Source: Myxococcota bacterium
GTDB taxonomy: Bacteria; Myxococcota_A; Polyangia; Nannocystales; Nannocystaceae
Assembly (NCBI GenBank): GCA_039028615.1
Contig: JBCCHT010000001.1
Location: 640,001 to 704,000 of the forward strand
DNA length: 64,000 nucleotides
Direction: 5' to 3'
Below the pieces are notes generated by a model. That model was not told the DNA's origin. It ran no database searches and saw nothing but the letters and a program-made list of their open reading frames with translations. Positions 1-64,000 of this stretch are shown here, piece after piece (positions within the stretch are counted from its first letter, which is position 1; each line of letters opens with the position of its first letter). The position numbers were made by a program, and so were the translations under genes.

Positions 1-115
1 CCGTTCGGTTGGTGTCGTAGCCCAGGACTCGCATCGAGACGGTCCCGAAGCCCGCGGTGAATAGCATCGCCGCCGCGCCGTGACCTACGGGTATGCGGTT
101 CGACGGAGGTGCTCG

Positions 116-925
116 ATGAACATCAATCTATGCCTACGAAGAGGGCTCGTCGCTCTGTGCCTCGTGTCGGCATGCGATGACGGAGCGGCCGCGGACTCGG
201 ATCGAACCGGCGAGATCATCTCGAACCTGCTCGAAGCCGGCTATCCACGCGACGATCTCGACGTCGACGACGACGGGCGGGTCACGGTTCAGGGCGACAT
301 CGCGATGAGCTTGCGCGCGTCTCGCGAGCAACGTGCCCCCCAGACTCGATTTCGACAGTACTTCACCACCAACAAGGTCGCGCGCTGCAATCGGGCCATC
401 AAGGTGCTCGTCGACGAAGATCTCGACGCCGAGTTCCGTGCACGGGTCGCCGAGGCGCTGGTCGTGTGGAACTCGGTGGGCTCGGGTCTGTCGTTTTCCC
501 TCACCGATGAATTCGGCGAACAAGACGTCTGGATCTGGGGCTCCAACGAGCCCCTCGCGCCCGGGGTGTTGGCCTTGAGCCTACCCCCCGAGGGAGGCCT
601 GCCCGGCGAGTCGATCGCCGTGGGCCCGCTGCTATTGAGCCAGTCCCCGCGCTTCCAGAAGCACACCATGATCCACGAGATCGGACACACGGTGGGGCTG
701 CGCCATACCGACTTCAACAGTCGGGCGAGCTGCTCGAAGCGAGAAAACGAAGGTGCGGGCGACGTGGGCGCGGAGTGGATCGAAGGAACCTCGGTCGCCC
801 ATCCCAGTGACACGCAGTCTCCCGATCCCCTGTCCATGTTCAACGCGTGCTCCTCTCGTACGGCACCGCCGATCGTGTTCTCGCCCGACGACGTCCTGGC
901 GATCCTCACCGTCTACCCGCGTTGA
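116..925 (+). CDS. M57-family (HEIGH) zinc metallopeptidase, lipoprotein
   Basis: HEIGHTVGLRHTD zinc motif, downstream Met-turn (SMFN), N-terminal QGDI propeptide motif, lipobox LVSAC; ATG at 116 preceded by GGAGG. Confidence 0.85.
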   Translation: MNINLCLRRGLVALCLVSACDDGAAADSDRTGEIISNLLEAGYPRDDLDVDDDGRVTVQGDIAMSLRASREQRAPQTRFRQYFTTNKVARCNRAIKVLVDEDLDAEFRARVAEALVVWNSVGSGLSFSLTDEFGEQDVWIWGSNEPLAPGVLALSLPPEGGLPGESIAVGPLLLSQSPRFQKHTMIHEIGHTVGLRHTDFNSRASCSKRENEGAGDVGAEWIEGTSVAHPSDTQSPDPLSMFNACSSRTAPPIVFSPDDVLAILTVYPR

Positions 926-1012
926 TCCGCTTCAACCACGAACGAGCCCGGGCACTCGCCGCAATGGCCAGCCCCGGGCTCGACTGCGATCGAAACGACG
1001 ACCGCGAGAGCG

Positions 1013-2836
1013 CTACCACCAGAAGGTGGCGCGAACGGAGACGACCTGCTGGTCGGGGATCCGCGTCGGCGCGCCGCGGTTGCCCGCTTCCTGGTTGCCG
1101 CTGGTGGCACCGAAGCCGGAGGGCGGCACGGGAGCGCTGGGCGGCTGCACGCACAGCTGAGAGTCACCCATCGGATCGCACTCGCGCTGGTTGTACAGGT
1201 AGCGCGAGTACTGGATCGACAGCTCCTCGCGCGTGATCCAGTTGGTGCGGAAGATGAGCCGCGGCGAGACCACCGAGAACGACTGCTCCGGGATGCGGGA
1301 GTTGGGCTGCACCCGGTCGTAGCGGGTCGCCACCGCGAGCCAGCGTCGGGCGTCGAAGCGAAGATCACCGCCGTACTTGAACTTGGTGATGCCGTCGATG
1401 TCCGGGTCGTCGCTCGCGATCTTGTTGAACATCGTGTAGAGCTTGAGGCTGAGGTCCATGCCCTCGCCCCACCACTGGTCCCCCTTGCGGATCCGCTGCA
1501 CGCTCTGCTCGGCCTGGGCCATCACGGTGTAGATGTCACCGTTGCCGTTGCTCGAGGTGGTGGGCCCGTTGAGGTAGTTGTCGATGATGCCGAAGGTGAA
1601 CTGACCGGCACCGCGGGAGTGGATGACCTCGATGCTCGGCCCCACCGATTGCGCGTGACGGGCTTGGATCACCGAGAACGCGGCGTAGTAGTAGCCCAGC
1701 CGTCCCCAGTTGATCCGCAGGTCGGGGCCGGCGACGGTCATCGACCCGTCGGGCGGATTCTCGACGAAGTCGGCGTTGGCCTCGGACCCGATGCGGTCTT
1801 CCTCGCGGGCCAGGGCCTGCAGGAAGTGACCCCCCAGGGTGATCTTCCGCTTGTAGTCGAAGCCGATGTGGGCGTGGTGCAAGAAGGTGAAGCGCGCGAG
1901 GTTGAAGACCCGCGGGTCGGGGCGCGTGGCACCGACGCCGTGCTCGAGCGTGATGGTGAAGTCCTTCACCATGATGTCGAGCTTGCCCGCCTCACCCATC
2001 GAGTGAGTCCGGCCGAAGGCGTAGGTATCGAGCTCACCCGCGTCGTAGCGCCCGGCTGCGCCGTAGCGATTGTCGAAGGAGCCGACCTTCCAGCTCAGCT
2101 TCAGGTACTTGCTCGGCAGCTTCGGCTGGATGGTGACGAAGGCCTGCGCGATGCCGAACTGGGCGTTGTTTTCCTTCCACGCCGCGTCGGTGAAGTTGAA
2201 GCCCTGGATCGAGACCGTGCCCTGCGCGACCTGGTTGCCGTAGCCGAGATAGAGCTCCGCCCAGTCCCGCGGGTTGTGAAGGGTGTAGCCGTAGCCGAGG
2301 TACTGGTCGTCGGGCACTACGGGGGCGTGCATGGTGGTGCTGCTCTGCCCCTCCGCGGGCTCGGCTCGCTCACCCAGGCCGATCCGCATGGGCGCCCGCA
2401 AGAAGCCATGAAACAGGAAGCCCCAGTCGCCGCCGCCCGCGTCCGGGCTACCGCCGCGGGACGAGATGATGTTCTGCAGGGCGCCGTCGCGCTTCTTCTT
2501 CTTTTTGCCGGCCGGCCCGGGGAAGACGTTGGGGCGCGAGGTCGGCAGGCCCGAGCCCGCGGTATTGGGCGCAGCCACGGTGGAGAGCGGCTCGCCCCCG
2601 TTGGTGGCCTGGCCAGGCGGGATTTCCGGCTCGGCCGGCGCCTCGGCCTCGGCGGAGCCCTCGGCGTCCGCCGGGGCGAGCTCGACCGAGCCTTCGGCGG
2701 AAGCCTCGGCGGAGGCCTCGGCCGGAGCGCTGACTTCGGTCGCCGGGGCGGCCCCGTCTTCGGGGGTCGCGGGCTCCTCGGCGGAGCCGCCGGTCAACAA
2801 GAGGGCAACGGATACTGCGATGCTGGACATGATCAC
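1013..2836 (-). CDS. Putative outer-membrane beta-barrel protein (possible carbohydrate porin) with N-terminal signal and acidic/Pro-rich linker
   Basis: Signal peptide, long A/E/P linker, aromatic-rich alternating beta-strand segments, C-terminus VSVRATFWW typical of OM barrels; overlaps the GH9 stop codon. Confidence 0.6.
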   Translation of the reverse strand: MIMSSIAVSVALLLTGGSAEEPATPEDGAAPATEVSAPAEASAEASAEGSVELAPADAEGSAEAEAPAEPEIPPGQATNGGEPLSTVAAPNTAGSGLPTSRPNVFPGPAGKKKKKRDGALQNIISSRGGSPDAGGGDWGFLFHGFLRAPMRIGLGERAEPAEGQSSTTMHAPVVPDDQYLGYGYTLHNPRDWAELYLGYGNQVAQGTVSIQGFNFTDAAWKENNAQFGIAQAFVTIQPKLPSKYLKLSWKVGSFDNRYGAAGRYDAGELDTYAFGRTHSMGEAGKLDIMVKDFTITLEHGVGATRPDPRVFNLARFTFLHHAHIGFDYKRKITLGGHFLQALAREEDRIGSEANADFVENPPDGSMTVAGPDLRINWGRLGYYYAAFSVIQARHAQSVGPSIEVIHSRGAGQFTFGIIDNYLNGPTTSSNGNGDIYTVMAQAEQSVQRIRKGDQWWGEGMDLSLKLYTMFNKIASDDPDIDGITKFKYGGDLRFDARRWLAVATRYDRVQPNSRIPEQSFSVVSPRLIFRTNWITREELSIQYSRYLYNQRECDPMGDSQLCVQPPSAPVPPSGFGATSGNQEAGNRGAPTRIPDQQVVSVRATFWW

Positions 2837-5187
2837 CGGGCCTGTTCGTCGAGGAACGCGACGACCCAGAAGAGCGGGGCGTTCCAGTTGATGGTGACTT
2901 CATTGGTCGACCACGACTCGATGTGGTCGACGAAGCATTTTTGAGCGGGACACCCCGGCAGCCCCAACGACTGCGCATAGGGGTCTTCGAGCCGAGAGTT
3001 CGGGCCACCCGAGACGGCCCCCGGCGGGGGCAAGGGATAAGCTTCGTCTTTTTGGTGCGCCCAGAACCGATGGTGCGGGTTCTCGAGCGGGTTGGCGCCG
3101 TAGCCCGTGACATAGGATTGCCACATCGGGTTGCGGCCCAGCAGGTAGTCCATGGCGTCGATGACCCCGTGCAGGTACTGCGCCTCGCCAGTGAGGTCGT
3201 GAGCGAAGCCCATGACCAACGCGCTATTGAGCACGAGCGAGTTGCTGCCCCAAGGCAGGGTCCCGCCCGCGTCGGTCTGCACGGGGACCGGATAACCGGA
3301 GGACGACACGCGGCTGGCGTGGCTCTTGGCTACCTTCACCACCGCGCCCCGAGCCCCGTCGACATCGAGGGTGGTGGTGCCCGGCTTGGCCGTGGCCAAC
3401 GACAGCGTGCCGAGGGCCTGCACCACCTGCCAGTTCATGGGCGCCTGCTGGCCCCCGAGCTCCGGCGTGGGGCCGGGGATGGCCAGGTAGTGCTTCGACT
3501 CCCGCGCGACCTTGGCGTACTCGGCGTCTCCGGTGGTGAGCGCGAGCTCGACCGCGGCCCAGTAGAACTCGTCGCTGACGTCGAGGTCTTCGTAGGGACC
3601 GCCGCCGACGTTGTCGCTGCCGGGGGCGAGCTGATCGGGCGTGGCCTGAGCCGCCGCGAAGGCCCGGCGCGCCGCCTTCTCGCAGCGCGCGGAGAACTCG
3701 GGGTCGATGTCCTTCCACAGGCGCGCCGCCTGAGCGGCCACGGCCGCGAGGTTGAGCGTGGCCGCCGTGCTGGGCTTGTGCAAAAACCGCGGCGCCTTGG
3801 CCTCGTGAGGCGGCAGCGGCATGTCGGACCACTTTTGCTCGTGCAGCTTGTGGAAGGCCATGCCCTCCCACTTCTTGCCCTCGGGCACCTGCATGCCGAG
3901 CAGCATCTCGAGCTCCCAGCGCACTTCGTCGAGCAGGTCGGACACGCCGTTGCCCTGCTCGGGAATGGAGAACTTGCCGTCGGCCACCGCCGAGAGGTCG
4001 CCCTCGAGCTTGGCCGTGCGCTCGTAGTAGTGCAGCAGCGTCCACACCGAGATGCCGCCGTTGACGACGTACTTGCCGTGGTCGCCAGCGTCGTACCAGC
4101 CCCCGGACACATCCATGGTGTAGTCGCACCCCAGCTCGGGCAGACACTCGACCGCCGCGTCGCTCTCGTGCCCCGCCGGCCGCGTCCACTTGGCGTCTCC
4201 GGCGTAGGGCATCTCGATCGCGATGCCACTGCGGTTGTGATAGAAGTACGCCGCTGCGTCGTACTTGAGACGCGCGTAGATCGACGCATCGATGGAGAAG
4301 GCGTCGCTCTCGTGCTCGCCGATCCGCAGCTTGAACCCCTTGCCCGTGGCGTTCACGGACGAGAAGTCGAGGCGGTGCAGCGGGTCGCCCGAGGCCGGGT
4401 CTTCGCCAAACACGGTGGTGGTACCCGTCGCGACGACGCTGCCGCCCTCGTCCACCAGCTCCCACGACGCGGGCGAGGTGTCGGGAGTGCGGTAGATCGC
4501 CCGCTTGGGCTGCCCGGGGTAGTAGCCGATCTGGTTGACCCGGATCGGCGGCGCGAGCATGTAGTCGGGCGGAGGTGGCGGCTCGAACTCGGGGTCGGCC
4601 AGCACGATGTCGTCGATGCAAATCTCGACCGGCCCCTCCCCCGCCAGCGGCCCACCCAAGTGCACGCTGAACTCGGCCTGGAGGTCGTCGTCACCGCGCA
4701 TCGTGAAGTGGCCGGCAAAGCGCTGCGGCTCCGGCTTCAGCTCCAGGGTGCTGGCCCAGTACTCGGTGTAGGGAGGACCCGCCATCCCGACCTTGGGCCG
4801 AATCTGCGCCGGGCGATCGGCGGTGGCCGTCATCTCGACCAGGTACTGGTGCCCCCGGTGTAGTCGCAGCGCACGGTGCCGCAGCTGAAGGTCCCAGGAG
4901 ACCTCGCCCGCCGCGTTCGCCTGCATGCAAAAGGCCCCATCCTGGACCCGGGCCGAGCCTTGGGCCGAGCCCATGACCGAGGACTTCCACGGCGTCGCGC
5001 TGCCGTCGGAGAAGCTCGAGTTGCGGATGAGGTTGTGGTCGCCCTCCACCACCGGAGGCGGGCCGTCATCGATGACCGGCGCCCCGTCCTCGGGGTTCGC
5101 CGAGGCCGAAGCGCTGTCCTTGCGGCTGCACGACAGCGCCAGGAGAGCCAACAACAGGATGCCGCGATCGCGTCGAATGCTCATCAT
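2833..5187 (-). CDS. Glycoside hydrolase family 9 cellulase (CBM4_9 + Ig-like CelD_N + GH9), lipoprotein
   Basis: GGWYDAGDHGKY, RVNQIGY (Ig domain), NPHHR and WSTNEVTINWNA catalytic motifs; N-terminal CBM4-like NLIRNSSF...W domain; lipobox LALSC. Confidence 0.95.
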   Translation of the reverse strand: MMSIRRDRGILLLALLALSCSRKDSASASANPEDGAPVIDDGPPPVVEGDHNLIRNSSFSDGSATPWKSSVMGSAQGSARVQDGAFCMQANAAGEVSWDLQLRHRALRLHRGHQYLVEMTATADRPAQIRPKVGMAGPPYTEYWASTLELKPEPQRFAGHFTMRGDDDLQAEFSVHLGGPLAGEGPVEICIDDIVLADPEFEPPPPPDYMLAPPIRVNQIGYYPGQPKRAIYRTPDTSPASWELVDEGGSVVATGTTTVFGEDPASGDPLHRLDFSSVNATGKGFKLRIGEHESDAFSIDASIYARLKYDAAAYFYHNRSGIAIEMPYAGDAKWTRPAGHESDAAVECLPELGCDYTMDVSGGWYDAGDHGKYVVNGGISVWTLLHYYERTAKLEGDLSAVADGKFSIPEQGNGVSDLLDEVRWELEMLLGMQVPEGKKWEGMAFHKLHEQKWSDMPLPPHEAKAPRFLHKPSTAATLNLAAVAAQAARLWKDIDPEFSARCEKAARRAFAAAQATPDQLAPGSDNVGGGPYEDLDVSDEFYWAAVELALTTGDAEYAKVARESKHYLAIPGPTPELGGQQAPMNWQVVQALGTLSLATAKPGTTTLDVDGARGAVVKVAKSHASRVSSSGYPVPVQTDAGGTLPWGSNSLVLNSALVMGFAHDLTGEAQYLHGVIDAMDYLLGRNPMWQSYVTGYGANPLENPHHRFWAHQKDEAYPLPPPGAVSGGPNSRLEDPYAQSLGLPGCPAQKCFVDHIESWSTNEVTINWNAPLFWVVAFLDEQAR

Positions 5188-5915
5188 TGCTCACACCCGT
5201 AAAAGGAGATGTCGTCGATCCAGATGTCGAAGGTCTTGCCCGAGCCCTCGACCTGAAACTGCAGGCCGTACACCTGCGTGGCGTCGATCGAGCCAGGACG
5301 AGGTGCCCCCCACCCCGACATCTGGCTCAGCTGCTCGAAGGTGAAGACGTACTGCTGCCACTCCTCGGTGAGCTCGATGTCGGCCCCGAAGTCGTTGAAG
5401 CACTCGGTGCAGACGCCCCCCTCGGGAGAGGTGGCCGCGTCGGGGACCTTGAGCCGAATGTTGTTGGCCGAGTCCGCGCCGTGGCGGGCATAAAACGAGA
5501 CGCCCTCGTAGGCCGAAGCATCGTAGGGCCCCTTGGGATCGACGAAATTCAGCCCATATCCGGCGAATACGAGCGATCCACTGACGAGCTGGCCATGGAA
5601 GCGAGCCGCGTACATCGATCCGTTGGCCCCGCCCTCGGCCTGAGCGAAGGTGCCGCCCAGGCGCCCGGCCAGGGGCTCGACCGTCGAGCCCGACTCGTCG
5701 AGGAACGTGTACATGTAGCCACCGCGGCCCTGCTGATCGAGGGTGCGGTGGTCGTTGTCCTCGGCGTCTTCGATCACGGCGCTGCGAGTGCAGCGACCCA
5801 AGTCGAAGGCCCCCACGGCGCCCGCGTCGGGGCCGTTGGTCGCCGTGGGCTCGCACGCGGAGGTCAACCCCGTGGCCGCAGACAACACGAAGATGGAGAT
5901 CGATGGATGCTTCAT
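5184..5915 (-). CDS. CBM11/CIA30-like carbohydrate-binding lipoprotein
   Basis: YDASAYEGVSFYAR, LTEEWQQYVFTFEQL and FDIWIDDISF galactose-binding-like fold motifs; lipobox LTSAC; GAGGA before ATG 5915. Confidence 0.75.
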   Translation of the reverse strand: MKHPSISIFVLSAATGLTSACEPTATNGPDAGAVGAFDLGRCTRSAVIEDAEDNDHRTLDQQGRGGYMYTFLDESGSTVEPLAGRLGGTFAQAEGGANGSMYAARFHGQLVSGSLVFAGYGLNFVDPKGPYDASAYEGVSFYARHGADSANNIRLKVPDAATSPEGGVCTECFNDFGADIELTEEWQQYVFTFEQLSQMSGWGAPRPGSIDATQVYGLQFQVEGSGKTFDIWIDDISFYGCEQ

Positions 5916-5926
5916 GAGTCGATTCC

Positions 5927-6490
5927 TCAGAAGGTCACGCAATAGCCGAACATCGCTTGTTCACCGGGGTCGATGGCCGCGTTGTGCTCCGCCCCGGAAA
6001 AAGAGGCCTCGGTCCCCATTTCGGAGACGAGCGCCGCGTTCCATACTTGATCGAGAGTGCCGGGCAGCGTCAGCGTCACCTCCCAGGTGACGTTGAAGGC
6101 GGAGATGTTGGTGACGAAGACGTCGTCGCACTGCCCCTGGGGGAACATGGACTGGGTGACGACCTCGACCATGAGTTCGTCGTCGCTGAAGGTGTCCACA
6201 CCCTGGGTCTCGCCGCCTTCGCTCGACTCGCCGCCGGTATCGGAGCCCATGTCTCCGCCGGAGCTCGAGTCACCCGGAGGGGGCGGAGGAGGCGGAGGCG
6301 GAGAGTCGTCGAGGCCGTCGTCGAGCCCATCGCCCGTCGAGCTCGTGCCTTCATCCTCTTCCGCCGTCATCCCGGTGGTGACCGGAGGATCCGGCTCGCC
6401 AAAGAGGCCCGCATCGCCGCCCGAGTCGTCACCACAGGCCGTAAACAGGCCGCCGAACACCAGTATCCATGCAGGAAGCGTCTTGTTCAT
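5927..6490 (-). CDS. Lipoprotein with acidic/Pro linker and C-terminal CBM2-like cellulose-binding domain
   Basis: Lipobox LFTAC; C-terminal VTN..WEVTLTLPG...QVWNA...HNAAIDPGE..FGYC matches the CBM2 pattern; GGAGGA SD. Confidence 0.8.
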   Translation of the reverse strand: MNKTLPAWILVFGGLFTACGDDSGGDAGLFGEPDPPVTTGMTAEEDEGTSSTGDGLDDGLDDSPPPPPPPPPGDSSSGGDMGSDTGGESSEGGETQGVDTFSDDELMVEVVTQSMFPQGQCDDVFVTNISAFNVTWEVTLTLPGTLDQVWNAALVSEMGTEASFSGAEHNAAIDPGEQAMFGYCVTF

Positions 6491-6521
6491 CCATTCCTCC
6501 CGAGCGCTACCGCGTACCTAA

Positions 6522-6537
6522 AGCACGCACCGTGCCA
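6522..6537 (-). promoter_or_regulatory. Sigma54 (-24/-12) promoter of the CBM2-CBM11-GH9-barrel operon
   Basis: Minus strand reads TGGCACGGTGCGTGCT against consensus TGGCACGNNNNTTGCW, with exact GG-N10-GC spacing, about 30 nt upstream of ATG 6490. Confidence 0.7.
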
Positions 6538-6639
6538 GTTCCTATGTGGGAGAACCTGAGCCCTGCCGCGGGTTTCGAGCGAACGAAGATGCCCGAATCG
6601 GAAGGGTTGGTTCCCGAAGGGTCCGAACCGATCACTCCA

Positions 6640-7755
6640 CTACGGAATCGGCATGATCACTTGGCACGGGAAGGTCGCGTCCACGGAGTGATCCCCACCG
6701 TCTTGGAGGGTCGCGCACGCCTCACCCAACAGCTCGAGGGTCGACTCCTCGGGCACGTGCCAGTCCGTGCCGCAGTCGATTTCCACGCCGTCCAGCAACA
6801 CCCGGCCCTGGCACGCGGCGTCGATGTCCACGATGCCATCGATGGCGAACTCGCAGCTGACGAAGCCGTTGACGATCTGATCGAAGTCCTCGATCAAGTC
6901 CTGGGCGTTGAGAGCCTGGTAGTAAGGAGCGGGGTCGGGATCGTTGGGAGCCTTGCCCACCCCGACGTTGGCCAGCTCTTGGAGGTGCATGGCCGAGACC
7001 TCTTCACCCACGCTGACCACGAAGGTCTTGATGCCCGCCTCGTAGGCGTCGAGCACTGCGGTCACCGACAGCGGTTGCCCCTCTTGTGGGTCGGGCACGG
7101 CACAGGTATCGGGCTCGCCATCGGTGGCGAGGAGGATGGCTCGCGCCGTGTCTTCCTCGGCCGCCAACGAGGCCGCCACCGCGGCAACGGCCTCGCCCGT
7201 CGGAGTGTCGCCGTCGGGCAGGGGCATCGAGTACGCGGCGTTCATGGCATCCCGATTGCCGAAATCGGGGGCCACCTCGTCCAGCATCGGGCAGGTTCCG
7301 CCGAACATGCCGTTGTTGCTGGTGTACAGCGCCATCCCGAAGCGGACCTCGTCTTCGAGCTGCGTGACCACCCCGTTGGTGGGGTCGAACATCGCGTCGG
7401 AGACCGCCTGCCAGCGAGAGATTCCGCCAAAGTCGTAGCCCATGCTGCCGGAGCGATCGACGAGCAACACAATCGTCGGAATCACGGGCTCGATGCTGGC
7501 GTTGACGTCGGCGCAGCCGCTCCCGCCGTCGTCGGCCATGCCGAGGTCGGGCGTGTCGGTATCGTTGGATACCCCCGTGCCTCCGCTGCCGGCCGTGCCT
7601 CCGCTGCCGGCCGACATCCCGTTCGTGATGCCGTCGCCGTTGCTCGAGTCATTGAAGCCATGCGCTCCATCGCCGACCGTGCACCCCGCCACCGTGCAAC
7701 AAAGGCCGGCGGTGGTGAGCACCGTGGCCACCCCACTCCATCCATTCAACATCAT
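6640..7755 (-). CDS. vWA (MIDAS) domain lipoprotein, CglB-like myxobacterial surface protein
   Basis: LLVDRSGSM (DxSxS), TPTG, ILLATDGEP, Cys-rich C-terminus; lipobox VAGC plus acidic linker; start approximate. Confidence 0.8.
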   Translation of the reverse strand: MMLNGWSGVATVLTTAGLCCTVAGCTVGDGAHGFNDSSNGDGITNGMSAGSGGTAGSGGTGVSNDTDTPDLGMADDGGSGCADVNASIEPVIPTIVLLVDRSGSMGYDFGGISRWQAVSDAMFDPTNGVVTQLEDEVRFGMALYTSNNGMFGGTCPMLDEVAPDFGNRDAMNAAYSMPLPDGDTPTGEAVAAVAASLAAEEDTARAILLATDGEPDTCAVPDPQEGQPLSVTAVLDAYEAGIKTFVVSVGEEVSAMHLQELANVGVGKAPNDPDPAPYYQALNAQDLIEDFDQIVNGFVSCEFAIDGIVDIDAACQGRVLLDGVEIDCGTDWHVPEESTLELLGEACATLQDGGDHSVDATFPCQVIMPIP

Positions 7756-7926
7756 CCTGTCGGACACGCTAGCGCCTCGAAGTCCGCCTGACGAGACTGT
7801 CCAATTCGTTCCCGCAATGCGGATCGGTCTGTGCCTCGATGGCACTGCACTTTCCGATGTGAGGCGTACAAACCCGGTTGTCTTCAGCGAAACCAAACTG
7901 GACCGCCGCTTGCTACACAGACCTCT

Positions 7927-8430
7927 ATGGTCGTGGTGCTACTGGGATTGGCGAGGGTGGACATCCGTTCGGTCGGACGCGCATTGAGTCGGACGTTGGA
8001 TGCCACCGTTTTGGACGGGGACCGTTTGCGGTACTCGGCCGCACCGTCTTCAGACGAGGCGGGCTGGCTGCGAGCTTTCGGCCGCACGCTCCGGGAACCG
8101 CACCCGCGTCCGCACGTGGTGGTGACCTGTACGGCGTTGTCGCCCCGAGAGCGGCGAGAGCTGCGAATGTGTGACCGTCGTCAGATGCTCGTGATCCTTC
8201 GCGAGCCCTCGGATACGGCCGAGCTGACGCAGCGGCATGATCCAGAACACACCATCGTGGCGAACGCGACGGGGGACGTCGAAGAGCAGGCCGCACGGAT
8301 CTACGCCCGCCTCTTGCCGCGGCTCGAGGAAGCCAGAACCCGAAAAATGCCGGAGACCGGCCAACAAACCGCTCTGGGGGGGATTTCAGAAAGGGAAGCC
8401 GAAGACGTATGCTCGGGCCCCTGTGGCTGA
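7927..8430 (+). CDS. Gluconokinase/shikimate-kinase-like fold protein with degenerate P-loop
   Basis: VVVLLG...SVGRALSRTLDATVLDGDRL, WLRAFG and VVVTCTALS..ERRELR parallel GntK motifs, but Walker A GxGKS is absent. Confidence 0.5.
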   Translation: MVVVLLGLARVDIRSVGRALSRTLDATVLDGDRLRYSAAPSSDEAGWLRAFGRTLREPHPRPHVVVTCTALSPRERRELRMCDRRQMLVILREPSDTAELTQRHDPEHTIVANATGDVEEQAARIYARLLPRLEEARTRKMPETGQQTALGGISEREAEDVCSGPCG

Positions 8431-8433
8431 CGC

Positions 8434-9579
8434 GTGATCAAACTCGTCGCAGCGATGGCGGCACGGCTCTTTGCTCCCGAGGCCGAGCCGCCCAGCGCGG
8501 AGGCGAGCACGACGGCGACCCCCACTGAGGTGGTGGACGCCGGGGTAGCCGCGACGGCGGAAGTAGAGCAGCCGCCGATCCAGCTGCCACGCACGAAGGT
8601 CATCGTCGGCTTCACCGCCGACGACCCTTCGGTGACCCGCACCGATCTGGAACAGGCGCTCGCCGCCCAGATGGCGGACACCGGCTTGCAACATCGAGTC
8701 GCGACGCTCGCGGGCGATAGCGACCACGGACTTCGCGTCGCGTGGGCCTCGACCTTCGAGATGCAACGCGACGTGCTCGCGGTGTTCTGGATTGAGGGCA
8801 CCAGCGAGGCGCGCAAGCTCTATATGTACGATCCGGATCGCGGGAAGACCTGGATGCGTACGCTGGAGACCTCGTCGGACCCCGACGAGCTCATCGTCTC
8901 CTTGGGCACCATCGTGCGCGGCATCAGCCTGGCCACGGTCGCGGGTGCGCCTTCCGGCATGAAGGAAGTCGAGCCGCCCAAGCCCGTGCCCAAAGAAAAA
9001 GAGCCGCCGCCTCCACCCGTCGACGACGAACCCGAGCCCGAGCCACCGCCCGCACCGAAGACGACGTGGAGCGTCGAACTCGCGTACGAGGGCGGCAACC
9101 TCTCGAGCACCGCACCGTGGCTCAGCGCGGGCAGCATCGGCCTCGACGTCGAGCTTCCGTTTCAGCTCGTGAGTCGAGTCGCAGCCGCGGTGTACGGGCC
9201 CCTGCCCTTGTCCGGTCCGCCGCAAACCACCGTGTGGCGAGTGCCGATCAACGTGAGCGTCGGCTATCGATTCCGAAAGGGTGCGGCATTCCGCCCCATG
9301 GTCGATGCGTCACTCGTGGTGGAGCCGATGTGGTGGCAAGCCGACACCACCCCCGATGTCACCGCCTTTTCCGGGAGCACCGTCCGTATTGCGGTCGCCC
9401 CCGGCGCCGGCTTCCGCGCACGGCTTTGGAAGGGCCTGGGACTGCTCGTACACGCCCGTGCGGATATGCGCGTTCGCAACGCCGACCTCGTGGTATCTGA
9501 CCGTGAACGTCGTGTTTCACGATTGTCTCCTCACGCCGTCGCCGCCACCGCACGCGCGGGCCTGTATTATTCGTTCTAA
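8434..9579 (+). CDS. Exported protein with Pro-rich linker and C-terminal beta-barrel-like domain
   Basis: N-terminal alpha/beta region, PKPVPKEKEPPPPP linker, C-terminal alternating strands ending ARAGLYYSF; immediately upstream of the ECF sigma gene. Confidence 0.55.
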   Translation: MIKLVAAMAARLFAPEAEPPSAEASTTATPTEVVDAGVAATAEVEQPPIQLPRTKVIVGFTADDPSVTRTDLEQALAAQMADTGLQHRVATLAGDSDHGLRVAWASTFEMQRDVLAVFWIEGTSEARKLYMYDPDRGKTWMRTLETSSDPDELIVSLGTIVRGISLATVAGAPSGMKEVEPPKPVPKEKEPPPPPVDDEPEPEPPPAPKTTWSVELAYEGGNLSSTAPWLSAGSIGLDVELPFQLVSRVAAAVYGPLPLSGPPQTTVWRVPINVSVGYRFRKGAAFRPMVDASLVVEPMWWQADTTPDVTAFSGSTVRIAVAPGAGFRARLWKGLGLLVHARADMRVRNADLVVSDRERRVSRLSPHAVAATARAGLYYSF

Positions 9580-9686
9580 GACGGGCCGGGCAGGAATTCG
9601 TTTGGGTTTTTTCATCAACTCGGCGGGGTTTCATCCCCCTTGGCTTTCGAGTGAACGCGCTCGCAATCGCCTATCGGGAGTCGTCG

Positions 9687-10274
9687 GTGACTGACTCCCG
9701 CCCCAGCCCTCACCAGGACGATCTGGCCCTGGCGGCGGCCGCAGGAAGCGGTGACTCGGCTGCGGCCGAACGCTTCGTACGGCGGGCGATTCCCATCGTG
9801 CGACGAGTCTCACGTGCAATCATTGCCGACCGCACCGAGTCCGAGGATGCCCTACAGCTCGCGCTCATCGAGGTGCTCAGCGCCGCGCGAACGTACCGAG
9901 GCACCGGAGCCTTCGACCACTGGGTTCGCAAGGTCGCGAGTCGGGCCGTGATTCGACACGCTCGCAAGACTCGAAGCTCTCGCATTCACAGTATCGAGGA
10001 ACAAGCGGACACCCGGCACACCTCCATGTCGACCACGATGTTGGAGTCCCTGCCGCGCTCGCTCGAGCACTACCTCGATGAACTTCCCGAAAACCAGCGC
10101 GTGGCCATGCTGCTTCGCCACGCGTTGGGACACACCATCGCAGAGATCGCCGAGCTTACCGACGCACCGGTCCCCACCGTCTTGTCTCGGATCAAGAAGG
10201 CACGACAAGAACTGCGCCGATTGATCCAGCGAGACGTCAACCTGGGCGTCAAACCAGTGGCGAGGACGTCATGA
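9687..10274 (+). CDS. ECF RNA polymerase sigma factor
   Basis: Region 2 EDALQLALIEV..YRGTGAFDHWVRKVA; region 4 LDELPENQRVAMLLRHALGHTIAEIAELTDAPVPTVLSRIKKAR. Confidence 0.92.
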   Translation: MTDSRPSPHQDDLALAAAAGSGDSAAAERFVRRAIPIVRRVSRAIIADRTESEDALQLALIEVLSAARTYRGTGAFDHWVRKVASRAVIRHARKTRSSRIHSIEEQADTRHTSMSTTMLESLPRSLEHYLDELPENQRVAMLLRHALGHTIAEIAELTDAPVPTVLSRIKKARQELRRLIQRDVNLGVKPVARTS

Positions 10275-11608
10275 ACAACAATGCCGCAGACTTCGACGAA
10301 GCACGCTGGCGCCGCCTCAGTGACGCCGAAGCGTCTGAGGAACAACTGTCGGATACCGACCGCGACTTCCTTTACAACTTCAGCCCGCGCTCCGACGCGG
10401 CCAAGGCCGAAGCACAATTCTTCGCCGCCCTCGCGTCGCTCGGCGACAGCCAACCGGGGGAGGCTCAACCGGGGGATGAAGAACCAGCCAACTCCCCTCT
10501 CGTTCACGCGACCGTTCAGCACGTGCTCGCGGCGCAGCGGAACGAGGTCGTAGCGGACATCAGCCCGCCTCCCGCCAAGACTCGGCGGAGGTGGGCCGTC
10601 CCCGGCCTAGCCGCAGCCGCAGCTGCGGTCGCGTTGTGGCTCGGCGTGAGCACCGACCAAGCCACGACCAGTGACGGCCAGGCTCCGGCCATGGCCGTCA
10701 ACGACGTAGAACCGGCGGCTCCATCGACGGCGGACCAAGCACCCGCTCCCGCCCCGACCACGACCGCCGCGGCGGTCGACGTCGCGCCGCCCCAACCGGC
10801 TGCGCCCACGCACTTCTCCGTGGAATCGGGCAGCCTGCTCGACGCCAGCGGAGCGACGCTACAAGCCAACGCCATCGTCTCCGGCTCGGTGCAGGTCGGT
10901 GAGCAGCTCGGCTGCGTCGGCTTCGGTGACTCCACCGCATGCTTCGAATCCGGCGCTCGCTTCGAGCTGAGCGACGACAGCCCGCAGACCCTCGTCGTCG
11001 TCGAGGGACGAGGCGTCATCGAGTCTCCCGAGATCACCGTCGGCGTCATGCAGGTCGAGATCGCCGGAGACCACTACACGATGTCGAGCCCGGTGAAGAT
11101 GCACGCCACGGTGCACAGCCGAAAGGCAGCCAAGGTCGAGATCGTGTCGGGGCAGGTCGAAGTCCGCGATGCGGACGGCCAGACCCGGACGCTGAAGGCC
11201 GGTGAGATCCGCGGCCGCGACAAGGTTCAAAGACCGGTCGTCGTGCCCGATGCCAAGACCCTCCTGGGTCGTGCGCAAGCCAGCAGCTCGGCTGGAGACC
11301 GCCGCGCCGCCATTTCGCACTATGAGAAGCTTCTGCGGCACTACCCCGACCTGCCGATGAGCAAGGCCGCTTTGGTACCGCTCGCCGAGAAGTACCTCGA
11401 AATTGGCAAGCCGGGACCAGCCCTGCGCCACTTCGAACGCTATATTCGCTTGGGTGGGGTTGCCGCCCAAGAGGCGCACAACGGCCGGATCAGGGCTCTG
11501 GACGCGCTGGGTCGCAAGGCCAAAAAGCAGGAAGCCATCGAGGCCTTCCTCGAGCGCTACCCGTCCAGCCCCTACGCCGCCAAGTACCGCGCTTCGCTGT
11601 CGAAGTGA
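10271..11608 (+). CDS. FecR-like anti-sigma factor with TM helix and C-terminal TPR domain
   Basis: ATGA overlap with the sigma gene; TM AVPGLAAAAAAVALWL; FecR-like VEIVSGQVEV...LKAGE; TPR-like YEKLLRHYP / AFLERYPSSPYA. Confidence 0.8.
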   Translation: MNNNAADFDEARWRRLSDAEASEEQLSDTDRDFLYNFSPRSDAAKAEAQFFAALASLGDSQPGEAQPGDEEPANSPLVHATVQHVLAAQRNEVVADISPPPAKTRRRWAVPGLAAAAAAVALWLGVSTDQATTSDGQAPAMAVNDVEPAAPSTADQAPAPAPTTTAAAVDVAPPQPAAPTHFSVESGSLLDASGATLQANAIVSGSVQVGEQLGCVGFGDSTACFESGARFELSDDSPQTLVVVEGRGVIESPEITVGVMQVEIAGDHYTMSSPVKMHATVHSRKAAKVEIVSGQVEVRDADGQTRTLKAGEIRGRDKVQRPVVVPDAKTLLGRAQASSSAGDRRAAISHYEKLLRHYPDLPMSKAALVPLAEKYLEIGKPGPALRHFERYIRLGGVAAQEAHNGRIRALDALGRKAKKQEAIEAFLERYPSSPYAAKYRASLSK

Positions 11609-11645
11609 GCCTTCGGCTCGCGTAGCGAGATGGACCGCCGGGCTG

Positions 11646-12848
11646 ATGCTCGGCGGTCTCGTTGCGAGTGGGTGTCGAGCGGAGTTCGTCATCGGCATCA
11701 TCGAAGGTGATGGCTCGGCCGGCGCGAGCACGACCACCCGTGCCAGCACCGGGCCCGACAGCAACGAAACCACGACCACCGGGTCGGAGCTCACCGGGGC
11801 CTCGACCCTGGGTACCAGCAGCAGCACGACGGACGAGGGCTCGTCGAGCATGGGCGTCGCGCCCGACATCCCCATGGTGAAGTGCGAAGCACCCACCGGG
11901 CACTCGGTCTGTGACTCCGACCTCAATCCCTTCCACGCGCTCGGCCTCGACTGCGGAGCCTCGCCCACCGACAGCATCGCGATCGAGGGCGAAGTCTTCG
12001 CCCCCGCCGATGCGAGCTCGTGGCGAGTCGTCCGCGACTACGGCGGCCCCGGCTTCACGCGCACTGAAGGCAACAACCTGCTCGCGCTGAGCACCGGGCA
12101 GCTGCCGATGCCGGTGATGAATGTCCTCACCGTGCCCCCCGAGGACACGGACATGCCCGGGACCAACAACGGCAACCCGGACAATACGCCGCTCCCTGTC
12201 CCCATCGACCCCAGCTCGGGCACCGCCGACGGCACGCCCTTCGTGGGCTGCGACGACATCGGCGATTGCTCCGAGAGCCTGCCCGAACCGTGGGATGCGG
12301 GGGGCCCCGCCAACGACCTCGTCTACATGGCCTTCGACGTCGACGTCCCCGCGGGCGTATACGCGTACCAGGTCGACCTGGCTTGGTTTTCCACCGAGTT
12401 CCCGCTGCGCTCCACCGTCACGGGCACCGACCTGGCCGTGTGGTGGCAATCGAGCGAAGCCTTCACCGGCAACATGGCGACGCTCGATGGCCAGGCGCTG
12501 TCGGCCGACGGCCTCGCGTCCTTCCTCGTCGATGAGGGCTTGCTCGGGGGTCGCGACGACGCCGAGCTGATGGGCACGGGCTACGAGGGCTCGAGCGGCC
12601 TGCCCTGCAACTCGGGCGCGGGCACCCTCGACGATTGCCCCCACGGCGGCGGCACCGGCTGGCTCACCATGACCGGTCCCGTCGTCGGCGGCGAGACGGC
12701 GACCATGGTGCTGGCCGTGTTCGATCTGTTCGACAACGCCCGCGACACGACCGTGCTCGCCGACAGCTTCCGCTGGCGCTGCGAAGGCTGTCAGCCCGGC
12801 AGCACCTGCGGCGTCGGCCCCTTCGAAGAGACCGTCTTCGGGCGCTGA
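11646..12848 (+). CDS. Choice-of-anchor L-like Cys-rich lipoprotein
   Basis: Lipobox VASGC, Ser/Thr linker, LALSTG, WFSTEFP, GGTGWL, VFDLFD..RDTTVLADSFRW; paralogous to 42780-43973; start approximate. Confidence 0.65.
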   Translation: MLGGLVASGCRAEFVIGIIEGDGSAGASTTTRASTGPDSNETTTTGSELTGASTLGTSSSTTDEGSSSMGVAPDIPMVKCEAPTGHSVCDSDLNPFHALGLDCGASPTDSIAIEGEVFAPADASSWRVVRDYGGPGFTRTEGNNLLALSTGQLPMPVMNVLTVPPEDTDMPGTNNGNPDNTPLPVPIDPSSGTADGTPFVGCDDIGDCSESLPEPWDAGGPANDLVYMAFDVDVPAGVYAYQVDLAWFSTEFPLRSTVTGTDLAVWWQSSEAFTGNMATLDGQALSADGLASFLVDEGLLGGRDDAELMGTGYEGSSGLPCNSGAGTLDDCPHGGGTGWLTMTGPVVGGETATMVLAVFDLFDNARDTTVLADSFRWRCEGCQPGSTCGVGPFEETVFGR

Positions 12849-12855
12849 GCCCCGC

Positions 12856-13803
12856 CTATTGGCACGTGGGCAGCTGCGACGCCCCCGGGATCGGCGACTT
12901 GATCTGCAAGGGGATGCCCTCGTCGATCACCACGCCGCCGTGGATGTCGGTCACCCGGAACGCGAAGGGCGGAGGGCCCATGCCCGCCTCTTCGATGAAG
13001 TAGTTGAAATCGGTGCGCGGGGCGTCGACCCACGAACCGTCCGCCGCCCGGTACTCCACCGACTCGATGGGGTAGCGATGGTTGCGAATCTGCACCGCGG
13101 TCCAGAACTCGCTACTGCCCTCCTTGAAGTAGTACTCGATCGGCCCCGTGCTGCCGCAATCGACGATCTCCCAGGTGATGGGAATGATGCCCTCGATGGG
13201 GTCACCGATCGCGTCGAAGGCCGGCGGGTTGAGATCGATGTGCCCGCCGTAGCAGATGGGGTTGGTGTCGAAGGGACACTGGTCGACGATCTGAATCTCG
13301 ATGGTGGCATCGGGCCCCGTCACTCGTGCGCACGCACCACAGACGTCGGCCACCCCGTATTGCTCGGTGTTGAGCGCACCGTAGTACTGCGGCAGGCCCG
13401 GGGTCTCGTAGCTGCAGTTCACCAGCGGCGTGGCCAGCTCGTACCAGGTGGCCTGCCCCTCGTGAATCTCGGGCGTGCCGCACTGTCCCGGCTCGCCCGT
13501 GGTGTCGTCGCCATCGTCGTTGCCCGGGCCGTCGTCGTTGCCCGGCCCATCGTCATTGCCCGGCCCATCGTCGTTGCCCGGCCCGTCGTCGTTGCCCGGA
13601 TTCGAGGTCTCGTCTCCGGCCGAAGGATCGGTCGAGTCACCAGTGTCGTCCTCGTTCCCGACCGATCCTCCCAAGGGGCCCACACCGTCGGCCCCCACGT
13701 CGTCTCCACGATCGACTTCACCGCCGCAACCGGCCCCCAGCAGCCCCCCCAACAGGATGATCGTGGCTGCGGCCGAGAGTGTGGTTGTGTGACTGCTCTT
13801 CAT
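12856..13803 (-). CDS. Bacterial expansin (EXLX1/YoaJ-like) lipoprotein
   Basis: GQATWY, ALNTEQY..CGACARVTG, IVDQCP, HIDL (DPBB domain), KEGSSEFWTAVQIRNHRYPI (CBM63); lipobox LGAGC. Confidence 0.9.
   Translation of the reverse strand: MKSSHTTTLSAAATIILLGGLLGAGCGGEVDRGDDVGADGVGPLGGSVGNEDDTGDSTDPSAGDETSNPGNDDGPGNDDGPGNDDGPGNDDGPGNDDGDDTTGEPGQCGTPEIHEGQATWYELATPLVNCSYETPGLPQYYGALNTEQYGVADVCGACARVTGPDATIEIQIVDQCPFDTNPICYGGHIDLNPPAFDAIGDPIEGIIPITWEIVDCGSTGPIEYYFKEGSSEFWTAVQIRNHRYPIESVEYRAADGSWVDAPRTDFNYFIEEAGMGPPPFAFRVTDIHGGVVIDEGIPLQIKSPIPGASQLPTCQ
13511..13600 (-). repeat. 5 x 18-bp tandem repeat encoding (PGNDDG)5 in the expansin linker
   Basis: Plus-strand units ccRtcgtcRttgcccggN at 13511, 13529, 13547, 13565 and 13583. 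Confidence 0.9.
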
Positions 13804-13836
13804 CGATCGTGTTCTCCTCGTCGTAGTGCGAAGGTC

Positions 13837-14781
13837 TCAGGGGCAGCCGAGTGGCTGGCTGCCCATCGCGACGTCGTCGAACCAGATCTGGCCCAACGAA
13901 CCGCTGTAGTTCTGGCCGCCGATCTTCATCACCGAGTAGGTGGGAGACCAGCCGGCCACGCCCTGCTGCCAGTCGGTCACGTGCATGGTCATGAGTTCTT
14001 CGCCGTCGACCCACAAGCGGAACTCGTCGGGGCCGTAGAAGGCTTCCATGCAGTACCAGGTGTCGGAACCCAGGCCGAGTCCATCCGCGCCCGAGGGCGC
14101 ACCACCGGTCACGTCTCCGTTCGCGAACTGGGTGTACTCGGGCCCCGCTCCCAGAAGGTTGACGTCGATCATCATCTGACCGTTGCCGAAGTTCTGGCTC
14201 GCACCCAGGCGCATCTCGACGCCGTTGGCCGGCTGATCCGCTCCCACGATGTACGAGACGTGACCGCCCATCTCCGACATCGCGCGCTCGAAGTTGATGT
14301 ACGCGCGCACGTAGATCTGATTGTCCGCCGTGGGCAGACCCGCCACCGGGTAGACCCAGGCTCCCTGGGTATCCGTGCTCGGGAAGGTCAGCGAGTTGGC
14401 GCCCGTGTGGGCACGGCTACCGTCCACGACGGGCATGTTGTTGGGGTTGCCGGTGTAGGCCCACTGCTCGGTGAGCCCCTCCTCGAAGCCATCACAGATG
14501 ATGTCCGCCCCGTCGCACGGGTCGTCGGAGGGAGGCCCCCCCGAGCTCGAATCATCTTCTTGGGTATCGTTCGAGTCGTCGGTTGCGGGGTCGTCCCCCG
14601 TCGTCGTCTCTGCGTCGCCTTGGGTCGATGCGTCCGTTTCCGTTGCATCCCCCGAGTCGACGCCTCCATCGAGAGTCGAGAGCCCGGTGGGCGAGTTCGA
14701 AGTCTCGCTCTCACTGCGGGTCTCGCCGCCACAATGGACGAGACCCAACACCAATGTGGGTAATGTCCAGCGCCGATTCAT
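13837..14781 (-). CDS. Cip1-like (polysaccharide-lyase-like fold) lipoprotein
   Basis: ICDGFEE, VVDGSRAHTGANSL, IYVRAYI, GHVSY, EMRLG, WYCME, IWFDDVAMG..PLGC resemble the cellulose-induced protein 1 core; lipobox LVHC plus acidic linker. Confidence 0.65.
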   Translation of the reverse strand: MNRRWTLPTLVLGLVHCGGETRSESETSNSPTGLSTLDGGVDSGDATETDASTQGDAETTTGDDPATDDSNDTQEDDSSSGGPPSDDPCDGADIICDGFEEGLTEQWAYTGNPNNMPVVDGSRAHTGANSLTFPSTDTQGAWVYPVAGLPTADNQIYVRAYINFERAMSEMGGHVSYIVGADQPANGVEMRLGASQNFGNGQMMIDVNLLGAGPEYTQFANGDVTGGAPSGADGLGLGSDTWYCMEAFYGPDEFRLWVDGEELMTMHVTDWQQGVAGWSPTYSVMKIGGQNYSGSLGQIWFDDVAMGSQPLGCP

Positions 14782-15094
14782 GATGCGTCATCGACCTTAG
14801 GGGAGCCCAACGCGCGGGGCTGATGAGTATTTCTCGTAGCGATGGCGCTTTGCGGCCGCCGAGGGTCCACCCGCCGGGCCTGTTGATTCCGCACGATCTC
14901 CAAACGCAGCGCCGAGTACACCGAGGGAACTGTCAGACAAACACTCGCCGAGGATGAAAAAGCGTTGCCGGCCTAACCGAAGGTACTCATCGACCCCCGA
15001 ATTTCCCGGGAGCACGAGTTTTGAGACCCGAAATCACCAAAAAGGATCATCGATCTGTTGGTTTTTGTGCCTCCATTGCAGGTGGGGGAGCTAC

Positions 15095-16456
15095 ATGCGT
15101 GCGGAGATAGCCCTTAGACGACGAACATTCCTCAAGGCCCTCGGAATCGGTATTGCCGCCCCGCTGGCCTACAAGATGGCCAGCATCGCCGACGCGGCGC
15201 CCGGCGATGGACTGACCCGGCTGTTCATCTTCTATATCCCGCACGGCTGGCCCATCGAGCACGTCGAGCCGGTGACGAACGGCGACCTCTCCGCCTCGAA
15301 CGTCCTCAGCCCGCTGCAGCCCTTCGCCGACCGAGTCACGGTGTGTCGCGGCCTGTCGATGCACGACGGCGCCACCAACCATGCCGCCCTGCAGGCAGTG
15401 GTGACCGGCTTTGCTGGCGGCGGGAGCGTCGACTCCATCGATGCCTCCATCGCCCAGGCGCTCGGCGTCACGCCGCACGCCATCGGGGCGATGCCCTATG
15501 ACCCCATCGCCGGCTTCACCCACGACGCACAGATGATCAAGCACGGCACGTGGGTGCGGCCGACCGAAGATCCCTTCGCCGCGGCGGAGGATCTCTTTGC
15601 CGGTCTGAAGGATGCGCCGCCGCCCCCGGACGCGCCGCCCCCCGTCGACGACGCCACCTTCCGTACCGAGGCGCTCGCCCTGACCGAGAGCGAGCTCGAG
15701 CAGATGCACGCCGCCGTCTCCGAGCTCAGCACCGAGCAGAGCAAGCTCATGCTGCACCTCGACGCGGTACGCCAGCTCAAGACCCAGGACGACGGCGAAC
15801 CCCCGGCCATCTTGTCGTGCGAGCAGCGGCCCACGATGCCCGCGCTCGAGGCCATGGCCGGCCTCAGCCCCACCGACCAGGCCAACTACGCCCGCATCAT
15901 GGATGCCCAGCTCCAGGTCGCGGCCTACTCCATGGTCTGCGGCTCGGCCCAGGTCATCACCATGCAGAACATGTGGGTGAACTCGAACCTCAACTTCGGG
16001 TTCGCGGGCGGCCCCGGCATCGCCAAGGGGCACCACGAGCCCATCTCGCACTCCAGCGACCAAGCGGGACGAGCCGAGTTCGCGCAGTGCCAGCGATGGT
16101 TCATCGAGCGCCTGTCCGAGGTCATGCTGACCGTGCTCGATCAACCCGACCCCGCCGACACCGACCCCGAGCGCACCGTGCTCGACAACTCGCTCATCTA
16201 CGTCTGCAGCGAGGTCTCCGACGGCTGGAACCACAACTCCGACGCCTCGCCCATCTGGCTCGACGGCATGGAGGTCCCGACCTACCTGCCCGCAGTCATC
16301 ATCGGAGGCGGCGGCGGATACCTCTCGCCGGGCCGCGTGGTCGATGTCTCGCGCCACAACCTCGACATGCTCGCGACCCTCAGCGACGCGATGGGGGTGC
16401 CGGTGACCGCCATCGGAGGCCAAGGCGTCAACGTCATCGAGGAGCTGCAAGGATGA
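15095..16456 (+). CDS. DUF1552 domain protein (Tat substrate)
   Basis: RRRTFLKALG twin-arginine motif, RLFIFYIPHG, HHEPISH, TVLDNSLIYVCSEVSDGWNH; coupled to the DUF1592 gene. Confidence 0.88.
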   Translation: MRAEIALRRRTFLKALGIGIAAPLAYKMASIADAAPGDGLTRLFIFYIPHGWPIEHVEPVTNGDLSASNVLSPLQPFADRVTVCRGLSMHDGATNHAALQAVVTGFAGGGSVDSIDASIAQALGVTPHAIGAMPYDPIAGFTHDAQMIKHGTWVRPTEDPFAAAEDLFAGLKDAPPPPDAPPPVDDATFRTEALALTESELEQMHAAVSELSTEQSKLMLHLDAVRQLKTQDDGEPPAILSCEQRPTMPALEAMAGLSPTDQANYARIMDAQLQVAAYSMVCGSAQVITMQNMWVNSNLNFGFAGGPGIAKGHHEPISHSSDQAGRAEFAQCQRWFIERLSEVMLTVLDQPDPADTDPERTVLDNSLIYVCSEVSDGWNHNSDASPIWLDGMEVPTYLPAVIIGGGGGYLSPGRVVDVSRHNLDMLATLSDAMGVPVTAIGGQGVNVIEELQG

Positions 16457-18123
16457 AGCGGCGTACCCTCGGCCTGTACTCCACGACGGCGCTGACCCTC
16501 GCCCTCACGCTGCCCGCCTGTCGCGACGACGAAGGGGAGCAGATGGACGACGGCAGCGGTGGCATCGACACCCTGGGCGGAGGCGAAGACGGCGGAGGAG
16601 GTGCCGCCGCGCGTTGTGCCACCGATCGCATGGGTCCCCCCATGGTCCGTCGCCTCACCCGCGGAGAGCTCGAGGCCACGCTCCGCGACGTCTTCCCGGA
16701 GATCGATGGCAGCTGGTCCGGGGTCTCGCTCGGGCCCGATCCCGTCACCCACCAGGGCTTCAGCAACGACGCCGAAGCGCTCGCGGTGGGGCTGCAGACC
16801 GCGGGCGACATCCTCGACACCGCGCAGGACGTCGCCACCCTGGTCACCGCCGCCGACACCTTGGCGACCGTCTTGCCCTGCGCGGCGACGGCCCCCGACC
16901 GCGGCTGCGCTACCGAGTTCGTCGAGCAACGCGGGGCCGCGCTGTTCCGTCGACCGCTCGACGAAGAAGAGATCGCCCGCTACGTCGAGTACTACGACTC
17001 GGTCGCCGAGCGCTCCGACTTCGCCACTGGCTTGCGCTGGACCACCGTCGCGCTGATCCAGTCTCCGCTCACCGTCTACCGCTCGGAGCTCGGCTCGAAC
17101 GAGGGCGGCGTCTACCGCCTCGATCCCTACGAGATCGCCAGCGCCCTGGCCTACGACTTCTCCGGGCTCCCCCCCACCGACGACCTCATCGCACGAGCCG
17201 TCGCCGGCGAGTTCGACGACCCCGAGGCGCGCATCGAGGTCGCCCGGGAGCTGCTCGCCACCGAGGCCGGCCACGCCGTGCTCGAGCGATTCTTCCGCGA
17301 GTGGTCGGGCTACGGGCAAGTCGCCGGGGCCGTCCGCGACGATCCGGACTTCGAGGGCGTTCGCGACGCGATGGACGAGGAAACGCGGCGCTTCATCGAG
17401 GCGGTCGTCTATGAAGACGAAGCCGACGTCTACGGCCTGCTCACCGCCAACTACTCCGTCGTCAACGCCGACCTGGCCAGCTACTACGGCTACGGGGCAC
17501 CAGGCGGAGACTTCGCCCGCGTGGAGCGGCCCGCGCAGTGGGGCATCGGCTTGCTCGCTCAGGGCTCGGTGCTCGCCGCCAACGCCAACAGCGGGGCCTC
17601 CTCGCCGACCCAACGCGGCCTGCTCGTCTACGAGAAGCTGCTGTGCGAGTCGCCGCCGCCTCCCCCCGCCGACGTGCCCGCGCTGCCGGCCGATGTCGAT
17701 GGCGCCCAGACCACCCGTCAGCGCTACGAAGAAGTGCACATGGCCGACCCCGCCTGCCAGGGCTGCCACCAGTTCTTCGATCCCATCGGGTTCTCCTTCG
17801 AACACTTCGACCAAGCCGGCCGCTACCGCACGCAAGAGAACGGCTTGGAGATCGACGCCAGCGGCCTGCTCGTCGTCGATCCGGCGGCGGACCCCGTCGC
17901 CTTCGACGGTCTCTCCGAGCTGGCCACGCTCGCCGCCGAGACCCCCGCGGTCACCGACTGCGTCAGCGGCCTGATGATCGGCTACGTGTTCGGCGGGGCG
18001 GGTGGTGAGGTCTGCGTCGCCGAGTCGGCCCGCGACGCTCTCCAAGCGGGCGAGATCGGAATGCTCGAGTACGTCGCCCAGCTCGCCGGAGCACCGCACT
18101 TCACCGAGCGCGAAGCACCCTAG
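16453..18123 (+). CDS. DUF1587/1595/1592/1588 domain lipoprotein with c-type heme motif
   Basis: RRLTRGE..TLRD, LFRRPL, LDPYEIASALAY, SSPTQRG, CQGCHQFFDPIGFSFEHFD..GRYR; ATGA overlap with the DUF1552 gene; lipobox LPAC. Confidence 0.9.
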   Translation: MKRRTLGLYSTTALTLALTLPACRDDEGEQMDDGSGGIDTLGGGEDGGGGAAARCATDRMGPPMVRRLTRGELEATLRDVFPEIDGSWSGVSLGPDPVTHQGFSNDAEALAVGLQTAGDILDTAQDVATLVTAADTLATVLPCAATAPDRGCATEFVEQRGAALFRRPLDEEEIARYVEYYDSVAERSDFATGLRWTTVALIQSPLTVYRSELGSNEGGVYRLDPYEIASALAYDFSGLPPTDDLIARAVAGEFDDPEARIEVARELLATEAGHAVLERFFREWSGYGQVAGAVRDDPDFEGVRDAMDEETRRFIEAVVYEDEADVYGLLTANYSVVNADLASYYGYGAPGGDFARVERPAQWGIGLLAQGSVLAANANSGASSPTQRGLLVYEKLLCESPPPPPADVPALPADVDGAQTTRQRYEEVHMADPACQGCHQFFDPIGFSFEHFDQAGRYRTQENGLEIDASGLLVVDPAADPVAFDGLSELATLAAETPAVTDCVSGLMIGYVFGGAGGEVCVAESARDALQAGEIGMLEYVAQLAGAPHFTEREAP

Positions 18124-18146
18124 GACACAGACGCTCGACGCACAGG

Positions 18147-18176
18147 AGCCAGCGTTCCCCGACGGGAACGCTGGCT
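18147..18176. terminator. Perfect 13-bp hairpin between convergent genes (probable bidirectional terminator)
   Basis: AGCCAGCGTTCCC-cgac-GGGAACGCTGGCT. Confidence 0.7.
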
Positions 18177-18202
18177 TCGTTGTGACTGCGTGGGCGCGGC
18201 GC

Positions 18203-18883
18203 TCAGCAGCCGTTCATGCACGAGCACGCCATGCAGTCGAACGACGAAGGACTCCCCGCCGGACCCGAGCACATCAGGCTGCACGCTTGGGGACCGCAGG
18301 TGATCGAGGTCGCCAGGCAGGCATTGATCCCCGAGCACGTGATCTCGCAGCCGCTGTCGCCGCAGGTGATCGACGAGTTGTTGCAGCTGTTGTCGCCCGT
18401 GCACGAGACCACGCAGGGCCAGCCGTCGGGGCACACCACGCCGCCGTTACACTCGTTCGAGCCGCACGCGATGGTGCAGGTGCCTCCGTCGCATCCCCCC
18501 GTGCACTCGGCCGGGCACTCGCCCATCCCCGGCGGCACGGGGTCGCACGTGGGCGGCGGCGGGCCGTCGTCCGTGCCCGGCTCACCGGTGCTGCCATCGT
18601 CTGTGCCCGGCGGCGGGCCGTCGTCCGTGCCCATGCCGCCGTCGCTCGAGTCCCCGGTGGCGCTCGATCCGGGCGTTGTGGAGTTGGTGGTGGCCGGCGG
18701 CTCGGACGTATCGAGGTCGTCGGCACCATCGCCGGTCGAAGTGCTGGACTCGCTCGGCGAGGCGACCCCCGTCGTTTCGGTGTCGGGGTCTCCAAAGAAA
18801 CCCGCATCGGTGGTGCTTCCCCCGCCCCCACCGCAACCGAGCAACACGCTCCCCACTACGCCAAGCCAAATCAACCGTTGCAC
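18203..18883 (-). CDS. Cys-rich lipoprotein of unknown function
   Basis: GTG start with GGAAGGA SD, lipobox LLGC, acidic linker, C-terminal repeated CxIxCxGxxxC units. Confidence 0.7.
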   Translation of the reverse strand: MQRLIWLGVVGSVLLGCGGGGGSTTDAGFFGDPDTETTGVASPSESSTSTGDGADDLDTSEPPATTNSTTPGSSATGDSSDGGMGTDDGPPPGTDDGSTGEPGTDDGPPPPTCDPVPPGMGECPAECTGGCDGGTCTIACGSNECNGGVVCPDGWPCVVSCTGDNSCNNSSITCGDSGCEITCSGINACLATSITCGPQACSLMCSGPAGSPSSFDCMACSCMNGC

Positions 18884-19063
18884 GCTCCGTTCCTTCCCGG
18901 CGCCGACACTCCACTGCGGCTCCGAAACGGTCTTTCTGCAAGGAATAGACCACGCGCCGAGGTCACGAGAAGGCAACAAAAAGCGGCGAGCGGAGCCATC
19001 GATTCCGGCAGGGCGGAACCCGGCGTTCCCTCGGGGTCGTGAATCGATCAGGCTCGCTTCGGC

Positions 19064-19915
19064 TCAGCGGCCCGTGGGCCTGTCGCCACCCGTACGCGAC
19101 TTCCGTGCCGCGCGGGCTCGGTCGAGCGCTCGCCGGTACTGCCGCCCCATCTGTTGGATCACGAAGCTGGACGGCAGCATCCGAAAGACCATCATCCCCA
19201 CGCGGTTGAGCACGCCGGGGATGCGCAGCGCTCGTCTACGAACCATGGCCTTCACCGCATCTTTGGCGCAGACCTCGGCGTTCATCAGCAACAGGTCGGA
19301 ATCGAAGGCCGCCTCGAGCCCCGCGTCGACGTTCATCTCGGTGCGAACACCCCCGGGGCAGAAGGTAGTGACCGCCACCCCGTGCGGCGCCAGCTCGTAC
19401 TGAAGGCTGCGCCCATAGCCGACGACGAAGGCCTTCGTGCCCGCGTACGCCCCCTGGTAGGGCACCGCCTGGAGCCCGGCCAGGCTCGAGACCAAGAGCA
19501 TCGACCCGTGGCGACGCGCCACGAAGTCGCGACCCAGCTCGGTCGAGAGGCGCACGAGGCTGGTCACATTGACCGCCAGCATGCGTTCGAAGTCGGCATG
19601 GGACAGCTCGAGGTGAGGACCGAAATGCGTGATCCCGGCGTTCAGGACCACGGCTTCCACTCCCAACTCTCGGGCCCGGGCCAGGACTCGCTCGACATCG
19701 GCCGGCTGGGCGAGGTCGGCCACCACGACATCGACGTGCGCTTCGTGGAGCTGTTCGAGTTCCTCGGCCAGGGCTCGCAGCCGGTCCTCCCGGCGAGCGA
19801 CGATGATGACGTTGGCCCGATAATCTCGGGCCAACACGCGGGCGATCTCGCGTCCGATACCGGAGGAAGCGCCCGTCACCAGCGCAGTCCGTCCTTCGAG
19901 ATCGACGCGACCCAT
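19064..19915 (-). CDS. Short-chain dehydrogenase/reductase (SDR)
   Basis: TGASSGIG, LNAG, SS, YAGTK catalytic motif, CPGGVRT; true start MGRVDLEG. Confidence 0.92.
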   Translation of the reverse strand: MGRVDLEGRTALVTGASSGIGREIARVLARDYRANVIIVARREDRLRALAEELEQLHEAHVDVVVADLAQPADVERVLARARELGVEAVVLNAGITHFGPHLELSHADFERMLAVNVTSLVRLSTELGRDFVARRHGSMLLVSSLAGLQAVPYQGAYAGTKAFVVGYGRSLQYELAPHGVAVTTFCPGGVRTEMNVDAGLEAAFDSDLLLMNAEVCAKDAVKAMVRRRALRIPGVLNRVGMMVFRMLPSSFVIQQMGRQYRRALDRARAARKSRTGGDRPTGR

Positions 19916-19959
19916 GCTTCGATGTACGCAGACCCGCGGTCGCGGGTCAACCACACGGG

Positions 19960-20640
19960 TCACCCCGATGCCGTGGCGATCGTCGGTGCTCGAGCGCTCC
20001 GACCGAGGTAGGTCTGGTCCGACAAGTAGAAGCCCGCGAAGGCTTCTTCGAAGTCGCTGGCCACCGATTTGTCCGCGAGACCCGTACGAAGCATCGCCGC
20101 TTGCCACGCCTTCACCTTCGGGTACGCGGCGATAAAATCGTGCCCAGAACGGGCTTCGATGATCGAAGCCCGATGCAGCAGGGGCAGCCACGCGAGGTCG
20201 ACGTTCCCCATGATCTCGCCATTGAAGTACGGCCCCTCGCCCAGCGCCCGATCGGCCTTGGCAAACGCCTTCCCGAGCTTCCCCGAGCGCTCCTCCAGGG
20301 TCGGTGCATCCGCGCTGCGCTGCGCCGAACACTGCACGAGGTAGTGCTTCGAGGCCTGGTAGCTCCACGCCCGGTCCGCCGCGCGCTGCTCGGGCGTCCG
20401 CTCCACGAGCCGCGGGTAGACCTCGTCGAGATACTCCACGATCGCGTCCGACTCGAACAGAGCCTCGCCCCCCTCGGTGACGAGCACGGGTACTTGTCCG
20501 TTGGGAGACAAGTCGAGGAACCACTGCGGCTTGTCGCGCAGACTGATGAACTCGACGTGGTGGGGCACCCCTTTGGCCTCGAGCATCGCAGTCACGCGCT
20601 GGACGAAGGGGCAGATCTTGAAGCTGATGACTCTGAGCAT
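19960..20640 (-). CDS. Glutathione S-transferase family protein (Cys-type, omega-like)
   Basis: ICPFVQR, SPNGQVPVL, LFESDAIVEYLDE. Confidence 0.9.
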   Translation of the reverse strand: MLRVISFKICPFVQRVTAMLEAKGVPHHVEFISLRDKPQWFLDLSPNGQVPVLVTEGGEALFESDAIVEYLDEVYPRLVERTPEQRAADRAWSYQASKHYLVQCSAQRSADAPTLEERSGKLGKAFAKADRALGEGPYFNGEIMGNVDLAWLPLLHRASIIEARSGHDFIAAYPKVKAWQAAMLRTGLADKSVASDFEEAFAGFYLSDQTYLGRSARAPTIATASG

Positions 20641-20830
20641 GGTGTTCGCGTTTCCGAGCTCCGTCGGCCGGCGAGGCGCGCGGGTCTCGTTCTCCTAGAC
20701 GGGACTCCCCGCGGAAGGACGCCGATTTTCTCCGACGATCGAAAACGACGATGCCGAGGTCCCCGGGCGACCGGAAAGGTCGATCGCCGTCCAGAGACCT
20801 CGGCATCCAGAGCCGACCGGGCGCGTGGGC

Positions 20831-21787
20831 TCAGCCGGTGCTGCCCATCCCCGTGTCGCCGGAGTCGCCAGCATCGCCCCCGCCCGGCTCGCCACCGAGG
20901 AAGGTCAGCTCATCGACATAGATGTCGAAGTTCGCGCCCGGCCCGGCCTGCCAGTGGATCTCGGTCAGCGCCCCCGAGTTGAAGCTCGCGGCGACGCCCC
21001 AGCCCTCCTGCGCCAGCTGCCCCCACATGATCTCGTGGTAGGTCCAGCTATCGGAGAGCGAGACGGAGGTACCGAAGTTGTCGTGGCACATACCGGCCGC
21101 GGGATCGCAGTCGCCTCCCAGGTCCGTGGGGACCGTGGCCAGCGTGGCGATGTGCATGCGGGCCGTGCCCGTGCCGCGAGCCCAGAACCCGATGCCGTCG
21201 AAGTTGCTGGCGTCGTAGGCACAGCTTCCGGTGAAGTCGTTGTTGAGGCTGACGGCCATGGCCGCGCCCCACTCGGTGAAGCCGCTGCCCCAGGTCCGCG
21301 CCGCGTAGGCCGTGCCTTCGGCTCCGCCCTCCGAGGGGATGAAGGGATCGCCGCCCTCTTGCGTGCCGCCGGCCGAGCCGTCGTTGTAGATGAACCAGAA
21401 GCCGCGACGGCCGTCCACCATGGGGATGGTGCCGTCGGGCTCCATCGCCTCCGCGTCGATCTCGAGACCGTCGATGAAGGGGTCGCTGCCCCCGACGGGC
21501 ACGTTCGCACAGGCGGCCGGCGGTTGAGGCGGGGGCCCGTCGTCGCTGTCCGGGTTGGGTGGCGTGGTGGTGTTGGGCGGCATCGTGGTGTTGGAGGTGT
21601 CGCCTTGACCCGAACCTCCGGTGCCCTGATCCGACGATCCGTCGTCGCCGTCCGTCGCGGGCGTGGGGTTGGAGTCGATGCCCCCGCCCCCTCCCGACAA
21701 CCCGACACCGCTGTCGCCTTCCTCCCCCGGGCAACCCAAGAGCAGGAGGCTCGCTCCCAGTACTGCGCTCAGTTTCGACAATGACAT
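20831..21787 (-). CDS. CBM11-like carbohydrate-binding lipoprotein (paralog of 5184-5915)
   Basis: Lipobox LLLGC, acidic/Pro linker, DGRRGFWFIYND, YDASNFDGIGFWARG, LAQEGWG, FDIYVDELTF. Confidence 0.75.
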   Translation of the reverse strand: MSLSKLSAVLGASLLLLGCPGEEGDSGVGLSGGGGGIDSNPTPATDGDDGSSDQGTGGSGQGDTSNTTMPPNTTTPPNPDSDDGPPPQPPAACANVPVGGSDPFIDGLEIDAEAMEPDGTIPMVDGRRGFWFIYNDGSAGGTQEGGDPFIPSEGGAEGTAYAARTWGSGFTEWGAAMAVSLNNDFTGSCAYDASNFDGIGFWARGTGTARMHIATLATVPTDLGGDCDPAAGMCHDNFGTSVSLSDSWTYHEIMWGQLAQEGWGVAASFNSGALTEIHWQAGPGANFDIYVDELTFLGGEPGGGDAGDSGDTGMGSTG

Positions 21788-21801
21788 TGTTCTCCGCTCG
21801 T

Positions 21802-24645
21802 TCATGGACTCATCAACTCCTGAGGCCAGACCACCTCGCGGACGGGACCCAACTGGGCTCCGCCGTGGTTCTTGGCCTCGTAAAGGGCTTCGTCGGCCGC
21901 CCCAACCAATCGCTCGGCGATCGTCTTGAGGAGGTCCGGCGTAATCGGTTCGACACTCGGATTCGAAGAGGCGGGGCGCAGCAAGGCGGCCGCACCCACG
22001 CTGCAGCGCAGGGGCCCCTCGACGCCTTCGATCACCTCGCGGCGTGCGTGCCCGAGGATTCGCCGGGCCACACTTCGCGCGCCTTCGTGGTCGCTGTCGG
22101 GCAGGATCAACGCAAACTCGTCCCCGCCGTAGCGGGCGATCACGTCGTGGTCTCGGGTTGCTCGCCGCAGGACTCGACCCACCGCCACCAGGGCCCGGTC
22201 TCCCGCCAGGTGCCCCCCCGAGTCGTTGATCCGCTTCATGTCGTCCATGTCCACCATCAGCACACCCACCGGGCGTCGACTGGCGAACGCGGCCTCGATC
22301 TCGCGGGGCAACCACTCGTCGAAGAAGCGCCGGGCATGGACCTCGGTGAGCGGGTCCTGGGCGGCCATTTGGTAGAGCCGCGCGTTGTGGATCGCCGCGG
22401 TGGCCTGGTTGGCGAAGGTCCCGAGCAGTTCCAGGTCGTGCCACGAGACCCCGCTGCGCTCCACGTAGACCACCCCCGCCGCTTGCTTGCCCGCGACCAG
22501 GGGCACGGCCACGCCTTCTTCCATGCGACCGGTACGGCCCGCCGCGAACGCGTCGCGGATCGAGTCGAGCACGGACGCGGGCAGGGTCTCGATCGCGGTC
22601 CGGTCCTCGAATCGACCCGAGCGCGCGAGCACGGCCAGCGGTGGCGTGCCCTTCGTGCCCGCAATGGTGGGTATCTCGATGGAGGGCGCCCGATCGCCGC
22701 CGGGCGTCAGGGCGATGAATGCATGCTCGCTGCCGAGCAAGTTGGAAAGCTGCCCCAGGATGTCCCCGTACAGCTCGCTCAGCGGCCGACAGCGGACCGA
22801 CATCTGGCCGAGCGAGGCCATGGACTCGGACACCAGCATGCGCCGCTGGCCCTCTTGCAGCGCCTTGTAGGCCCGCTCGAGCTGCTCGTTGCGCTCCTCG
22901 AGGTCGCGCAGTAGCTGCTCCCGCTCGCGGTTCTTGTCGAGCACCTCCTGGACCAGCAGCGCCCCTTTGAGCGCGGCGCTGATCTGGTCGCGGAGCGCCT
23001 CGTAGATGACCCCCTCGCGCGGGCCGAACTCGAACATCGCCAGGCCCAGCTGCTCATCGCCGAAAAACAGGTTCTGCACCACGAAGCAGCGCGGCTGTAC
23101 GCCCAAGACTCCGGGCGGGGCGAGTTTTTTCGTTTCGAAGCGCGGCCGCCCCTGCACCCGCAGCGAAGGTCGCTTGGCATCGAGCGCGAGCACCATCTCC
23201 GCCTGCGCCGGGCCGTCGACGTACAGTGACAGGTAGCAGCTACGAATGCCCAAGCGGGGGAACTGCTCCGCCACTGCCTCGACCAGCGAGACCACGTCGA
23301 AGGTGTTGATGAGGGCGGCGATGGTCTGACCCAGGCTCCGCGCCCAGGCCTGGACCTGGAGTCGCTGGTGGGCCTGGGCGTGCTCGACGAGTTCCGCGAT
23401 GGCGATCCGGGCCTCCTCGCAGAGGTCTTCGACCCGCAAGCGATCGCTCTGGGCAGCACCGATGCACGACAGCGTCTCGCGGCGCAGGATCGAGATCACG
23501 TCCTGGAGACTCGAACCGTCCGTCCGCACACGCAGGGCATGGGACACGACCTCGCGTACGGTCCGGGTGAACTGGCCGCGGTGGCCTCCGCCGAGCTCAC
23601 TGGTCAGCGAGTCGAGCAATCGCGGCGCCCAGCCGTCGCCCGCGCTGCGCATCGGCGTGACCAGAGCGTGCTGCATTTCCTCGAGCGCCGCATCGCGACG
23701 GGCAGCCAGAGCCTCCGCAAAGCCCGTGTCCGAGGCCTTGCGACCGAGGTTCGCATTGCCGTTGTTGCCGTGACGCAGGCCCGACGAGCGGCGCTTGACC
23801 AGCTCGGTCGCCAACACGACCCGCCCCGAGGTCCGGTCGCCTCTCAGGCTGGCCAACAGCGACAGCGCGGCCCGCTTGCCCTGCTCGTAGAGCGGCTGCC
23901 GGACGGTGGTCAGCGGGATCTCGCAGAAGCGCGACTCCTCGATGTCGTTGAAGCCGACGACCGCAATCTCCTCCGGCACCGCAATCCCCCGCGCGAGCAA
24001 GGCGTCGAGCACCCCGATGGCCATGAGATCGTCGGCCACCGCGATCGCATCCGGCTTGGCTCCGCCATCGAGGAGCTCGGCCACCGCCGCGGCCCCTGAA
24101 GCCCGCGTGAAGTCCCCGCGCACCACCAGGGTGGGATCGATGGCCAGCCCCAGCCGCCCTACCGCGTCGAGATACGCCCGGTAGCGACGCTCGGCCTCCG
24201 CATTCACCACCGGGCCGCGCACGAACGCCACCCGACGCCGGCCGCAGTCGTGCACGAGGTGCCGCATCGCCTCCCGCATGCCGCCCTCGTTGTCGACCAG
24301 CACGTTGAACGCATCCGGGAGCTCGACCGCGACGCTGCAGATCGGCATCGGCCGGTAGCGCTCGAGGAACTCCCCCAGGGCCTTGGTCCCGACCGCGTTG
24401 GCGAGCGCCCCCGTCATCACGATCAGCCCATCGACGCTGTCCGGGCCCACCAGATCGAGCAGGACGTTGCGCCCCGACGAGGCCGGCAACGGCGATCGCA
24501 GCACCCCGGCCGCGAAGCAGCGCAGGCCTGCGCCCTGCTCTCGTGCGGCCGCGGCCGCGCCCCGCAGGACCGAGCTCTGGTACGTCGCATCCAAGGCGTC
24601 GGTCACCAGGCCGAGCACGTGGTGCTGTCTCGAAACGCCAGACAT
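21802..24645 (-). CDS. Diguanylate cyclase with N-terminal LacI-type sugar-binding domain, GAF and GGDEF
   Basis: VDNEGGMREAMRHL, GDFTRASG, DDLMAIG, VPEEIAVVGFND, LTTVRQP (Peripla_BP_3, no HTH); DPLT, MVDMDDMKRINDSGGHLAGD, RDHD I-site, RYGGDEF; start approximate (ORF open to 24789). Confidence 0.88.
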   Translation of the reverse strand: MSGVSRQHHVLGLVTDALDATYQSSVLRGAAAAAREQGAGLRCFAAGVLRSPLPASSGRNVLLDLVGPDSVDGLIVMTGALANAVGTKALGEFLERYRPMPICSVAVELPDAFNVLVDNEGGMREAMRHLVHDCGRRRVAFVRGPVVNAEAERRYRAYLDAVGRLGLAIDPTLVVRGDFTRASGAAAVAELLDGGAKPDAIAVADDLMAIGVLDALLARGIAVPEEIAVVGFNDIEESRFCEIPLTTVRQPLYEQGKRAALSLLASLRGDRTSGRVVLATELVKRRSSGLRHGNNGNANLGRKASDTGFAEALAARRDAALEEMQHALVTPMRSAGDGWAPRLLDSLTSELGGGHRGQFTRTVREVVSHALRVRTDGSSLQDVISILRRETLSCIGAAQSDRLRVEDLCEEARIAIAELVEHAQAHQRLQVQAWARSLGQTIAALINTFDVVSLVEAVAEQFPRLGIRSCYLSLYVDGPAQAEMVLALDAKRPSLRVQGRPRFETKKLAPPGVLGVQPRCFVVQNLFFGDEQLGLAMFEFGPREGVIYEALRDQISAALKGALLVQEVLDKNREREQLLRDLEERNEQLERAYKALQEGQRRMLVSESMASLGQMSVRCRPLSELYGDILGQLSNLLGSEHAFIALTPGGDRAPSIEIPTIAGTKGTPPLAVLARSGRFEDRTAIETLPASVLDSIRDAFAAGRTGRMEEGVAVPLVAGKQAAGVVYVERSGVSWHDLELLGTFANQATAAIHNARLYQMAAQDPLTEVHARRFFDEWLPREIEAAFASRRPVGVLMVDMDDMKRINDSGGHLAGDRALVAVGRVLRRATRDHDVIARYGGDEFALILPDSDHEGARSVARRILGHARREVIEGVEGPLRCSVGAAALLRPASSNPSVEPITPDLLKTIAERLVGAADEALYEAKNHGGAQLGPVREVVWPQELMSP

Positions 24646-24913
24646 CGAAAACCGCCGCGGGCCGGGGTCCGAAGGGACGAGCCCGGCCCCCGACTCCGTT
24701 GCAATAAACCGACCAGATGGCGTGCCAGCGGCAGTACGAAGCAATCGCCCGTGGTAGCGGTCCGATGCGCTCATCCCGAGCCGGGTCAAACGATTCCGTG
24801 CGGACCGAAGCGATCACCAATGCGGGCCTAAACGAACGTAGCGGCCCGCAATGGTATGGGAACGACGAGATCCGCCGGTACGCCCACACCCGGAATTCGC
24901 GGCGTGATTTGGC

Positions 24914-27900
24914 ATGATGACGGTCGTGACCTCCACGCCGAGGGTGCATCGCAGCCCACGAATCCTGCTGCACATGTCCGACCCCCAGTTCGGACGGCAC
25001 CACCGCCCCGCGACCGGGGGCACGGCGGCCGATCGCGATCACGACACGCTGTGTGCGCGGCTTCTGCAGGACCTCGCCGGGCTCGAGCACGAGGGGCAAC
25101 GAGTGCAGCCCGAGCTGGTGGTGGTGACCGGGGATCTCAGCGAGCAGGCGCGGCCCTCGGAGTTCGCCGCCTTCGAGACCTTCGCGCAGGGCTTGCTCGA
25201 GGGCCTGAGCCTGCCGCGCGAACGCCTGATCGTCGTGCCGGGCAATCACGACGTGAGCTGGGCGGGTTGCGAGGCGCACTTCAAGCAGTGCGAAGCCGAA
25301 GAGCTCGAGCCACAGGCGCCCTACTGGCCCAAGTGGCGGGGCTACACCGACCTGTTCTCGCGCCTGTACGGCGGGCCGCAGGCGCGGTTCGAGTTCAACG
25401 AAGGGCGGCCGTACTCGCTGTTCGTGTACGAGTCGCTGCGGACCGTCGTGGCGGGCCTCAACTCGACCATGCTCGAGACCCATCGGGATGGCGATCACTT
25501 CGGCTACGTCGGCGAGGACCAGCTGCGCTGGTTCTCCGAGCAGCTGCGACCCTTCATGCAGCAGGGGTGGCTGCGGATCGCGGCCGTGCACCACAACGTG
25601 CAGCGCAACTCGGTCGACGACGACGAGAACCTGCGCGACGAGCCGATGTTCAAGCAGCTCCTCGGCGAGCAAGTGAACCTGGTCCTGCACGGCCACACCC
25701 ACGACGGCACCATGGGATGGCTCGACGCTCGGGTGCCCATCCTCAGCACGGGGAGCGCCGCGGTCGAGGCCGTAGCGCGCCCGCATGGCGTGCCGTGCCA
25801 GTACCAGGTGCTGCGCATCGAGGAAGACCGCGTGCGTCGCTGGACGCGGGCGTACAACGCAGCGCATCACCGCTGGCAGGCCGACGTGGCTGCATCCGCG
25901 AGCGGCAACGAATGGGTCCACGACCATGCAGTGGCCTTCGTGGACCTGCACGGGGTGTTTCCCCCGCAGAGCGCCGAAGACGAGGTCGAGGAACCACTGC
26001 GGCTCGATCCGAGACGCGCAGCTGGGGTCCGGAGCCACGGCAGCGGGGACGACTATCTCGAGCAGCTGGCGAAGATCTGCCGATTGCAACGCGGGCACGG
26101 CGAGGTCGCGCGTCGCCACAAGGGACCGCCGTTCATCGAGTACCTCGAGGTGCGCCGCCAGCATGGCGAACACGTGGAGCTGGTGCCGATCACCGGTCGA
26201 GCCTCGGGGGTCGACGAGCAAGCGCTCGATGACTTCGCGCAACGCATCGTGCCCGCCTATCGCTCCCGTGACCCCGGCGTGCGGCCGATCTTCGTCTACG
26301 GAGGGCCACCCACGTCCGAATCGCTGGTCGAGCGCGCACGTGCGGCCGGGGTCTGGCTGCGCTCGTACGAGCAGTATTGCGGTTTGATCGACTTTCGGCG
26401 CTACCGAGCCGCGCTCGCGCAGCGGCTGGGACGCGACCAGAACTACCCCTCGGACAAGTACGTCGGGCAGCGAATGGTCGAGCACATCGGCATCGAACAA
26501 AAGCGGCACGAAGACGCGCTGGCCAGCGTGCGCCGCTGGCTCGACGACGAGCGCGGTCGCTTCGTGTTGGTGCTGGGGACCTTCGGGACCGGCAAGACCT
26601 TCCTGCTCCGCGAGCTGGCGCGACGCCTCGCCGCCGAAGACGGGGCCGTAGTGCCGATCTTGGTCGAGATGCGGAGCCTCGAAAAAGGCTTACGACTCGA
26701 GCAGCTGTTGGCCCAGCACTTTGCCCTGCACGACGTCGAGGACTACAGCCCCGCCCGATTCATGCGCATGCTCGAGGACGGCCGGGTGGTGCTGCTCTTC
26801 GACGGCTTCGACGAGCTGGTGGTGCGCTCGACCTACGCGCGAGCGGCCGAGCACTTCGAGACGATCGTGTCCGCCGCACGAGGACGGGCCAAGGTCGTGG
26901 TGACCAGCCGACGACAGCACTTCTTGTCGGATCACCAGGCCAAGGAGGCCGTGCGACAGATGCTGATGCAGAAGGTCGAACTCGTGCCCGGGCATCGAGT
27001 GGTGACCTTGCTGCCCTTCGAGGACGACCAGATTCAGCGATTCTTGGCGTGGCACCTGGGCGACGAAGCGGCGGCGCAGGAGCGGATGAAGCTCATCGCG
27101 GAGGTGCGGGACCTGTCGGGGTTGAGCACCAACCCTCGCATGCTCGGGTTCATCGCGGCGCTGACCGAGACCGAGCTGCGAGCGGCGCGAGACCAGCAAG
27201 GATCGGTGAGTGCGGCGCGGCTGTACGAGTCGCTGCTCACGCGGTGGTTGGCGTTCGAGCATGACCGTCGGCACCCGCGAGGCGCGGCGCCGGGGCTCTC
27301 GGTGGATACGCGATGGGACGCCGTGACCGAGCTGGCCGAGCGGATGTGGACGCAGGGTGAGCATCAAGTCGGCGTGGCCGAGCTCGAGCAGCTGGGGGAG
27401 GTGCTGACCGAGCTGGCGAAAGGGAGCCGGCAAGAAGCTGGGTTTCAGATCGGCTCGGGCACGTTGTTGGTGCGTGACGAGGAGGGGCGCTTTTCGTTCA
27501 TTCACGAGTCCGTGATGGAGTGGTTGGTGGCGCGGGCGGCAGCGGAGGCGCTGGCCGACGATGAAGCGCCGCCGCTGCTCGGGCGCGGGAAGATGTCGCA
27601 ATTGCTGGCCGATTTTTTGATCGATCTGGCGGGCGCGAAGACGGTCGAGGCGTGGTCGGATCGGGCGCTGGCAGCCAATATGGGCACGGCGACGGCCGAC
27701 AATGCGCTGCTCGTGCGACGGCGGCTGGAGGTCGCGGGATTGATCGCGCCCCAGGCGGTTGCGGGCGAGGTGGACCTGCGAAGGCTCGAGCTCGAGGGGC
27801 GAGACCTGTCGGGGCAGCGACTGGCGCGGGCGAAGCTGACGGGTGCCGATCTGCGCGGGGCAAACTTGCGGCGGACGGTGCTGACGGGGGCGTTGCTCGA

Positions 27901-30070
27901 TCGGGCGCGGTTGAGTCGAGCGGACCTGAGTGGGGCTGATCTGCGGGATACGGATCTGCGCGAGGCGGATCTGCGTCATGCGAATCTGCTCGGCGCTCGG
28001 ATGACGGGGGCGAAGCTCGCGGGGGCGCAGCTGGATCGGGCGAAGCTGATCGGGGCTACGCGTGGGCCGGATGGCCTCGCGGAGGCCTCGACGCCCGGTG
28101 CTGCGTTGCCGGGTGCGCGGTTGAGACCGTTCGTGGCCACCGCGATCCAGCGAATCAACGCACTCGCGATGTCACCAGTTGGGCCATGGCTCGCGGTGGC
28201 CGATGGGCTCCACGTGAGGCTGTGGGATACCGAGCAGCAGGAAGAAGTGCGTCGCTTCGCGCCTGGGCGTGCCGAGGTTACGGCGCTCGCATTCGGAGCC
28301 GACGGCACGTTGGTGGTTGGCACGCGGGCGGGCGAGGTCTCGCGATGGAACGTCGAGCAATGGTCGCTGCGACAGACCCATGCGCACAGCCAAGCCGTAC
28401 TCGAGGTCGGCCTCGCTCACGATGGTTCCATTCTGTCGCTCGACCGCTCGGGCAATCTGCATTGCCCGAGCGGAATCGTGGCTCAACCCGGCATCGTAGA
28501 TGTCACGGCAGTCGCGGTTCACCCGGACTCCGGGCGCATCGCGGTCGGGTTCAGCTCTGGTGTGCTCCGCGTGCAGTGGGAGCACGGCATTGGGACGATC
28601 ACCCAGTCGCCCGCTCCGACGGCCCTCGTCTGGTCCAAGAGTGGTGACGAACTGGCGTACACGGGTCTCGACGGACGCGCGGGACTTGCGACGCTCTCGA
28701 CGGGGCAGTTGAAACTCACCGGCGCTCTCGCTCTCGTGGAGCCGACTACGGTCCTTTCCTCTGCGGGTGATGATCGATGGCTGACGGGGTCGGGGAACGG
28801 CCTAGTACGACTGTGGGAAAGCGGCAGGCTCCGCGGGACCGTCGACCAACACCCGGGACCTATCACAGCGATCGCGTGTGATCACCACGGTCGAGTTTGG
28901 TCGTCCTCCCACGAGGCAGGGCTCTACTGCGTGGAACTTCCGAGCACAGCGAAGGCGAACCTCGATGGCCTCACGTCCATGCACATGGGTCCAGAGCCAC
29001 GAAGGGGAGTCCGAGCGCTCGCGGTTGCCACCAATGGCAGCCTCACCGTCGCCGTCGACGAGCGAATCGTGAGCGTCACCCCCTCGCAGCGCATCGTCAA
29101 CGACATCCTCGACTGTGCAAACGCAGACGAAATCATCCTGTCCCGCGATGGCCTCGGTGTCACGACCCTCCACGGACGACAGCTCACCCTCCATCGTTTC
29201 TTTCCCTTCGAAGGCCGAGAACCCGTCAGATTGCGCCACGAGCTGAACCACGTGCCCACATGCGTGGCGACGCTCGGACCCGGCTCGGCACAAATCCTGC
29301 TCGCCACCGAAGGCGACCGCGGCCAAATCCAGCAGCTACGCCTGCTCGAAGAGGGCGAAGACGTGCTCGAGCACCGGGGCACCGTCGGTCGCGTGACGGG
29401 GCTGGCCGGGTCACCCGACAGTCGATGGATCGCCGCGGCGTGCAGCGATCATGTGCTGCACGTGCTCTCACCGCTGTCCCGAGAAGCTCTCGCTCCCCCT
29501 CTACTGCTCTCCGGGCATCGGCAGGACATCAGCGCGCTGGAGCTATGCAACGACGATCTCGCTGCATCGGGGTCGCTCGATGGCATGGTGATCGTCTGGG
29601 ACCTGCTTGCGGGTCGAGCACGACAAAAGTGGACCATGGCGGAAGGGGCCAACGCGCTGGCCTTCGGACCCGAGGAGATGGTCGCTGCGGGCGGCTTCAA
29701 CGGCACCGTGCAGCTGTGGACTCTCGGCCGCGATGAACCCACGGCGAGCATCGTGGCCCACGAAGGGAGCATCACGTCACTGCTCTTCGTGTCCGCTTCA
29801 CGACTGGTGACCGGTTCGAGGGATGGCACGGCTCGGGTTTGGCAGCTTCCCCAGATCGAGCTGCTCGCCACGCTCGCCCCGCTGCCCGAGGGCTGGGTCG
29901 CGGTCACGCCCGACGGTCGCTACAAAACGGGCGGCCGAGTGACGGGCGATCTATGGCACGTCGCTGCGCAGTGCCGTTTCGAGGTCGGCGAACTCGACGA
30001 GGTCCTGCCCGAGCTACGACTCGGACCGACAGACCCACTGATCGAACCGATGGGTTCAGCCAAGGGCTAG
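24914..30070 (+). CDS. NLR-like STAND protein: calcineurin-like metallophosphoesterase + NACHT + pentapeptide repeats + WD40
   Basis: HMSDPQFG / VTGDL / VPGNHD / VHHN / LHGHTH phosphoesterase motifs; Walker A GTFGTGKT, Walker B LLFDGFDEL, NPRML, FSFIHESVMEW; ADLRGANL repeats; SGSLDGMVIVWD and TGSRDGTARVWQ. Confidence 0.9.
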   Translation: MMTVVTSTPRVHRSPRILLHMSDPQFGRHHRPATGGTAADRDHDTLCARLLQDLAGLEHEGQRVQPELVVVTGDLSEQARPSEFAAFETFAQGLLEGLSLPRERLIVVPGNHDVSWAGCEAHFKQCEAEELEPQAPYWPKWRGYTDLFSRLYGGPQARFEFNEGRPYSLFVYESLRTVVAGLNSTMLETHRDGDHFGYVGEDQLRWFSEQLRPFMQQGWLRIAAVHHNVQRNSVDDDENLRDEPMFKQLLGEQVNLVLHGHTHDGTMGWLDARVPILSTGSAAVEAVARPHGVPCQYQVLRIEEDRVRRWTRAYNAAHHRWQADVAASASGNEWVHDHAVAFVDLHGVFPPQSAEDEVEEPLRLDPRRAAGVRSHGSGDDYLEQLAKICRLQRGHGEVARRHKGPPFIEYLEVRRQHGEHVELVPITGRASGVDEQALDDFAQRIVPAYRSRDPGVRPIFVYGGPPTSESLVERARAAGVWLRSYEQYCGLIDFRRYRAALAQRLGRDQNYPSDKYVGQRMVEHIGIEQKRHEDALASVRRWLDDERGRFVLVLGTFGTGKTFLLRELARRLAAEDGAVVPILVEMRSLEKGLRLEQLLAQHFALHDVEDYSPARFMRMLEDGRVVLLFDGFDELVVRSTYARAAEHFETIVSAARGRAKVVVTSRRQHFLSDHQAKEAVRQMLMQKVELVPGHRVVTLLPFEDDQIQRFLAWHLGDEAAAQERMKLIAEVRDLSGLSTNPRMLGFIAALTETELRAARDQQGSVSAARLYESLLTRWLAFEHDRRHPRGAAPGLSVDTRWDAVTELAERMWTQGEHQVGVAELEQLGEVLTELAKGSRQEAGFQIGSGTLLVRDEEGRFSFIHESVMEWLVARAAAEALADDEAPPLLGRGKMSQLLADFLIDLAGAKTVEAWSDRALAANMGTATADNALLVRRRLEVAGLIAPQAVAGEVDLRRLELEGRDLSGQRLARAKLTGADLRGANLRRTVLTGALLDRARLSRADLSGADLRDTDLREADLRHANLLGARMTGAKLAGAQLDRAKLIGATRGPDGLAEASTPGAALPGARLRPFVATAIQRINALAMSPVGPWLAVADGLHVRLWDTEQQEEVRRFAPGRAEVTALAFGADGTLVVGTRAGEVSRWNVEQWSLRQTHAHSQAVLEVGLAHDGSILSLDRSGNLHCPSGIVAQPGIVDVTAVAVHPDSGRIAVGFSSGVLRVQWEHGIGTITQSPAPTALVWSKSGDELAYTGLDGRAGLATLSTGQLKLTGALALVEPTTVLSSAGDDRWLTGSGNGLVRLWESGRLRGTVDQHPGPITAIACDHHGRVWSSSHEAGLYCVELPSTAKANLDGLTSMHMGPEPRRGVRALAVATNGSLTVAVDERIVSVTPSQRIVNDILDCANADEIILSRDGLGVTTLHGRQLTLHRFFPFEGREPVRLRHELNHVPTCVATLGPGSAQILLATEGDRGQIQQLRLLEEGEDVLEHRGTVGRVTGLAGSPDSRWIAAACSDHVLHVLSPLSREALAPPLLLSGHRQDISALELCNDDLAASGSLDGMVIVWDLLAGRARQKWTMAEGANALAFGPEEMVAAGGFNGTVQLWTLGRDEPTASIVAHEGSITSLLFVSASRLVTGSRDGTARVWQLPQIELLATLAPLPEGWVAVTPDGRYKTGGRVTGDLWHVAAQCRFEVGELDEVLPELRLGPTDPLIEPMGSAKG

Positions 30071-30073
30071 CCG

Positions 30074-31336
30074 CTACGCACTGCGGCGCACTTGCGTGTT
30101 CCGCCCACCAGCCGCCGACCGATCGTACTCGTTGTCGTCGTACCAAAACTCCCAGTGCCCGGTGTCGATCCATCTCTCGAATCGGCGGGTAAAGTCGTCC
30201 CTCGATTCCACCGCCGTCTCGGCCCACGGATAGATCGGGCGGTCTCCCGAGGTCAGCGGAGGAATCGCAATCCCCCGCGCTTGCAACAACGCCAGCCCCA
30301 TCAGCTCCGAGACGGCCCCCTGCCCCCGATGCGTCACCGTCAGGTGATTGACATCATAGGTAATTTTCGCTGCACAACGAATCACCACCCGCCGGTCTTC
30401 AGTCGCCAGACCTCGCTTCAGGCAGGCGTCCAAGCCGACCATCGCCGATTCGTATTGCGCCCGGCTGTAGCGAATGTGCCGTACACGAAAGCAGCGGTAG
30501 TTACGAACGAATCGCGTCTCGGCATGAACATCGGGAAACACCTCGATTTTGTGTACATCCTTGCGATCGAGGTGCTCCTTCAAGACGTCGTTGTACCGAT
30601 CATAGCGTCCAGGCCCAGACAGCCGTTCACGCAGAGGGGTGCCGTACCAGCCCGTTTCGTTGTCGTTGACTCGTACCTTGGAGAAGTACGCTCCATCGGG
30701 TGACCCCTCGGCCAAGCTCGCTCGCCAGTGCGTCGAGGAGTTGAGGTAGGCCGAAAACGCAGGGGCACCGGGTACGTCGAGCGTCGGATCGACCTGCTCG
30801 GGAAATCGGTTCGGGACCTCGTCGTAGCCCGCCCGTAGCCGCTCGGCGAAATCATCCATCTGTAGCTCGATCTTCTCGATGAACCCGCCCGCGTAGGGAA
30901 TGGCAGGGTCGCCCACCAGCTCGTCGCGCCCTTTGAAGGGCCGGGAGCCCTCGTAGTTCTCTCCGGCAAGCGCTCGTGCCGGGGGCAACGGTCGCGGCTC
31001 GACCTCGAAGCTCGCGATTGCCACCCGCCCCCGACGCACCTGGCACCGTAGGCACAACGACTTCGCATGCTTCGGCGCTCGTAGCCATCTCGACTCTAGA
31101 TCGGAAGTGACGACGACGGTGTAGTCCCCGGGCTCGAGGTCGGCGAACCGGGCCGGACAACCGACCGCCGTGCTCGCGGTGTGGCCGGTCTCTTCGATCC
31201 TCACCTCGATGCCACCGACCTCGGCCTTGTCCGCGTCGTGCACACTCACGAGCAACGTGCCGCGAAACCAACCGCACGAGCGCATCGGCATCCCGACCTT
31301 CTTGGCTCCCTCGCCGGCTGCAGCCCACCACGGCAT
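30074..31336 (-). CDS. Putative secreted effector: N-terminal transthyretin/carboxypeptidase-like beta domain and C-terminal AvrB/Fido-like domain
   Basis: N-terminal LLVSVHD...ARFADLEPGDYTVVV; C-terminal NHLTVTHRGQGAVSEL...ARGIAIPP...DDFTRRF; visibly more AT-rich than flanks. Confidence 0.5.
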   Translation of the reverse strand: MPWWAAAGEGAKKVGMPMRSCGWFRGTLLVSVHDADKAEVGGIEVRIEETGHTASTAVGCPARFADLEPGDYTVVVTSDLESRWLRAPKHAKSLCLRCQVRRGRVAIASFEVEPRPLPPARALAGENYEGSRPFKGRDELVGDPAIPYAGGFIEKIELQMDDFAERLRAGYDEVPNRFPEQVDPTLDVPGAPAFSAYLNSSTHWRASLAEGSPDGAYFSKVRVNDNETGWYGTPLRERLSGPGRYDRYNDVLKEHLDRKDVHKIEVFPDVHAETRFVRNYRCFRVRHIRYSRAQYESAMVGLDACLKRGLATEDRRVVIRCAAKITYDVNHLTVTHRGQGAVSELMGLALLQARGIAIPPLTSGDRPIYPWAETAVESRDDFTRRFERWIDTGHWEFWYDDNEYDRSAAGGRNTQVRRSA

Positions 31337-31343
31337 CGCTCGA

Positions 31344-31712
31344 TCAGGCTCCCCAACCCCACGAAAGGCGCGACTGAAGGAGCTGTGTCTTCTCGGCCCC
31401 GCTCAGCTCGACCTGCTCCAGCAGGGTCCGCGCCCACTCGAACCCGGTCCGCAGCTCGAACCCCGAGCCACGCTCCACGCTCAACAACACGAACCCCGCC
31501 ACGTCGGTCTCGTCATCGATCCCGTAGCCGACCGCACGGTCGATCAAGCCGGATACGAGCCGGTGGAGTCTCCCCTGCTCTTCTCCACGCTCGCGCCGAT
31601 CCGTGCGCGACGGAGGATGGACACGAAGCACCTGCTGTACGACGTCGGCGGTGAAGCGCGCCCGATCGGCCGACGCGAGCGCAGCGAGCTGCTCGTCCCG
31701 GATCTGAAACAT
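31344..31712 (-). CDS. Small protein resembling T6SS DUF4123-associated adaptor/co-chaperone domain
   Basis: MFQIRDEQLAAL...F...IDRAVGYGIDDETDVAGFV...GSGFE...EWARTLL pattern; GGAGGT SD; 7 bp upstream of the effector-like gene. Confidence 0.5.
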   Translation of the reverse strand: MFQIRDEQLAALASADRARFTADVVQQVLRVHPPSRTDRRERGEEQGRLHRLVSGLIDRAVGYGIDDETDVAGFVLLSVERGSGFELRTGFEWARTLLEQVELSGAEKTQLLQSRLSWGWGA

Positions 31713-31919
31713 CAGCCGACCTCCGCCTCGGCACGCCCGGTGCTCCAGCCCGCGGCAGTCGTCCGCGCACCGTGAATGGATGAGATACGCCCACGACGAC
31801 GCGACCAGACCCACCGGACGTGAAGCGGCAGCGTTCGAGCGGTCTGCGGTCGGCCCACGTGGGAGGAAGTCACCGCCGCCGCCCGAAGTCATTCAGGAGG
31901 ACGGCGCCTTTTTTGTAGG

Positions 31920-32360
31920 CTATCCCTCGGTGGTCTCGTCTCCTTGGGTCGTCGATTCGCCGCTCTCGGTGTCTCCAGACTCACTGCCGCCGGTCCCCGA
32001 GGAGCCTCCGGTCCCCGAAGAACTCTCGGATGTCGCCCACCCCCCATCGGACGACGTCACCTCGTCATCACCGCCCTCGGTGGCCACCCCGGTGCTGTCG
32101 GGCGGTCCGGCATAGGTCGCGCCTTCTCCCCAGCTATCGGGATCGCTCGCGTTCCCCGAATTCGCCGAATCCACACTCGTGGTGAACATGTCATCGGTTC
32201 CGTCCCCGGTGCAGCCAGCCAAGCCGAGGCTCATGACCAATCCCAGCTCCACCTTCCACCGTGCGGGCGCGGCATGGGGGCGACGCAGCGTGGCTCCACA
32301 AAACGGGCACTCGGCATCCCGAGCAAACACATGACGATTGCACTCGTAGCAAGTCTTCAT
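31920..32360 (-). CDS. Small myxobacterial protein with N-terminal Zn ribbon, hydrophobic/lipobox segment and acidic tail
   Basis: CYECNRHV..DAECPFCG, LGLAGC, YAGPP motif, Ser/Gly/Glu tail. Confidence 0.7.
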   Translation of the reverse strand: MKTCYECNRHVFARDAECPFCGATLRRPHAAPARWKVELGLVMSLGLAGCTGDGTDDMFTTSVDSANSGNASDPDSWGEGATYAGPPDSTGVATEGGDDEVTSSDGGWATSESSSGTGGSSGTGGSESGDTESGESTTQGDETTEG

Positions 32361-32455
32361 TGAGAAAACCTCGTACGACCACGAGTGTCGACCGCCGTCG
32401 ATTCGATCGTTTTTCAGCGACCAGGCGTCGTGCGTATCACGGAAGTCGGCAAGCC

Positions 32456-33415
32456 TCAGGCCTGCGGCTCGGCGAAGACCTCTTCGAGCGTCGCCGCCGT
32501 CAGTACGCGCTCGACCCATCGGTCGAGTTGCTCGACGCCCGCCCCCTCGAGCCGCTGCTGCGTTGCCCTCGTCGGCGGACCGAACTTCAACTCGAGCAAA
32601 CGAAGCAACGTGCGTGCTTCACCTTCGATTCGGCCGCGAGCTTCGCCTTCGGCGCGGAGTTCGTCGAAGAAATCACGGGCCTCGCGTTCCACCTCGGGGT
32701 TCATCGTGCTCATGATCGTCTCCAACTCTCGTCGGTAGGCTCCACCAATATACTTCCAAAACGGTAGCAGCGCCTCGACGCCGCGCTCTAGACGCACCTC
32801 GACGAAGAGGCGGCTCAGTCGTTCTCCTCGTTCCCGACCCGACAGTCCTCGTGCCACCGCAACGAGCGCCGCACGGGAGGTCGCGTCGCAGTGGGCCCGC
32901 GCCTGCTCGAAGCGATCGAGCTGCGCCCGGTTCAGCTCGAGGACCTCCATTCGAAGATCGAGGTAGGGACCCTCTTCGATCGCGAGTGGCGGAGTAAGCT
33001 CGGAGAGCTGTCGCGCTTTGGTCCATCGGCCACCCGTGTAGAGCAACAGCGGGATCACGAACGGCAACCGATCGCGCATGACATCCCGCCGTTCTCGATA
33101 CTGCCGCAGCGCATTGCAGGCATACGACAGCTGCCGCAGCGGCATCATGGGATCTTCGGTCGTCTGGTTCTCCCACAGGCAGTACACCAGGGCCTCACCA
33201 CCCCCGCGAGCATCGATTTCGAACACGAGGTCGCTGAAGCTCGCCCTCAGGTCGGCATCGACATAGCTCCCGTTGATCAACCGCAAGGTAGACCAGTCCA
33301 GCCATTCGCCGACGTCTTCGGTCAAGGCGATGCGAAGCACGCCAGCGGCATGCTCGGGCTTGGACAGAATCTCCTTCAGGAACTGGTCGTGAGGCGGTCG
33401 CTTGGCCGACGCCAT
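32456..33415 (-). CDS. Rpn (YhgA-like/Transposase_31) recombination-promoting nuclease with DUF4351-like C-terminus
   Basis: PHDQFLK, SYVDADLRASFSDLVF, YCLWENQT..DPMMPLR, LPFVIPLLLYTG, EGEARGRIEGEAR..LLELKFG..TLEEVF. Confidence 0.9.
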   Translation of the reverse strand: MASAKRPPHDQFLKEILSKPEHAAGVLRIALTEDVGEWLDWSTLRLINGSYVDADLRASFSDLVFEIDARGGGEALVYCLWENQTTEDPMMPLRQLSYACNALRQYRERRDVMRDRLPFVIPLLLYTGGRWTKARQLSELTPPLAIEEGPYLDLRMEVLELNRAQLDRFEQARAHCDATSRAALVAVARGLSGRERGERLSRLFVEVRLERGVEALLPFWKYIGGAYRRELETIMSTMNPEVEREARDFFDELRAEGEARGRIEGEARTLLRLLELKFGPPTRATQQRLEGAGVEQLDRWVERVLTAATLEEVFAEPQA

Positions 33416-33550
33416 GGGTGACTCCCCGGCACGCAGGGTCTGCTCACCGAATAGCGTCGGCCGCGTCTGAGTTTGGACGCGATTTCGGGCAAGGAAGTGA
33501 ACTCGACGAGCACAGATCGAGACGAGCAGCCCGACCGTGCCGCGAGCCCG

Positions 33551-34486
33551 TCAACCGAGCTGCACGCCCGCGCCGATCTTGCGTCCGCTCGCCCACGCGC
33601 TGGCGGCCATGCGTCGCTTCCCGGCCGGCTGCACATCACCCAGGCAGACCACCCCGTCACCCGTCGCGACATGAACCCCCTGGCCATCGGCAGCAACCAC
33701 GACTCCGGCTCCCGCATCCCCGAGCGGCTGCTCGGACAAGGTCGCGCGAAACACCTTCAGCGGTTGTCCGCCATGACTCGTGAACGCATTCGGCCATGGA
33801 TCCATCCCCCGAATGTGATCCACCAGTTCCTGCGCCGACCGGCCCCAGTCCACGCGCCCTTCTTCCTTGCGGAGCATCGCGGCGTGGGTCATGCCCTCGC
33901 TCGACTGCGGCGTCGCAGCGGGCACATCGGGAAACTCGGCGAGCAGCTCGCCCAATGCCTTCGCCCCCAGCGGAGCCAAGCGCTCAAAGAGTTCACCGCT
34001 GGTCTCGTGCGATCCGATCTCCGTACGGTGCGTCCGAAACACGGGCCCGGTGTCGAGCCCCTCGTCCATCTGCATCAGCGCCACGGCCGTGTGCGAGTCG
34101 CCGGCCAGCACGGCCCGCTGGATCGGCGCCGCACCGCGCCACCGCGGAAGTTCGGAGGCATGCACGTTGATGCACCCGTGTCGCGGCACGGCCAAAATCT
34201 CGGGCGGCAAGATCCGCCCGAACGCCACGACGACGATCACGTCCAGATCCAGCGCCCGCAAGACCCCGGCCAGACGCCCGTCCTTCATCTTGGTGGGCTG
34301 GTCCAACGGCAGCCCCAGCTCGAGCGCCGCCCGCTTGACGGCGGGCGGGGTCAGCTTGCGTCCTCGCCCGGCGGGGCGATCCGGCTGACACACGACCAGC
34401 TGAAGGTCACAGTGCTCGTGCACGGCGTGAAGGCTGGGCACGGCGAAGTCGGGCGAGCCCATGAATGCGGCGCGAAGTCGGCTCAC
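33551..34486 (-). CDS. fmt: Methionyl-tRNA formyltransferase
   Basis: FMGSPDFAVPSL, QPDRPAGRG, VVAFGRILP, INVHASELPRWRGAAPIQRA, MDEGLDTGP. Confidence 0.96.
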   Translation of the reverse strand: MSRLRAAFMGSPDFAVPSLHAVHEHCDLQLVVCQPDRPAGRGRKLTPPAVKRAALELGLPLDQPTKMKDGRLAGVLRALDLDVIVVVAFGRILPPEILAVPRHGCINVHASELPRWRGAAPIQRAVLAGDSHTAVALMQMDEGLDTGPVFRTHRTEIGSHETSGELFERLAPLGAKALGELLAEFPDVPAATPQSSEGMTHAAMLRKEEGRVDWGRSAQELVDHIRGMDPWPNAFTSHGGQPLKVFRATLSEQPLGDAGAGVVVAADGQGVHVATGDGVVCLGDVQPAGKRRMAASAWASGRKIGAGVQLG

Positions 34487-36303
34487 GATTCCTCCAAGTG
34501 GGCGAGGTAGGCACTGCGCAGGCTCTCGTCGATCAAGACTTCGCGCGCTTCCTCGATCAGGTCGAACAGCTCGTCGAGCTCGGCGGACATGGCCTCCCGA
34601 GCACCCGCTTCGAGCTGCTCGGCCGAGAAGGTCTGGCGCAGCTGAGCATGAGCCCGCCGCACCTCGATACGCGAGGCGTCCCGCGGCACGCCCAGCACGG
34701 CGAAGTAGTCCCCGAGCCGGCTGATCTCGAGTCGATCGCGGATCCGCTCCACGTCGATGTTCACCGGATCCACGTCGGCGGGTACGGAGTGACGCTGCTC
34801 GCTGAGCTCCAGCCGCTCGAGCACGTGCAGCGTGTAGACCAGCCCCATCAGCTCGGTCACGTCGACATCGGGCTGCGCGCACAGCTCGCGCAGGCTCCGA
34901 CGACCGTCCAGACGCCCCACGAGCGCCTCTTCGGCCGCCCCCATGCGCAGCAGCTCGGCCAGTCCGGCGACCTCCGCCGAGTCGTTCGTCAGTCGCGGGT
35001 ATCGATCCGTACCGCCGAGCACCACCTCGAGCCGGCTCTCGTCGAGTCGATGGCGAATCCCCTCGGCGATGATCTGCGCGACCGGGACGTCGCGAAGCGC
35101 ATCGGCGTCGCGTTGGTCCTCGGGCTCGAGCATCCAGCTGCCCTCGGTCCAACCGAAGGTCGAGTCGACGATACTCCCCAGGTGCTCGCGAACGACTCGG
35201 GGCATCTCCCCGGGCTTGAGCAAGCCGGCCTCCACCAGGTGCGCCCCCGCGTCGTGGGGCTCGGCCTCCACCAGTCGCCGCGCCCGCTCGTACTGCTCCC
35301 GGGTCAGCATGCCGCGACGAAATAAGCCGTCGCTCAGGCGGTCGTGGTTGAGGTTGCCCGCGGCGAATGCCAGCTGCCCTGCGTGCCACCACAGCCGCTT
35401 TTCCGCGCGGCCGTTGAGCAGCACCAGCGCGCCGTCGTAGCCGGCACGATGCAGGGTCCACAGAATCCGCGGTACCTCCATGCGCTCGAGCGAGCCCCGC
35501 TCGTCCATGGGCAAGGGTGCCGTCCGCACCGGTCGCGAGGGCGTGCGCTCGATGATGGCGGAACTGCGGGTTCGCCCGCGCGGCGAGGACTGCCCCAGGC
35601 GCTCGGTCGCTTCCCGTCGCCGTGGTCGCGAGGCGGACTTGGCCGACGGCGTAGCCGGGCGTCGGGCGGACTGCGAAAGCTCGAGGGACGAGCCGGAATC
35701 CCCCGGAGGCCGTCGCTCTCCGCCGAGGTCGGGCAGATCGTCGAAGCCGAGCGCGGCGAGATCGAGATCGTCGGCATCGCCGTCGTTTTGGTCGCGCAGC
35801 CTCGCCTCGAGCATGTCGAGCGTGCGATGCAGCTGACCGAGCACGACATCGGTCGCCCCCGTGCCTCCGGCCCGACTGCGCGTGGTGGCGGAGCTGGGCT
35901 CAGCCGAGCCCCGGCTGGGGTTGCGCACCAGTCCGCCCGAACCGGGGCCGACGAGTTCGTCCAGCGCGGCCTCGAGCTGGTCGTCGTCGGCGGGTGACTC
36001 GAGGAAGTGATCCGCCCCGAGATCGAGCACGTCGGCGAGGTCACCGATGCGCACCCCGAGCGGACCGTAGAGCGTGACCGGGATCCCCGAGCCTCGACGC
36101 GTGCGACGGAGCTCCGACATCAAGGCGCGAGGCTCGACGTCTTCGGTGCACACGACCACCGCGCTGGGGACGGACCCCCGAGCCACTCGCTGCTCGAGCG
36201 TAGGCCCGGAGCAAATCGCCGCCTCGTAGCCCAGCTCCCGGATCCTCTCCAGCAACTCGGACCGTCGGGCCGCGTCGCCCACGATGAGCACTTCGGGAGC
36301 CAC
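34483..36303 (-). CDS. Pseudo-receiver + DUF4388/PATAN + C-terminal J-like domain protein
   Basis: N-terminal receiver-like (LGADHFLESP), RGSLERMEVPRILWTLHRAGYDGAL (DUF4388), DYFAVLGVPRDAS..IEEAREVL..R..Y J-domain-like lacking HPD. Confidence 0.75.
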   Translation of the reverse strand: MAPEVLIVGDAARRSELLERIRELGYEAAICSGPTLEQRVARGSVPSAVVVCTEDVEPRALMSELRRTRRGSGIPVTLYGPLGVRIGDLADVLDLGADHFLESPADDDQLEAALDELVGPGSGGLVRNPSRGSAEPSSATTRSRAGGTGATDVVLGQLHRTLDMLEARLRDQNDGDADDLDLAALGFDDLPDLGGERRPPGDSGSSLELSQSARRPATPSAKSASRPRRREATERLGQSSPRGRTRSSAIIERTPSRPVRTAPLPMDERGSLERMEVPRILWTLHRAGYDGALVLLNGRAEKRLWWHAGQLAFAAGNLNHDRLSDGLFRRGMLTREQYERARRLVEAEPHDAGAHLVEAGLLKPGEMPRVVREHLGSIVDSTFGWTEGSWMLEPEDQRDADALRDVPVAQIIAEGIRHRLDESRLEVVLGGTDRYPRLTNDSAEVAGLAELLRMGAAEEALVGRLDGRRSLRELCAQPDVDVTELMGLVYTLHVLERLELSEQRHSVPADVDPVNIDVERIRDRLEISRLGDYFAVLGVPRDASRIEVRRAHAQLRQTFSAEQLEAGAREAMSAELDELFDLIEEAREVLIDESLRSAYLAHLEES

Positions 36304-36439
36304 GGACGGCGAAGTCTACTCCGCGTCCCGGCAAAAATCCTCCCGGAGGTGGGCATCAGCGCACACCCTGCCCAAAGCGACGAAAATCGTGCCCACGGCG
36401 GCTGCCTCCGCGGGTGGGCATGCCGCGCCGTAGCGGGGC

Positions 36440-39001
36440 TCACAACATGCTCTGCGGGTCGATGTCGACGATGGCCAGGGTCTGAGTGTCGCCTCGACCA
36501 TCGGTCCCCAGCTGGGGTCGCAGCTCCCCCAGCAGCCAGCGCAGGGGCGATCGCTCACGCGCCCGCAGCAAGACCTGCCAGCGCGTCCGTCGGTTGATCC
36601 GCTCGATCGGCGACGGCGTGGGCCCCAGCACCATGACCATGGGTCGCTGGCCGACGACGCCCGGCTCCGCATGCGCGGTCTGGATCTGCTCCACCCGCGG
36701 CCGAACGAATGCAACCAGACGCTTCGCCCGCTGCTCGACCGCCGACGCGTCCATGCCCTGCACCCGCACCAGCGCGATGAAACCCGCGGGCGGGTTGCCC
36801 AAGGCCTCACGGCGCTCGAGCTCGTCTTCGGCGAACCCCAGGTAGTCGTGGTGCGTCGCGAAGGCGATGGCCGGGTGCTCGGTCTGCCACGCCTGCACCA
36901 ACACCCGCCCCGATCGCTCGCCTCGGCCCGCCCGACCGGCGACCTGAGTAAGCAACTGAAAGGTCCGCTCGCCCGCGCGAAGATCGGGCAGGCCCAACCC
37001 GTGGTCGCCTTGGAGTACGCCCACCAGCGTCACGCCGGGAAAGTCGTGGCCCTTGCTGAGCATCTGGGTGCCGACCAGCACGTCGGCCTGCCCGCTGCGA
37101 AAGGCAGCCAGCGTTTCGAGCAGCTTGCGGCCCCGAGCGGCGTCGCGATCGAGCCGCAACACCCGGAGCTTGGGCAGGGCTTTGGCCAAGCCGAGCTCGA
37201 CCCGCTCCGTGCCCACCCCACCGTGCACCAGCTTGGCCGAGCCGCACTCCTTGCAGTTGCTGGGTGCCGCCTCGATGTGCCCGCACAGGTGACACATCAT
37301 GCGGTGCCGCGACAGGTGATACGTCATCGAGGGCGCGCTGCAGTCGGGGCACTGCTGGCGCGAGCCACAGTCCTCGCACAACAAGTCGGTGGTGAACCCG
37401 CGGCGGTTGAGGAACAAGATCACCTGGCCGCCCTCGCGCACCGCCGTCTCCACCGCGTCGCGCATGCGCCCCGTGAGCAGCGAGGTCGGGTCGGGCCGAT
37501 GGACGGTCAGCGGCACCAGCTCCACCGTGGGCAGCGGCCGCGGCGTGGGCCGGGTCTTCATTCGCAGCCATCGATGGCGATCGCGCTTGGCCAGGGCAAA
37601 GGACTCGAGCGAGGGCGTGGCCGAGCCGAGCACCACCAGGGCCTTCAGCGCCTTGGCCCGCACCAACGCCACATCGCGAGCGTGGTAACGGACGCCGTCC
37701 TCCTGCTTGAACGAGCCGTCGTGTTCCTCGTCGACGACGATGACCCCGAGCCTCGGCACGGGCGCGAACACGGCCGAGCGGGCCCCGATGACGATCGGTC
37801 GCTCTCCCGCGCGGATCTGCTGCCACGCGTCGAGTCGCTGGCGTGGCGTGAGGCCGCTGTGCAGCACCGCCACCTCCTCGCCGAACCGAGCCCGGAACCG
37901 ATCGGCGAGCTGAGGCGTCAACGCGATCTCGGGCACGAGCACGATGGCGCCGCCCTCCTTGGCCCGGATGTGTGCGATGAGCTGGAGATAGACCTCGGTC
38001 TTGCCACTGCCGGTGATCCCGTGCAGCAGGGAGCTGCGAAACACCCCGGCATCGACGTCGCCACACAGCGCCTCCAGGGCCTGGGCCTGCTCTTCAGTGG
38101 GCGGCTGGGCCTCGTCGGCGACGGGCAGCGTGGCAAAGGGGTCGAGCCGACGCGGCCGTTCTTGCTTGGCGACCAGCCCTTCCCGCACCAGCGGCTCCAG
38201 AAGCTCGCGGGCCCGCGCAAAGGGCCCGCGCAGCTCGGCCAGCGGGATCCAGCCCGGTTCTTCGGTGGTGCCGGGCGTCTCGCGCTGACCTTCGAGGTAG
38301 TCGAGGATCGCCCGCCGACGCTTGCTTCGACCGATGAGCTTGCGCAAGCGGTCCTCGTCGGCAGCGACGCCCCACAGCAGGTCGGTGCGGCGCACATGCG
38401 TCTCGGTCCGCATGGGAGAGCTCTCGGCGTCCGCCCATACCGTCTCGCACAGCCCCTGCCGCTCCAGCTCGACCAAACGCCGCAAGGCCGAGGGCACCCG
38501 TGGTTTCAGCCGCGTGAGCCGAGCCGCGGGTAGCCCCGACTTCCCCGCGCCGACGATCGCCTCGAGCAGGCGCCGCGAGGCGGTATCCAACGTGGGAGCG
38601 CCCCCGGACAGCAAGGGTCCCTCGGAGTCCAGCGCCCGCTGCCCCGCCTCGGTGACCCGGGCATGGCGAGCGTCGGCATTGCTCAACAGCCCCGGCAGCG
38701 CCAGGCGATACGCCTCGCCCGGGGGGGCGATGTAGTACTCGCGAATCCACTCGCATAGCCGCACGACCTCGTCGGTCAGCGTCGGCTGGTCCTCGTCCAG
38801 GTCGGCGAGCAGGTCTCGAACTTTCTCGGGCGGCTCGAGGTCCTCGTCGGGGCGCACCACGCCCACCAACACCCGCGGACCAAAGGGCGCCAGCACCCGT
38901 GCGCCCGCGGGCGGCACCCGGGGCCAGTCCTTCGGGATGCGGTAGGTGAACGCACGGTCGAGAGCGACGGGAACGGCCACCGACACCAGCCGGTCGCTCA
39001 C
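36440..39001 (-). CDS. priA: Primosomal protein N' (replication restart helicase)
   Basis: LHGITGSGKTEVY, LVPEIALTPQ, VDEEHD, SATPSLES, LNRRGF, two Cys4 zinc clusters, GTQMLSKGHDFP, QVAGRAGR. Confidence 0.97.
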   Translation of the reverse strand: MSDRLVSVAVPVALDRAFTYRIPKDWPRVPPAGARVLAPFGPRVLVGVVRPDEDLEPPEKVRDLLADLDEDQPTLTDEVVRLCEWIREYYIAPPGEAYRLALPGLLSNADARHARVTEAGQRALDSEGPLLSGGAPTLDTASRRLLEAIVGAGKSGLPAARLTRLKPRVPSALRRLVELERQGLCETVWADAESSPMRTETHVRRTDLLWGVAADEDRLRKLIGRSKRRRAILDYLEGQRETPGTTEEPGWIPLAELRGPFARARELLEPLVREGLVAKQERPRRLDPFATLPVADEAQPPTEEQAQALEALCGDVDAGVFRSSLLHGITGSGKTEVYLQLIAHIRAKEGGAIVLVPEIALTPQLADRFRARFGEEVAVLHSGLTPRQRLDAWQQIRAGERPIVIGARSAVFAPVPRLGVIVVDEEHDGSFKQEDGVRYHARDVALVRAKALKALVVLGSATPSLESFALAKRDRHRWLRMKTRPTPRPLPTVELVPLTVHRPDPTSLLTGRMRDAVETAVREGGQVILFLNRRGFTTDLLCEDCGSRQQCPDCSAPSMTYHLSRHRMMCHLCGHIEAAPSNCKECGSAKLVHGGVGTERVELGLAKALPKLRVLRLDRDAARGRKLLETLAAFRSGQADVLVGTQMLSKGHDFPGVTLVGVLQGDHGLGLPDLRAGERTFQLLTQVAGRAGRGERSGRVLVQAWQTEHPAIAFATHHDYLGFAEDELERREALGNPPAGFIALVRVQGMDASAVEQRAKRLVAFVRPRVEQIQTAHAEPGVVGQRPMVMVLGPTPSPIERINRRTRWQVLLRARERSPLRWLLGELRPQLGTDGRGDTQTLAIVDIDPQSML

Positions 39002-39612
39002 CGAGCTCGCCCTCCGGCCCGCGCGTCGTCGCGTCGTTGCTGCCGGCTCTGGAACAAGCGGAGCAAGCGGTCGCGGCGATCGATGAGCAGATCGATGACC
39101 GCCGCCGCGGCCAACCCGGCCGCGATCACCATCGAGGCCCGCACCGCCCAGCCCGACCACAAGGCGAACACGCCGGCCTCGCTCGCATCGACGGCCCGGG
39201 CCGCCCCCGCGAGCACGCCCAGGCACGCCATCCCCAGCCCGACCAACAACCCGAGCCGCAGGGCCATGCGGAGCCAGACGTCGGGACGCGCCGGACCGGC
39301 CCGCAGCCGCTGCCGGTCGCGGTCCGAGATCCCGCCCAGTCGCCGGGTGACCACCGCGACCAGGACCACGACCACCGCGGCGACCGACCATCCCGCCACG
39401 AGCCAGGCGCTGGCCGAGGCCAGCCAGGCCTCGGGCGTGATCGCGCCCGGGCCCCACCACCGCAGCAGGGCTTCCACCTGGCCCCGGAGCGCGAAGGCCA
39501 ACAGCCCGAAGCCCACCGCGGGCAGCAGCCACGCCGAGCGCGGACGCAGGCCGGCTCGCCAGGCGCGTCGCTGTCGCCCGGGGCTCGGCGCGATCGTGCG
39601 GTCGTCGGCCAT
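38998..39612 (-). CDS. Truncated/divergent FlhB/EscU(SctU)-like membrane protein
   Basis: N-terminal MADDRTIAPSPGRQRRAWRAG..PRS and C-terminal AVIDLLIDRR..LLRLFQSRQQRRDD parallel the FlhB TM-domain ends; no NPTH cytoplasmic domain. Confidence 0.55.
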   Translation of the reverse strand: MADDRTIAPSPGRQRRAWRAGLRPRSAWLLPAVGFGLLAFALRGQVEALLRWWGPGAITPEAWLASASAWLVAGWSVAAVVVVLVAVVTRRLGGISDRDRQRLRAGPARPDVWLRMALRLGLLVGLGMACLGVLAGAARAVDASEAGVFALWSGWAVRASMVIAAGLAAAAVIDLLIDRRDRLLRLFQSRQQRRDDARAGGRAR

Positions 39613-39727
39613 GGTCTTGCTTCGTAGCGCACCCCCGCGAGTCGCGCCAACAACCGACGAGGATCGCCTCGGCAGGCCCGCTTTACCCCTCGCATTGCGC
39701 TACGAGGGCCGGGGTATCCTCCCGGCC

Positions 39728-42028
39728 ATGTGCGCATCTCGCCCGCAGTGGGTCCGTCCCCTCCTCCGCACGACGGCTCGGCTCGGCTCCGCCGCGTGCG
39801 TCGTCGGGCTCGCCGCGTGCACCGTGTCGACCCCGAATAGCGGAGGCCAGCGCGGCACGACCCCGCCCGGACCGGCCGCACGGGGAGAGGCAGGACCCGT
39901 GGTCGAGGTCGCAGCCGGGGCGGGCCACACCTGCGCGCGACGATCCGGGGGCACCGTCACCTGCTGGGGCCGCAACGACTTCGGCCAGCTCGGCGACGGC
40001 ACCACCACCAACCGCACCGAGCCGGTGGCGGCGCTGGGTATCACCAACGCGGTCGCGCTGGTCGTGGGCCACGACCACTCGTGCGCTCGACTGGGCACGG
40101 GCGCGGTCAAGTGCTGGGGGCGCAACGACGCCGGCCAGCTCGGTGACGGCCGCGGCGGACCTCGCTCGAAGACGGGGCCACGACCGGTCTCGGTGCGCAA
40201 CCTCGCCGACGCGGTCGCGATCACCAGCGGCGCGCAGCATGCCTGCTCCCTACGCAAGACGGGCTCGGTGGTGTGCTGGGGCGACAACCGCCGTCGGCAG
40301 GTCGGCAACGAAGGACGCAGCGTGTGGGTGGCACCGGTCGGGGTCTCGAACCTGACCGGCGTGGAACAACTCGCGGGCGGCGAAGGACATACCTGTGCCC
40401 GCCGCAAGCAAGGCAACGTCGTCTGCTGGGGTGACGACCGCCACGGTCAGCTCGGCGACGGTGGTAATGGTTCGAGCGCAGCTCCGCGGGTGGCCGCGGG
40501 CACCGAAGGCGCCGTCGATCTGGTCGCGGGCAACAACCACACCTGCATCGCCCGCCCCTCCGGCGAGGTCGCATGCTGGGGCGCCAACGCGGCGGGGCAG
40601 GTCACCGGCCGCTCGAGCGACGCGGTAAGGCGCCCGAGTCCGGTCGCCATCGGGGGCATCGTGGAGCTGGCCGCGGGTGAAGCTCATACCTGCGGCCGGG
40701 CGGGCGACGGCACCGTGCGCTGCTGGGGCAGCAACCAGCAGGGTCGACTGGGCGACGGCACCACCGAGGTCCGCACCGGCTCGGTCGCGGTCGCCAACAC
40801 CAACGGCGCCTCCAGCCTCAGCGTGGGCGAAGCCCACTCCTGCGCGGTGCTACGCGGGGGGGCCGTGGTCTGCTGGGGCCGCAACGACTCCGGCTCGCTC
40901 GGCAGCGGGGCTCCCGGCCCCGGCTTTGCCGGTGGCTCGATGATGGCCCTCAACGTGAACGACGCCACACAAGTGGAGGTCGGCCTGGGCTTCAGCTGCG
41001 CCCTGCAACGCTCGGGCGCCGTGACCTGCTGGGGCGCCAACGACAAGGGCCAGGTGGGCGTCGGTACCCGCGGCGACATCCGACGCCCCACCGCGGTCAA
41101 GAACCTGAGCAAGGCGGTCGACATCGCCGTGGGCTGGAACCACGCCTGCGCGGTCACGGCCAATGGCGCGGTCACCTGCTGGGGCGCCAACGACAAGGGT
41201 CAACTCGGCGACAAGAGCAAGGCCGCGGTGCGCCGGGCTCCAGTCGTGGTGGCCGGTCTCCGCGACGCGGTGGAGGTCGCGGCCGGGCGCGGTCACAGCT
41301 GTGCGCGGCGCAAGACCGGCGAAGTGTGGTGCTGGGGTGACAACGAGCAAGGCCAGTCGGGCACCACGCCAGGGGGGGCCCGCCGAACGCCCGGAGGCGT
41401 GGCCAGCCTTCGCGATGCCCGACAGCTCGGGGCCGGCGGCAGCCATAGCTGCGCGGTCCGGGCCAGCGGCGCGGTGGCGTGCTGGGGCCACAACCTCTAC
41501 GGGCAGCTCGGCAACGGAGCCGGGGCCAAGGAGCTCAGTACGCCCAAGCCGAGCCCGGTCGGCGTGGTCAAGCTCAACGATGCGCGCGAGGTGCAGCTGG
41601 GCGACCAGAGCACCTGTGCTCGCAAAGGCACCGGCCAGGTCGTGTGCTGGGGCCGCAACGACGTGGGGCAGCTGGGCGCCGACACTCAGAGCGACTGGTC
41701 CACGCGCATCCCGGTCAAGGGCTTGAGCTCGGCCACCGCCCTCGATCTGGGACCTCGACAGGCCTGCGCCGTGGGCAGCGGCGGCGCCATCTTCTGCTGG
41801 GGCAAGGACGACGTCGCCCAGTACGGCAAGACGGCCGGTCGCACCTTTCGGGCGCCCGTGCCCGTGTCTGCCGTCAGCCGCGGCACGCAGGTCTCCACCA
41901 GCGCCACCCATACCTGTGCCCGCCTCACCGATGGCAAGGTGGCGTGCTGGGGCAACGAAGATCGCGGGCAGCTCGGCGACGGTGGCGTCGCGTTCGAGGC
42001 CCGGCCGGTCGCCGTGCGCGGTCTGTAG
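39728..42028 (+). CDS. RCC1/BLIP-II repeat lipoprotein (about 14 repeats, two propellers)
   Basis: Repeated HTCA..G.V.CWG.N..GQLGDG; lipobox LAAC. Confidence 0.9.
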   Translation: MCASRPQWVRPLLRTTARLGSAACVVGLAACTVSTPNSGGQRGTTPPGPAARGEAGPVVEVAAGAGHTCARRSGGTVTCWGRNDFGQLGDGTTTNRTEPVAALGITNAVALVVGHDHSCARLGTGAVKCWGRNDAGQLGDGRGGPRSKTGPRPVSVRNLADAVAITSGAQHACSLRKTGSVVCWGDNRRRQVGNEGRSVWVAPVGVSNLTGVEQLAGGEGHTCARRKQGNVVCWGDDRHGQLGDGGNGSSAAPRVAAGTEGAVDLVAGNNHTCIARPSGEVACWGANAAGQVTGRSSDAVRRPSPVAIGGIVELAAGEAHTCGRAGDGTVRCWGSNQQGRLGDGTTEVRTGSVAVANTNGASSLSVGEAHSCAVLRGGAVVCWGRNDSGSLGSGAPGPGFAGGSMMALNVNDATQVEVGLGFSCALQRSGAVTCWGANDKGQVGVGTRGDIRRPTAVKNLSKAVDIAVGWNHACAVTANGAVTCWGANDKGQLGDKSKAAVRRAPVVVAGLRDAVEVAAGRGHSCARRKTGEVWCWGDNEQGQSGTTPGGARRTPGGVASLRDARQLGAGGSHSCAVRASGAVACWGHNLYGQLGNGAGAKELSTPKPSPVGVVKLNDAREVQLGDQSTCARKGTGQVVCWGRNDVGQLGADTQSDWSTRIPVKGLSSATALDLGPRQACAVGSGGAIFCWGKDDVAQYGKTAGRTFRAPVPVSAVSRGTQVSTSATHTCARLTDGKVACWGNEDRGQLGDGGVAFEARPVAVRGL

Positions 42029-42040
42029 ACCCAGCCGCCG

Positions 42041-42691
42041 TTACTGGGGCTGCGCCACTTCGCGGAAGCTGAAGCGGGTGCGACCGGGTACGAATCCGTC
42101 GGGCGCGTTACGCAGATAGCCGGTCTCCGACAGATACACCCAATCGAAGGCCCCGGTCAGCTCGTTGCGGGCCCGTGCATAGATATGGAAATACCCGCCC
42201 GAGTCCGGGGTCGTCTCGACTTGGAACTGGGTGAAGCGATCGCAGTATTTGCCGGTCGCGCTCACCACCTGATCGGCGTCGTAGTTGTAGAGCCACGAGT
42301 GAACCGAGGTCCAGTGGTCCCCACTCGTGCTACGGGCGATGCTCGCGAAGCGAACATCCACCTCGCCCGCGTCTTCGTCACAGTCCACCTTCCACACGAA
42401 GTCTTTGGGGGGTGGGCCCGGCTGCAAATAGTCGGCGACGACGTTGCCGGCCCCGTCCGAGCGCAGGAACCGAGAGGGCTGCGAGTCGTCGTAGATCACC
42501 ACATAGCGCTCGTCGAAACCGGGGTGCGTACCGTCGCCGAAGCAAAACCCGCGCGAATCGGGCGCAGTGATGCTGCGAAACTCCACCGATTCCTCGACGC
42601 TCGCCGCTTCCAGCCCTTCATCGGCCGGATCGCAGCCAACGAGCAAGGTCGACACCACGGCGCCATACGCCACCGCTCTCCAGTTCATCAT
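42041..42691 (-). CDS. Hypothetical lipoprotein
   Basis: Lipobox LLVGC, acidic segment ending EFR, beta-rich domain; start approximate. Confidence 0.6.
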   Translation of the reverse strand: MMNWRAVAYGAVVSTLLVGCDPADEGLEAASVEESVEFRSITAPDSRGFCFGDGTHPGFDERYVVIYDDSQPSRFLRSDGAGNVVADYLQPGPPPKDFVWKVDCDEDAGEVDVRFASIARSTSGDHWTSVHSWLYNYDADQVVSATGKYCDRFTQFQVETTPDSGGYFHIYARARNELTGAFDWVYLSETGYLRNAPDGFVPGRTRFSFREVAQPQ

Positions 42692-42779
42692 CGTCCGCAT
42701 CTCATCCATCTCCCATCGGGTCGGGGACGGGCCCTCCCCACCTGGGGGAGTCACCGCGAGCGATGCGAACTATTCACCC

Positions 42780-43973
42780 TCAGCCCACGGGCGTGGTGCT
42801 GGGCGGACCGCCGCAGGTCCAGCGCACGTTGTCGAGCAGCACCAACGAATCCAAGATGCCATCGCTGAGATCGAACACGGAGAAGATCAACGTGAGTTCT
42901 TCGCCCGGCTCGACCTCGGTGGTGCTGGTCAGCCACCGTGTACCGCCGTGCCCCTGCATGGCGAACCCGTGCAGCTCGGGCGCGGTGCAGTCGGCACAGT
43001 CGACCATGTTGGGGGCGTCCTTGTAGTCGAAGAACCCCGCATTGACGGTGATCGGGCTGCCCTCTTCGTCGAAGGAGATGTTGCCCGTCCACTGCTCCGA
43101 CTGGGCCCAGGCCACGAACATGTCGTTGAAGCTGGACTGGTAGTAGTTGGGGTACTCGACGGACATGAACGCAAAGTCGAAGCCGATGCCGTGGATCTCG
43201 TCGGGCACGGTGATGTTCATGCGGATCTCGGCGTAGTCGTTGGCAACCGGGAGCCCGGTTCCTCCCAAGCCGCCGGCTTGGGCCGCTTGCCACTGATCCC
43301 ACAGCGTGTTGGAGCAGTCACCCGTGCCGATGAGGGTCGCATCGTCTTCGCAGGTCGTGGCCTGACCTGGATCCACGGGGTTGACGTCCATCGGCGCGGG
43401 CAGGGCCTCGTAGTCGAAGCCGTCCAGCTCGGTCGACGGACAGTCGGGCGCCATGCCTTCGAAGCCCACGCACTCGGGGCTCGCCGCCTCGAGCTGAGCG
43501 GGTGTCAGGGCGATCTGGGCCGCGATACCCGTGGACAGCACGACGTACTTGCTCCCCTCTTGCGCGGGATAGGTGCCGTTGCCCAGGGTCTGATCGAAGA
43601 CCTCCATCGCCTGGGCACTGCCCTCGAAGCCGCCCTGCGCGAGCACGCCGTCGACCTCGTCACAATTGACCCCGAGCGCGTGCAGCGGGTCGTCGTCCTG
43701 CGAGTCGCACGGCGTCGGTTTGGGGATGTCGTCGTCACAAAAGACGTTGCCGCCGTCGTCACCACCGCCCTGCCCGTCTCCGACGTCGAGCTTGATGCCG
43801 CCGGCCGACTCGTCGTCGGCCGCTTCTTCGTCCGAGGCGACGCCGTCATCCCCAGAGGTCGAGGTCAGCCCACCATCCGATCCCCACCCCGGCCCGTCCT
43901 CCGGCAGCTGGTACTGACAACCCACCATCGTCCCGAGAGCGAGCCCCACCTCGGCTAGTCTCCGTGTTCCCAT
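42780..43973 (-). CDS. Choice-of-anchor L-like lipoprotein
   Basis: Lipobox MVGC, VVLSTG, FAFMSVEYPNYYQSSFNDMF, GGTRWL, FDLSDGILDSLVLLDN. Confidence 0.75.
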   Translation of the reverse strand: MGTRRLAEVGLALGTMVGCQYQLPEDGPGWGSDGGLTSTSGDDGVASDEEAADDESAGGIKLDVGDGQGGGDDGGNVFCDDDIPKPTPCDSQDDDPLHALGVNCDEVDGVLAQGGFEGSAQAMEVFDQTLGNGTYPAQEGSKYVVLSTGIAAQIALTPAQLEAASPECVGFEGMAPDCPSTELDGFDYEALPAPMDVNPVDPGQATTCEDDATLIGTGDCSNTLWDQWQAAQAGGLGGTGLPVANDYAEIRMNITVPDEIHGIGFDFAFMSVEYPNYYQSSFNDMFVAWAQSEQWTGNISFDEEGSPITVNAGFFDYKDAPNMVDCADCTAPELHGFAMQGHGGTRWLTSTTEVEPGEELTLIFSVFDLSDGILDSLVLLDNVRWTCGGPPSTTPVG

Positions 43974-44170
43974 GTGAGGCCCTCACCGCAATGCGTCCAT
44001 GCATTACGGATTTGTTGGGCACTGGACTCGGGGCAGACTCACGCATTGGAGCCCGAGAAGACACCCACGACGCAAAGCCGCGCCAAACGGGGCTCATCCC
44101 CCATACAGAGGCATTGCGAGGCAGGACACGCAATTGTGGCAAAGCACTCGTCGCCACAATCTGCGTCGCC

Positions 44171-45856
44171 CTACGGGACGGGATACGCATGGACCCAGCG
44201 AGCGTCCTCGACCGGCGGCACGACATGCTCGATCAACCCATCGGGCCATCGGATCGTGACACTGTCGACGTGCTCGAGCCCGAGCCCGAAGTGAAGCCGA
44301 CGCATGTTCACCGAGGCCACCGACGAGCCGACCTTGACCTCCTGCATCATCGTCCGGCCGCTCTCGGTGGTCACCCAGACGCGTGAGCCGATGGCGTCGC
44401 GATTGACGGGTCCACCCCCCACCAGGTCGACGCTCAGCCAGTGTCGATCCGGCCACAGGTTGCGCCCGCGATAGATGAAGTGCCCGTCGTGACGGTTGGA
44501 GACGGCCAGGTCCAGCGCCCCGTCGTCGTCGAAGTCGGCGTAGCTCACCCCGAAGCTCTGCCCCGGGTCGTTGCAGCCGCTGAGCTCTGAGACGTCATCG
44601 AAGGTCCCGTCGCCCCGGTTGTGGAACAGCTGGTTGCCCCATTGCTCCCCATAGAGCCCCTCGGCCACGTACAGGTCGAGCCAGCCGTCGTTGTCGTAGT
44701 CGAAGAAGAAATTGCCCCAGCCGACCCCCAGCTCGCTCAGGCCCGCCTGCACGGAGACGTGGGTGAAGCGGTTGATGCCCTCGTTGCGGCGATTGGCCAG
44801 CAGGTCGGTGTCGAACAGGTCGGTCACCGCGATGTCGAGGTCGAGGTCGCCGTCGAAGTCCCCGACTGCGGTGCCCATCGACCACTCGGCCATGGCCACG
44901 CCCTGCTGCCCTCCGACCTCCTCGAAGCACCACACCTTGCAGCCGGAGCCGTCGTTACGCCACAGCCGATTGCCGACCTGCTTGTCGTTGGCGACGAACA
45001 GATCGAGGTCACCGTCGTCGTCGAAGTCGAGCCAGGTCGCCGAGAAGGTCTGATAGTCCTCGGGGCTCGGCACCAGCTCGGTGACCGGATAGAAGCTGCG
45101 ATCGCTGCTGCCCTTGTACAGCACGTCGGGATGCAAGATGGCGTTGCTGAGGTAGACGTCGAGGATGCCGTCCGCATCGAAGTCACCCCATGCCGCCGAG
45201 ACGCCCAGGTGCCCGTCGCCGAGGCCGACCAACGAGGTGACGTCGACGAGCCCTTGGCCCTCGTCGTTCTGCAGCAGCACGTTGTTGCCGTCGCGCAGCA
45301 CGTGGATGTCCGACCAGCCGTCGTTGTCGAAGTCGACCACCGCCAGCCCCACCACGCGATCGATCTCGGACAGCGCGGCGTCGTGCTCCCAGATCGCAAA
45401 GGTGCCGTCGCCCTGGTTGCGATAGATGTGCGAGGGCGCGTCACCCCCCGCCGTCACCAGGTCGAGTCGGTCGTCGCCATCGATGTCCCCCCACGCGTTA
45501 CCCGGGCCCCAGCTCCCCAGCGTGGGGTGGTTGGGCCCGTTGAAGTCGATCAGCTCGAAGGGCGGGCCGGGCAGGACGTCTTCGGTCCAGGGCTCCATGC
45601 CGCCGCTGTCTCCGGTCATGCCCACGCCCGAGGTCATCGGCGCTTCGGTCTCGGCGGACGGCGTCGCCCCTTCGGTGGCCATGCCCGTGCTGCTGTCTTC
45701 GCCGCCCGAGGGAGAGGCGACGCCCGTGCTCGCGACCGGCTCGGGCGCGGCCCCCAGCCCCTGCGGCTCGGAGCATGCGGACACGACGAAGCACCCCACG
45801 ACCCATGCCGCAGAGCACCCCGGCCGAAGTCGGCCGGCGCTCCTTCGCCCTTCCAC
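44171..45856 (-). CDS. CRTAC1/ASPIC-UnbV family FG-GAP repeat protein
   Basis: Multiple DFDNDGWxD repeats, NRDAIGSRV, RLHFGLG, IRWPDG. Confidence 0.9.
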   Translation of the reverse strand: MEGRRSAGRLRPGCSAAWVVGCFVVSACSEPQGLGAAPEPVASTGVASPSGGEDSSTGMATEGATPSAETEAPMTSGVGMTGDSGGMEPWTEDVLPGPPFELIDFNGPNHPTLGSWGPGNAWGDIDGDDRLDLVTAGGDAPSHIYRNQGDGTFAIWEHDAALSEIDRVVGLAVVDFDNDGWSDIHVLRDGNNVLLQNDEGQGLVDVTSLVGLGDGHLGVSAAWGDFDADGILDVYLSNAILHPDVLYKGSSDRSFYPVTELVPSPEDYQTFSATWLDFDDDGDLDLFVANDKQVGNRLWRNDGSGCKVWCFEEVGGQQGVAMAEWSMGTAVGDFDGDLDLDIAVTDLFDTDLLANRRNEGINRFTHVSVQAGLSELGVGWGNFFFDYDNDGWLDLYVAEGLYGEQWGNQLFHNRGDGTFDDVSELSGCNDPGQSFGVSYADFDDDGALDLAVSNRHDGHFIYRGRNLWPDRHWLSVDLVGGGPVNRDAIGSRVWVTTESGRTMMQEVKVGSSVASVNMRRLHFGLGLEHVDSVTIRWPDGLIEHVVPPVEDARWVHAYPVP

Positions 45857-45915
45857 CCCTCGAGTGTACGCAATCGCGGCGGCCCGTGCTCGACGAGCGG
45901 GACGCTCGCGCCGCC

Positions 45916-46269
45916 TCAGCCTCGCTCGAGAGTGCGAAGGATCATCTTGCCGTCGCGGTTCATGACAAAGCTGAACTTCACCGCATCACCGACCTTCAGC
46001 CCCTCTGCCAAAGCTGCATCCCGGGCGTGGAACGGCATGGTCATTGCCTCCATGAAGCCCTCGATCTTCTCGTGCGCGATGGTGATCGTCTTTCGGTCCT
46101 CGCTGAATGATTTGATCGTCCCCACGGCGTCGCGAACCGGCCCGTCTACGGCCTCTTCGGCCTTGGACTCCCCCTTGTCGCACGCGGTCGTCGTCACCAC
46201 GGCCCCCGTCCCGAGGACGATGGCCAAGGCGAGGAACAAAGGAGACCGGCGCGAAGGAACGCTGCTCAT
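45916..46269 (-). CDS. CusF-like copper-binding periplasmic lipoprotein
   Basis: ITIAHEKIEGFMEAMTMPF, LKVGDAVKF; lipobox TTAC. Confidence 0.85.
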   Translation of the reverse strand: MSSVPSRRSPLFLALAIVLGTGAVVTTTACDKGESKAEEAVDGPVRDAVGTIKSFSEDRKTITIAHEKIEGFMEAMTMPFHARDAALAEGLKVGDAVKFSFVMNRDGKMILRTLERG

Positions 46270-46400
46270 GGCGGGCAGACTCGCACATCACGGCGTTCCG
46301 TCCATGAGACACCCGGTCGCACGACGTTCTCGACATCCGGGGACGACGATGCGGAACCCAGCGGTTGGCGCGCGAGGGGGCACGGGCCCACAGCCGCCGC

Positions 46401-47408
46401 TCAGTCGACTTGGCGGCGGCGCTCGAGTCGAACCCGCAGCTCCTCGTCCTGAAGGCGTGCCGTTATTGCAGCCGCCCGGGCACGGACCGCGTCGGCCTCG
46501 TCCCCGGCGAGCGTCGCCGCGAGCAAGCTCAGCGCCATGACCCGCAGGCGCAACGACCCGCCGTCGCCCGCCGCTTCGATCGATCGCCGCGCGCAAACGC
46601 GAGCCTGCGCTCGATCCCCCAGCTTGAGCAGGCTCCAGCCGAGCCCATTGTCCCGGCGCACGCGGGCAAACGCGGGGCCGTGCTCGGGCAGCGCGGCATA
46701 GCGGGCGCGGGCCGCCTCGTGATCACGTCGCACCACATTGTCGTACCAGCCGAGATGATCGACCCAGCGTGCGCGATAGCAGGCCGCGTCGTGCTCGCTC
46801 ATCGGCTCGGTCTCCATCATCGACCCCGCCGCCTCGACCAGACGAAGCCCGCGATCGATCTCGTCGCGACCCAATAAAAACGCCTGCGCCAGGTTCCATT
46901 CGATGCGGGCCAGACCGACGGCCGCCGACTCGGCCGCACGCAAGTGCTCACCCGCCAGGTCTCGCTCGCGCCCGCGCAACGCCACGGAGGCCAGGCCCAG
47001 CTGCACCCACGCCCGGGCCCGCGACTCGGACACGGGCGGCCGGTCCCACGGTCGCAGCAGCTCCAGGCACAGCGAGCGCGGCAAGTCGACGAAGCGCGTG
47101 TGGTACTGCCCCATCCATCGCACGCGCGAGTCGACATCCTCGGGCATGCCGAACGCCCGCAGCGCTCGCTGCCCCCACACGCCACCGTCCCGGGAGCCCC
47201 GATCTCGCAGCCGTCGCAGCGCCCGCTCCACGCTGGACACCGCATCCTCGTAGCTCCGACGCGCAGCCAGGGCCTCGGCCACCGCGGCCAGCGTGCCGTG
47301 CCGCTCCACCAGCCAGGCCACGTAGCTCCCCCACTCGAAGGGTTGTCCGGGATCCTGTCCGGGCCCCGCTGGCGGTCGTGGCGTATCCCGGGGTGGAGAG
47401 GAACTCAC
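46401..47408 (-). CDS. Hypothetical protein with N-terminal HTH-like region and TPR-like helices
   Basis: 335-aa ORF with GC-rich coding bias; helical repeats; start uncertain. Confidence 0.55.
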   Translation of the reverse strand: MSSSPPRDTPRPPAGPGQDPGQPFEWGSYVAWLVERHGTLAAVAEALAARRSYEDAVSSVERALRRLRDRGSRDGGVWGQRALRAFGMPEDVDSRVRWMGQYHTRFVDLPRSLCLELLRPWDRPPVSESRARAWVQLGLASVALRGRERDLAGEHLRAAESAAVGLARIEWNLAQAFLLGRDEIDRGLRLVEAAGSMMETEPMSEHDAACYRARWVDHLGWYDNVVRRDHEAARARYAALPEHGPAFARVRRDNGLGWSLLKLGDRAQARVCARRSIEAAGDGGSLRLRVMALSLLAATLAGDEADAVRARAAAITARLQDEELRVRLERRRQVD

Positions 47409-47409
47409 G

Positions 47410-47970
47410 ATGAACCGACCCTACATCGTCATCGACCTGGAAGCGACGTGCGACCGCGACCACGCGATCCCACGCGAGGAAACCGAGATCATCGAGATCG
47501 GCGCGGTCCTGGTCGATTCCACCACCCTGCAGCCTCTCGACGAGTTTCAGACCTTCGTGCGCCCGGTGCAGCATCCGAAGCTCACCGAGTTCTGCACCGA
47601 ACTGACCACCATCGAGCAAGGCCATGTCGATGGAGCCCCGATGCTGCGAGACGCCATCGCAGCCCTCGGTCGCTTCCTACCCGGCCCGGTCACCCTCGCC
47701 TCGTGGGGCGCCTACGATCGCAACCAGTTCCGCCGCGAGGGCCGACGCAAGCGCATCCGCATGCCGTGGGACACCGCGCACCTCAACATCAAGGAGCGCT
47801 TCGCCACCCACGCGGGGCGCAAGATGGGGGTCGGCGGAGCCTTGCAGCGCGTCGGGCTGCGCTTCGAAGGCACCGCCCATCGGGGCATCGACGACGCCCG
47901 CAACATCGTGCGTCTGATGCCCTTCGCGCTGGGACGACAGCCCTTGCCCGCACGGGGGCGCCGTCATTGA
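47410..47970 (+). CDS. DEDDh 3'-5' exonuclease (ERI-1/KapD-like)
   Basis: IVIDLEATC, EIIEIGAV, SWGAYD, AHRGIDDARN; GGAGAGGA SD. Confidence 0.92.
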   Translation: MNRPYIVIDLEATCDRDHAIPREETEIIEIGAVLVDSTTLQPLDEFQTFVRPVQHPKLTEFCTELTTIEQGHVDGAPMLRDAIAALGRFLPGPVTLASWGAYDRNQFRREGRRKRIRMPWDTAHLNIKERFATHAGRKMGVGGALQRVGLRFEGTAHRGIDDARNIVRLMPFALGRQPLPARGRRH

Positions 47971-48003
47971 CCACCCGCCCCTGCGGCTGAGCTTCAATCG
48001 AGC

Positions 48004-48222
48004 TCAGCCGTAGGGTTCTTCTTCACGCACGGAGACGAGCGTGAGCGCTCCGTGCCGAAGCTCTCCGGCCTTGTACAGCGTATGGGCCAGCAGCTGCGGA
48101 CAGTCGTGGATGTGCACCTGCCCGTGCTCCCGCATCAGCTCGCGGATGCGGGTCACCAGACGCGCCAGGCTCGGCCCGTCGTCGATGTCCAGCTCGGCCA
48201 GCTCGAGCACGTAGGGGCTCAT
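48004..48222 (-). CDS. Small STAS-like protein
   Basis: VLELAELDIDDGPSLARLVTRIREL...VHIHDCPQLLAHTLYKAG resembles the STAS_2 pattern. Confidence 0.5.
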   Translation of the reverse strand: MSPYVLELAELDIDDGPSLARLVTRIRELMREHGQVHIHDCPQLLAHTLYKAGELRHGALTLVSVREEEPYG

Positions 48223-48229
48223 CCCGGCC

Positions 48230-49441
48230 TCACATCGTGTAGCCGACCGAGCACGCGTTCGCGAACAGCCGCGCCCAATCTCCGCTGCCGTCGAAATCGA
48301 GGTGCCCGGAGCCGTTGGTGTACACGACCTTGAAGTCGGGCCGGTACGCGACGCTGATGACCCCGTTGGTGTAGTTCGCGTCCGCGACCCCGCCACCCTG
48401 GAGCTGGACCCCCGTGTCGATGATCAGCGCATCGTAGGAGGCCACGCCGTCGTGGATGAGCGTGCTGCCGTCACCCGAGTAGACGGCCGGGGACCGCAGC
48501 GCCACGACATCGTCGACCGAGACCGGCGAGTACTCCTGGGCCATGATCATCGTGCCTCCGAGGCCTCCCCCGTTTACGCCAGCCCCGGGCCCCAGCACCA
48601 CCGTGCCGCCCGAGTTGACGTAGTTGACCAGCAGCACCCCCGTCACCGTGGCGTTGAAGTAGCCCAGCTGCGGATGGGTGATGACGCAGTCGTAGTCGTT
48701 GAGGATGAGGTCCGAGGGCAGGTTCGCAGCGGCGTCGAAGAAGCCGGTATCCGAGCCGACCACTGCGGAAATCTCGTCGCGGAAAACCTCGTCGTCGATG
48801 GGGCCGCCCAGCATGTAGAGGATGCGGACCGGGTTGCACGTACCTTCCCCTGCGCCCTCGCAGCGGTAGTACATCTCGACCGAGCAGGCCTCGGTGCAGC
48901 CGTCGCCCGACTCGGAGTTGGCGTCGTCGCAGCCCTCGCCGGGGTTGAGGACCCCGTTGCCACAATCGGGAGAGACGCAGACCGAGGGCTCCCCCGTGCA
49001 CTCCGCCCCGCCGTCCACGACGCACGCGGTGCAGCCATCGCCGTCCACGTCGTTGGCGTCGTCGCAGGCCTCGTCGCCCAAGATGATGCCGTCGCCGCAG
49101 TCGATCTCGCACACGCTCGGCTCGCCGTCGCAGACGTAGCCGGTCTCGACCACGCAGGCGTCGCTGCACCCGTCGCCCGCGGCCGTGCCCCCGTCGTCAC
49201 ACTCTTCGCCCGTATCGACCGTGCCGTCGCCGCAGCCCGCCGCATCACCGCTGGTATCCGCGACGTCGGTGGTGACGCCGGGTGCGGTCGAGGTCACGAC
49301 CTCCCCCGAAGATCCGTCCGCGGTCCCCCCGGAGGAGCCATCGTCGGTCTCCATGATCGTCGGGGGGTTGAAACACGCCGAAAGAGGCAGGGCAAAAAGG
49401 CCAATGACGAAGCGCTCGAGCGAAGCCATGAGAAACCCCAT
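48230..49441 (-). CDS. Myxobacterial cysteine-rich repeat (DUF4215-type) lipoprotein
   Basis: Three [17 protein letters not shown] repeats; lipobox LSAC. Confidence 0.85.
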
Positions 49442-49515
49442 CCTAGCAGAGCCCGGCCGCGGGGCCCGAGGAAGGCAAACGAGGCTCATGTGCCCGCTCG
49501 TGAGGTCCCACGGGG

Positions 49516-50697
49516 TCAGCGCGGCAACTGCCGAAAGACGCCCTCCATCAGCACGCTGTACGCCAGCGCGTCTCCCTCGTCGGCGAACGCCATCAGGTTC
49601 ATGGATTGCCGGATCACGACCGAATTCGTCCCTTCGGAACGTTCATGACATCCCACATCGAAATGGGAGCCCGGCATCGCGACCCAGCAGACCCGATCCG
49701 GCGTCACCGACAGCGAGTCTGGTTGCCCTAGATCTTTCGCCAGCACCTTCAGCTCGCACTCGGCGTCCATCTGCAGCAGGGCACCGTCGGAGAACAGCCG
49801 GTCGGGGGTCCCCTCGGTGAGCACGTAGAGCAGCGGAGCATCGGGGGTCGGCACCCCGAGGTCGACCGGACGATGCGTCTCGAACACGGTCCGCGTCCGA
49901 TGTCTCGTGTCGCGTTCGAACTGGACGATGAAGCCTGGGGCATAGGGCATGGAGCCGGGCACCCGCCCGCCCTTGGTCAGAAAGCGAACCTGCTCCGCCT
50001 TGGCGGCGGCGCTCGGGGCCTTGCCCTCCCTCGGGTCTCGCTCGCGCCCCGCCACCACGATGCGGTCTCCCCACACCGCGATCGCATGCACCACGTCGAG
50101 CTCCCGATCGACGAAGGGACGCACGGCCGAGGTCTTCGCGCTCCATCGCAGCAACCGACAGGGTCCGTCGTCGGAGCACTCGGCAAAGATCACGCCGTCG
50201 CCGTCGACCGCCGCGGCCGCGATGTCCCCCCGATGCAGCGAGGCCCCTTTGGCGGGGTAGCGGAACAGCCCCTCGCTCGAGTTCACGAGGAGCAGCTCAC
50301 CCAGTGCCAGCAGCCGCGGCTTTCGACCCGGAGCGTGCCCCAGCTCGGTGACCCCCCCGTCGACGAACCGCACCACCTTCGCGGGACCCTCCTCTTGCGA
50401 GAGCACGGCCACCAGCCCTTGTTCGGTGGACATCATCGCCAAGGCGGTCTGTTCGCTCAGGCGCCGGGCTTCGCCGTCCTCGACCGGGGGCGCGACTTCG
50501 GGCACGGCCGCGGCCAGAGCCCGCGACAATGGGCCGGGCGGAGACTTCGTCGCCTTTTGCTCGGCCCAGAAATCGGCCGCGCCCGGCGTGGCCGCCGGCC
50601 CCACCCGCGGCGAGGAGTCCTCGTGCCGATTCGACGAACGACAGCCGAGCGCCAACAACAGCACGATGACTCCAGCTCGAATTGGTCCCACGCCCAT
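49516..50697 (-). CDS. Hypothetical lipoprotein, probable beta-propeller
   Basis: Lipobox LALGC; beta-strand-rich repeats. Confidence 0.55.
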
Positions 50698-50783
50698 GCA
50701 GACGAAGCTTACCCTCGAGCGGGCGCGATCCGGCGGTGCGCCGCTGCCATCGCACGAGATTGGGCATATAAACCCCGTGCCCC

Positions 50784-51974
50784 ATGACTGACGACGCCGG
50801 CCAGACCTCCGCGCCCCCGCTCACCCGGCAAGACGGGGCCTACGTACAGAGCAAGACCGATCCCGAGACGGTCAACCTCGGTCTGGGGCAGCCCTCGCCG
50901 CGCCTTTTACCCGTGCACCTGATGCACCAGGCCGCCGCGCGCACGCTGGGGCCCGGCGCGGACCCGCTGATGATCCAGTACGGCTCGATCGCCGGCCATG
51001 CCGGCATCCGTGAGGCCCTGGCCGAGCTGCTGAGCCGACGCTACCGCTTCCCGATCGAGGCCGATGGCCTGGTCATGACCGGCGGCATTTCGTCCGCGCT
51101 GTCGTTCGTCGCCCAGGTCTTCGCGCGCCCGGGCCAGGCCGTGGTGTGCTCCGATCCCACCTACTTCCTCGCGCGGGGCATCTTCGAGTCCCAAGGCCTG
51201 CCCACGGTGGGAATCCCGGTGGACGAGGGAGGGCTACGCGTCGACCTGCTGCAGGCGCGCCTCGAAGCCGGGCTGCGGCCGGCCTTCGTCTACTGCATGC
51301 CCTCGTTCCACAACCCCTACGGCGTCGACCTCGAGCCCGCCCGGGCCCGGCACCTGGTCGAGCTCGCCGAGCGCTACGACTTCCTCGTGGTCGCCGACGA
51401 GCCCTACGTGATGCTGCACTTCGACCCCGCGCCCCCGCCGTGCATGATGGCCTACGACGAAGGCCGGGCCCGTGTGCTGTCGCTCGGGTCCTTCTCCAAG
51501 ATCCTCGGCCCCGGACTCCGCTTGGGATGGCTGCACGCGGAGGCCTCGCTTCTGGAGCGGTTCTGCGAGCATGGTGCCCTGCGCAGCGGCGGCGGCCTCA
51601 ACCCCATGGTCTGCGCGCTCGTCGAAAACGTCATCCACACCGGGGAGCTCGATCGGCACATCGACGAGCTGAAGGACACCTTCACCACCCGCGCCCGTAC
51701 GCTGAGCGCGGCGCTGCGTCGGCACCTGCCCTCGCTGCCCGTGCCCGAACCCCGCGGTGGCTACTTCATCTGGCTGCCCTTGCCCTCGCACTACGACACC
51801 ACCGCGCTGCTCGACACCGCGCTGGAGCAGCAGGTCGGCTTCACCCCCGGGGCCCGCTGCGCCGTGGACCTCGACCTGAGCCACTGCCTGCGGGTGTGCT
51901 TTGCCTTCTACGAGCCCCACGAGCTGGAGCTGGGCGTCGAGCGGCTGGCCGCCGTGCTCGACCTCGACGGTTAG
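50784..51974 (+). CDS. PLP-dependent aminotransferase class I/II (LysN/ARO8-like)
   Basis: NLGLGQP, FHNPYG, VVADEPY, SLGSFSKILGPGLRLGW. Confidence 0.92.
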   Translation: MTDDAGQTSAPPLTRQDGAYVQSKTDPETVNLGLGQPSPRLLPVHLMHQAAARTLGPGADPLMIQYGSIAGHAGIREALAELLSRRYRFPIEADGLVMTGGISSALSFVAQVFARPGQAVVCSDPTYFLARGIFESQGLPTVGIPVDEGGLRVDLLQARLEAGLRPAFVYCMPSFHNPYGVDLEPARARHLVELAERYDFLVVADEPYVMLHFDPAPPPCMMAYDEGRARVLSLGSFSKILGPGLRLGWLHAEASLLERFCEHGALRSGGGLNPMVCALVENVIHTGELDRHIDELKDTFTTRARTLSAALRRHLPSLPVPEPRGGYFIWLPLPSHYDTTALLDTALEQQVGFTPGARCAVDLDLSHCLRVCFAFYEPHELELGVERLAAVLDLDG

Positions 51975-53242
51975 CGCCGGTCGGCGGATATGGCCCCGGC
52001 CAGCTCGGCGCCCACGACTGCATTGCCTTGCGGCGAGTAGTGCTCGGAGCGGCCGTACATCGCGTCGACCGACGACGACGACACCGCCTCCATGAACGCC
52101 GCCTCCGTCTCGACCCAGGCGTGGCGCGCGTCGATCTCGTCGCGCAGCCCGGCGTACCACAGCGACCGCGGGTCCTCGGCGATGCGCTCGAGGTCGATCT
52201 TCTTGGGCAGGTGCACGACGTAGAAATCGGCCCCGCTGTGCTGCACTTCCCCCTCGAAGGCCCCCACGATCGCCAGCGCGAGCGCGGCCGGCTCCCCGTC
52301 GACGTCGTAGTAGGGCTGCTGTCCCTCGTAGAACAGGCGGCCGACGTGGTGCGCCTTCCAGCCCGAGAGATAGCCGAGCAATCGACTGCCCTGCCACCAA
52401 CGGGGCTCGAAGTCCGACGCCACATAGAACTCGTCGTGCTCGCGCAAGGGCCAGTGCTCCAGGTCGGCCAGCACCTGCGGCAGCGCGTCGGGGCCGATCG
52501 CGGGCTGATTGATGACCTCGAGCCGTCCATCGCGCAGCAGAAACCGCGGCTTGGTGAAGGGCAGCCGCGTGCGCCAGAAGTACAGCACCCGGATCATGTT
52601 GAGCGAGCGCAGGATGTTCTCCGACTGGAAGCCCAACACCACCACGTCGAGGCCGAACGAGGCGCCGTCTTTTCGCCAGCGCAACAGGGCCTGGTCGAGG
52701 CCGTAGCCCCCGACCCCGAAGTTGAAGACCTTCGCCTCGATCCCCTGCGCGTTCAGGCTCTGCTCGAGCACGTGCCCCCAGGTCTGCGCATAGTCGACGC
52801 CGTCGCCGTGGGTGAACGAATCCCCGAACAGGCCCACCCGCAGGACGCCAGGCTCACGCGACTTCGATGGTCTGCGCTTCACACTCGGTGCCCGCAGGCC
52901 AGCCCCATCGTAGATGTAGCTGCCCTTGTGGCACCGCGTCCGCGGGTTGTTGCGCCAGCCGAGATCCGGGTCGTAGCGAAAGCACGGCTGCTTGCCCGCC
53001 GCCAGTTCCTCGGCCCGAGCGCGGGTCCACTCGACCGGGGGCACGAAGGGCCGCAGACGCCCCCCGAACGCGGTCTGGTTGCCATCGGCGTCGGTGCGGG
53101 TCCGAACCCGGACCACCACCTCGAGCACGGCCCACGCCACCGCGATGCCGAGCCCCAGCGCCATCGCCCGCATCACCCAGCCGCGACGACGCTGAGCCGC
53201 GGGCGAACGGGGTGAAGCAGGCGCAGGCGGGGAGGCACTCAT
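51971..53242 (-). CDS. SGNH/GDSL hydrolase family membrane-anchored protein
   Basis: FGDSFTHG, NFGVGGYG, ENILR, HYSPQGN; N-terminal TM. Confidence 0.8.
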   Translation of the reverse strand: MSASPPAPASPRSPAAQRRRGWVMRAMALGLGIAVAWAVLEVVVRVRTRTDADGNQTAFGGRLRPFVPPVEWTRARAEELAAGKQPCFRYDPDLGWRNNPRTRCHKGSYIYDGAGLRAPSVKRRPSKSREPGVLRVGLFGDSFTHGDGVDYAQTWGHVLEQSLNAQGIEAKVFNFGVGGYGLDQALLRWRKDGASFGLDVVVLGFQSENILRSLNMIRVLYFWRTRLPFTKPRFLLRDGRLEVINQPAIGPDALPQVLADLEHWPLREHDEFYVASDFEPRWWQGSRLLGYLSGWKAHHVGRLFYEGQQPYYDVDGEPAALALAIVGAFEGEVQHSGADFYVVHLPKKIDLERIAEDPRSLWYAGLRDEIDARHAWVETEAAFMEAVSSSSVDAMYGRSEHYSPQGNAVVGAELAGAISADRR

Positions 53243-53263
53243 GCCAGCCGCAGCTTGGCCGGA

Positions 53264-54412
53264 TCACCGCCGCTCGGGCAAGCTCTGGGCGCACCGAAAG
53301 CCGATGTTGCGGTTGGTGACCGTGGGCTCGTGCGGGTTGCGAACGCTGCTGCGAAGAAAAAAGGGATCGGTGGTGTCCCAGCCTCCGCCCCGGACGATCC
53401 GCAGATCGCCGGTCTCGGGCCCCGTGGGGTCGGCCATCACCGAGACGTCGTAGGGCGCGTACCAGTCGGCGACCCAGTTCCAGACGCTGCCCGCCATGTC
53501 GTGCACCCCATAGGGCGAGTCGCCTTGCGGCCGGCTGCCGACCGGGACGGAGTTGCCGGCCCCACACCCACCGCCGTTGCCTTCGTTCATGGTCACCCGC
53601 TCGCAGGAGGGCTCAGGCGCATTCCCCCAGGGGTACGTGAGACCGCGGGTGCCCCGGGCCGCCTTCTCCCACTCGGCCTCGGTGGGCAGCCGCTTGATCT
53701 CCGGCGTCCCCGCCCACTCGCAGTAGGTATCGGCGTGGTACCAGGTGACACAGTTGATGGGGTGTTGGTCGCGCCCCGGAACGCCGAAGTTGCAGCCGAA
53801 CTGCGAGAGGGGCGGCAGGCAGACCCCCGCCTCGACGCACTCGGCGTACTGCACCACGGTGACCTCGAGGGCATCGATGAAGAACGGCTCGAGCTCGACT
53901 TGGCGCACGGGGAGTTCATCGAAGGCCCCACCCCCCGCGCCCATCTCGAACGGGCCCCCCGGGATGAGCACCATGCCGCGAGGAACACACTCGATGACGT
54001 CGAAGGTGCAGTCGTCGTTGCAGCCCAGCGGCCCCTCGTAGCCGAGCAGGCTCTCGCAGCTCAGCTCGCCGAGATTCTCGCCGTCGCAGGACTCACCAAA
54101 GTCGATCTGGCCGTTGCCGCAGCCCTCGGCCGTACCCGTGGTGTCGTCGGTTTCGGAGCTCGTGGAGCCATCGCCATCGCTCTCGCCCGGCCCCGTGCTC
54201 GTGTCGGCGCCCTCGGCGGCTACCCCGGTGGAGCCGCCCGTCGTGCCCGAATCCTCGGGCTCGGCCCCACCTTCGACCGCCAGACACCCACCCCACGCCC
54301 ACGACGCGACGACCGCGACGAGGGCACCCCGGGTGGCACCACGAACGAGTAAACAAGGATCAAACACTATGTAGTGTTCATAGTCGTTGCCGCCCGATTC
54401 TTCGACCGACAA
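53264..54412 (-). CDS. SUMF1/formylglycine-generating-enzyme family protein with Cys-rich N-terminal module
   Basis: IPGGPFEMG, EVTVVQY, RLPTEAEWEKAARG, SPYGVHDMAGSVWNW, RGGGW, IGFRCA; start uncertain. Confidence 0.9.
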   Translation of the reverse strand: MSVEESGGNDYEHYIVFDPCLLVRGATRGALVAVVASWAWGGCLAVEGGAEPEDSGTTGGSTGVAAEGADTSTGPGESDGDGSTSSETDDTTGTAEGCGNGQIDFGESCDGENLGELSCESLLGYEGPLGCNDDCTFDVIECVPRGMVLIPGGPFEMGAGGGAFDELPVRQVELEPFFIDALEVTVVQYAECVEAGVCLPPLSQFGCNFGVPGRDQHPINCVTWYHADTYCEWAGTPEIKRLPTEAEWEKAARGTRGLTYPWGNAPEPSCERVTMNEGNGGGCGAGNSVPVGSRPQGDSPYGVHDMAGSVWNWVADWYAPYDVSVMADPTGPETGDLRIVRGGGWDTTDPFFLRSSVRNPHEPTVTNRNIGFRCAQSLPERR

Positions 54413-54493
54413 TTCGTGTCCTCGATTGGGCCGGCTTCAAAGCCGCCGAGCCGGCCGCCCCTATCCCCCGCGGCGAGGCTGGTAGCCCGCACC

Positions 54494-55660
54494 TCAGGGC
54501 ACGACGATACCGCCCGTGAACACGATGTCGTCGACCCAAACCGTGTCATCACCGTGCGCGATGATGCCGTCCTTGTCGTAGCGCCACTCGAAGTTGTGTA
54601 GGCCAGCCGGGACCGGCATCACGTAGGTCTCGGCCTCGGTCAGCCCCGACCACTGCTCCTGGACCACGCCATCCATATAGAAGAGCAGGAAGTCGTAGCC
54701 CCCTTCGGTGCTCTCGCGGTGGGTGAAGGAGATCTGCCCCTCGGACCCGAAGAGCCCGTCGATCGACATGAAGTTCACGTCGCTGTCGTCCAGGTCGGTG
54801 GAGGTCGCGGAGTAGGTGCCCGCGATGGCGTTGGCCGACTCCACGACCCAAGGCAACGCGAGCGGCAGCGAGAAGAACTCGGGAGGCAGCACGCCGCCCT
54901 CGAAATCCTGCACGTACTCGCCGCCCGTGCAGCCGCTGACGTCGGCGATGCAGCTGGCCACGTCGCACGCGAGCGCGCCTCCGTCAAAGCCCATCGTCAC
55001 GCAGGTCGCCCCGCCGAAGTCGGCTCCGTCGCAGGCCTCCTCGCCCTGCGCGACGCCGTCGCCACAGATCGAGCACCCGGACAGGTCGAAGGCGCAGTCG
55101 CTGCCACACGCGACCGTCCCGCCCTCGAAGCCCATCGACTCGCAGGTGACCGCGGCCGGGACCTCGCCCTCGCAGTCTTCGGCTTCGTCGACGACCCCGT
55201 TGCCACAAGTGAGGCAGCCCGCCACGTCGAAGCCGCCGCAGTCGGCACTGCAGCCCAGCTCGCCGCCCCCAAAACCCAGGGACTCACAGGTCGCGCCGTC
55301 GAGGTCGGTCTGGTCGCAGACCTCGTCGCCCTCGACGATGGCATCCCCACACGAGGAGGCCATGCCCGTGCTCGCCTCGCCGCCCGAGTCCTCGGTCGCC
55401 GTGTCCATGCCCGTGCTCGCCTCCTCGCCCGTGCTCGTCCCCGGCTCGCCGCCGTCGCTACTGCCCTCCGAAGAGACCTCTTCCTCGCCCGCCGTGCTCC
55501 CGCCCGACGACTCGTCGTGCGCGTGGCCAGTCGTGCCGCTCGAGCTGGCCGCCTCCGACTCCCCGACATCGTCCGGGTCGGCATCGCCGCATCCGACGGC
55601 CAGGGCCGGGGCAAGGGTGCACAGGGTCAACAGTCGAACGAAGGGTCGGAGAGTCGTCAT
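54494..55660 (-). CDS. Cys-rich repeat lipoprotein with C-terminal beta-sandwich
   Basis: Lipobox LAVGC, three CGD/NG..E.CD..TCES.GF.GG.L.C..DC repeats, YDFLLF..VWVDDI. Confidence 0.8.
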   Translation of the reverse strand: MTTLRPFVRLLTLCTLAPALAVGCGDADPDDVGESEAASSSGTTGHAHDESSGGSTAGEEEVSSEGSSDGGEPGTSTGEEASTGMDTATEDSGGEASTGMASSCGDAIVEGDEVCDQTDLDGATCESLGFGGGELGCSADCGGFDVAGCLTCGNGVVDEAEDCEGEVPAAVTCESMGFEGGTVACGSDCAFDLSGCSICGDGVAQGEEACDGADFGGATCVTMGFDGGALACDVASCIADVSGCTGGEYVQDFEGGVLPPEFFSLPLALPWVVESANAIAGTYSATSTDLDDSDVNFMSIDGLFGSEGQISFTHRESTEGGYDFLLFYMDGVVQEQWSGLTEAETYVMPVPAGLHNFEWRYDKDGIIAHGDDTVWVDDIVFTGGIVVP

Positions 55661-55783
55661 CGCCAAGCTCGCCTCGGTGGGCTCGGCGTGATGGACCGAC
55701 CGATCCGATTTTCGATCACGGCTCGGCTGTTTTTTCTGGGAAACCGGCCTCAGCGGGTTTCCTGGCGGTTCGACGCCCCTGGC

Positions 55784-57712
55784 TCACAGCCGCGTCAGGT
55801 ACGGGTAGGACTGCAGCAGCCCCAGCGTCCACTGCTGGCCCAGCGAGGTCTCCCGCTCGAGGTGTCGCTGGCGGAAGTCGTGCCGCAGCCCGTCGATGTC
55901 GAAGTCCATCGCCAGCAGCGAGTCCTCGTTGGTCGCCCCCATCTTCACGTCGAGCACGAGGTCGTCATTCAGCGTGATCGGCACCACGCCCGCGATCTCG
56001 AGCGACGGCTCGTCGGGCCCCCGCACCACCACGTCGTGGATGCGCGAGAACAGGTTGTGCTGATTGGCGAGGCTGTCCTGGTAGGCCCCCGTCATGAAGA
56101 AGCCCAGGTAGTACTTCTCCTTCGAGTCCTTGCGCTCGTGCAGCGGCAAGAAGCGCATGTTGTCGTCGGGGTGGGCAAAGCTCGTCACGCAGCCGTCGCT
56201 GTCGCAGGTAATGTCGACGATCTCGGTGTTGAGCGTGGGTCGCTCGCCGTGCCTCGACAGCGGCGCGGCCGGGAACACCTGGTCCACACTCCACGCGTCG
56301 GGCAACGACTGGAAAATGGAAAAGTTCGCCAGGTACTTGCGCTGCGCCTTGCCCAGGTACGCGGCGATCTCCTCGGACGGTCGCTTGAGCCCGTCGATGA
56401 TGAGGGTGACCTTGCTGCGAACCTCCAAGAACAAGGCTTCCGCCGCGGCCCGGTCCTCGAGGGAGAGATAACCGCTGGAGAACAGCTCCAGGGCCTCGTC
56501 GCGAAAGTCGACCGCGTCGTGGAAGTACTCCTCGTAGTTCTTCGCGGACAAAAGCTCCAGCGTCTCGCGCAGCGACGCGATGATTCGATGCTCGGCCTCG
56601 CGGGGCTCGGACTGCGGCGGCAAGGGCAACGACCCCTGCACCTCTCGCAGATCGGTGATCGTCACCGCGTGTCGAGCCACCATCGCTCGGCCGCTCTCGG
56701 TCACCAGGGTCGGCGCGGTGGCCCCCGTCTCCTCCACCACCTCACCCACCTCGAACACGGCCTGGCTGGCGTACTCCTCGACGCTGTAGTTCGCCGAAGA
56801 CGGGTACGACGACCGGCTGCCGTCGTAGTCCACGCCCAGGCCACCCCCGATGTCGAGGTAGCGCATGGTGGGCGCGTACGACAGCTGCAGCGCGCTATAA
56901 AGCCGCGCCGCCTCGCGGATGGCCTGCTTGATCTGCTTGATGCGGGTGATCTGCGAGCCGATATGGAAGTGCAGCAAGACCAGGCGCTCGAGCTGATCGG
57001 CGGCCTCGAGCGTGTGCACCACGTCGAGGATCTCGGTGGTGGTCAGGCCGAACTTGGAGGTCTCTCCGCCGGAGCTCTGCCAGCGGCCGCTGCCCCGCGC
57101 GTAGAGCTTGGCGCGAACGCCCAGGTCCGGGGTCGCCTTCCACTCTTGCTCCTGGCCCACCTGGATGAAGCGCACCACCTCGCGGATCGACTCGATGATC
57201 ACGATGACCCGATGCCCGAGCTCGGCCGCGTGATAGGCCATGCGCATGAACTCGCGGTCCTTGTAGCCGTTGACCAGGAGCGGCGCGTCCTCGGTGGGCG
57301 GCTGCGCCATGGCCAGGAGCATCTCGGGCTTGCTCCCCGCCTCGAGGCCGAAGCCGACCTCGCGGGCCTGGGTCACCGCGTCGATCACCACCTTGCGCTG
57401 GTTGACCTTGATGGGCAGCACCCCGCGGTAGCCCCCGCTGTAGCCGTTCTCGGTGATCGCCTTGTGGAAGGCCCGAGTCAGCCGCTGCATCTGCCCCTTC
57501 ACCACGGTGGGGAAGCGGACGATGAACGGGGTTCGAATGCCGCGCCCCTCGAGGTGCTCGGCGAGCTGGTGCAGGTCCACGGGGGCGAGCCCGGGTGCAC
57601 GAAACACCAGGTGCCCCTGGTCGTTGACGGACAAGAACTCCTCGCCCCAGCGATCGACGCCGTAGCGCTTGAGCGAGACCTCCATCGCGTAGGGAGCGGG
57701 CACGCCAGCCAT
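55784..57712 (-). CDS. speA: Biosynthetic arginine decarboxylase
   Basis: LPIKVNQ (PLP Lys), [60 protein letters not shown]. Confidence 0.95.
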
Positions 57713-57912
57713 CCCCGCCAGGGTGGCCGCGGTCGTTGCCGGGGCGCAAGACCCGGGGCTCCCCCCTTCGCCAGAGGCATCCCGCGGGGCCCCACGGGTC
57801 CAAAGAGCCCGCCCGGGGGGCGGCCCGCTCCCGGTCGGCGAGCCCCGCGAGCCCCTGCTATGCTCCGGCCCCTCCCGCCCCCTGGGCGGCCCCAAGCAAG
57901 CGAGCAAGAGCC

Positions 57913-59595
<1,683 letters not shown>

Positions 59596-59621
59596 CACAC
59601 ACCGCGCACTCGAGGCGGCGG

Positions 59622-59646
59622 GCCCACGACGACCATCGTCGTGGGC
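59622..59646 (+). terminator. Hairpin downstream of ettA
   Basis: GCCCACGACGA-cca-TCGTCGTGGGC, 11-bp perfect stem. Confidence 0.55.
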
Positions 59647-59723
59647 TCGACTCGTTTGTGGGTGAACGCAATGCCACGTGGGCACTCGAAGCTCGGCTCG
59701 TCGGCCTGCGATGGCATTCGGCC

Positions 59724-59755
59724 GCAGGACGCAGGACGCAGGACGCAGGACGCAG
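59724..59755. repeat. Intergenic heptamer tandem repeat (GCAGGAC)4 + GCAG
   Basis: Direct reading of the sequence. Confidence 0.85.
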
Positions 59756-59877
59756 CGTCACGCTCTGGAAAACGGCCCGAACGTGCCGTTTCTTTTCATG
59801 AGAAAGAGACGGTCCAAATTCGGTCTCCGACTGCCTATAGAGAGGCGAACTGGCAGCATCTGGCCGCCCCCCACCTC

Positions 59878-60792
59878 ATGCTTTCACGATCTTCAGCCCT
59901 TCTCGTCCTTCTGCTCGTGTTCGGCACCTCCTCCCTCGCCCAGGCGATGGAGCCCGCGGAGGCGCAACCCGGTGCCACCGCGCCCAGCAACGACCGCGGG
60001 GCCTCGCCGTCACCGGACGATGACGGAACGGCCGCCGAGCCTGCGCCCACCCCCGACGAATCGTCGCCGTCCCCAGACCGGACGCCCGACGAGTCGTCCG
60101 CACCGACGGAGGAGCCCGCGGAGGACATCGCCGAGCCTCCTGCCCCTCGCGTCTACGACTACGACTCGCCCGATCTCGAACGTCGAGGCCGGTCTTCCGC
60201 TGCCCCCACCGCGACCGACGCACAGGACCCGCTCCAACTTCGCCGGGCTCGGCTCGGCGGCATCCTCGTCGGCGTCGGGCTCACCGCCGCCGTCGTGGCC
60301 CCGGTCGTCGTGGTCCGCCCTCGTCCCGCCATCGCCGTCGACACGGGTGATGGCACCTCGCTCGCGCTCTCGGCCGATGGCGGCCCGCTGATCGCGGGGG
60401 GTGTCGTCAGCGTCGTCGGTGGGGTCACCACCATCGTCGGCGGGCGCATGCTCTCCGACCTCGGGGGCGACCCACGCCATGCGCCGCGTCGCCAACGCGC
60501 GCTGGGCATCGCATCCGGGGTCAGCTTCGGGGTCGCCAGCGGCCTATTCGTGGCCGGCGTGGTCGACATGGCCCGGGGCGGCGTGCTGTGGAACAACGTG
60601 CTCGAGCGCGAGTTCTCCCCGGAGAACGTCGTCGACGGCGAAGAGGCCGGCCGCCGTATCACCCGAGGCATCGCCATGCTCTCCGCCGCCCTCCCCATGG
60701 CCGGACTCGGCCTCGGCCTGAGCCTGGGCGACGATGCTCGGGCCCGCGTCGTCCCCAGCGGAGCCGGAGTCGCAGTCGTCGGGCAGTTCTAG
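59878..60792 (+). CDS. Hypothetical exported/membrane protein
   Basis: Signal peptide (LAQA), Pro/acidic linker, Gly-rich hydrophobic helices, C-terminal VVGQF. Confidence 0.65.
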   Translation: MLSRSSALLVLLLVFGTSSLAQAMEPAEAQPGATAPSNDRGASPSPDDDGTAAEPAPTPDESSPSPDRTPDESSAPTEEPAEDIAEPPAPRVYDYDSPDLERRGRSSAAPTATDAQDPLQLRRARLGGILVGVGLTAAVVAPVVVVRPRPAIAVDTGDGTSLALSADGGPLIAGGVVSVVGGVTTIVGGRMLSDLGGDPRHAPRRQRALGIASGVSFGVASGLFVAGVVDMARGGVLWNNVLEREFSPENVVDGEEAGRRITRGIAMLSAALPMAGLGLGLSLGDDARARVVPSGAGVAVVGQF

Positions 60793-60831
60793 GGGTCGAT
60801 CGACCGGGGCCAAGTCCTCGCGGCCTCGCCC

Positions 60832-61293
60832 CTACCAGCTCGAGTGCGAGTGCGAGTGCGAGTGGTCCTCGTCGTCGTCCTCGGGCGCGCGGCAGTCCTC
60901 GAAACTCACGACCCCCTCGACATGCCAGCCGCGTGGCGTGGTGCAGTCCATCTCGAAGCTGCCCTGCATCTTGCCGTTGTCGGTGGTCGAGTTGAACTTG
61001 CGCAGCAGGTCGCCGTCGAGGAACTCGCAGTCGTCTCGGTCCAGATCGAAGGCCCCCACGCCGGGCGAGAAGAACAGCACCGCGGGCGCGTCGTCCCGAC
61101 GGTAGAAGTTCATGATCTGGTGCGCGTCGTCGGACAGCTCGACCCCGAAGAACCCGCGGTCGTTGCCGTCGGTGCACTGGGTCGGCACGAACTTCAGCGT
61201 GGCTCCGCGATCGGTCGACAGCGAGACGTGCCCCGACACCGGATCGGAGCATGCCAACAGACCCACCAGAGGAACGAGACCCAGCCAACGCAT
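60832..61293 (-). CDS. Hypothetical lipoprotein with acidic/His-Ser tail
   Basis: Lipobox LLAC; C-terminal EDDDEDHSHSHSHSSW encoded by (CGAGTG)4. Confidence 0.7.
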   Translation of the reverse strand: MRWLGLVPLVGLLACSDPVSGHVSLSTDRGATLKFVPTQCTDGNDRGFFGVELSDDAHQIMNFYRRDDAPAVLFFSPGVGAFDLDRDDCEFLDGDLLRKFNSTTDNGKMQGSFEMDCTTPRGWHVEGVVSFEDCRAPEDDDEDHSHSHSHSSW

Positions 61294-61552
61294 GCCCCCT
61301 CACGATACAGGGCTCCGCCAGCGCGAACGAGCGACACGGGTGGACAATTTCCGGCCGGAGCCCGCCTCGGCGTCACGCGCGACGCTCTGGAGACAATCGG
61401 GTGCCGAGGCGTCGAAGTGGCCGTGATCGCTCGAATCGGCCGCCATCGGCATCGTCGATGGAAGCGTCGTGCGAGTGCAGCGGCTGCTCGCCGCCGCCCT
61501 CGATGTCCCGCAGCCAACGAGCTGAACGCGCCCGAGTGACGATCACCGCCGC

Positions 61553-62725
61553 TCAGCGACGGCGACGACGCAGGCCGAGCAGGCCGAGCAGCAGCGCCGC
61601 GCCGAACCACGGGGGGGCGCCCGTCGAGCAGCCGCAGCCCCCTCCGTCTCCGCCGTCGGCCGCCCCACCGTCGCCCTCGGTCGTCGCCTCTCCCGAAGAG
61701 CCGGTCTGCGCACCACTGGAGGTGCCGGGGCTTCCCGAAGTCGTCCCCGGCATGGTGTCGGACGTGCCGCCGTCGGCGGCGCCCGTCGTGCCGTCTCCGT
61801 CTCCGCTGGCTTCGTCGTCGTTGCCGTCGCCGCTCCCCTCGTCACCCGTGCTCTCGCCATCGCCCTCGTTCAGGCACGAGGCGGAGCACCCATCGTCGTC
61901 GTCGTCGTTGCCGTCGTCGCACTCTTCGCCCGACTCGAGGATCGTGTTGCCACACTCGCCGTCGGCCCACTCGATGATGTTCTGCGCGAGCGCCAGGTTG
62001 TCGAGGTCGTTGATGTACGTGCTGGTGAACGCGTTGTGGTCGGAGACGACGAGGATCCGCCCCCCTTCCGCGAAGCCGGTCGAGGGCTCGAACACCACGA
62101 TGAACACGTCCTCGAGTCCCTCACCCGCCGCCAGGATCTCGCCCTCCGAGGGGTAGGTGAAGTTGACCGTGCCGTCGAGCTGGACCGCCGTGATCCCGTC
62201 CATGATGGGATGCGCGGTCACGGGGGAGCCGGTGTTGAAGCCGAGCGAGTACACGAAGTTGGCGACGCCCCAGCCCGAGAGCCAGCTGTCGTAGACCCCC
62301 TCGAAGGGGCCCTCGAAGCCGTTGCTGTCGGGGTGGATGACGAGCGTGCCGCCGTCGGCGATGAAGCCCGCCAGCGCGGTCGCTTCGTCCTCCGACAGGG
62401 TGCCCAGCGCCCCCGCGGTGGGGCCGGTGCCATCGCTGAGCATGGCCGTGTAGAAGATGTCCACGCCGGCGAGATACTCGGGGGTCAGCTCGTCGGTGGC
62501 ATCGGCCAGCTCGTCACCGTTGTCCTCGATGAGCCCGCGGAGCTCGCTGTGGTTGGTGCCGTACAGCGTGCCCGTCTGGTAGGCCATGCGGGAGGTATCG
62601 AAGCTGCCCCAGCTCGCCGCCTGAGCAACGGTGGCGGGCGTGGCGAGGGCCAGGAGCAAACCCAGCCCACCCGCGACGCGGGGCGAGGAGACAGCGGTGA
62701 ACATCGGCAGTAGTCGAGTCTTCAT
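61553..62725 (-). CDS. MYXO-CTERM sorted surface protein with Cys-rich repeat
   Basis: Signal peptide, alpha/beta domain, CGNTILESGEECDDGN..GCSASC, C-terminal GCGCSTG..FGAALLLGLLGLRRRR. Confidence 0.88.
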   Translation of the reverse strand: MKTRLLPMFTAVSSPRVAGGLGLLLALATPATVAQAASWGSFDTSRMAYQTGTLYGTNHSELRGLIEDNGDELADATDELTPEYLAGVDIFYTAMLSDGTGPTAGALGTLSEDEATALAGFIADGGTLVIHPDSNGFEGPFEGVYDSWLSGWGVANFVYSLGFNTGSPVTAHPIMDGITAVQLDGTVNFTYPSEGEILAAGEGLEDVFIVVFEPSTGFAEGGRILVVSDHNAFTSTYINDLDNLALAQNIIEWADGECGNTILESGEECDDGNDDDDDGCSASCLNEGDGESTGDEGSGDGNDDEASGDGDGTTGAADGGTSDTMPGTTSGSPGTSSGAQTGSSGEATTEGDGGAADGGDGGGCGCSTGAPPWFGAALLLGLLGLRRRRR

Positions 62726-62763
62726 GGGAGTTATGGGCTCACCCTAGCTCCGCTCTCCGGTCG

Positions 62764-63561
62764 ATGCGAACGCCATTTGCTAGAGTGCTCGCAGTGCTCA
62801 AGAAGCTCGCGATCGCGCTGTTGCTGCTCGTGCTCGTGGTCGCAGGCGTCCTGGGCTGGCTGTGGCATCGGGCCACCGAGCTGCCCGAGTGGTACACCGA
62901 GCAGTCGCTCGAGGAGTACGCGGGGCAGCCCGTGCGTGAAGACGGCACGGTCGCGCCTCCGCAGTGGATCGCCCTCGACGAGCAGGGTCAACGTCTGCCC
63001 CAGGCCGAGCCCGAACTCGCACCGTCGGCGGCCCCACCTCCGGTCGACGCCCAGGCCGAAGGCGCTCCCGCGACCGCCCAACCGTCCCCGCGCAAGCGCC
63101 GACGCGCGGAGCCCAACCCGGCCGCCAAGCGCCACGAACTCCGCGGCTTCCACGTGCGACGGGGCAAGGACGGCAGGCCGCGCTCCAGCCCGGCCATCAA
63201 GGCCTCGCGGGCCTCCTACGAGTCGAGGCGACTCGAGATCGGGGTCATCCTCGACCTGTCTCGCCTCCCCCGCGACAAGCTGAAGAAGCGCGATCGCATC
63301 CGCTACCAGCGAGCGGTCGACAACTTCCCCGGCATCACCGATCGCGACGTCTGGGTCGGGGTCGAAGACGAGCCGATCAGCGTCGGCGGCTACCTCCAGC
63401 TCAGCCCCGAAGCCGAGGTTCGCATCGGCAGCCTGACCTACTCGCTGGCGAGCGCGGCAGAGCGCATGGGCATGTCGTCGATGGAGCTGCGCCTGGAGCT
63501 CAACCGCGAGCTTCGTCGGCTGGGCTTCGTGGACCCCGAGGGGCGCTCCTCGGCCGACTGA
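62764..63561 (+). CDS. Hypothetical membrane-anchored protein
   Basis: N-terminal TM then LPEWY; GC-biased ORF. Confidence 0.65.
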   Translation: MRTPFARVLAVLKKLAIALLLLVLVVAGVLGWLWHRATELPEWYTEQSLEEYAGQPVREDGTVAPPQWIALDEQGQRLPQAEPELAPSAAPPPVDAQAEGAPATAQPSPRKRRRAEPNPAAKRHELRGFHVRRGKDGRPRSSPAIKASRASYESRRLEIGVILDLSRLPRDKLKKRDRIRYQRAVDNFPGITDRDVWVGVEDEPISVGGYLQLSPEAEVRIGSLTYSLASAAERMGMSSMELRLELNRELRRLGFVDPEGRSSAD

Positions 63562-63571
63562 CGATTGGCGC

Positions 63572-64000
63572 CTATCGCTTGGGCCGACGCCGAACCTTAC
63601 GGAGCGTCCCGTCCGCGACCATCTCGTCGCGTCGCTGCGCCATGATCGCTTGCTCCTCGTCCACGAAGAAGCGCTCCGACCAAGGCGGGTTGCGGTGCGG
63701 AGACTTGTTCATGATGCTCTTGCGGTAGCCCGAGTGCGGCAGCCCGAAGAAGTGCCCCGCTTCATGGGCGAGCACCAGCGAAGAAGCGATGGACGACAGG
63801 ATGATCCATCGTTTCGAGGTCTCGGCGCGGTCACGCCAGTGCACGCCGCGAATGACCTCGCCCTCGACGTCCACGTCGGCCAGGCGCCGCACCACGAACA
63901 CGTGGATGACGCCCAGCGAGTGCTCCTTGCGACCGATCTGGTCGCGATCCAGGCGGGTCTGCATGTCGGCAAAGCGGGCATCGGCGGGGACGACCGAGCC
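63572..64000 (-). CDS. Zinc metalloprotease (metzincin), 5' end outside the window
   Basis: LAHEAGHFFGLPH and SIM Met-turn. Confidence 0.75.
   Translation of the reverse strand, partial: GSVVPADARFADMQTRLDRDQIGRKEHSLGVIHVFVVRRLADVDVEGEVIRGVHWRDRAETSKRWIILSSIASSLVLAHEAGHFFGLPHSGYRKSIMNKSPHRNPPWSERFFVDEEQAIMAQRRDEMVADGTLRKVRRRPKR

Follow-up and report, generated by a model that had tools for sequence, protein, structure and literature searches.

A porin of predicted LamB-like fold at the centre of a candidate beta-glucan utilisation locus in Myxococcota

How might a bacterium take up the sugars that its cellulases release if the gene cluster encoding these enzymes holds no TonB-dependent receptor and no SusD, and which of the clustered genes belong together? 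These questions are raised by a 64,000-nt stretch of DNA (the window) from a Myxococcota bacterium of the family Nannocystaceae (GCA_039028615.1, contig JBCCHT010000001.1, positions 640,001-704,000 of the forward strand), the genome of which (12.3 Mb, 8757 genes, 96.7% complete) carries the locus on the contig that we call C1. Nannocystaceae are described as CAZyme-poor in a recent survey, which does not deal with how myxobacteria import the products of polysaccharide degradation and makes no mention of porins or lipoproteins (PMC12093494). A sequence-only reading of positions 1013-24645 had proposed a SusC/D-independent, cell-surface apparatus that binds, loosens and cuts cellulose, imports the products through a novel barrel and couples sugar sensing to c-di-GMP, and each gene that it listed was found where it had been placed (Table 1). 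Our analysis leads us to a narrower view: with a probability of about 0.75, we regard the cluster as a cello-oligosaccharide/beta-glucan utilisation locus, in which the products of hydrolysis likely enter by facilitated diffusion through a porin and not by way of a TonB-dependent SusC/D pair.

Table 1. Coordinates within the window, strand and main evidence for the features of the locus
Feature	Position	Strand	Evidence
Outer-membrane porin, predicted 18-strand maltoporin/ScrY (LamB) fold, locus core	1013..2836	-	AlphaFold2, structure comparison
Lipoprotein cellulase CBM4-Ig-GH9, CbhA/CelK type, core	2833..5187	-	Pfam; 1ut9 E 3e-171
CBM11-fold lipoprotein (type A), core	5184..5915	-	model pLDDT 95.5
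CBM2 lipoprotein, acidic/Pro stalk, degenerate binding face	5927..6490	-	PF00553, 30.1 bits, above cut-off
Predicted sigma-54-type -24/-12 promoter of core operon	6522..6537	-	motif conservation
GGAA-N7-TTCC palindrome, candidate activator binding site	6600..6614	.	about 70-80 bp upstream of promoter
vWA-domain lipoprotein, frequent porin neighbour	6640..7767	-	Pfam VWA
Small ORF and putative outer-membrane protein, ECF cassette, accessory	7927..9579	+	neighbourhood
ECF sigma and likely anti-sigma, recurrent accessory in Nannocystaceae	9651..11608	+	Pfam/NCBIfam
Lipoprotein of a 13-member family in the genome, weakly linked	11646..12848	+	no family match; 4/79 loci
EXLX1-type expansin lipoprotein, occasional accessory	12856..13803	-	NF041144, 206.6 bits, cut-off 100
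Cip1-like (X122-like) lipoprotein, accessory	13837..14781	-	PF21340 over cut-off; 3zyp E 1.8e-9
DUF1552 and DUF1592-family CxxCH lipoprotein pair	15095..18123	+	Pfam DUF1552; DUF1587/88/92/95
Cys-rich lipoprotein	18203..18979	-	translation; 2/79 loci; adjoins LacI sensor in G046
Second CBM11-like lipoprotein, stalked, downstream of LacI sensor	20831..21787	-	sequence similarity
LacI-type sensor-GAF-GGDEF diguanylate cyclase, likely cytoplasmic, recurrent accessory	21802..24645	-	Pfam/NCBIfam

The part of the cluster that is conserved as a unit is a core operon (1013-6490) encoding the CBM2 lipoprotein, the CBM11-fold lipoprotein, the CbhA-type GH9 and the barrel, with the sigma-54-type promoter ahead of it. 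From there the locus runs about 6.3 kb to the left of the window and takes in a sigma-54 activator, a GH1, a GH5 and a further CBM11-like gene. The proposed system therefore has a recurrent core, but the 24-kb block is not the unit: the interval 1013-24645 is made up of at least five transcription units, GST and SDR genes lie in between, and homologs of these two genes lie near 0 and 1 of 79 porin homologs, respectively. This and the other neighbour counts for the 79 porin-homologous loci (within 10 kb) and for 2136 control windows were obtained by tblastn; tblastn was used because the GC-based gene caller failed on some loci of lower GC content (it gave no genes in L044, L052 and L054). Co-occurrence was scored among 73 genomes of the bacterium's own family and 91 genomes of a second family; related genomes are not independent, and the locus and genome sets overlap.

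The start codon region of the porin gene overlaps the stop of the GH9 gene. The AlphaFold2 model of the porin (pLDDT 90) has 18 long strands arranged in an antiparallel beta-barrel, the architecture that PMC3509688 gives for the LamB/ScrY sugar porins. In structure comparison it scored Z 24.4 against 1mpr and 22.9 against 1a0s, with 17.6 as the next-best value, and its superposition covered about 360 residues of maltoporin (rmsd 3.9) and of ScrY (rmsd 3.5); ScrY and LamB were also its top Foldseek matches. The barrel had been called novel, and on these scores a novel fold can be dismissed, since the model has the known fold of maltoporin/ScrY. No link to LamB shows at the sequence level. Identity to LamB/ScrY is only 11-14%, Pfam (LamB, PF02264, included) and NCBIfam gave no match, Pfam likewise gave none for 30 paralogs, a PDB sequence search returned nothing, and all sequence-profile bridges between the porin and LamB failed (hhalign probability 0.6% and 1.2%). 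Matched by eye and post hoc, LamB Y6/R8 (N-terminal), Y41/E43 (second strand), R109/D111/D116/Y118 (loop 3) and W420-W421 (C-terminal WW) correspond to F43/R45, W90/E92, R161/D163/D168/Y170 and W504-W505 of the porin, in the numbering of the 505-aa model. The ordered pattern of the first three motifs matches LamB and 83 of 109 porin family members, and 1 of 2388 same-size proteins of the genome, which is the porin itself. For the greasy-slide aromatics Y6, Y41, W74, F227, W358 and W420, together with Y118, motif-level equivalents are conserved at Y6, Y41, W420 and Y118; the eyelet pattern is missing from most distant paralogs (present in 13 of 97 representatives). The family comprises 847 clusters at 50% identity, has no Pfam or NCBIfam model, and has members in cultured Paraliomyxa, Plesiocystis, Enhygromyxa, Polyangium and Minicystis. 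A single genome can give as many as 13 matches, and these often stand in tandem pairs at loci devoted to one substrate. In the ESM Atlas, the porin matched nothing beyond unnamed clusters of Myxococcota porins and proteins resembling BBP2, and we found no description of the porin or of this type of locus in the open-licence PMC and bioRxiv literature, a scope that leaves aside subscription papers on Sorangium. The porin thus appears to represent an uncatalogued family with a LamB-like fold, and it likely passes sugars from cellulose breakdown. The fold alone gives no specificity, because wild-type LamB restricts cellobiose (PMC7797564).

The other core proteins give the locus its beta-glucan character. 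The GH9 protein has the CBM4-Ig-GH9 architecture and the catalytic motifs DAGD and NEVTINWN, and scores 751 bits against the CelK equivalog, below the 1700-bit cut-off. The CBM11-like assignment, which had been made from the letters of the DNA, was kept after a structure test: the type A model adopts a CBM11-type beta-sandwich, with CtCBM11 (1v0a) as its best match (Z 17.4, rmsd 2.7 over 163 residues; Foldseek rank 1) and the CIA30-type 7zkq next (Z 15.9). Sequence searches were less telling; Pfam CBM_11 matched neither of the two proteins in the window and, among relatives, gave only weak matches (P0168; E 0.0024, below cut-off), and PDB sequence searches with the family yielded nothing useful. 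The second CBM11-like protein is tied to the first by sequence alone (36% over 158 aa). A complex prediction of the porin with the CBM11-like lipoprotein, run with controls that were not folded, scored 0.00 and counts neither for nor against a partnership. The CBM2 gene, which is first in the operon in close relatives and present at 6 of the 79 loci, encodes a domain in which His replaces a Trp of C. fimi CBM2a (alignment to 1exg). As claimed, the carbohydrate-active proteins carry lipoboxes; long stalks are not general, since linkers are short in the GH9 and in the first CBM11-like protein. A genome census, made with a crude rule to which some window genes are lost because their starts are wrongly placed, found lipoboxes in 2040 of 8757 genes (about 23%), 501 of them with acidic low-complexity stalks, so lipobox plus stalk is a genome-wide trait and was discarded as a signature of the system.

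Upstream of the CBM2 gene, the window and all six close loci (L001-L006) share a site that fits the -24/-12 consensus of sigma-54, as well as the GGAA-N7-TTCC palindrome. Sites of the promoter pattern number 44 in the whole genome; promoter and palindrome occur as a pair once in its 12.3 Mb, the pattern having been derived post hoc. Together with the linked AAA+ activator, these elements make up a predicted sigma-54-dependent operon. The promoter lies inside the window and had been overlooked; the activator, GH1 and GH5 lie outside it.

That homologs should co-occur in other genomes was an expectation of the earlier reading which the neighbourhoods bear out. A beta-glucan glycoside hydrolase was found at 61 of the 79 porin loci and in 21 of 2136 control windows (about 1%). 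By family, the loci hold CBM11-like genes (55), GH9 (45), GH94 (34), GH5 (17) and GH1 (13), and the porin's most constant neighbour is the type A CBM11-like gene (53/79, 11 of these without GH9). The one porin-linked GH94 that we examined is of the cellobiose-phosphorylase type (1257 bits vs 437 for chitobiose phosphorylase), and ABC and Entner-Doudoroff genes recur as well. This linkage is found on every major branch of a quickly built porin tree, which serves only to show the spread of the loci, and gene orders differ; 11 loci, three of them full-length, lack a beta-glucan gene. Among the 73 genomes of the same family, the porin is present in all 12 that carry a close CbhA-type GH9, and in 13 of 15 when the cut-off is loosened. 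In the second family the porin is present in 20 of 21 GH9-positive genomes among 91, and 4 of 24 porin-positive genomes have no GH9 match. One genus, represented by 19 large and mostly closed genomes, has no porin homolog in any of them and a CbhA-type GH9 pair in one; because of this porin-less genus, the porin cannot be a requirement for a myxobacterial GH9 set.

Genome-wide profile searches upheld the statement that TonB-dependent receptor, SusD, cohesin and dockerin are lacking at the locus, and with it the view that it is a SusC/D-independent beta-glucan locus. No TonB-dependent receptor is encoded on C1, and none of the 13 found elsewhere lies near the beta-glucan genes that we found; SusD gave 0 matches in the genome (the positive control worked), as did cohesin in this 96.7% complete assembly. 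Dockerin profiles matched only in one 188-aa frame on contig C61 and on none of the locus enzymes; in view of the missing cohesin and its off-locus position, we set this frame aside as a sign of a cellulosome. GH94, GH6 and an SBP5 transporter are encoded away from the locus.

Around the core, genes differ in how closely they follow the porin. Homologs of the vWA lipoprotein, which has a weak CglB-like match (NF033757) far below cut-off, occur at 23 of 79 loci. As had been suggested, the ECF cassette and the LacI sensor are linked to the system. ECF sigma genes recur at 7 of 79 loci, against 1.3% of control windows, and anti-sigma genes at 8, against 0.4%; the sigma call is clear, but that of the anti-sigma is weak (NF052375, E 0.0011, with TPRs and one hydrophobic stretch). 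The ORFs at the head of the cassette have no family match, and their homologs adjoin the locus in five genomes (G046, G003, G051, G053 and G054). The LacI sensor cyclase, with intact GGDEF and RxxD motifs and no strong membrane segment, was found in 5 of 73 genomes, all porin-positive, and in three of the four others it lies on the porin contig at a distance of up to about 11 kb; at other loci, this type of sensor is attached to SpoIIE instead. The Cip1-like assignment is sound, with 8q2a and 8q28 as further structure-entry matches, and its four other close orthologs all stem from genomes that have the porin, and two lie no more than 11 kb away from it. Expansin (PDB expansins are among its matches) is present in 40 of 73 family genomes, that is in 7 of the 14 with the porin and in 33 of the 59 without it. 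DUF1552 adjoins Cip1-like genes in G046, G051 and G066 and so travels with Cip1-like and not with the porin; its close homologs occur in 7 porin-positive and 13 porin-negative genomes and, outside the source genome (G000), in 0 of 19 cases on a porin contig. The DUF1592-family protein carries a CQGCH motif, and most of the 21 DUF1592 paralogs in the genome have no neighbour with an evident link to carbohydrates. We class the ECF cassette, the LacI-sensor cyclase and the Cip1-like gene as recurrent accessories, and expansin and DUF1552/1592 as optional passengers.

These distributions bear directly on the proposal that the entire interval is one co-regulated surface apparatus for insoluble cellulose with a c-di-GMP output, which we consider unlikely. 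In its favour, contig C171 of G051, a genome from another genus, carries an expansin (60% identity), DUF1552, DUF1592, Cip1-like and ECF genes within about 35 kb of GH1-GH5-GH9-porin, the expansin at about 14 kb; yet the DUF pair and the Cip1-like gene there are distant paralogs (23-35%), and expansin, DUF1552 and DUF1592 are found within 10 kb of the porin at 0 of 79 loci, with uncoupled genome profiles. The pairing of Cip1-like and DUF1552 genes noted above (in G046 alongside a GH12) and longer DUF1592 proteins that carry CBM2 and cytochrome c (2 of 8 matches) also speak for it, and according to PMC10916295, Teredinibacter proteins join Cip1-like X122 to CxxCH X132 domains and Cellvibrio without Cbp2D/E uses less cellulose. 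The same source reports that X122 domains showed neither activity nor plant-wall binding. Moreover, the interval holds several transcription units, with GST and SDR genes between them, and the source genome has no match to GH48 or LPMO10.

This small cellulase set, the degenerate CBM2, the mixed-linkage glucan held in the PDB complexes of CtCBM11, lipoboxes from which no surface signal can be read and a family low in CAZymes (PMC12093494) would suit a secondary consumer, in which the lipoproteins face inward, the porin admits soluble beta-glucan fragments (mixed-linkage glucan, xyloglucan, or cellodextrins from others or from prey) and GH9 and GH5 trim them in the periplasm. We hold this to be a tentative alternative of less than even probability. 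Against it, the long stalks on several members would suit surface reach, and many homologous loci contain GH48 (12/79), GH6 (6/79) and CBM3 (3/79), which are typical of insoluble-cellulose systems. Far less credible is that the barrel exports self-made glucan in the manner of AlgE or BcsC, with the cyclase governing how the polymer is made and the hydrolases modifying it. The model does match AlgE (Z 16.1) and a GGDEF protein is linked, but maltoporin and ScrY lead AlgE by 7-8 Z units, no glycosyltransferase or synthase turned up in a scan of 85 representatives of the recurrent neighbour clusters, and the neighbours serve catabolism or import (GH94, GH1, ABC binding proteins, Entner-Doudoroff enzymes, araA, galK); we rejected the exporter on these grounds. 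The earlier suggestion of a non-TonB-dependent barrel importing oligosaccharides stands as the most plausible reading of the maltoporin-like model and its catabolic neighbours.

In the cello-oligosaccharide utilisation locus that we favour, membrane-anchored GH9 and GH5 would do their cutting at the envelope, on amorphous cellulose or on soluble beta-1,4-glucan, and the CBM11-fold lipoproteins may hold or concentrate the glucan. The porin would then pass cellodextrins, a family-5 ABC transporter or an MFS protein would carry them across the inner membrane, and GH1 and a cellobiose-phosphorylase-type GH94 would complete their breakdown in the cytoplasm. The adjacent sigma-54 activator likely switches the operon on in this clade, through the conserved promoter and palindrome. 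Growth on cellulose would be the outcome, and the locus suggests that beta-glucan use has gone unnoticed in a family seen as CAZyme-poor.

Such a locus resembles several known systems and coincides with none. With LamB/ScrY and the E. coli malEFGK-lamB-malM genes it shares the predicted fold, four similar motifs and the linkage to oligosaccharide hydrolases and ABC importers; it differs in the absence of an HMM link, an acidic N-terminal extension of about 100 residues, a beta-glucan context of lipoprotein cellulases and CBM11-fold lipoproteins, the tandem multiplicity of porins and the predicted sigma-54 control. Like Bacteroidetes PULs, it groups an outer-membrane transporter with CAZymes, non-catalytic lipoproteins predicted to bind glycans, hydrolases that are themselves lipoproteins, sugar sensors and regulators of the ECF/anti-sigma type, and has paralogous loci for different glycans; in contrast to them, it has no adjacent susC/susD pair, the transporter is a predicted porin-fold channel, and the binding lipoprotein is a CBM11-like beta-sandwich, a putative partner of the porin. 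The GH9 domain order and catalytic motifs are those of C. thermocellum CbhA/CelK, and many homologous loci also contain the cellulosomal partners GH48, GH5 and cellobiose phosphorylase, but here a lipobox replaces the dockerin, there is no cohesin scaffoldin, and the setting is a Gram-negative envelope with a dedicated porin. Finally, the Cip1-like and CxxCH DUF1587-type modules recall Cellvibrio Cbp2D/E and Teredinibacter TERTU_2913/3803 (X122-X183-X132), from which they differ as separate lipoproteins of neighbouring genes without CBM or X183 cytochrome, no LPMO10 having been found; that X132 is the DUF1592 family we infer from a legend in PMC10916295 and from the DUF1592 fusion proteins.

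What is new, if the models are right, is the porin-centred glycan locus as a variant of the LamB paradigm; the fold itself is known. The family provides a concrete candidate for outer-membrane uptake in myxobacteria and makes this step testable; its members mark glycan loci that are each coherent in substrate. With it, the range of the LamB fold would come to include cellodextrins and further plant glycans, and engineering would gain a natural channel for cellodextrins, to which wild-type LamB is restrictive. In Myxococcota, the locus belongs to a wider set of glycan loci centred on such porins, and related channels in clusters for many plant sugars suggest a sugar-harvesting design unlike that of Bacteroidetes. 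Whether Myxococcota possess a PUL class of their own, with single or tandem, possibly heteromeric LamB-fold porins each tuned to a glycan (cellulose, xylan, mannan, xyloglucan, arabinan, pectin or alpha-glucan) and CBM11-fold lipoproteins that capture it in a SusD-like manner, appears to us evenly balanced; if so, the porin would serve as a marker for such loci and for predicting the diet of uncultured myxobacteria. At 13 of 17 distant paralog loci, the neighbouring genes include a Pfam glycoside hydrolase, of xylan, mannan, arabinan, pectin or alpha-glucan type.

An AlphaFold2 model of the barrel, built from a 109-sequence alignment, comprises 18 long strands (pLDDT 90.0, pTM 0.90), and when it was compared with 48,161 PDB representatives the top match was maltoporin (Z 24.4, rmsd 3.9, 359 aligned), with ScrY at Z 22.9 and the next-ranked structure at only 17.6; Foldseek agreed with this ranking. 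Despite the fact that profile methods detected no LamB link for the family, direct comparison revealed short motifs common to the porin and E. coli LamB (see table). R109, D111 and D116 of LamB presumably have a role alongside its slide or constriction residues. Those named in the available portions of PMC3509688 and PMC3558487 are Y6, Y41, W420 and Y118. An ordered pattern of the first three motifs, drawn up post hoc, matches LamB and 83 of the 109 family members, 12 of 97 more distant porin representatives and one of 2388 proteins of the host genome, which is the porin itself. We read the barrel as a probable remote LamB-fold sugar porin; its earlier description as a novel beta-barrel stands in that it lies outside the Pfam LamB family without a profile link, but not for the fold, which is predicted to be maltoporin/ScrY-like. 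Its closest relatives are found in Paraliomyxa miuraensis and Nannocystaceae MAGs, which makes a myxobacterium of the Nannocystaceae the very likely host. Since wild-type LamB restricts cellobiose (available part of PMC7797564), the specificity of the porin rests on gene context.

A scan of GTDB genomes yielded 331 porin stretches, of which the best 79 were analysed by tblastn. Among these best 79 of 331 loci, CBM11-like genes occur at 55, GH9 at 45, GH94 at 34, GH5 at 17 (a second GH5 type at three), GH1 at 13, GH48 at 12 and GH6 at six, counts in which kin genomes are not independent and the locus and genome sets overlap. At least one beta-glucan GH is present at 61 and a GH or CBM at 68 of the 79, with neither at 11, including three of 44 full-length loci; the control gave a beta-glucan GH in just 21 of 2136 same-size windows of the host genome. 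Recurrent GH/CBM linkage around barrel homologs across Myxococcota, the check suggested by the sequence-only reading, was observed. Gene order varies by lineage, and GH linkage is found across the porin tree. One porin-linked GH94 that we examined is of the cellobiose-phosphorylase type, which points to beta-1,4-glucan, and recurrent neighbours include family-5 ABC importers, MFS transporters and Entner-Doudoroff genes. We interpret the locus as a porin-centred cellodextrin/beta-glucan uptake locus, with a probability of roughly 0.75.

Within the 73 genomes of the host's family the porin is present in 14, among them every one of the 12 whose GH9 is a close match of the CbhA type (E below 1e-130) and 13 of the 15 that are GH9-positive at the looser cut-off of E 1e-40. 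G066, a genome of this family without a GH9 match, has porins that adjoin GH13 and GH31. In a second family of 91 genomes, 24 carry the porin, 21 GH9 and 20 both, and the porin occurs in at least 22 of 401 genomes of a phylum sample. As counter-evidence, a profile search found no porin homolog in any of the 19 genomes of one genus (11-16 Mb, almost all of them closed), although one of these, G495, encodes two CbhA-type GH9s without porin or CBM11-like neighbours.

The ECF cassette, LacI sensor, Cip1-like protein, expansin and DUF1552/1592 pair, which the sequence-only reading had joined with the core genes in one cellulose apparatus, are plausible, though optional, additions to the locus. Linkage of the ECF cassette does recur, beside the porin locus in five other genomes (G046, G003, G051, G053 and G054) and at 7 of the 79 loci (best 79 of 331). 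The LacI sensor occurs in five of the 73 host-family genomes, all porin-positive, and is porin-linked in three of the four others; this linkage recurs, but the GGDEF output is not constant and is replaced by SpoIIE at some loci. All four other close Cip1-like orthologs lie in porin-positive genomes, two linked to the porin, one to the ECF cassette and one to DUF1552/1592 and GH12, and four of six distant matches are in porin-negative genomes. Expansin does not follow the porin (7 of 14 porin-positive versus 33 of 59 porin-negative host-family genomes), which argues against its being part of the system; its closest homolog (G051) is porin-linked. Likewise, 13 of the 20 DUF1552 genomes among the 73 lack the porin, against the proposed linkage to the barrel. 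The 21 DUF1552/DUF1592 gene pairs of the host genome form a large uncharacterised family, likely of haem lipoproteins and partner proteins, and 20 of the 21 DUF1592 paralogs contain CxxCH. The available parts of PMC10916295 and PMC6004670 hold a precedent from cellulolytic gammaproteobacteria, a Cip1-like protein with a CxxCH module; for X122 domains the former, in that part, observed neither activity nor binding.

In the host genome (12.27 Mb, 94 contigs, 96.7% complete), with genes called by a codon-position rule, family and PDB searches recovered every gene on the initial list and upheld the assignments. The CBM11-like call finds no match at the sequence level but holds at the fold level for the core-operon lipoprotein, whose model (pLDDT 95.5) is closest to CtCBM11 (Z 17.4) and then to a CIA30-type protein (15.9); the window CBM2 is degenerate. 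The absence of TonB-dependent receptors extends to the whole of contig C1, all 13 in the genome lying elsewhere and none close to the beta-glucan genes located in it, and neither SusD nor cohesin was detected in this 96.7% complete genome by searches with positive controls. Lipoboxes and stalks are a weak argument for a system, since a crude rule applied genome-wide detects lipobox-like sequences in 2040 of 8757 genes and stalks in 501. GH94, GH6, a second GH5 and a second GH9 are located away from the window locus. Genome searches gave no GH48 match and, with a positive control, no LPMO10, which makes an attack on crystalline cellulose doubtful. Nannocystaceae are described as CAZyme-poor in the available text of PMC12093494.

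Within the core operon, neighbouring genes either share 4 bases or follow one another closely. The locus continues left of the window, where the order of activator, GH1, GH5 and CBM11-like gene is the same as in the close loci L001 and L006 but is interrupted in the host genome by an oxidase and an M57 peptidase. No sensor domain can be recognised at the N-terminus of the activator or of its orthologs. In all six close loci (L001-L006), as in the window, the predicted sigma-54-type promoter and the palindrome precede the CBM2 gene, and the pair occurs once in the host genome; none of 8 other porin loci checked showed a promoter of this kind. Further palindromes, without a matching sigma-54 motif, are listed in the table.

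Coordinates and motifs of the locus, related loci and other window features
Feature	Position	Remarks
Core operon	1013-6490	
Porin	1013-2836 (-)	
CBM11-fold lipoprotein	5184-5915	
Sigma-54 activator	C1:637369-638706	left of window
GH1, GH5 lipoprotein, third CBM11-like lipoprotein	to C1:633723	left of window
Sigma-54-type -24/-12 motif	6522-6537	predicted promoter; upstream of CBM2 gene, core operon
GGAA-N7-TTCC palindrome	6600-6614	upstream of same gene
Further palindrome	19015-19029	upstream of Cys-rich lipoprotein
Further palindromes	L002:12743, L003:12732, L005:12810	between activator and ABC genes
First-strand motif	LamB Y6/R8; porin F43/R45	family consensus Y
Second-strand motif	LamB Y41/E43; porin W90/E92	invariant in family
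Loop 3 motif	LamB R109-D111-D116-Y118; porin R161-D163-D168-Y170	identical spacing
C-terminal motif		terminal WW in both
Second porin cluster (L101)	G000:C60:3232-18255	
Pfam-recognised LamB gene	L120:14042-15733	
1718-aa multidomain protein	24914-30070 (+)	
Lower-GC patch	30074-33415	
Transposase-like ORF	32456-33415	
Fmt-like and PriA-like genes	33551-39001	
Decarboxylase-like ORF	55784-57907 (-)	

Some genomes hold up to 13 porin matches. We retrieved 17 loci that hold more distant paralogs, picked blind to neighbours, and scanned unlabelled neighbours up to three genes away (90 proteins, 16 of which came from the GH9 regions of G495; another 12 proteins of G495 were excluded). CBM11-like genes occur at 10 of the 17 loci and a Pfam glycoside hydrolase at 13, namely GH3/GH67, GH43, GH5/GH130, GH44, GH54 with araA, GH28/GH88, GH13 or GH31/alpha-1,3-glucanase. 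Two other loci carry BNR-repeat proteins, presumably GH74-like, together with either galT/galK or an FGGY kinase, a further locus has a sugar ABC transporter only, and L114 shows nothing clear among its neighbours. Terminal motifs are mostly kept in the distant porins; the second strand and loop 3 differ between subfamilies. The Myxococcota porin loci look like a PUL-like repertoire with porins at its centre. Two adjacent porin genes are present at 13 of the 17 loci, the tandems (L106-L119) being pairs of two diverged types, which may form heteromeric channels. A c-type cytochrome gene lies directly upstream of two L106-L119 porin loci.

The host's second porin cluster also includes two CBM11-like lipoproteins, a family-5 ABC importer, a HupE/UreJ-like gene and two polysaccharide-deacetylase (CE4-like) lipoproteins, with a similar cluster in G051:C237; an acetylated glycan or chitin may be the substrate of the host's cluster. 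At L120, a GH13/ABC starch-type cluster, the Pfam-recognised LamB gene is two genes from a new-family porin. In one Polyangiaceae clade a UvrD-ChaN-GATase-MsrP-PepSY-ChaC block constantly precedes the porin, often with a vWA gene after it (block at L023, L025, L030, L031, L035, L046, L055, L058, L070, L071, L075 and L078).

The working principle of a sugar porin, ABC importer and hydrolases is known, being shared with the LamB paradigm, from which the family differs in its lipoprotein partners, tandem porins and substrate-wise expansion; these and the porin family itself appear to be new. A literature search covering few subscription journals and no supplements turned up no account of this porin, nor any of myxobacterial porin-centred glycan loci, and the available text of PMC12735889 mentions generic dbCAN PULs only.

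Elsewhere in the window, a protein that combines metallophosphoesterase, NA-iREase, NACHT, pentapeptide and WD40 domains is reminiscent of conflict or defence proteins of the NACHT/NLR-like kind. It is followed by lower-GC, poorly scoring ORFs, a possible mobile patch, in which one ORF has an N-terminus that we take to resemble an Rpn/YhgA-type transposase. Right of the locus the context is housekeeping, with Fmt-like and PriA-like genes, and a further ORF presumably resembles biosynthetic arginine decarboxylase.

Follow-up and report, generated by a model that had tools for sequence, protein, structure and literature searches.

A DxQ-type calcineurin-like phosphoesterase at the front end of a bacterial NLR-type protein

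One gene in the window (the whole 64,000-nucleotide stretch of DNA analysed here) encodes what, judged from its sequence, is an intact bacterial NLR-type immune-receptor-like protein with a phosphoesterase at its front end. The protein appears to be of a known type; what sets this form apart is a changed metal site together with a rapidly varying sensor. It probably acts as a phage-triggered, nucleotide- or NAD+-depleting single-gene NLR (NACHT) of multicellular bacteria; the patchy presence of the gene, its conserved NTPase core, and its fast-changing propeller would make up an arms-race pattern in favor of this reading. A role in anti-phage abortive infection is suggested by related systems, namely DS-8, Metis/PUA-Cal-HAD, and bNACHT. 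Since the general type was already a published prediction, what is gained is a testable variant and no new category. In the accessible part of Kibby et al. (10.1101/2022.07.19.500537), calcineurin-like phosphoesterases, TIR, SIR2, PNPase, and trypsin are listed as effectors, beta-propellers and pentapeptide repeats are listed as sensors, and enrichment in multicellular bacteria is described. The likeness to bNACHT lies in the layout of effector, NACHT, and repeat sensor, but no tested bNACHT in that part of the text has the combination seen here.

Domain architecture

The reading frame has no internal stops, and its start is uncertain among M1, M2, and V5. Pfam places Metallophos (PF00149) at residues 19-264 (E 5e-10, 40.5 bits against a cut-off of 21.5), NA-iREase3 (PF22739) at 379-494 (E 2e-23, cut-off 27), and NACHT (PF05729) at 549-713 (E 3e-10, 40.6 bits against 26.7), followed by four stretches of pentapeptide repeats (PF00805, E 2e-28) and WD40 repeats (E 1.5e-26). 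The AF2 model of residues 12-497 (pLDDT 91) has a phosphoesterase fold, a disordered linker, and then an alpha-beta-beta-beta-alpha-beta-alpha-beta domain. In the model of residues 931-1718 (pLDDT 88, pTM 0.87), a beta-helix leads into all-beta repeats that match tandem double propellers in a fold search. The domain calls of the preliminary description are borne out by Pfam, the models, and the fold search together, with one amendment: the WD40 repeats are present but do not form a simple run, being two propellers followed by a conserved C-terminal tail of about 60 residues.

Table 1. Coordinates of the gene, its domains and motifs, and its neighbors in the window
Feature	Position	Strand	Basis
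NLR-related gene, 1718 aa: phosphoesterase-iREase-NACHT-pentapeptide-double WD40 propeller-tail	24914..30070	+	ORF and Pfam
DxQ-type calcineurin-like metallophosphoesterase, residues 12-345, predicted effector	24947..25948	+	PF00149, DS9_1 partial match, AF2, fold search, hhalign
Motif I D23-P-Q25, Gln replacing the canonical metal-binding His	24980..24988	+	Counts in 150 top relatives
Motif III GNHD, residues 110-113	25241..25252	+	Motif counts
Motif V GHTH, residues 260-263	25691..25702	+	Motif counts
NA-iREase3, restriction-endonuclease-like, without conserved catalytic residues, 379-494	26048..26395	+	PF22739, 83.6 bits
NACHT module, 498-930; Walker A 26576-26599, Walker B 26792-26815	26405..27703	+	PF05729, motif counts
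Pentapeptide-repeat beta-helix, ~957-1063	27782..28102	+	PF00805, AF2
First propeller-sized WD40 segment, ~1080-1350; most variable part, low GC3	28151..28963	+	AF2, fold search, homolog comparison
Second WD40 segment, ~1360-1655	28991..29878	+	Pfam, AF2, fold search
Conserved C-terminal beta-strand tail, 1656-1718	29879..30067	+	Homolog comparison
LacI-type sugar-binding, GAF + GGDEF protein, divergent upstream neighbor, not part of the system	21802..24789	-	G046 ortholog without adjoining NLR
Convergent low-GC3 stretch: 420-aa ORF, two small ORFs, Rpn/YhgA-like gene, between NLR and fmt	30074..33415	-	Counted as a neighbor

The segment before the NACHT had been likened to an inactive Mrr-like fold, and this holds. 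Its PF22739 score lies over the curated cut-off, the 44 rows compared have no conserved acidic or Lys catalytic position, the Mrr_cat lead is 0.87, and the three strings first quoted for it all fall inside the segment. The score and the lack of conserved PD-(D/E)xK residues both fit NA-iREase3, a linker already present in Pfam. The domain occurs in 118/119 homologs.

The NACHT has its Walker A motif at G555-TFGTGK-T562 and its Walker B motif at 627-LLFDGFDE-634, together with R666. The Walker motifs had been called intact, and they are near-universal as well: K561 is found in 104 of 105 rows, and D630, D633, and E634 in all 105. Residues 551-700 are 86-100% identical across six close homologs. 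The protein thus has the NTPase with Walker A and B, the N-terminal effector slot, and the C-terminal repeat sensor of a bacterial NLR (NACHT). PADLOC holds no full-length model for it and gave short partial matches only. Matches to PipB2, Qnr, MfpA, and HetL were set aside, being due to pentapeptide repeats and far under their own cut-offs.

The DxQ metal site

The phosphoesterase motifs are D23-P-Q25, G73-D74-x-x-E77, G110-N-H-D113, H226-H227, and G260-H-T-H263, including the DPQ in place of DxH that had been noticed at the outset. Both the fold and the class III motif D-GD-GNH[ED]-H-GHxH, as given in the accessible part of PMC8366450, are present, while the motif I His that serves as a metal ligand is Gln25 here. 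Among the 150 top relatives of the domain, position 25 is Gln in 131 and His in 2, and none of the 105 rows compared has a motif I His. Each of D23, D74, N111, H112, H227, H261, and H263 is retained in 138 or more of the 150 best relatives, and the non-matching rows at D23 and D74 are mostly gaps. Q25 co-occurs with intact motifs in 68 of 69 cases and is absent from all 31 degraded rows, the pattern expected of an active-site residue. The DPQ motif is therefore a family-wide His-to-Gln change and no decay, the other class III residues being kept.

Because a canonical metal ligand is replaced, catalytic activity of the DxQ domain is not assured. Degraded motifs are seen in 9/61 complete phosphoesterase-first homologs and in 29/100 complete rows overall, and their persistence in many homologs indicates that the fold can outlast catalysis. 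Human CPPED1 may have a motif I Gln as well, but the accessible part of PMC8366450 did not confirm this and it was not used as evidence. The DxQ family comprises 378 clusters at 50% identity (E <= 1e-30). Of the 150 top relatives, the domain is joined to this NACHT in 52 and precedes a different P-loop motif in 44. Matches in mobile-element records amount to one phage record without annotation and 16 records of the plasmid collection, so no strong tie of the domain to mobile elements is seen.

Kinship with known enzymes

The best NCBIfam match of the domain is the anti-phage phosphoesterase DS9_1, a partial match (102 bits against a cut-off of 420, E 3e-29); CpdA scores 29 bits against 225. 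The domain was also aligned by hhalign with a MisA/PUA-Cal-type protein, a 549-aa plasmid protein that adjoins a HAD gene and whose His209/293/462/464 fit PUA-Cal numbering (99.2% probability, E 3e-19, 265 columns, 26% identity). The two phosphoesterases have D23, D74, GNHD, HH, D242, and GHxH in common, but H209 aligns with Q25, so the His of MisA/PUA-Cal is a Gln in the NLR protein. Also, K140, H190, and H195 are invariant in the NLR family and absent from the MisA-type protein, and the substrate may therefore differ. The family profile gives 96 bits for the MisA-type protein and 34 and 60 bits for the host's two CpdA-sized phosphoesterases. Profile scores thus favor a Calcineurin-CE over a housekeeping placement; a 21-row tree, unreliable because of its long branches, does not unite the DxQ rows with the MisA-type protein, nor does it resolve their kinship.

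Metis MisA cleaves NAD+ to NMN and AMP, according to the accessible part of 10.1101/2025.11.05.686725. PUA-Cal turns dNDP into dNMP and cleaves NAD+ without HAD (10.64898/2026.01.15.699771). Metis MisA is switched by a PUA domain binding m6dAMP and has a HAD partner, whereas the NLR protein has a NACHT switch and no adjoining HAD gene. Its phosphoesterase begins at residue 12 to 19 and no HAD is found among the window neighbors, which places it outside Metis/DS-9/PUA-Cal-HAD. DS-8, a phosphoesterase-NACHT protein, guards against phage and requires both domains (PMC13092281). The likeness is a metallophosphatase and a NACHT in one protein, with an SMPDL3A-like fold (Z 22.6 for the domain here), but the NLR protein adds the iREase, the pentapeptide repeats, two propellers, and DxQ. 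The DS8 model NF053861, of 994 positions, matches residues 59-115 only (44 bits against a cut-off of 790), so the protein falls outside that family as well.

Among the closest solved folds is the housekeeping cAMP phosphodiesterase Rv0805 (Z 24.4, rmsd 2.4 over 223). Rv0805/CpdA and GpdQ (Z 22.7) have both fold and class III motif in common with the domain, but identity is about 20%, Rv0805 has DxH, and these are stand-alone enzymes. A match to YydB (Z 28.8, rmsd 3.6 over 295) was dropped, since its target is an integrative model and the literature search did not establish its role. TAL-effector and Mre11 C-terminal matches in a PDB sequence search were taken as spurious.

Exchange and distribution of the predicted effector

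Among 119 homologs, 14 are without the phosphoesterase, and these comprise 10 TIR, 1 SIR2, 2 PNP, and 1 truncated form. By this comparison, the phosphoesterase appears to be a mobile effector in a slot of the iREase-NACHT chassis that is exchanged with TIR, SIR2, or PNP. The effector role first proposed for it is supported by this exchange and by the MisA-type alignment. A second swap in the genus involves G049, whose phosphoesterase-NACHT-FGS protein shares 39% identity with the host's TIR-DUF4062-NACHT-FGS protein across 733 aa. A DUF4062 label given by eye to the N-terminus of P0090 was not confirmed in pairwise comparison and was not counted.

Some TIR-fronted homologs also carry the phosphoesterase, and all 19 of these in the homolog set have lost 3 to 5 of the 7 catalytic positions, a pattern that rests on about three clades. 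The Glu is kept in 33/34 TIR rows. Genome contigs were searched for loci with an alignment query, as a single-protein query gave no match, and with patterns that select DxQ or GNHD; motif counts from contig loci are biased by these patterns, and other counts are preferred. For example, five TIR-fronted loci that keep GNHD (L066, L074, L081, L082, and L032) were found with patterns favoring intact motifs.

The full core is present in 6/73 family genomes and 3/6 congeners, with one copy in this genome. In G047 and G048, unbroken contigs run across the NLR slot with no NLR gene in it. The gene also occurs in split or frameshifted form. In a sample of 201 genomes of the phylum, PF22739 exceeds its cut-off in G000 alone. 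Most of the named hosts belong to the Actinomycetota, Myxococcota, Acidobacteriota, and Planctomycetota.

The sensor half

The first propeller is 10-34% identical in close relatives, or deleted, as in several close homologs. The C-terminal tail is found in 93/119 homologs, and residues 1651-1700 are 62-80% identical in six close homologs. In the G049 ortholog, identity is 89% in the NBD and 35% in propeller 1, with 75% for the neighboring fmt; fourfold sites differ by 43-69% between congeners. GC3 falls from 0.89 in the phosphoesterase and 0.86 in the NACHT to 0.73-0.75 in the WD40 region, and this drop from first to second half is the largest among 284 host genes of at least 1000 aa. In the G049 ortholog, GC3 stays at 0.85. 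The WD40 repeats are degenerate relative to the family consensus. In five actinobacterial loci, the pentapeptide-WD40 half is its own coupled gene.

Lee et al. describe Avs/STAND proteins with Apaf-1-like WD40 sensors (PMC13581612). The likeness is a STAND NTPase with a tandem beta-propeller sensor; the accessible main text mentions neither phosphoesterase nor pentapeptide. Apaf-1 is among the propeller fold matches (3shf, TM 0.30), a weak and generic match. No trigger for a bacterial NLR with a WD40 double propeller was found in the literature searched.

The locus

The gene stands alone, its upstream neighbor being divergent and its downstream neighbor convergent, in keeping with the single-gene system first proposed. 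The Atlas search gave no usable match for the 420-aa downstream ORF, and PADLOC gave none in the 10 window neighbors. Association of homologs with defense genes had been named beforehand as a test, and it found no clear support. PADLOC hits among the nearest neighbors of 42 homolog loci were 15/149 against 6/142 random host genes (p=0.07), the control being random genes of one genome, unmatched by taxon, and the hits mostly generic enzyme models. Models that looked specific, in the analyst's reading, were 3/149 against 0/142 (p=0.25), and the neighbors were mostly metabolic. In relatives, SIR2-like and Septu-like genes lie near the same fmt locus, with defense-like genes there in three congeners. 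The locus is free of terminal repeats and repeat arrays, the repeats found being pentapeptide codons or chance; no sigma-70 promoter was matched there, and terminator-like sites are at chance level.

Proposed mechanism and alternatives

By analogy with known STAND proteins, the pentapeptide and propeller half would hold the NACHT closed at rest. The propellers would bind either a protein of the phage or a host target that the phage has changed; the NACHT would then swap its nucleotide and oligomerise, and the dead nuclease domain would serve as a fixed spacer or an adaptor for assembly. Once clustered, the phosphoesterases could hydrolyse a phosphoanhydride in a key metabolite, the most likely reaction being the MisA one, NAD+ to NMN and AMP, or else that of PUA-Cal, (d)NDP to (d)NMP. 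Since the locus has no HAD partner and NAD+ cleavage is HAD-independent in vitro, NAD+ cleavage is the likelier output. Nucleotides or nucleic acid had been suggested as substrates; a nucleotide or NAD+ is better supported, and nucleic acid less so. The outcome would be growth arrest or cell death that spares swarm neighbors.

The same switch and toxic effector could instead answer to a non-phage trigger, in non-self recognition between cells or toward another mobile element in multicellular bacteria. Although the host phyla, the solo gene outside islands, a WD40 region that differs in length and sequence, and Trypco1 directly upstream in eight trypsin-fronted loci all fit, this is rather unlikely: every tested bacterial STAND in the literature searched responds to phage, the phosphoesterase-first forms have no conserved partner or ligand gene nearby, and this genome has one copy. 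Fungal WD40-sensor NLRs do control cell death in non-self recognition (accessible part of 10.1101/2020.01.06.895854), which favors such a trigger. The NACHT-WD40 proteins HET-E and HET-D are the fungal parallel. A regulatory STAND is unlikely; in it, the domain would be a cyclic-nucleotide phosphodiesterase or a protein phosphatase and would adjust signalling without killing. The slot common to TIR, SIR2, and PNP speaks against it, as do the family profile scores and the patchy presence and broken copies, which fit a conflict gene. On its side are the closest crystal structures (Rv0805, GpdQ, and SMPDL3A), the complete class III motif, and SLATT_2 genes that adjoin 6 Streptosporangiaceae loci. 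The class III member CPPED1 dephosphorylates proteins (PMC8366450, accessible part), and Kibby et al., in the part cited above, class calcineurin-like domains as signal-generating or -degrading enzymes. The GGDEF gene head to head with the NLR gene would fit too, but this link is not kept in G046.

An improbable alternative is that the DxQ domain is non-catalytic, a nucleotide- or metal-binding module or decoy, and that the NACHT oligomer or a recruited partner kills. The replaced His, the persisting degraded copies, and a chassis that already retains one dead enzyme domain are set against the conservation of seven motif residues and the tracking of intact motifs by Q25. It is very improbable that the family is functional while the sensor half of this copy drifts under relaxed selection. 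The GC3 drop and degenerate repeats would fit, but the frame is open over 1718 codons with all N-terminal motifs intact, the sensor-half model is confident, and the tail is conserved; also, an imported foreign sensor half explains the low GC3 equally well, and the genes just downstream are low in GC3 too. A wider joint reading, possible but doubtful as a whole, would see in the DxQ domain a separate subfamily of mobile immune effectors whose metal site has been rebuilt (Gln25, K140, H190, and H195) and whose chemistry or substrate is not that of MisA. On a stacked chassis, N-terminal effectors would pile up as older ones decay (dead nuclease, phosphoesterase, then TIR). Propeller 1 would be an exchangeable recognition cassette, the pentapeptide-WD40 half a separable sensor subunit, and the pentapeptide helix a DNA-mimic bait for phage DNA-handling proteins.

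Significance

The preferred reading, a phage-triggered depleting NLR, would link NLR control to newly characterised effector chemistry (NAD+ to NMN and AMP, or dNDP hydrolysis). MisA-like cleavage is predicted to be common in defense (10.1101/2025.11.05.686725, accessible part), and the protein is a direct test case for this. It may also show the substrate of DS-8-type phosphoesterases, which was left open in PMC13092281. The one- and two-propeller alleles on a near-identical NTPase offer natural material for specificity mapping. No RNA data set was listed as containing the gene. One DNA data set has it, on a contig that spans the gene without differences, and may be the source and not independent.

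Architecture of the NLR protein

The NLR protein has an anatomy that can be read from its domains, and across its homologs the N-terminal effector is exchanged. The gene is an unbroken 1718-aa ORF in which Pfam places Metallophos (residues 19-264), NA-iREase3 (379-494), NACHT (549-713), pentapeptide repeats and WD40, every domain above its cut-off, bearing out the metallophosphoesterase, NACHT, pentapeptide and WD40 calls of the preliminary description. AlphaFold2 gives confident models of residues 12-497 (pLDDT 91) and 931-1718 (pLDDT 88, pTM 0.87), the latter a beta-helix and then a tandem double propeller. Among class III phosphoesterases the former matches Rv0805 at Z 24.4 (rmsd 2.4 over 223), GpdQ at 22.7 and SMPDL3A at 22.6. 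The closest named homolog is a Paraliomyxa miuraensis protein (70% over residues 1-930), which makes it probable that the host is a myxobacterium related to that species. The 12.3 Mb host genome holds one NA-iREase3 and four NACHT matches above cut-off.

The linker scores 83.6 bits as NA-iREase3, and the existence of this Pfam family (PF22739) means that curators have already met it. The suggestion of an inactive Mrr-like linker held up: Atlas gives Mrr_cat no more than lead status (0.87), and 44 aligned rows contain no conserved acidic or Lys column at the expected PD-(D/E)xK site. A profile search finds NA-iREase3 in 118 of 119 homologs regardless of which effector they carry, and it is therefore part of the chassis.

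A glutamine in motif I

The phosphoesterase carries the complete class III motif, D-GD-GNH[ED]-H-GHxH, as set out in PMC8366450. In motif I, Rv0805 and PUA-Cal have His whereas the NLR phosphoesterase has Gln25, confirming the DPQ first read in place of DxH. A library clustered to 50% identity holds 378 relatives of this DxQ domain with E <= 1e-30. Of the best 150 of these, 131 carry Q at position 25, 7 carry R and 2 carry H, and 9 have a gap there; D113, K140 and H226 never vary among the 150. A 105-row homolog set comprised the query plus 104 proteins that have both domains, leaving aside the self hit, one insert-bearing protein and 14 without the phosphoesterase. Gln25 is present there in 68 of 69 intact-motif rows and in 0 of 31 degraded rows. 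Judged by these alignments, it is a trait of the whole family.

An exchangeable effector slot

The phosphoesterase is missing in 14 of 119 homologs. Their slot holds TIR (n=10, a BLAST cluster with TIR domains confirmed by Pfam), SIR2 (n=1) or PNP (n=2), the last two being Pfam labels, and one is truncated. In the NACHT tree these homologs nest among phosphoesterase-bearing rows. An extra N-terminal trypsin fronts 19 rows, with the phosphoesterase intact in 17, and a Trypco1 gene lies directly upstream at eight trypsin-fronted loci. Another 19 rows, in about three clades, have an extra TIR ahead of a phosphoesterase that is degraded in all; the TIR Glu is kept in 33 of 34 TIR rows. Five TIR-fronted loci retain GNHD, so the phosphoesterase behind a TIR tends to decay but does not always do so. 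The DxQ domain also occurs on other NTPases (44 of the best 150 relatives, by Walker A pattern); in the congener G049 it sits on a NACHT-FGS protein whose host counterpart carries TIR and DUF4062. Kibby et al. (10.1101/2022.07.19.500537) name phosphoesterase, TIR, SIR2, PNP and trypsin among NACHT effectors. In four homologs (P0029, P0044, P0067, P0019), other domains replace the sensor half, in P0029 an AAA/ABC-type ATPase, or an insert splits phosphoesterase from iREase.

The sensor half and a two-gene form

Six close homologs are 86-100% identical to the NLR protein over residues 551-700; across residues 1151-1350, three of them fall to 10-34% identity and the remaining three lack the segment. 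Identity to the G049 ortholog is 89% in the NBD, 71% in the phosphoesterase, 67% in the iREase, 60% in the pentapeptide part, 35% in propeller 1, 55% in propeller 2 and 72% in the tail, with neighbouring fmt at 75%. The WD40 half has a GC3 of 0.73-0.75, against 0.86-0.89 for the phosphoesterase and NACHT and 0.86-0.92 for three other host WD40 genes; only 0.9% of 8671 host windows (270 codons each) are as low as propeller 1. Foreign sensor import, fast evolution or drift could each account for this.

Twelve interrupted loci were inspected. Five, all actinobacterial, break at one shared point after NACHT, and their second ORF begins with a common N-terminal motif and in four overlaps the stop of the first; L090 has an additional frameshift upstream. 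The pattern suggests that a two-gene form exists in nature, probably with a single origin, in which pentapeptide, WD40 and tail form a separate subunit. The other seven, with scattered break points, may be pseudogenes or assembly errors.

Distribution and neighbourhood

Counted as a match to about 900 of the first 930 residues, the gene is present in 6 of 73 family genomes (in one, with an internal stop) and in 3 of 6 congeners. It lies directly before fmt in the window and in G049; in G046 it directly follows a PilZ and GH114 pair. Contigs of G047 (88% complete) and G048 (72%) run unbroken from GH114 to fmt and lack it. G047 carries a SIR2-like gene inside that interval. In G050, fmt has a PtuA/PtuB pair at a distance of 4-6 kb, and in G046 a PtuB-like gene about 11 kb away. 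Together these genes suggest that the vicinity of fmt is variable in its defence gene content.

The gene stands alone in the window, flanked by a GGDEF gene that diverges from it and a low-GC3 stretch that converges on it, and PADLOC matched none of its 10 neighbours. At 42 of 79 loci (core plus some flank) the scan took in the two closest called genes to either side, 149 genes in total, with 147 and 304 more distant ones outside it. At a threshold of 1e-10, PADLOC matched 15 of the 149 (12 generic on inspection) versus 6 of 142 control genes drawn from 18 out of 20 randomly chosen stretches of the host genome (p=0.07); therefore, no defence-island enrichment is established. A SLATT_2 two-helix membrane effector gene adjoins the NLR at six kindred Streptosporangiaceae loci (L038, L043, L053, L055, L058, L083).

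Closest tested enzymes and a proposed mode of action

In NCBIfam the phosphoesterase scores highest against the DS-9 anti-phage model (102 bits, with CpdA at 29). A plasmid search found a 549-aa E. coli protein with a HAD gene next downstream; its length and His209, 293, 462 and 464 are those reported for PUA-Cal, and on that match it is taken as a putative MisA/PUA-Cal type. It aligns with the DxQ family at 99.2% probability over 265 columns. On the family profile it scores 96 bits, a Nostoc NACHT-fused domain 112, two CpdA-sized host proteins 34 and 60, and two longer ones 70 and 72. A small phosphoesterase tree resolves no relation between it and the DxQ family. Metis MisA is described as converting NAD+ to NMN and AMP (10.1101/2025.11.05.686725). 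For PUA-Cal, conversion of dNDPs to dNMPs after HAD, NAD+ cleavage in vitro without HAD and dNTP depletion at the native locus are reported (10.64898/2026.01.15.699771). DS-8 joins phosphoesterase to NACHT and requires both for defence, its substrate not being known (PMC13092281). The NLR protein may plausibly work like DS-8 and DS-9, by analogy, although it falls outside both membership cut-offs.

The best reading, and a fairly probable one, is a ligand-triggered NLR: the propellers would bind a ligand, NACHT would open and oligomerise, and the phosphoesterases thus clustered would hydrolyse NAD+ or nucleoside diphosphates, halting the infected cell. Trigger, oligomer, substrate and phenotype are what we infer. 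A trigger other than phage, such as non-self recognition, is unlikely. Slightly less likely is a signalling phosphodiesterase or phosphatase. A non-catalytic domain, for which Gln25 might speak, is improbable beside the complete motif, and a decaying copy is most improbable of all, the host frame being unbroken.

The observation of a phosphoesterase-NACHT NLR protein is real. A literature search found no paper dealing specifically with this architecture or a DxQ effector subfamily, its scope stopping short of preprint figures and supplements and Nicastro 2023; term searches of seven Lee et al. supplementary files (PMC13581612) gave no match, three large files lying outside them. The architecture may already be in those sources. 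Lee et al. do note WD40-sensor STANDs, and related work includes PMC8195603, PMC10853773, 10.64898/2026.09.04.749371 and 10.1101/2020.01.06.895854. The general type is known, and what is new here is the variant form.

Coordinates of the NLR gene, the second ORFs of the two-gene form and other loci (G000, host genome; L, compared loci)
Feature	Location	Strand	Remarks
NLR gene	window 24914-30070	+	
Polysaccharide-use cluster	window 164-24789		GH9 cellulase, CBM2 protein, ECF sigma and TPR partner, DUF1552 pair, sugar-sensing GGDEF; synteny in G046 partial
420-aa ORF	window 30074-31336	-	GC3 0.76; residues 319-391 weakly match Pfam AvrB_AvrC (E 1.9e-5); no Atlas match; 122-182 aa ORF upstream, same strand
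Rpn/YhgA-like gene	window 32456-33415	-	Low GC3; Transposase_31, DUF4351; adjoins fmt; diverged copy exists
Second ORF (pentapeptide-WD40-tail)	L083:6910-9321		Directly after NACHT gene
Second ORF (pentapeptide-WD40-tail)	L089:12676-15102		Directly after NACHT gene
Second ORF (pentapeptide-WD40-tail)	L090:12671-14914		Directly after NACHT gene
Second ORF (pentapeptide-WD40-tail)	L095:12676-15336		Directly after NACHT gene
Second ORF (pentapeptide-WD40-tail)	L100:12714-15422		Directly after NACHT gene
Septu-like PtuA/PtuB	L132:1-1792		Near fmt, congener
PtuB-like gene	L134:14147-15307		Near fmt, congener
SIR2-like gene	L131:7853-9001		Near fmt, congener
Type III restriction-modification pair	L103:4442-7949		About 7 kb from second family copy in G049; also in host, different contig
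PAAR-like, DUF2169, Imm11-like genes	L027:15562-20531		Interbacterial toxin-immunity type; directly downstream of one-propeller ortholog
TIR-DUF4062-NACHT-FGS gene	G000:C26:139195-142710 (L135)		Adjoins CHAT-TIR gene
Further TIR-fronted NACHT gene	G000:C85 (L109:9016-13383)		Host
Three clustered family genes	L086:3574-17120		Catellatospora; one trypsin-fronted with Trypco1, one TIR-phosphoesterase fragment
Host DxH phosphoesterase, 580 aa	G000:C19:43578-45320	-	Scores on family profile; clusters with MisA-type protein (SH-aLRT 99)
Host DxH phosphoesterase, 1165 aa	G000:C29:13208-16705	+	Scores on family profile; contains Walker A motif
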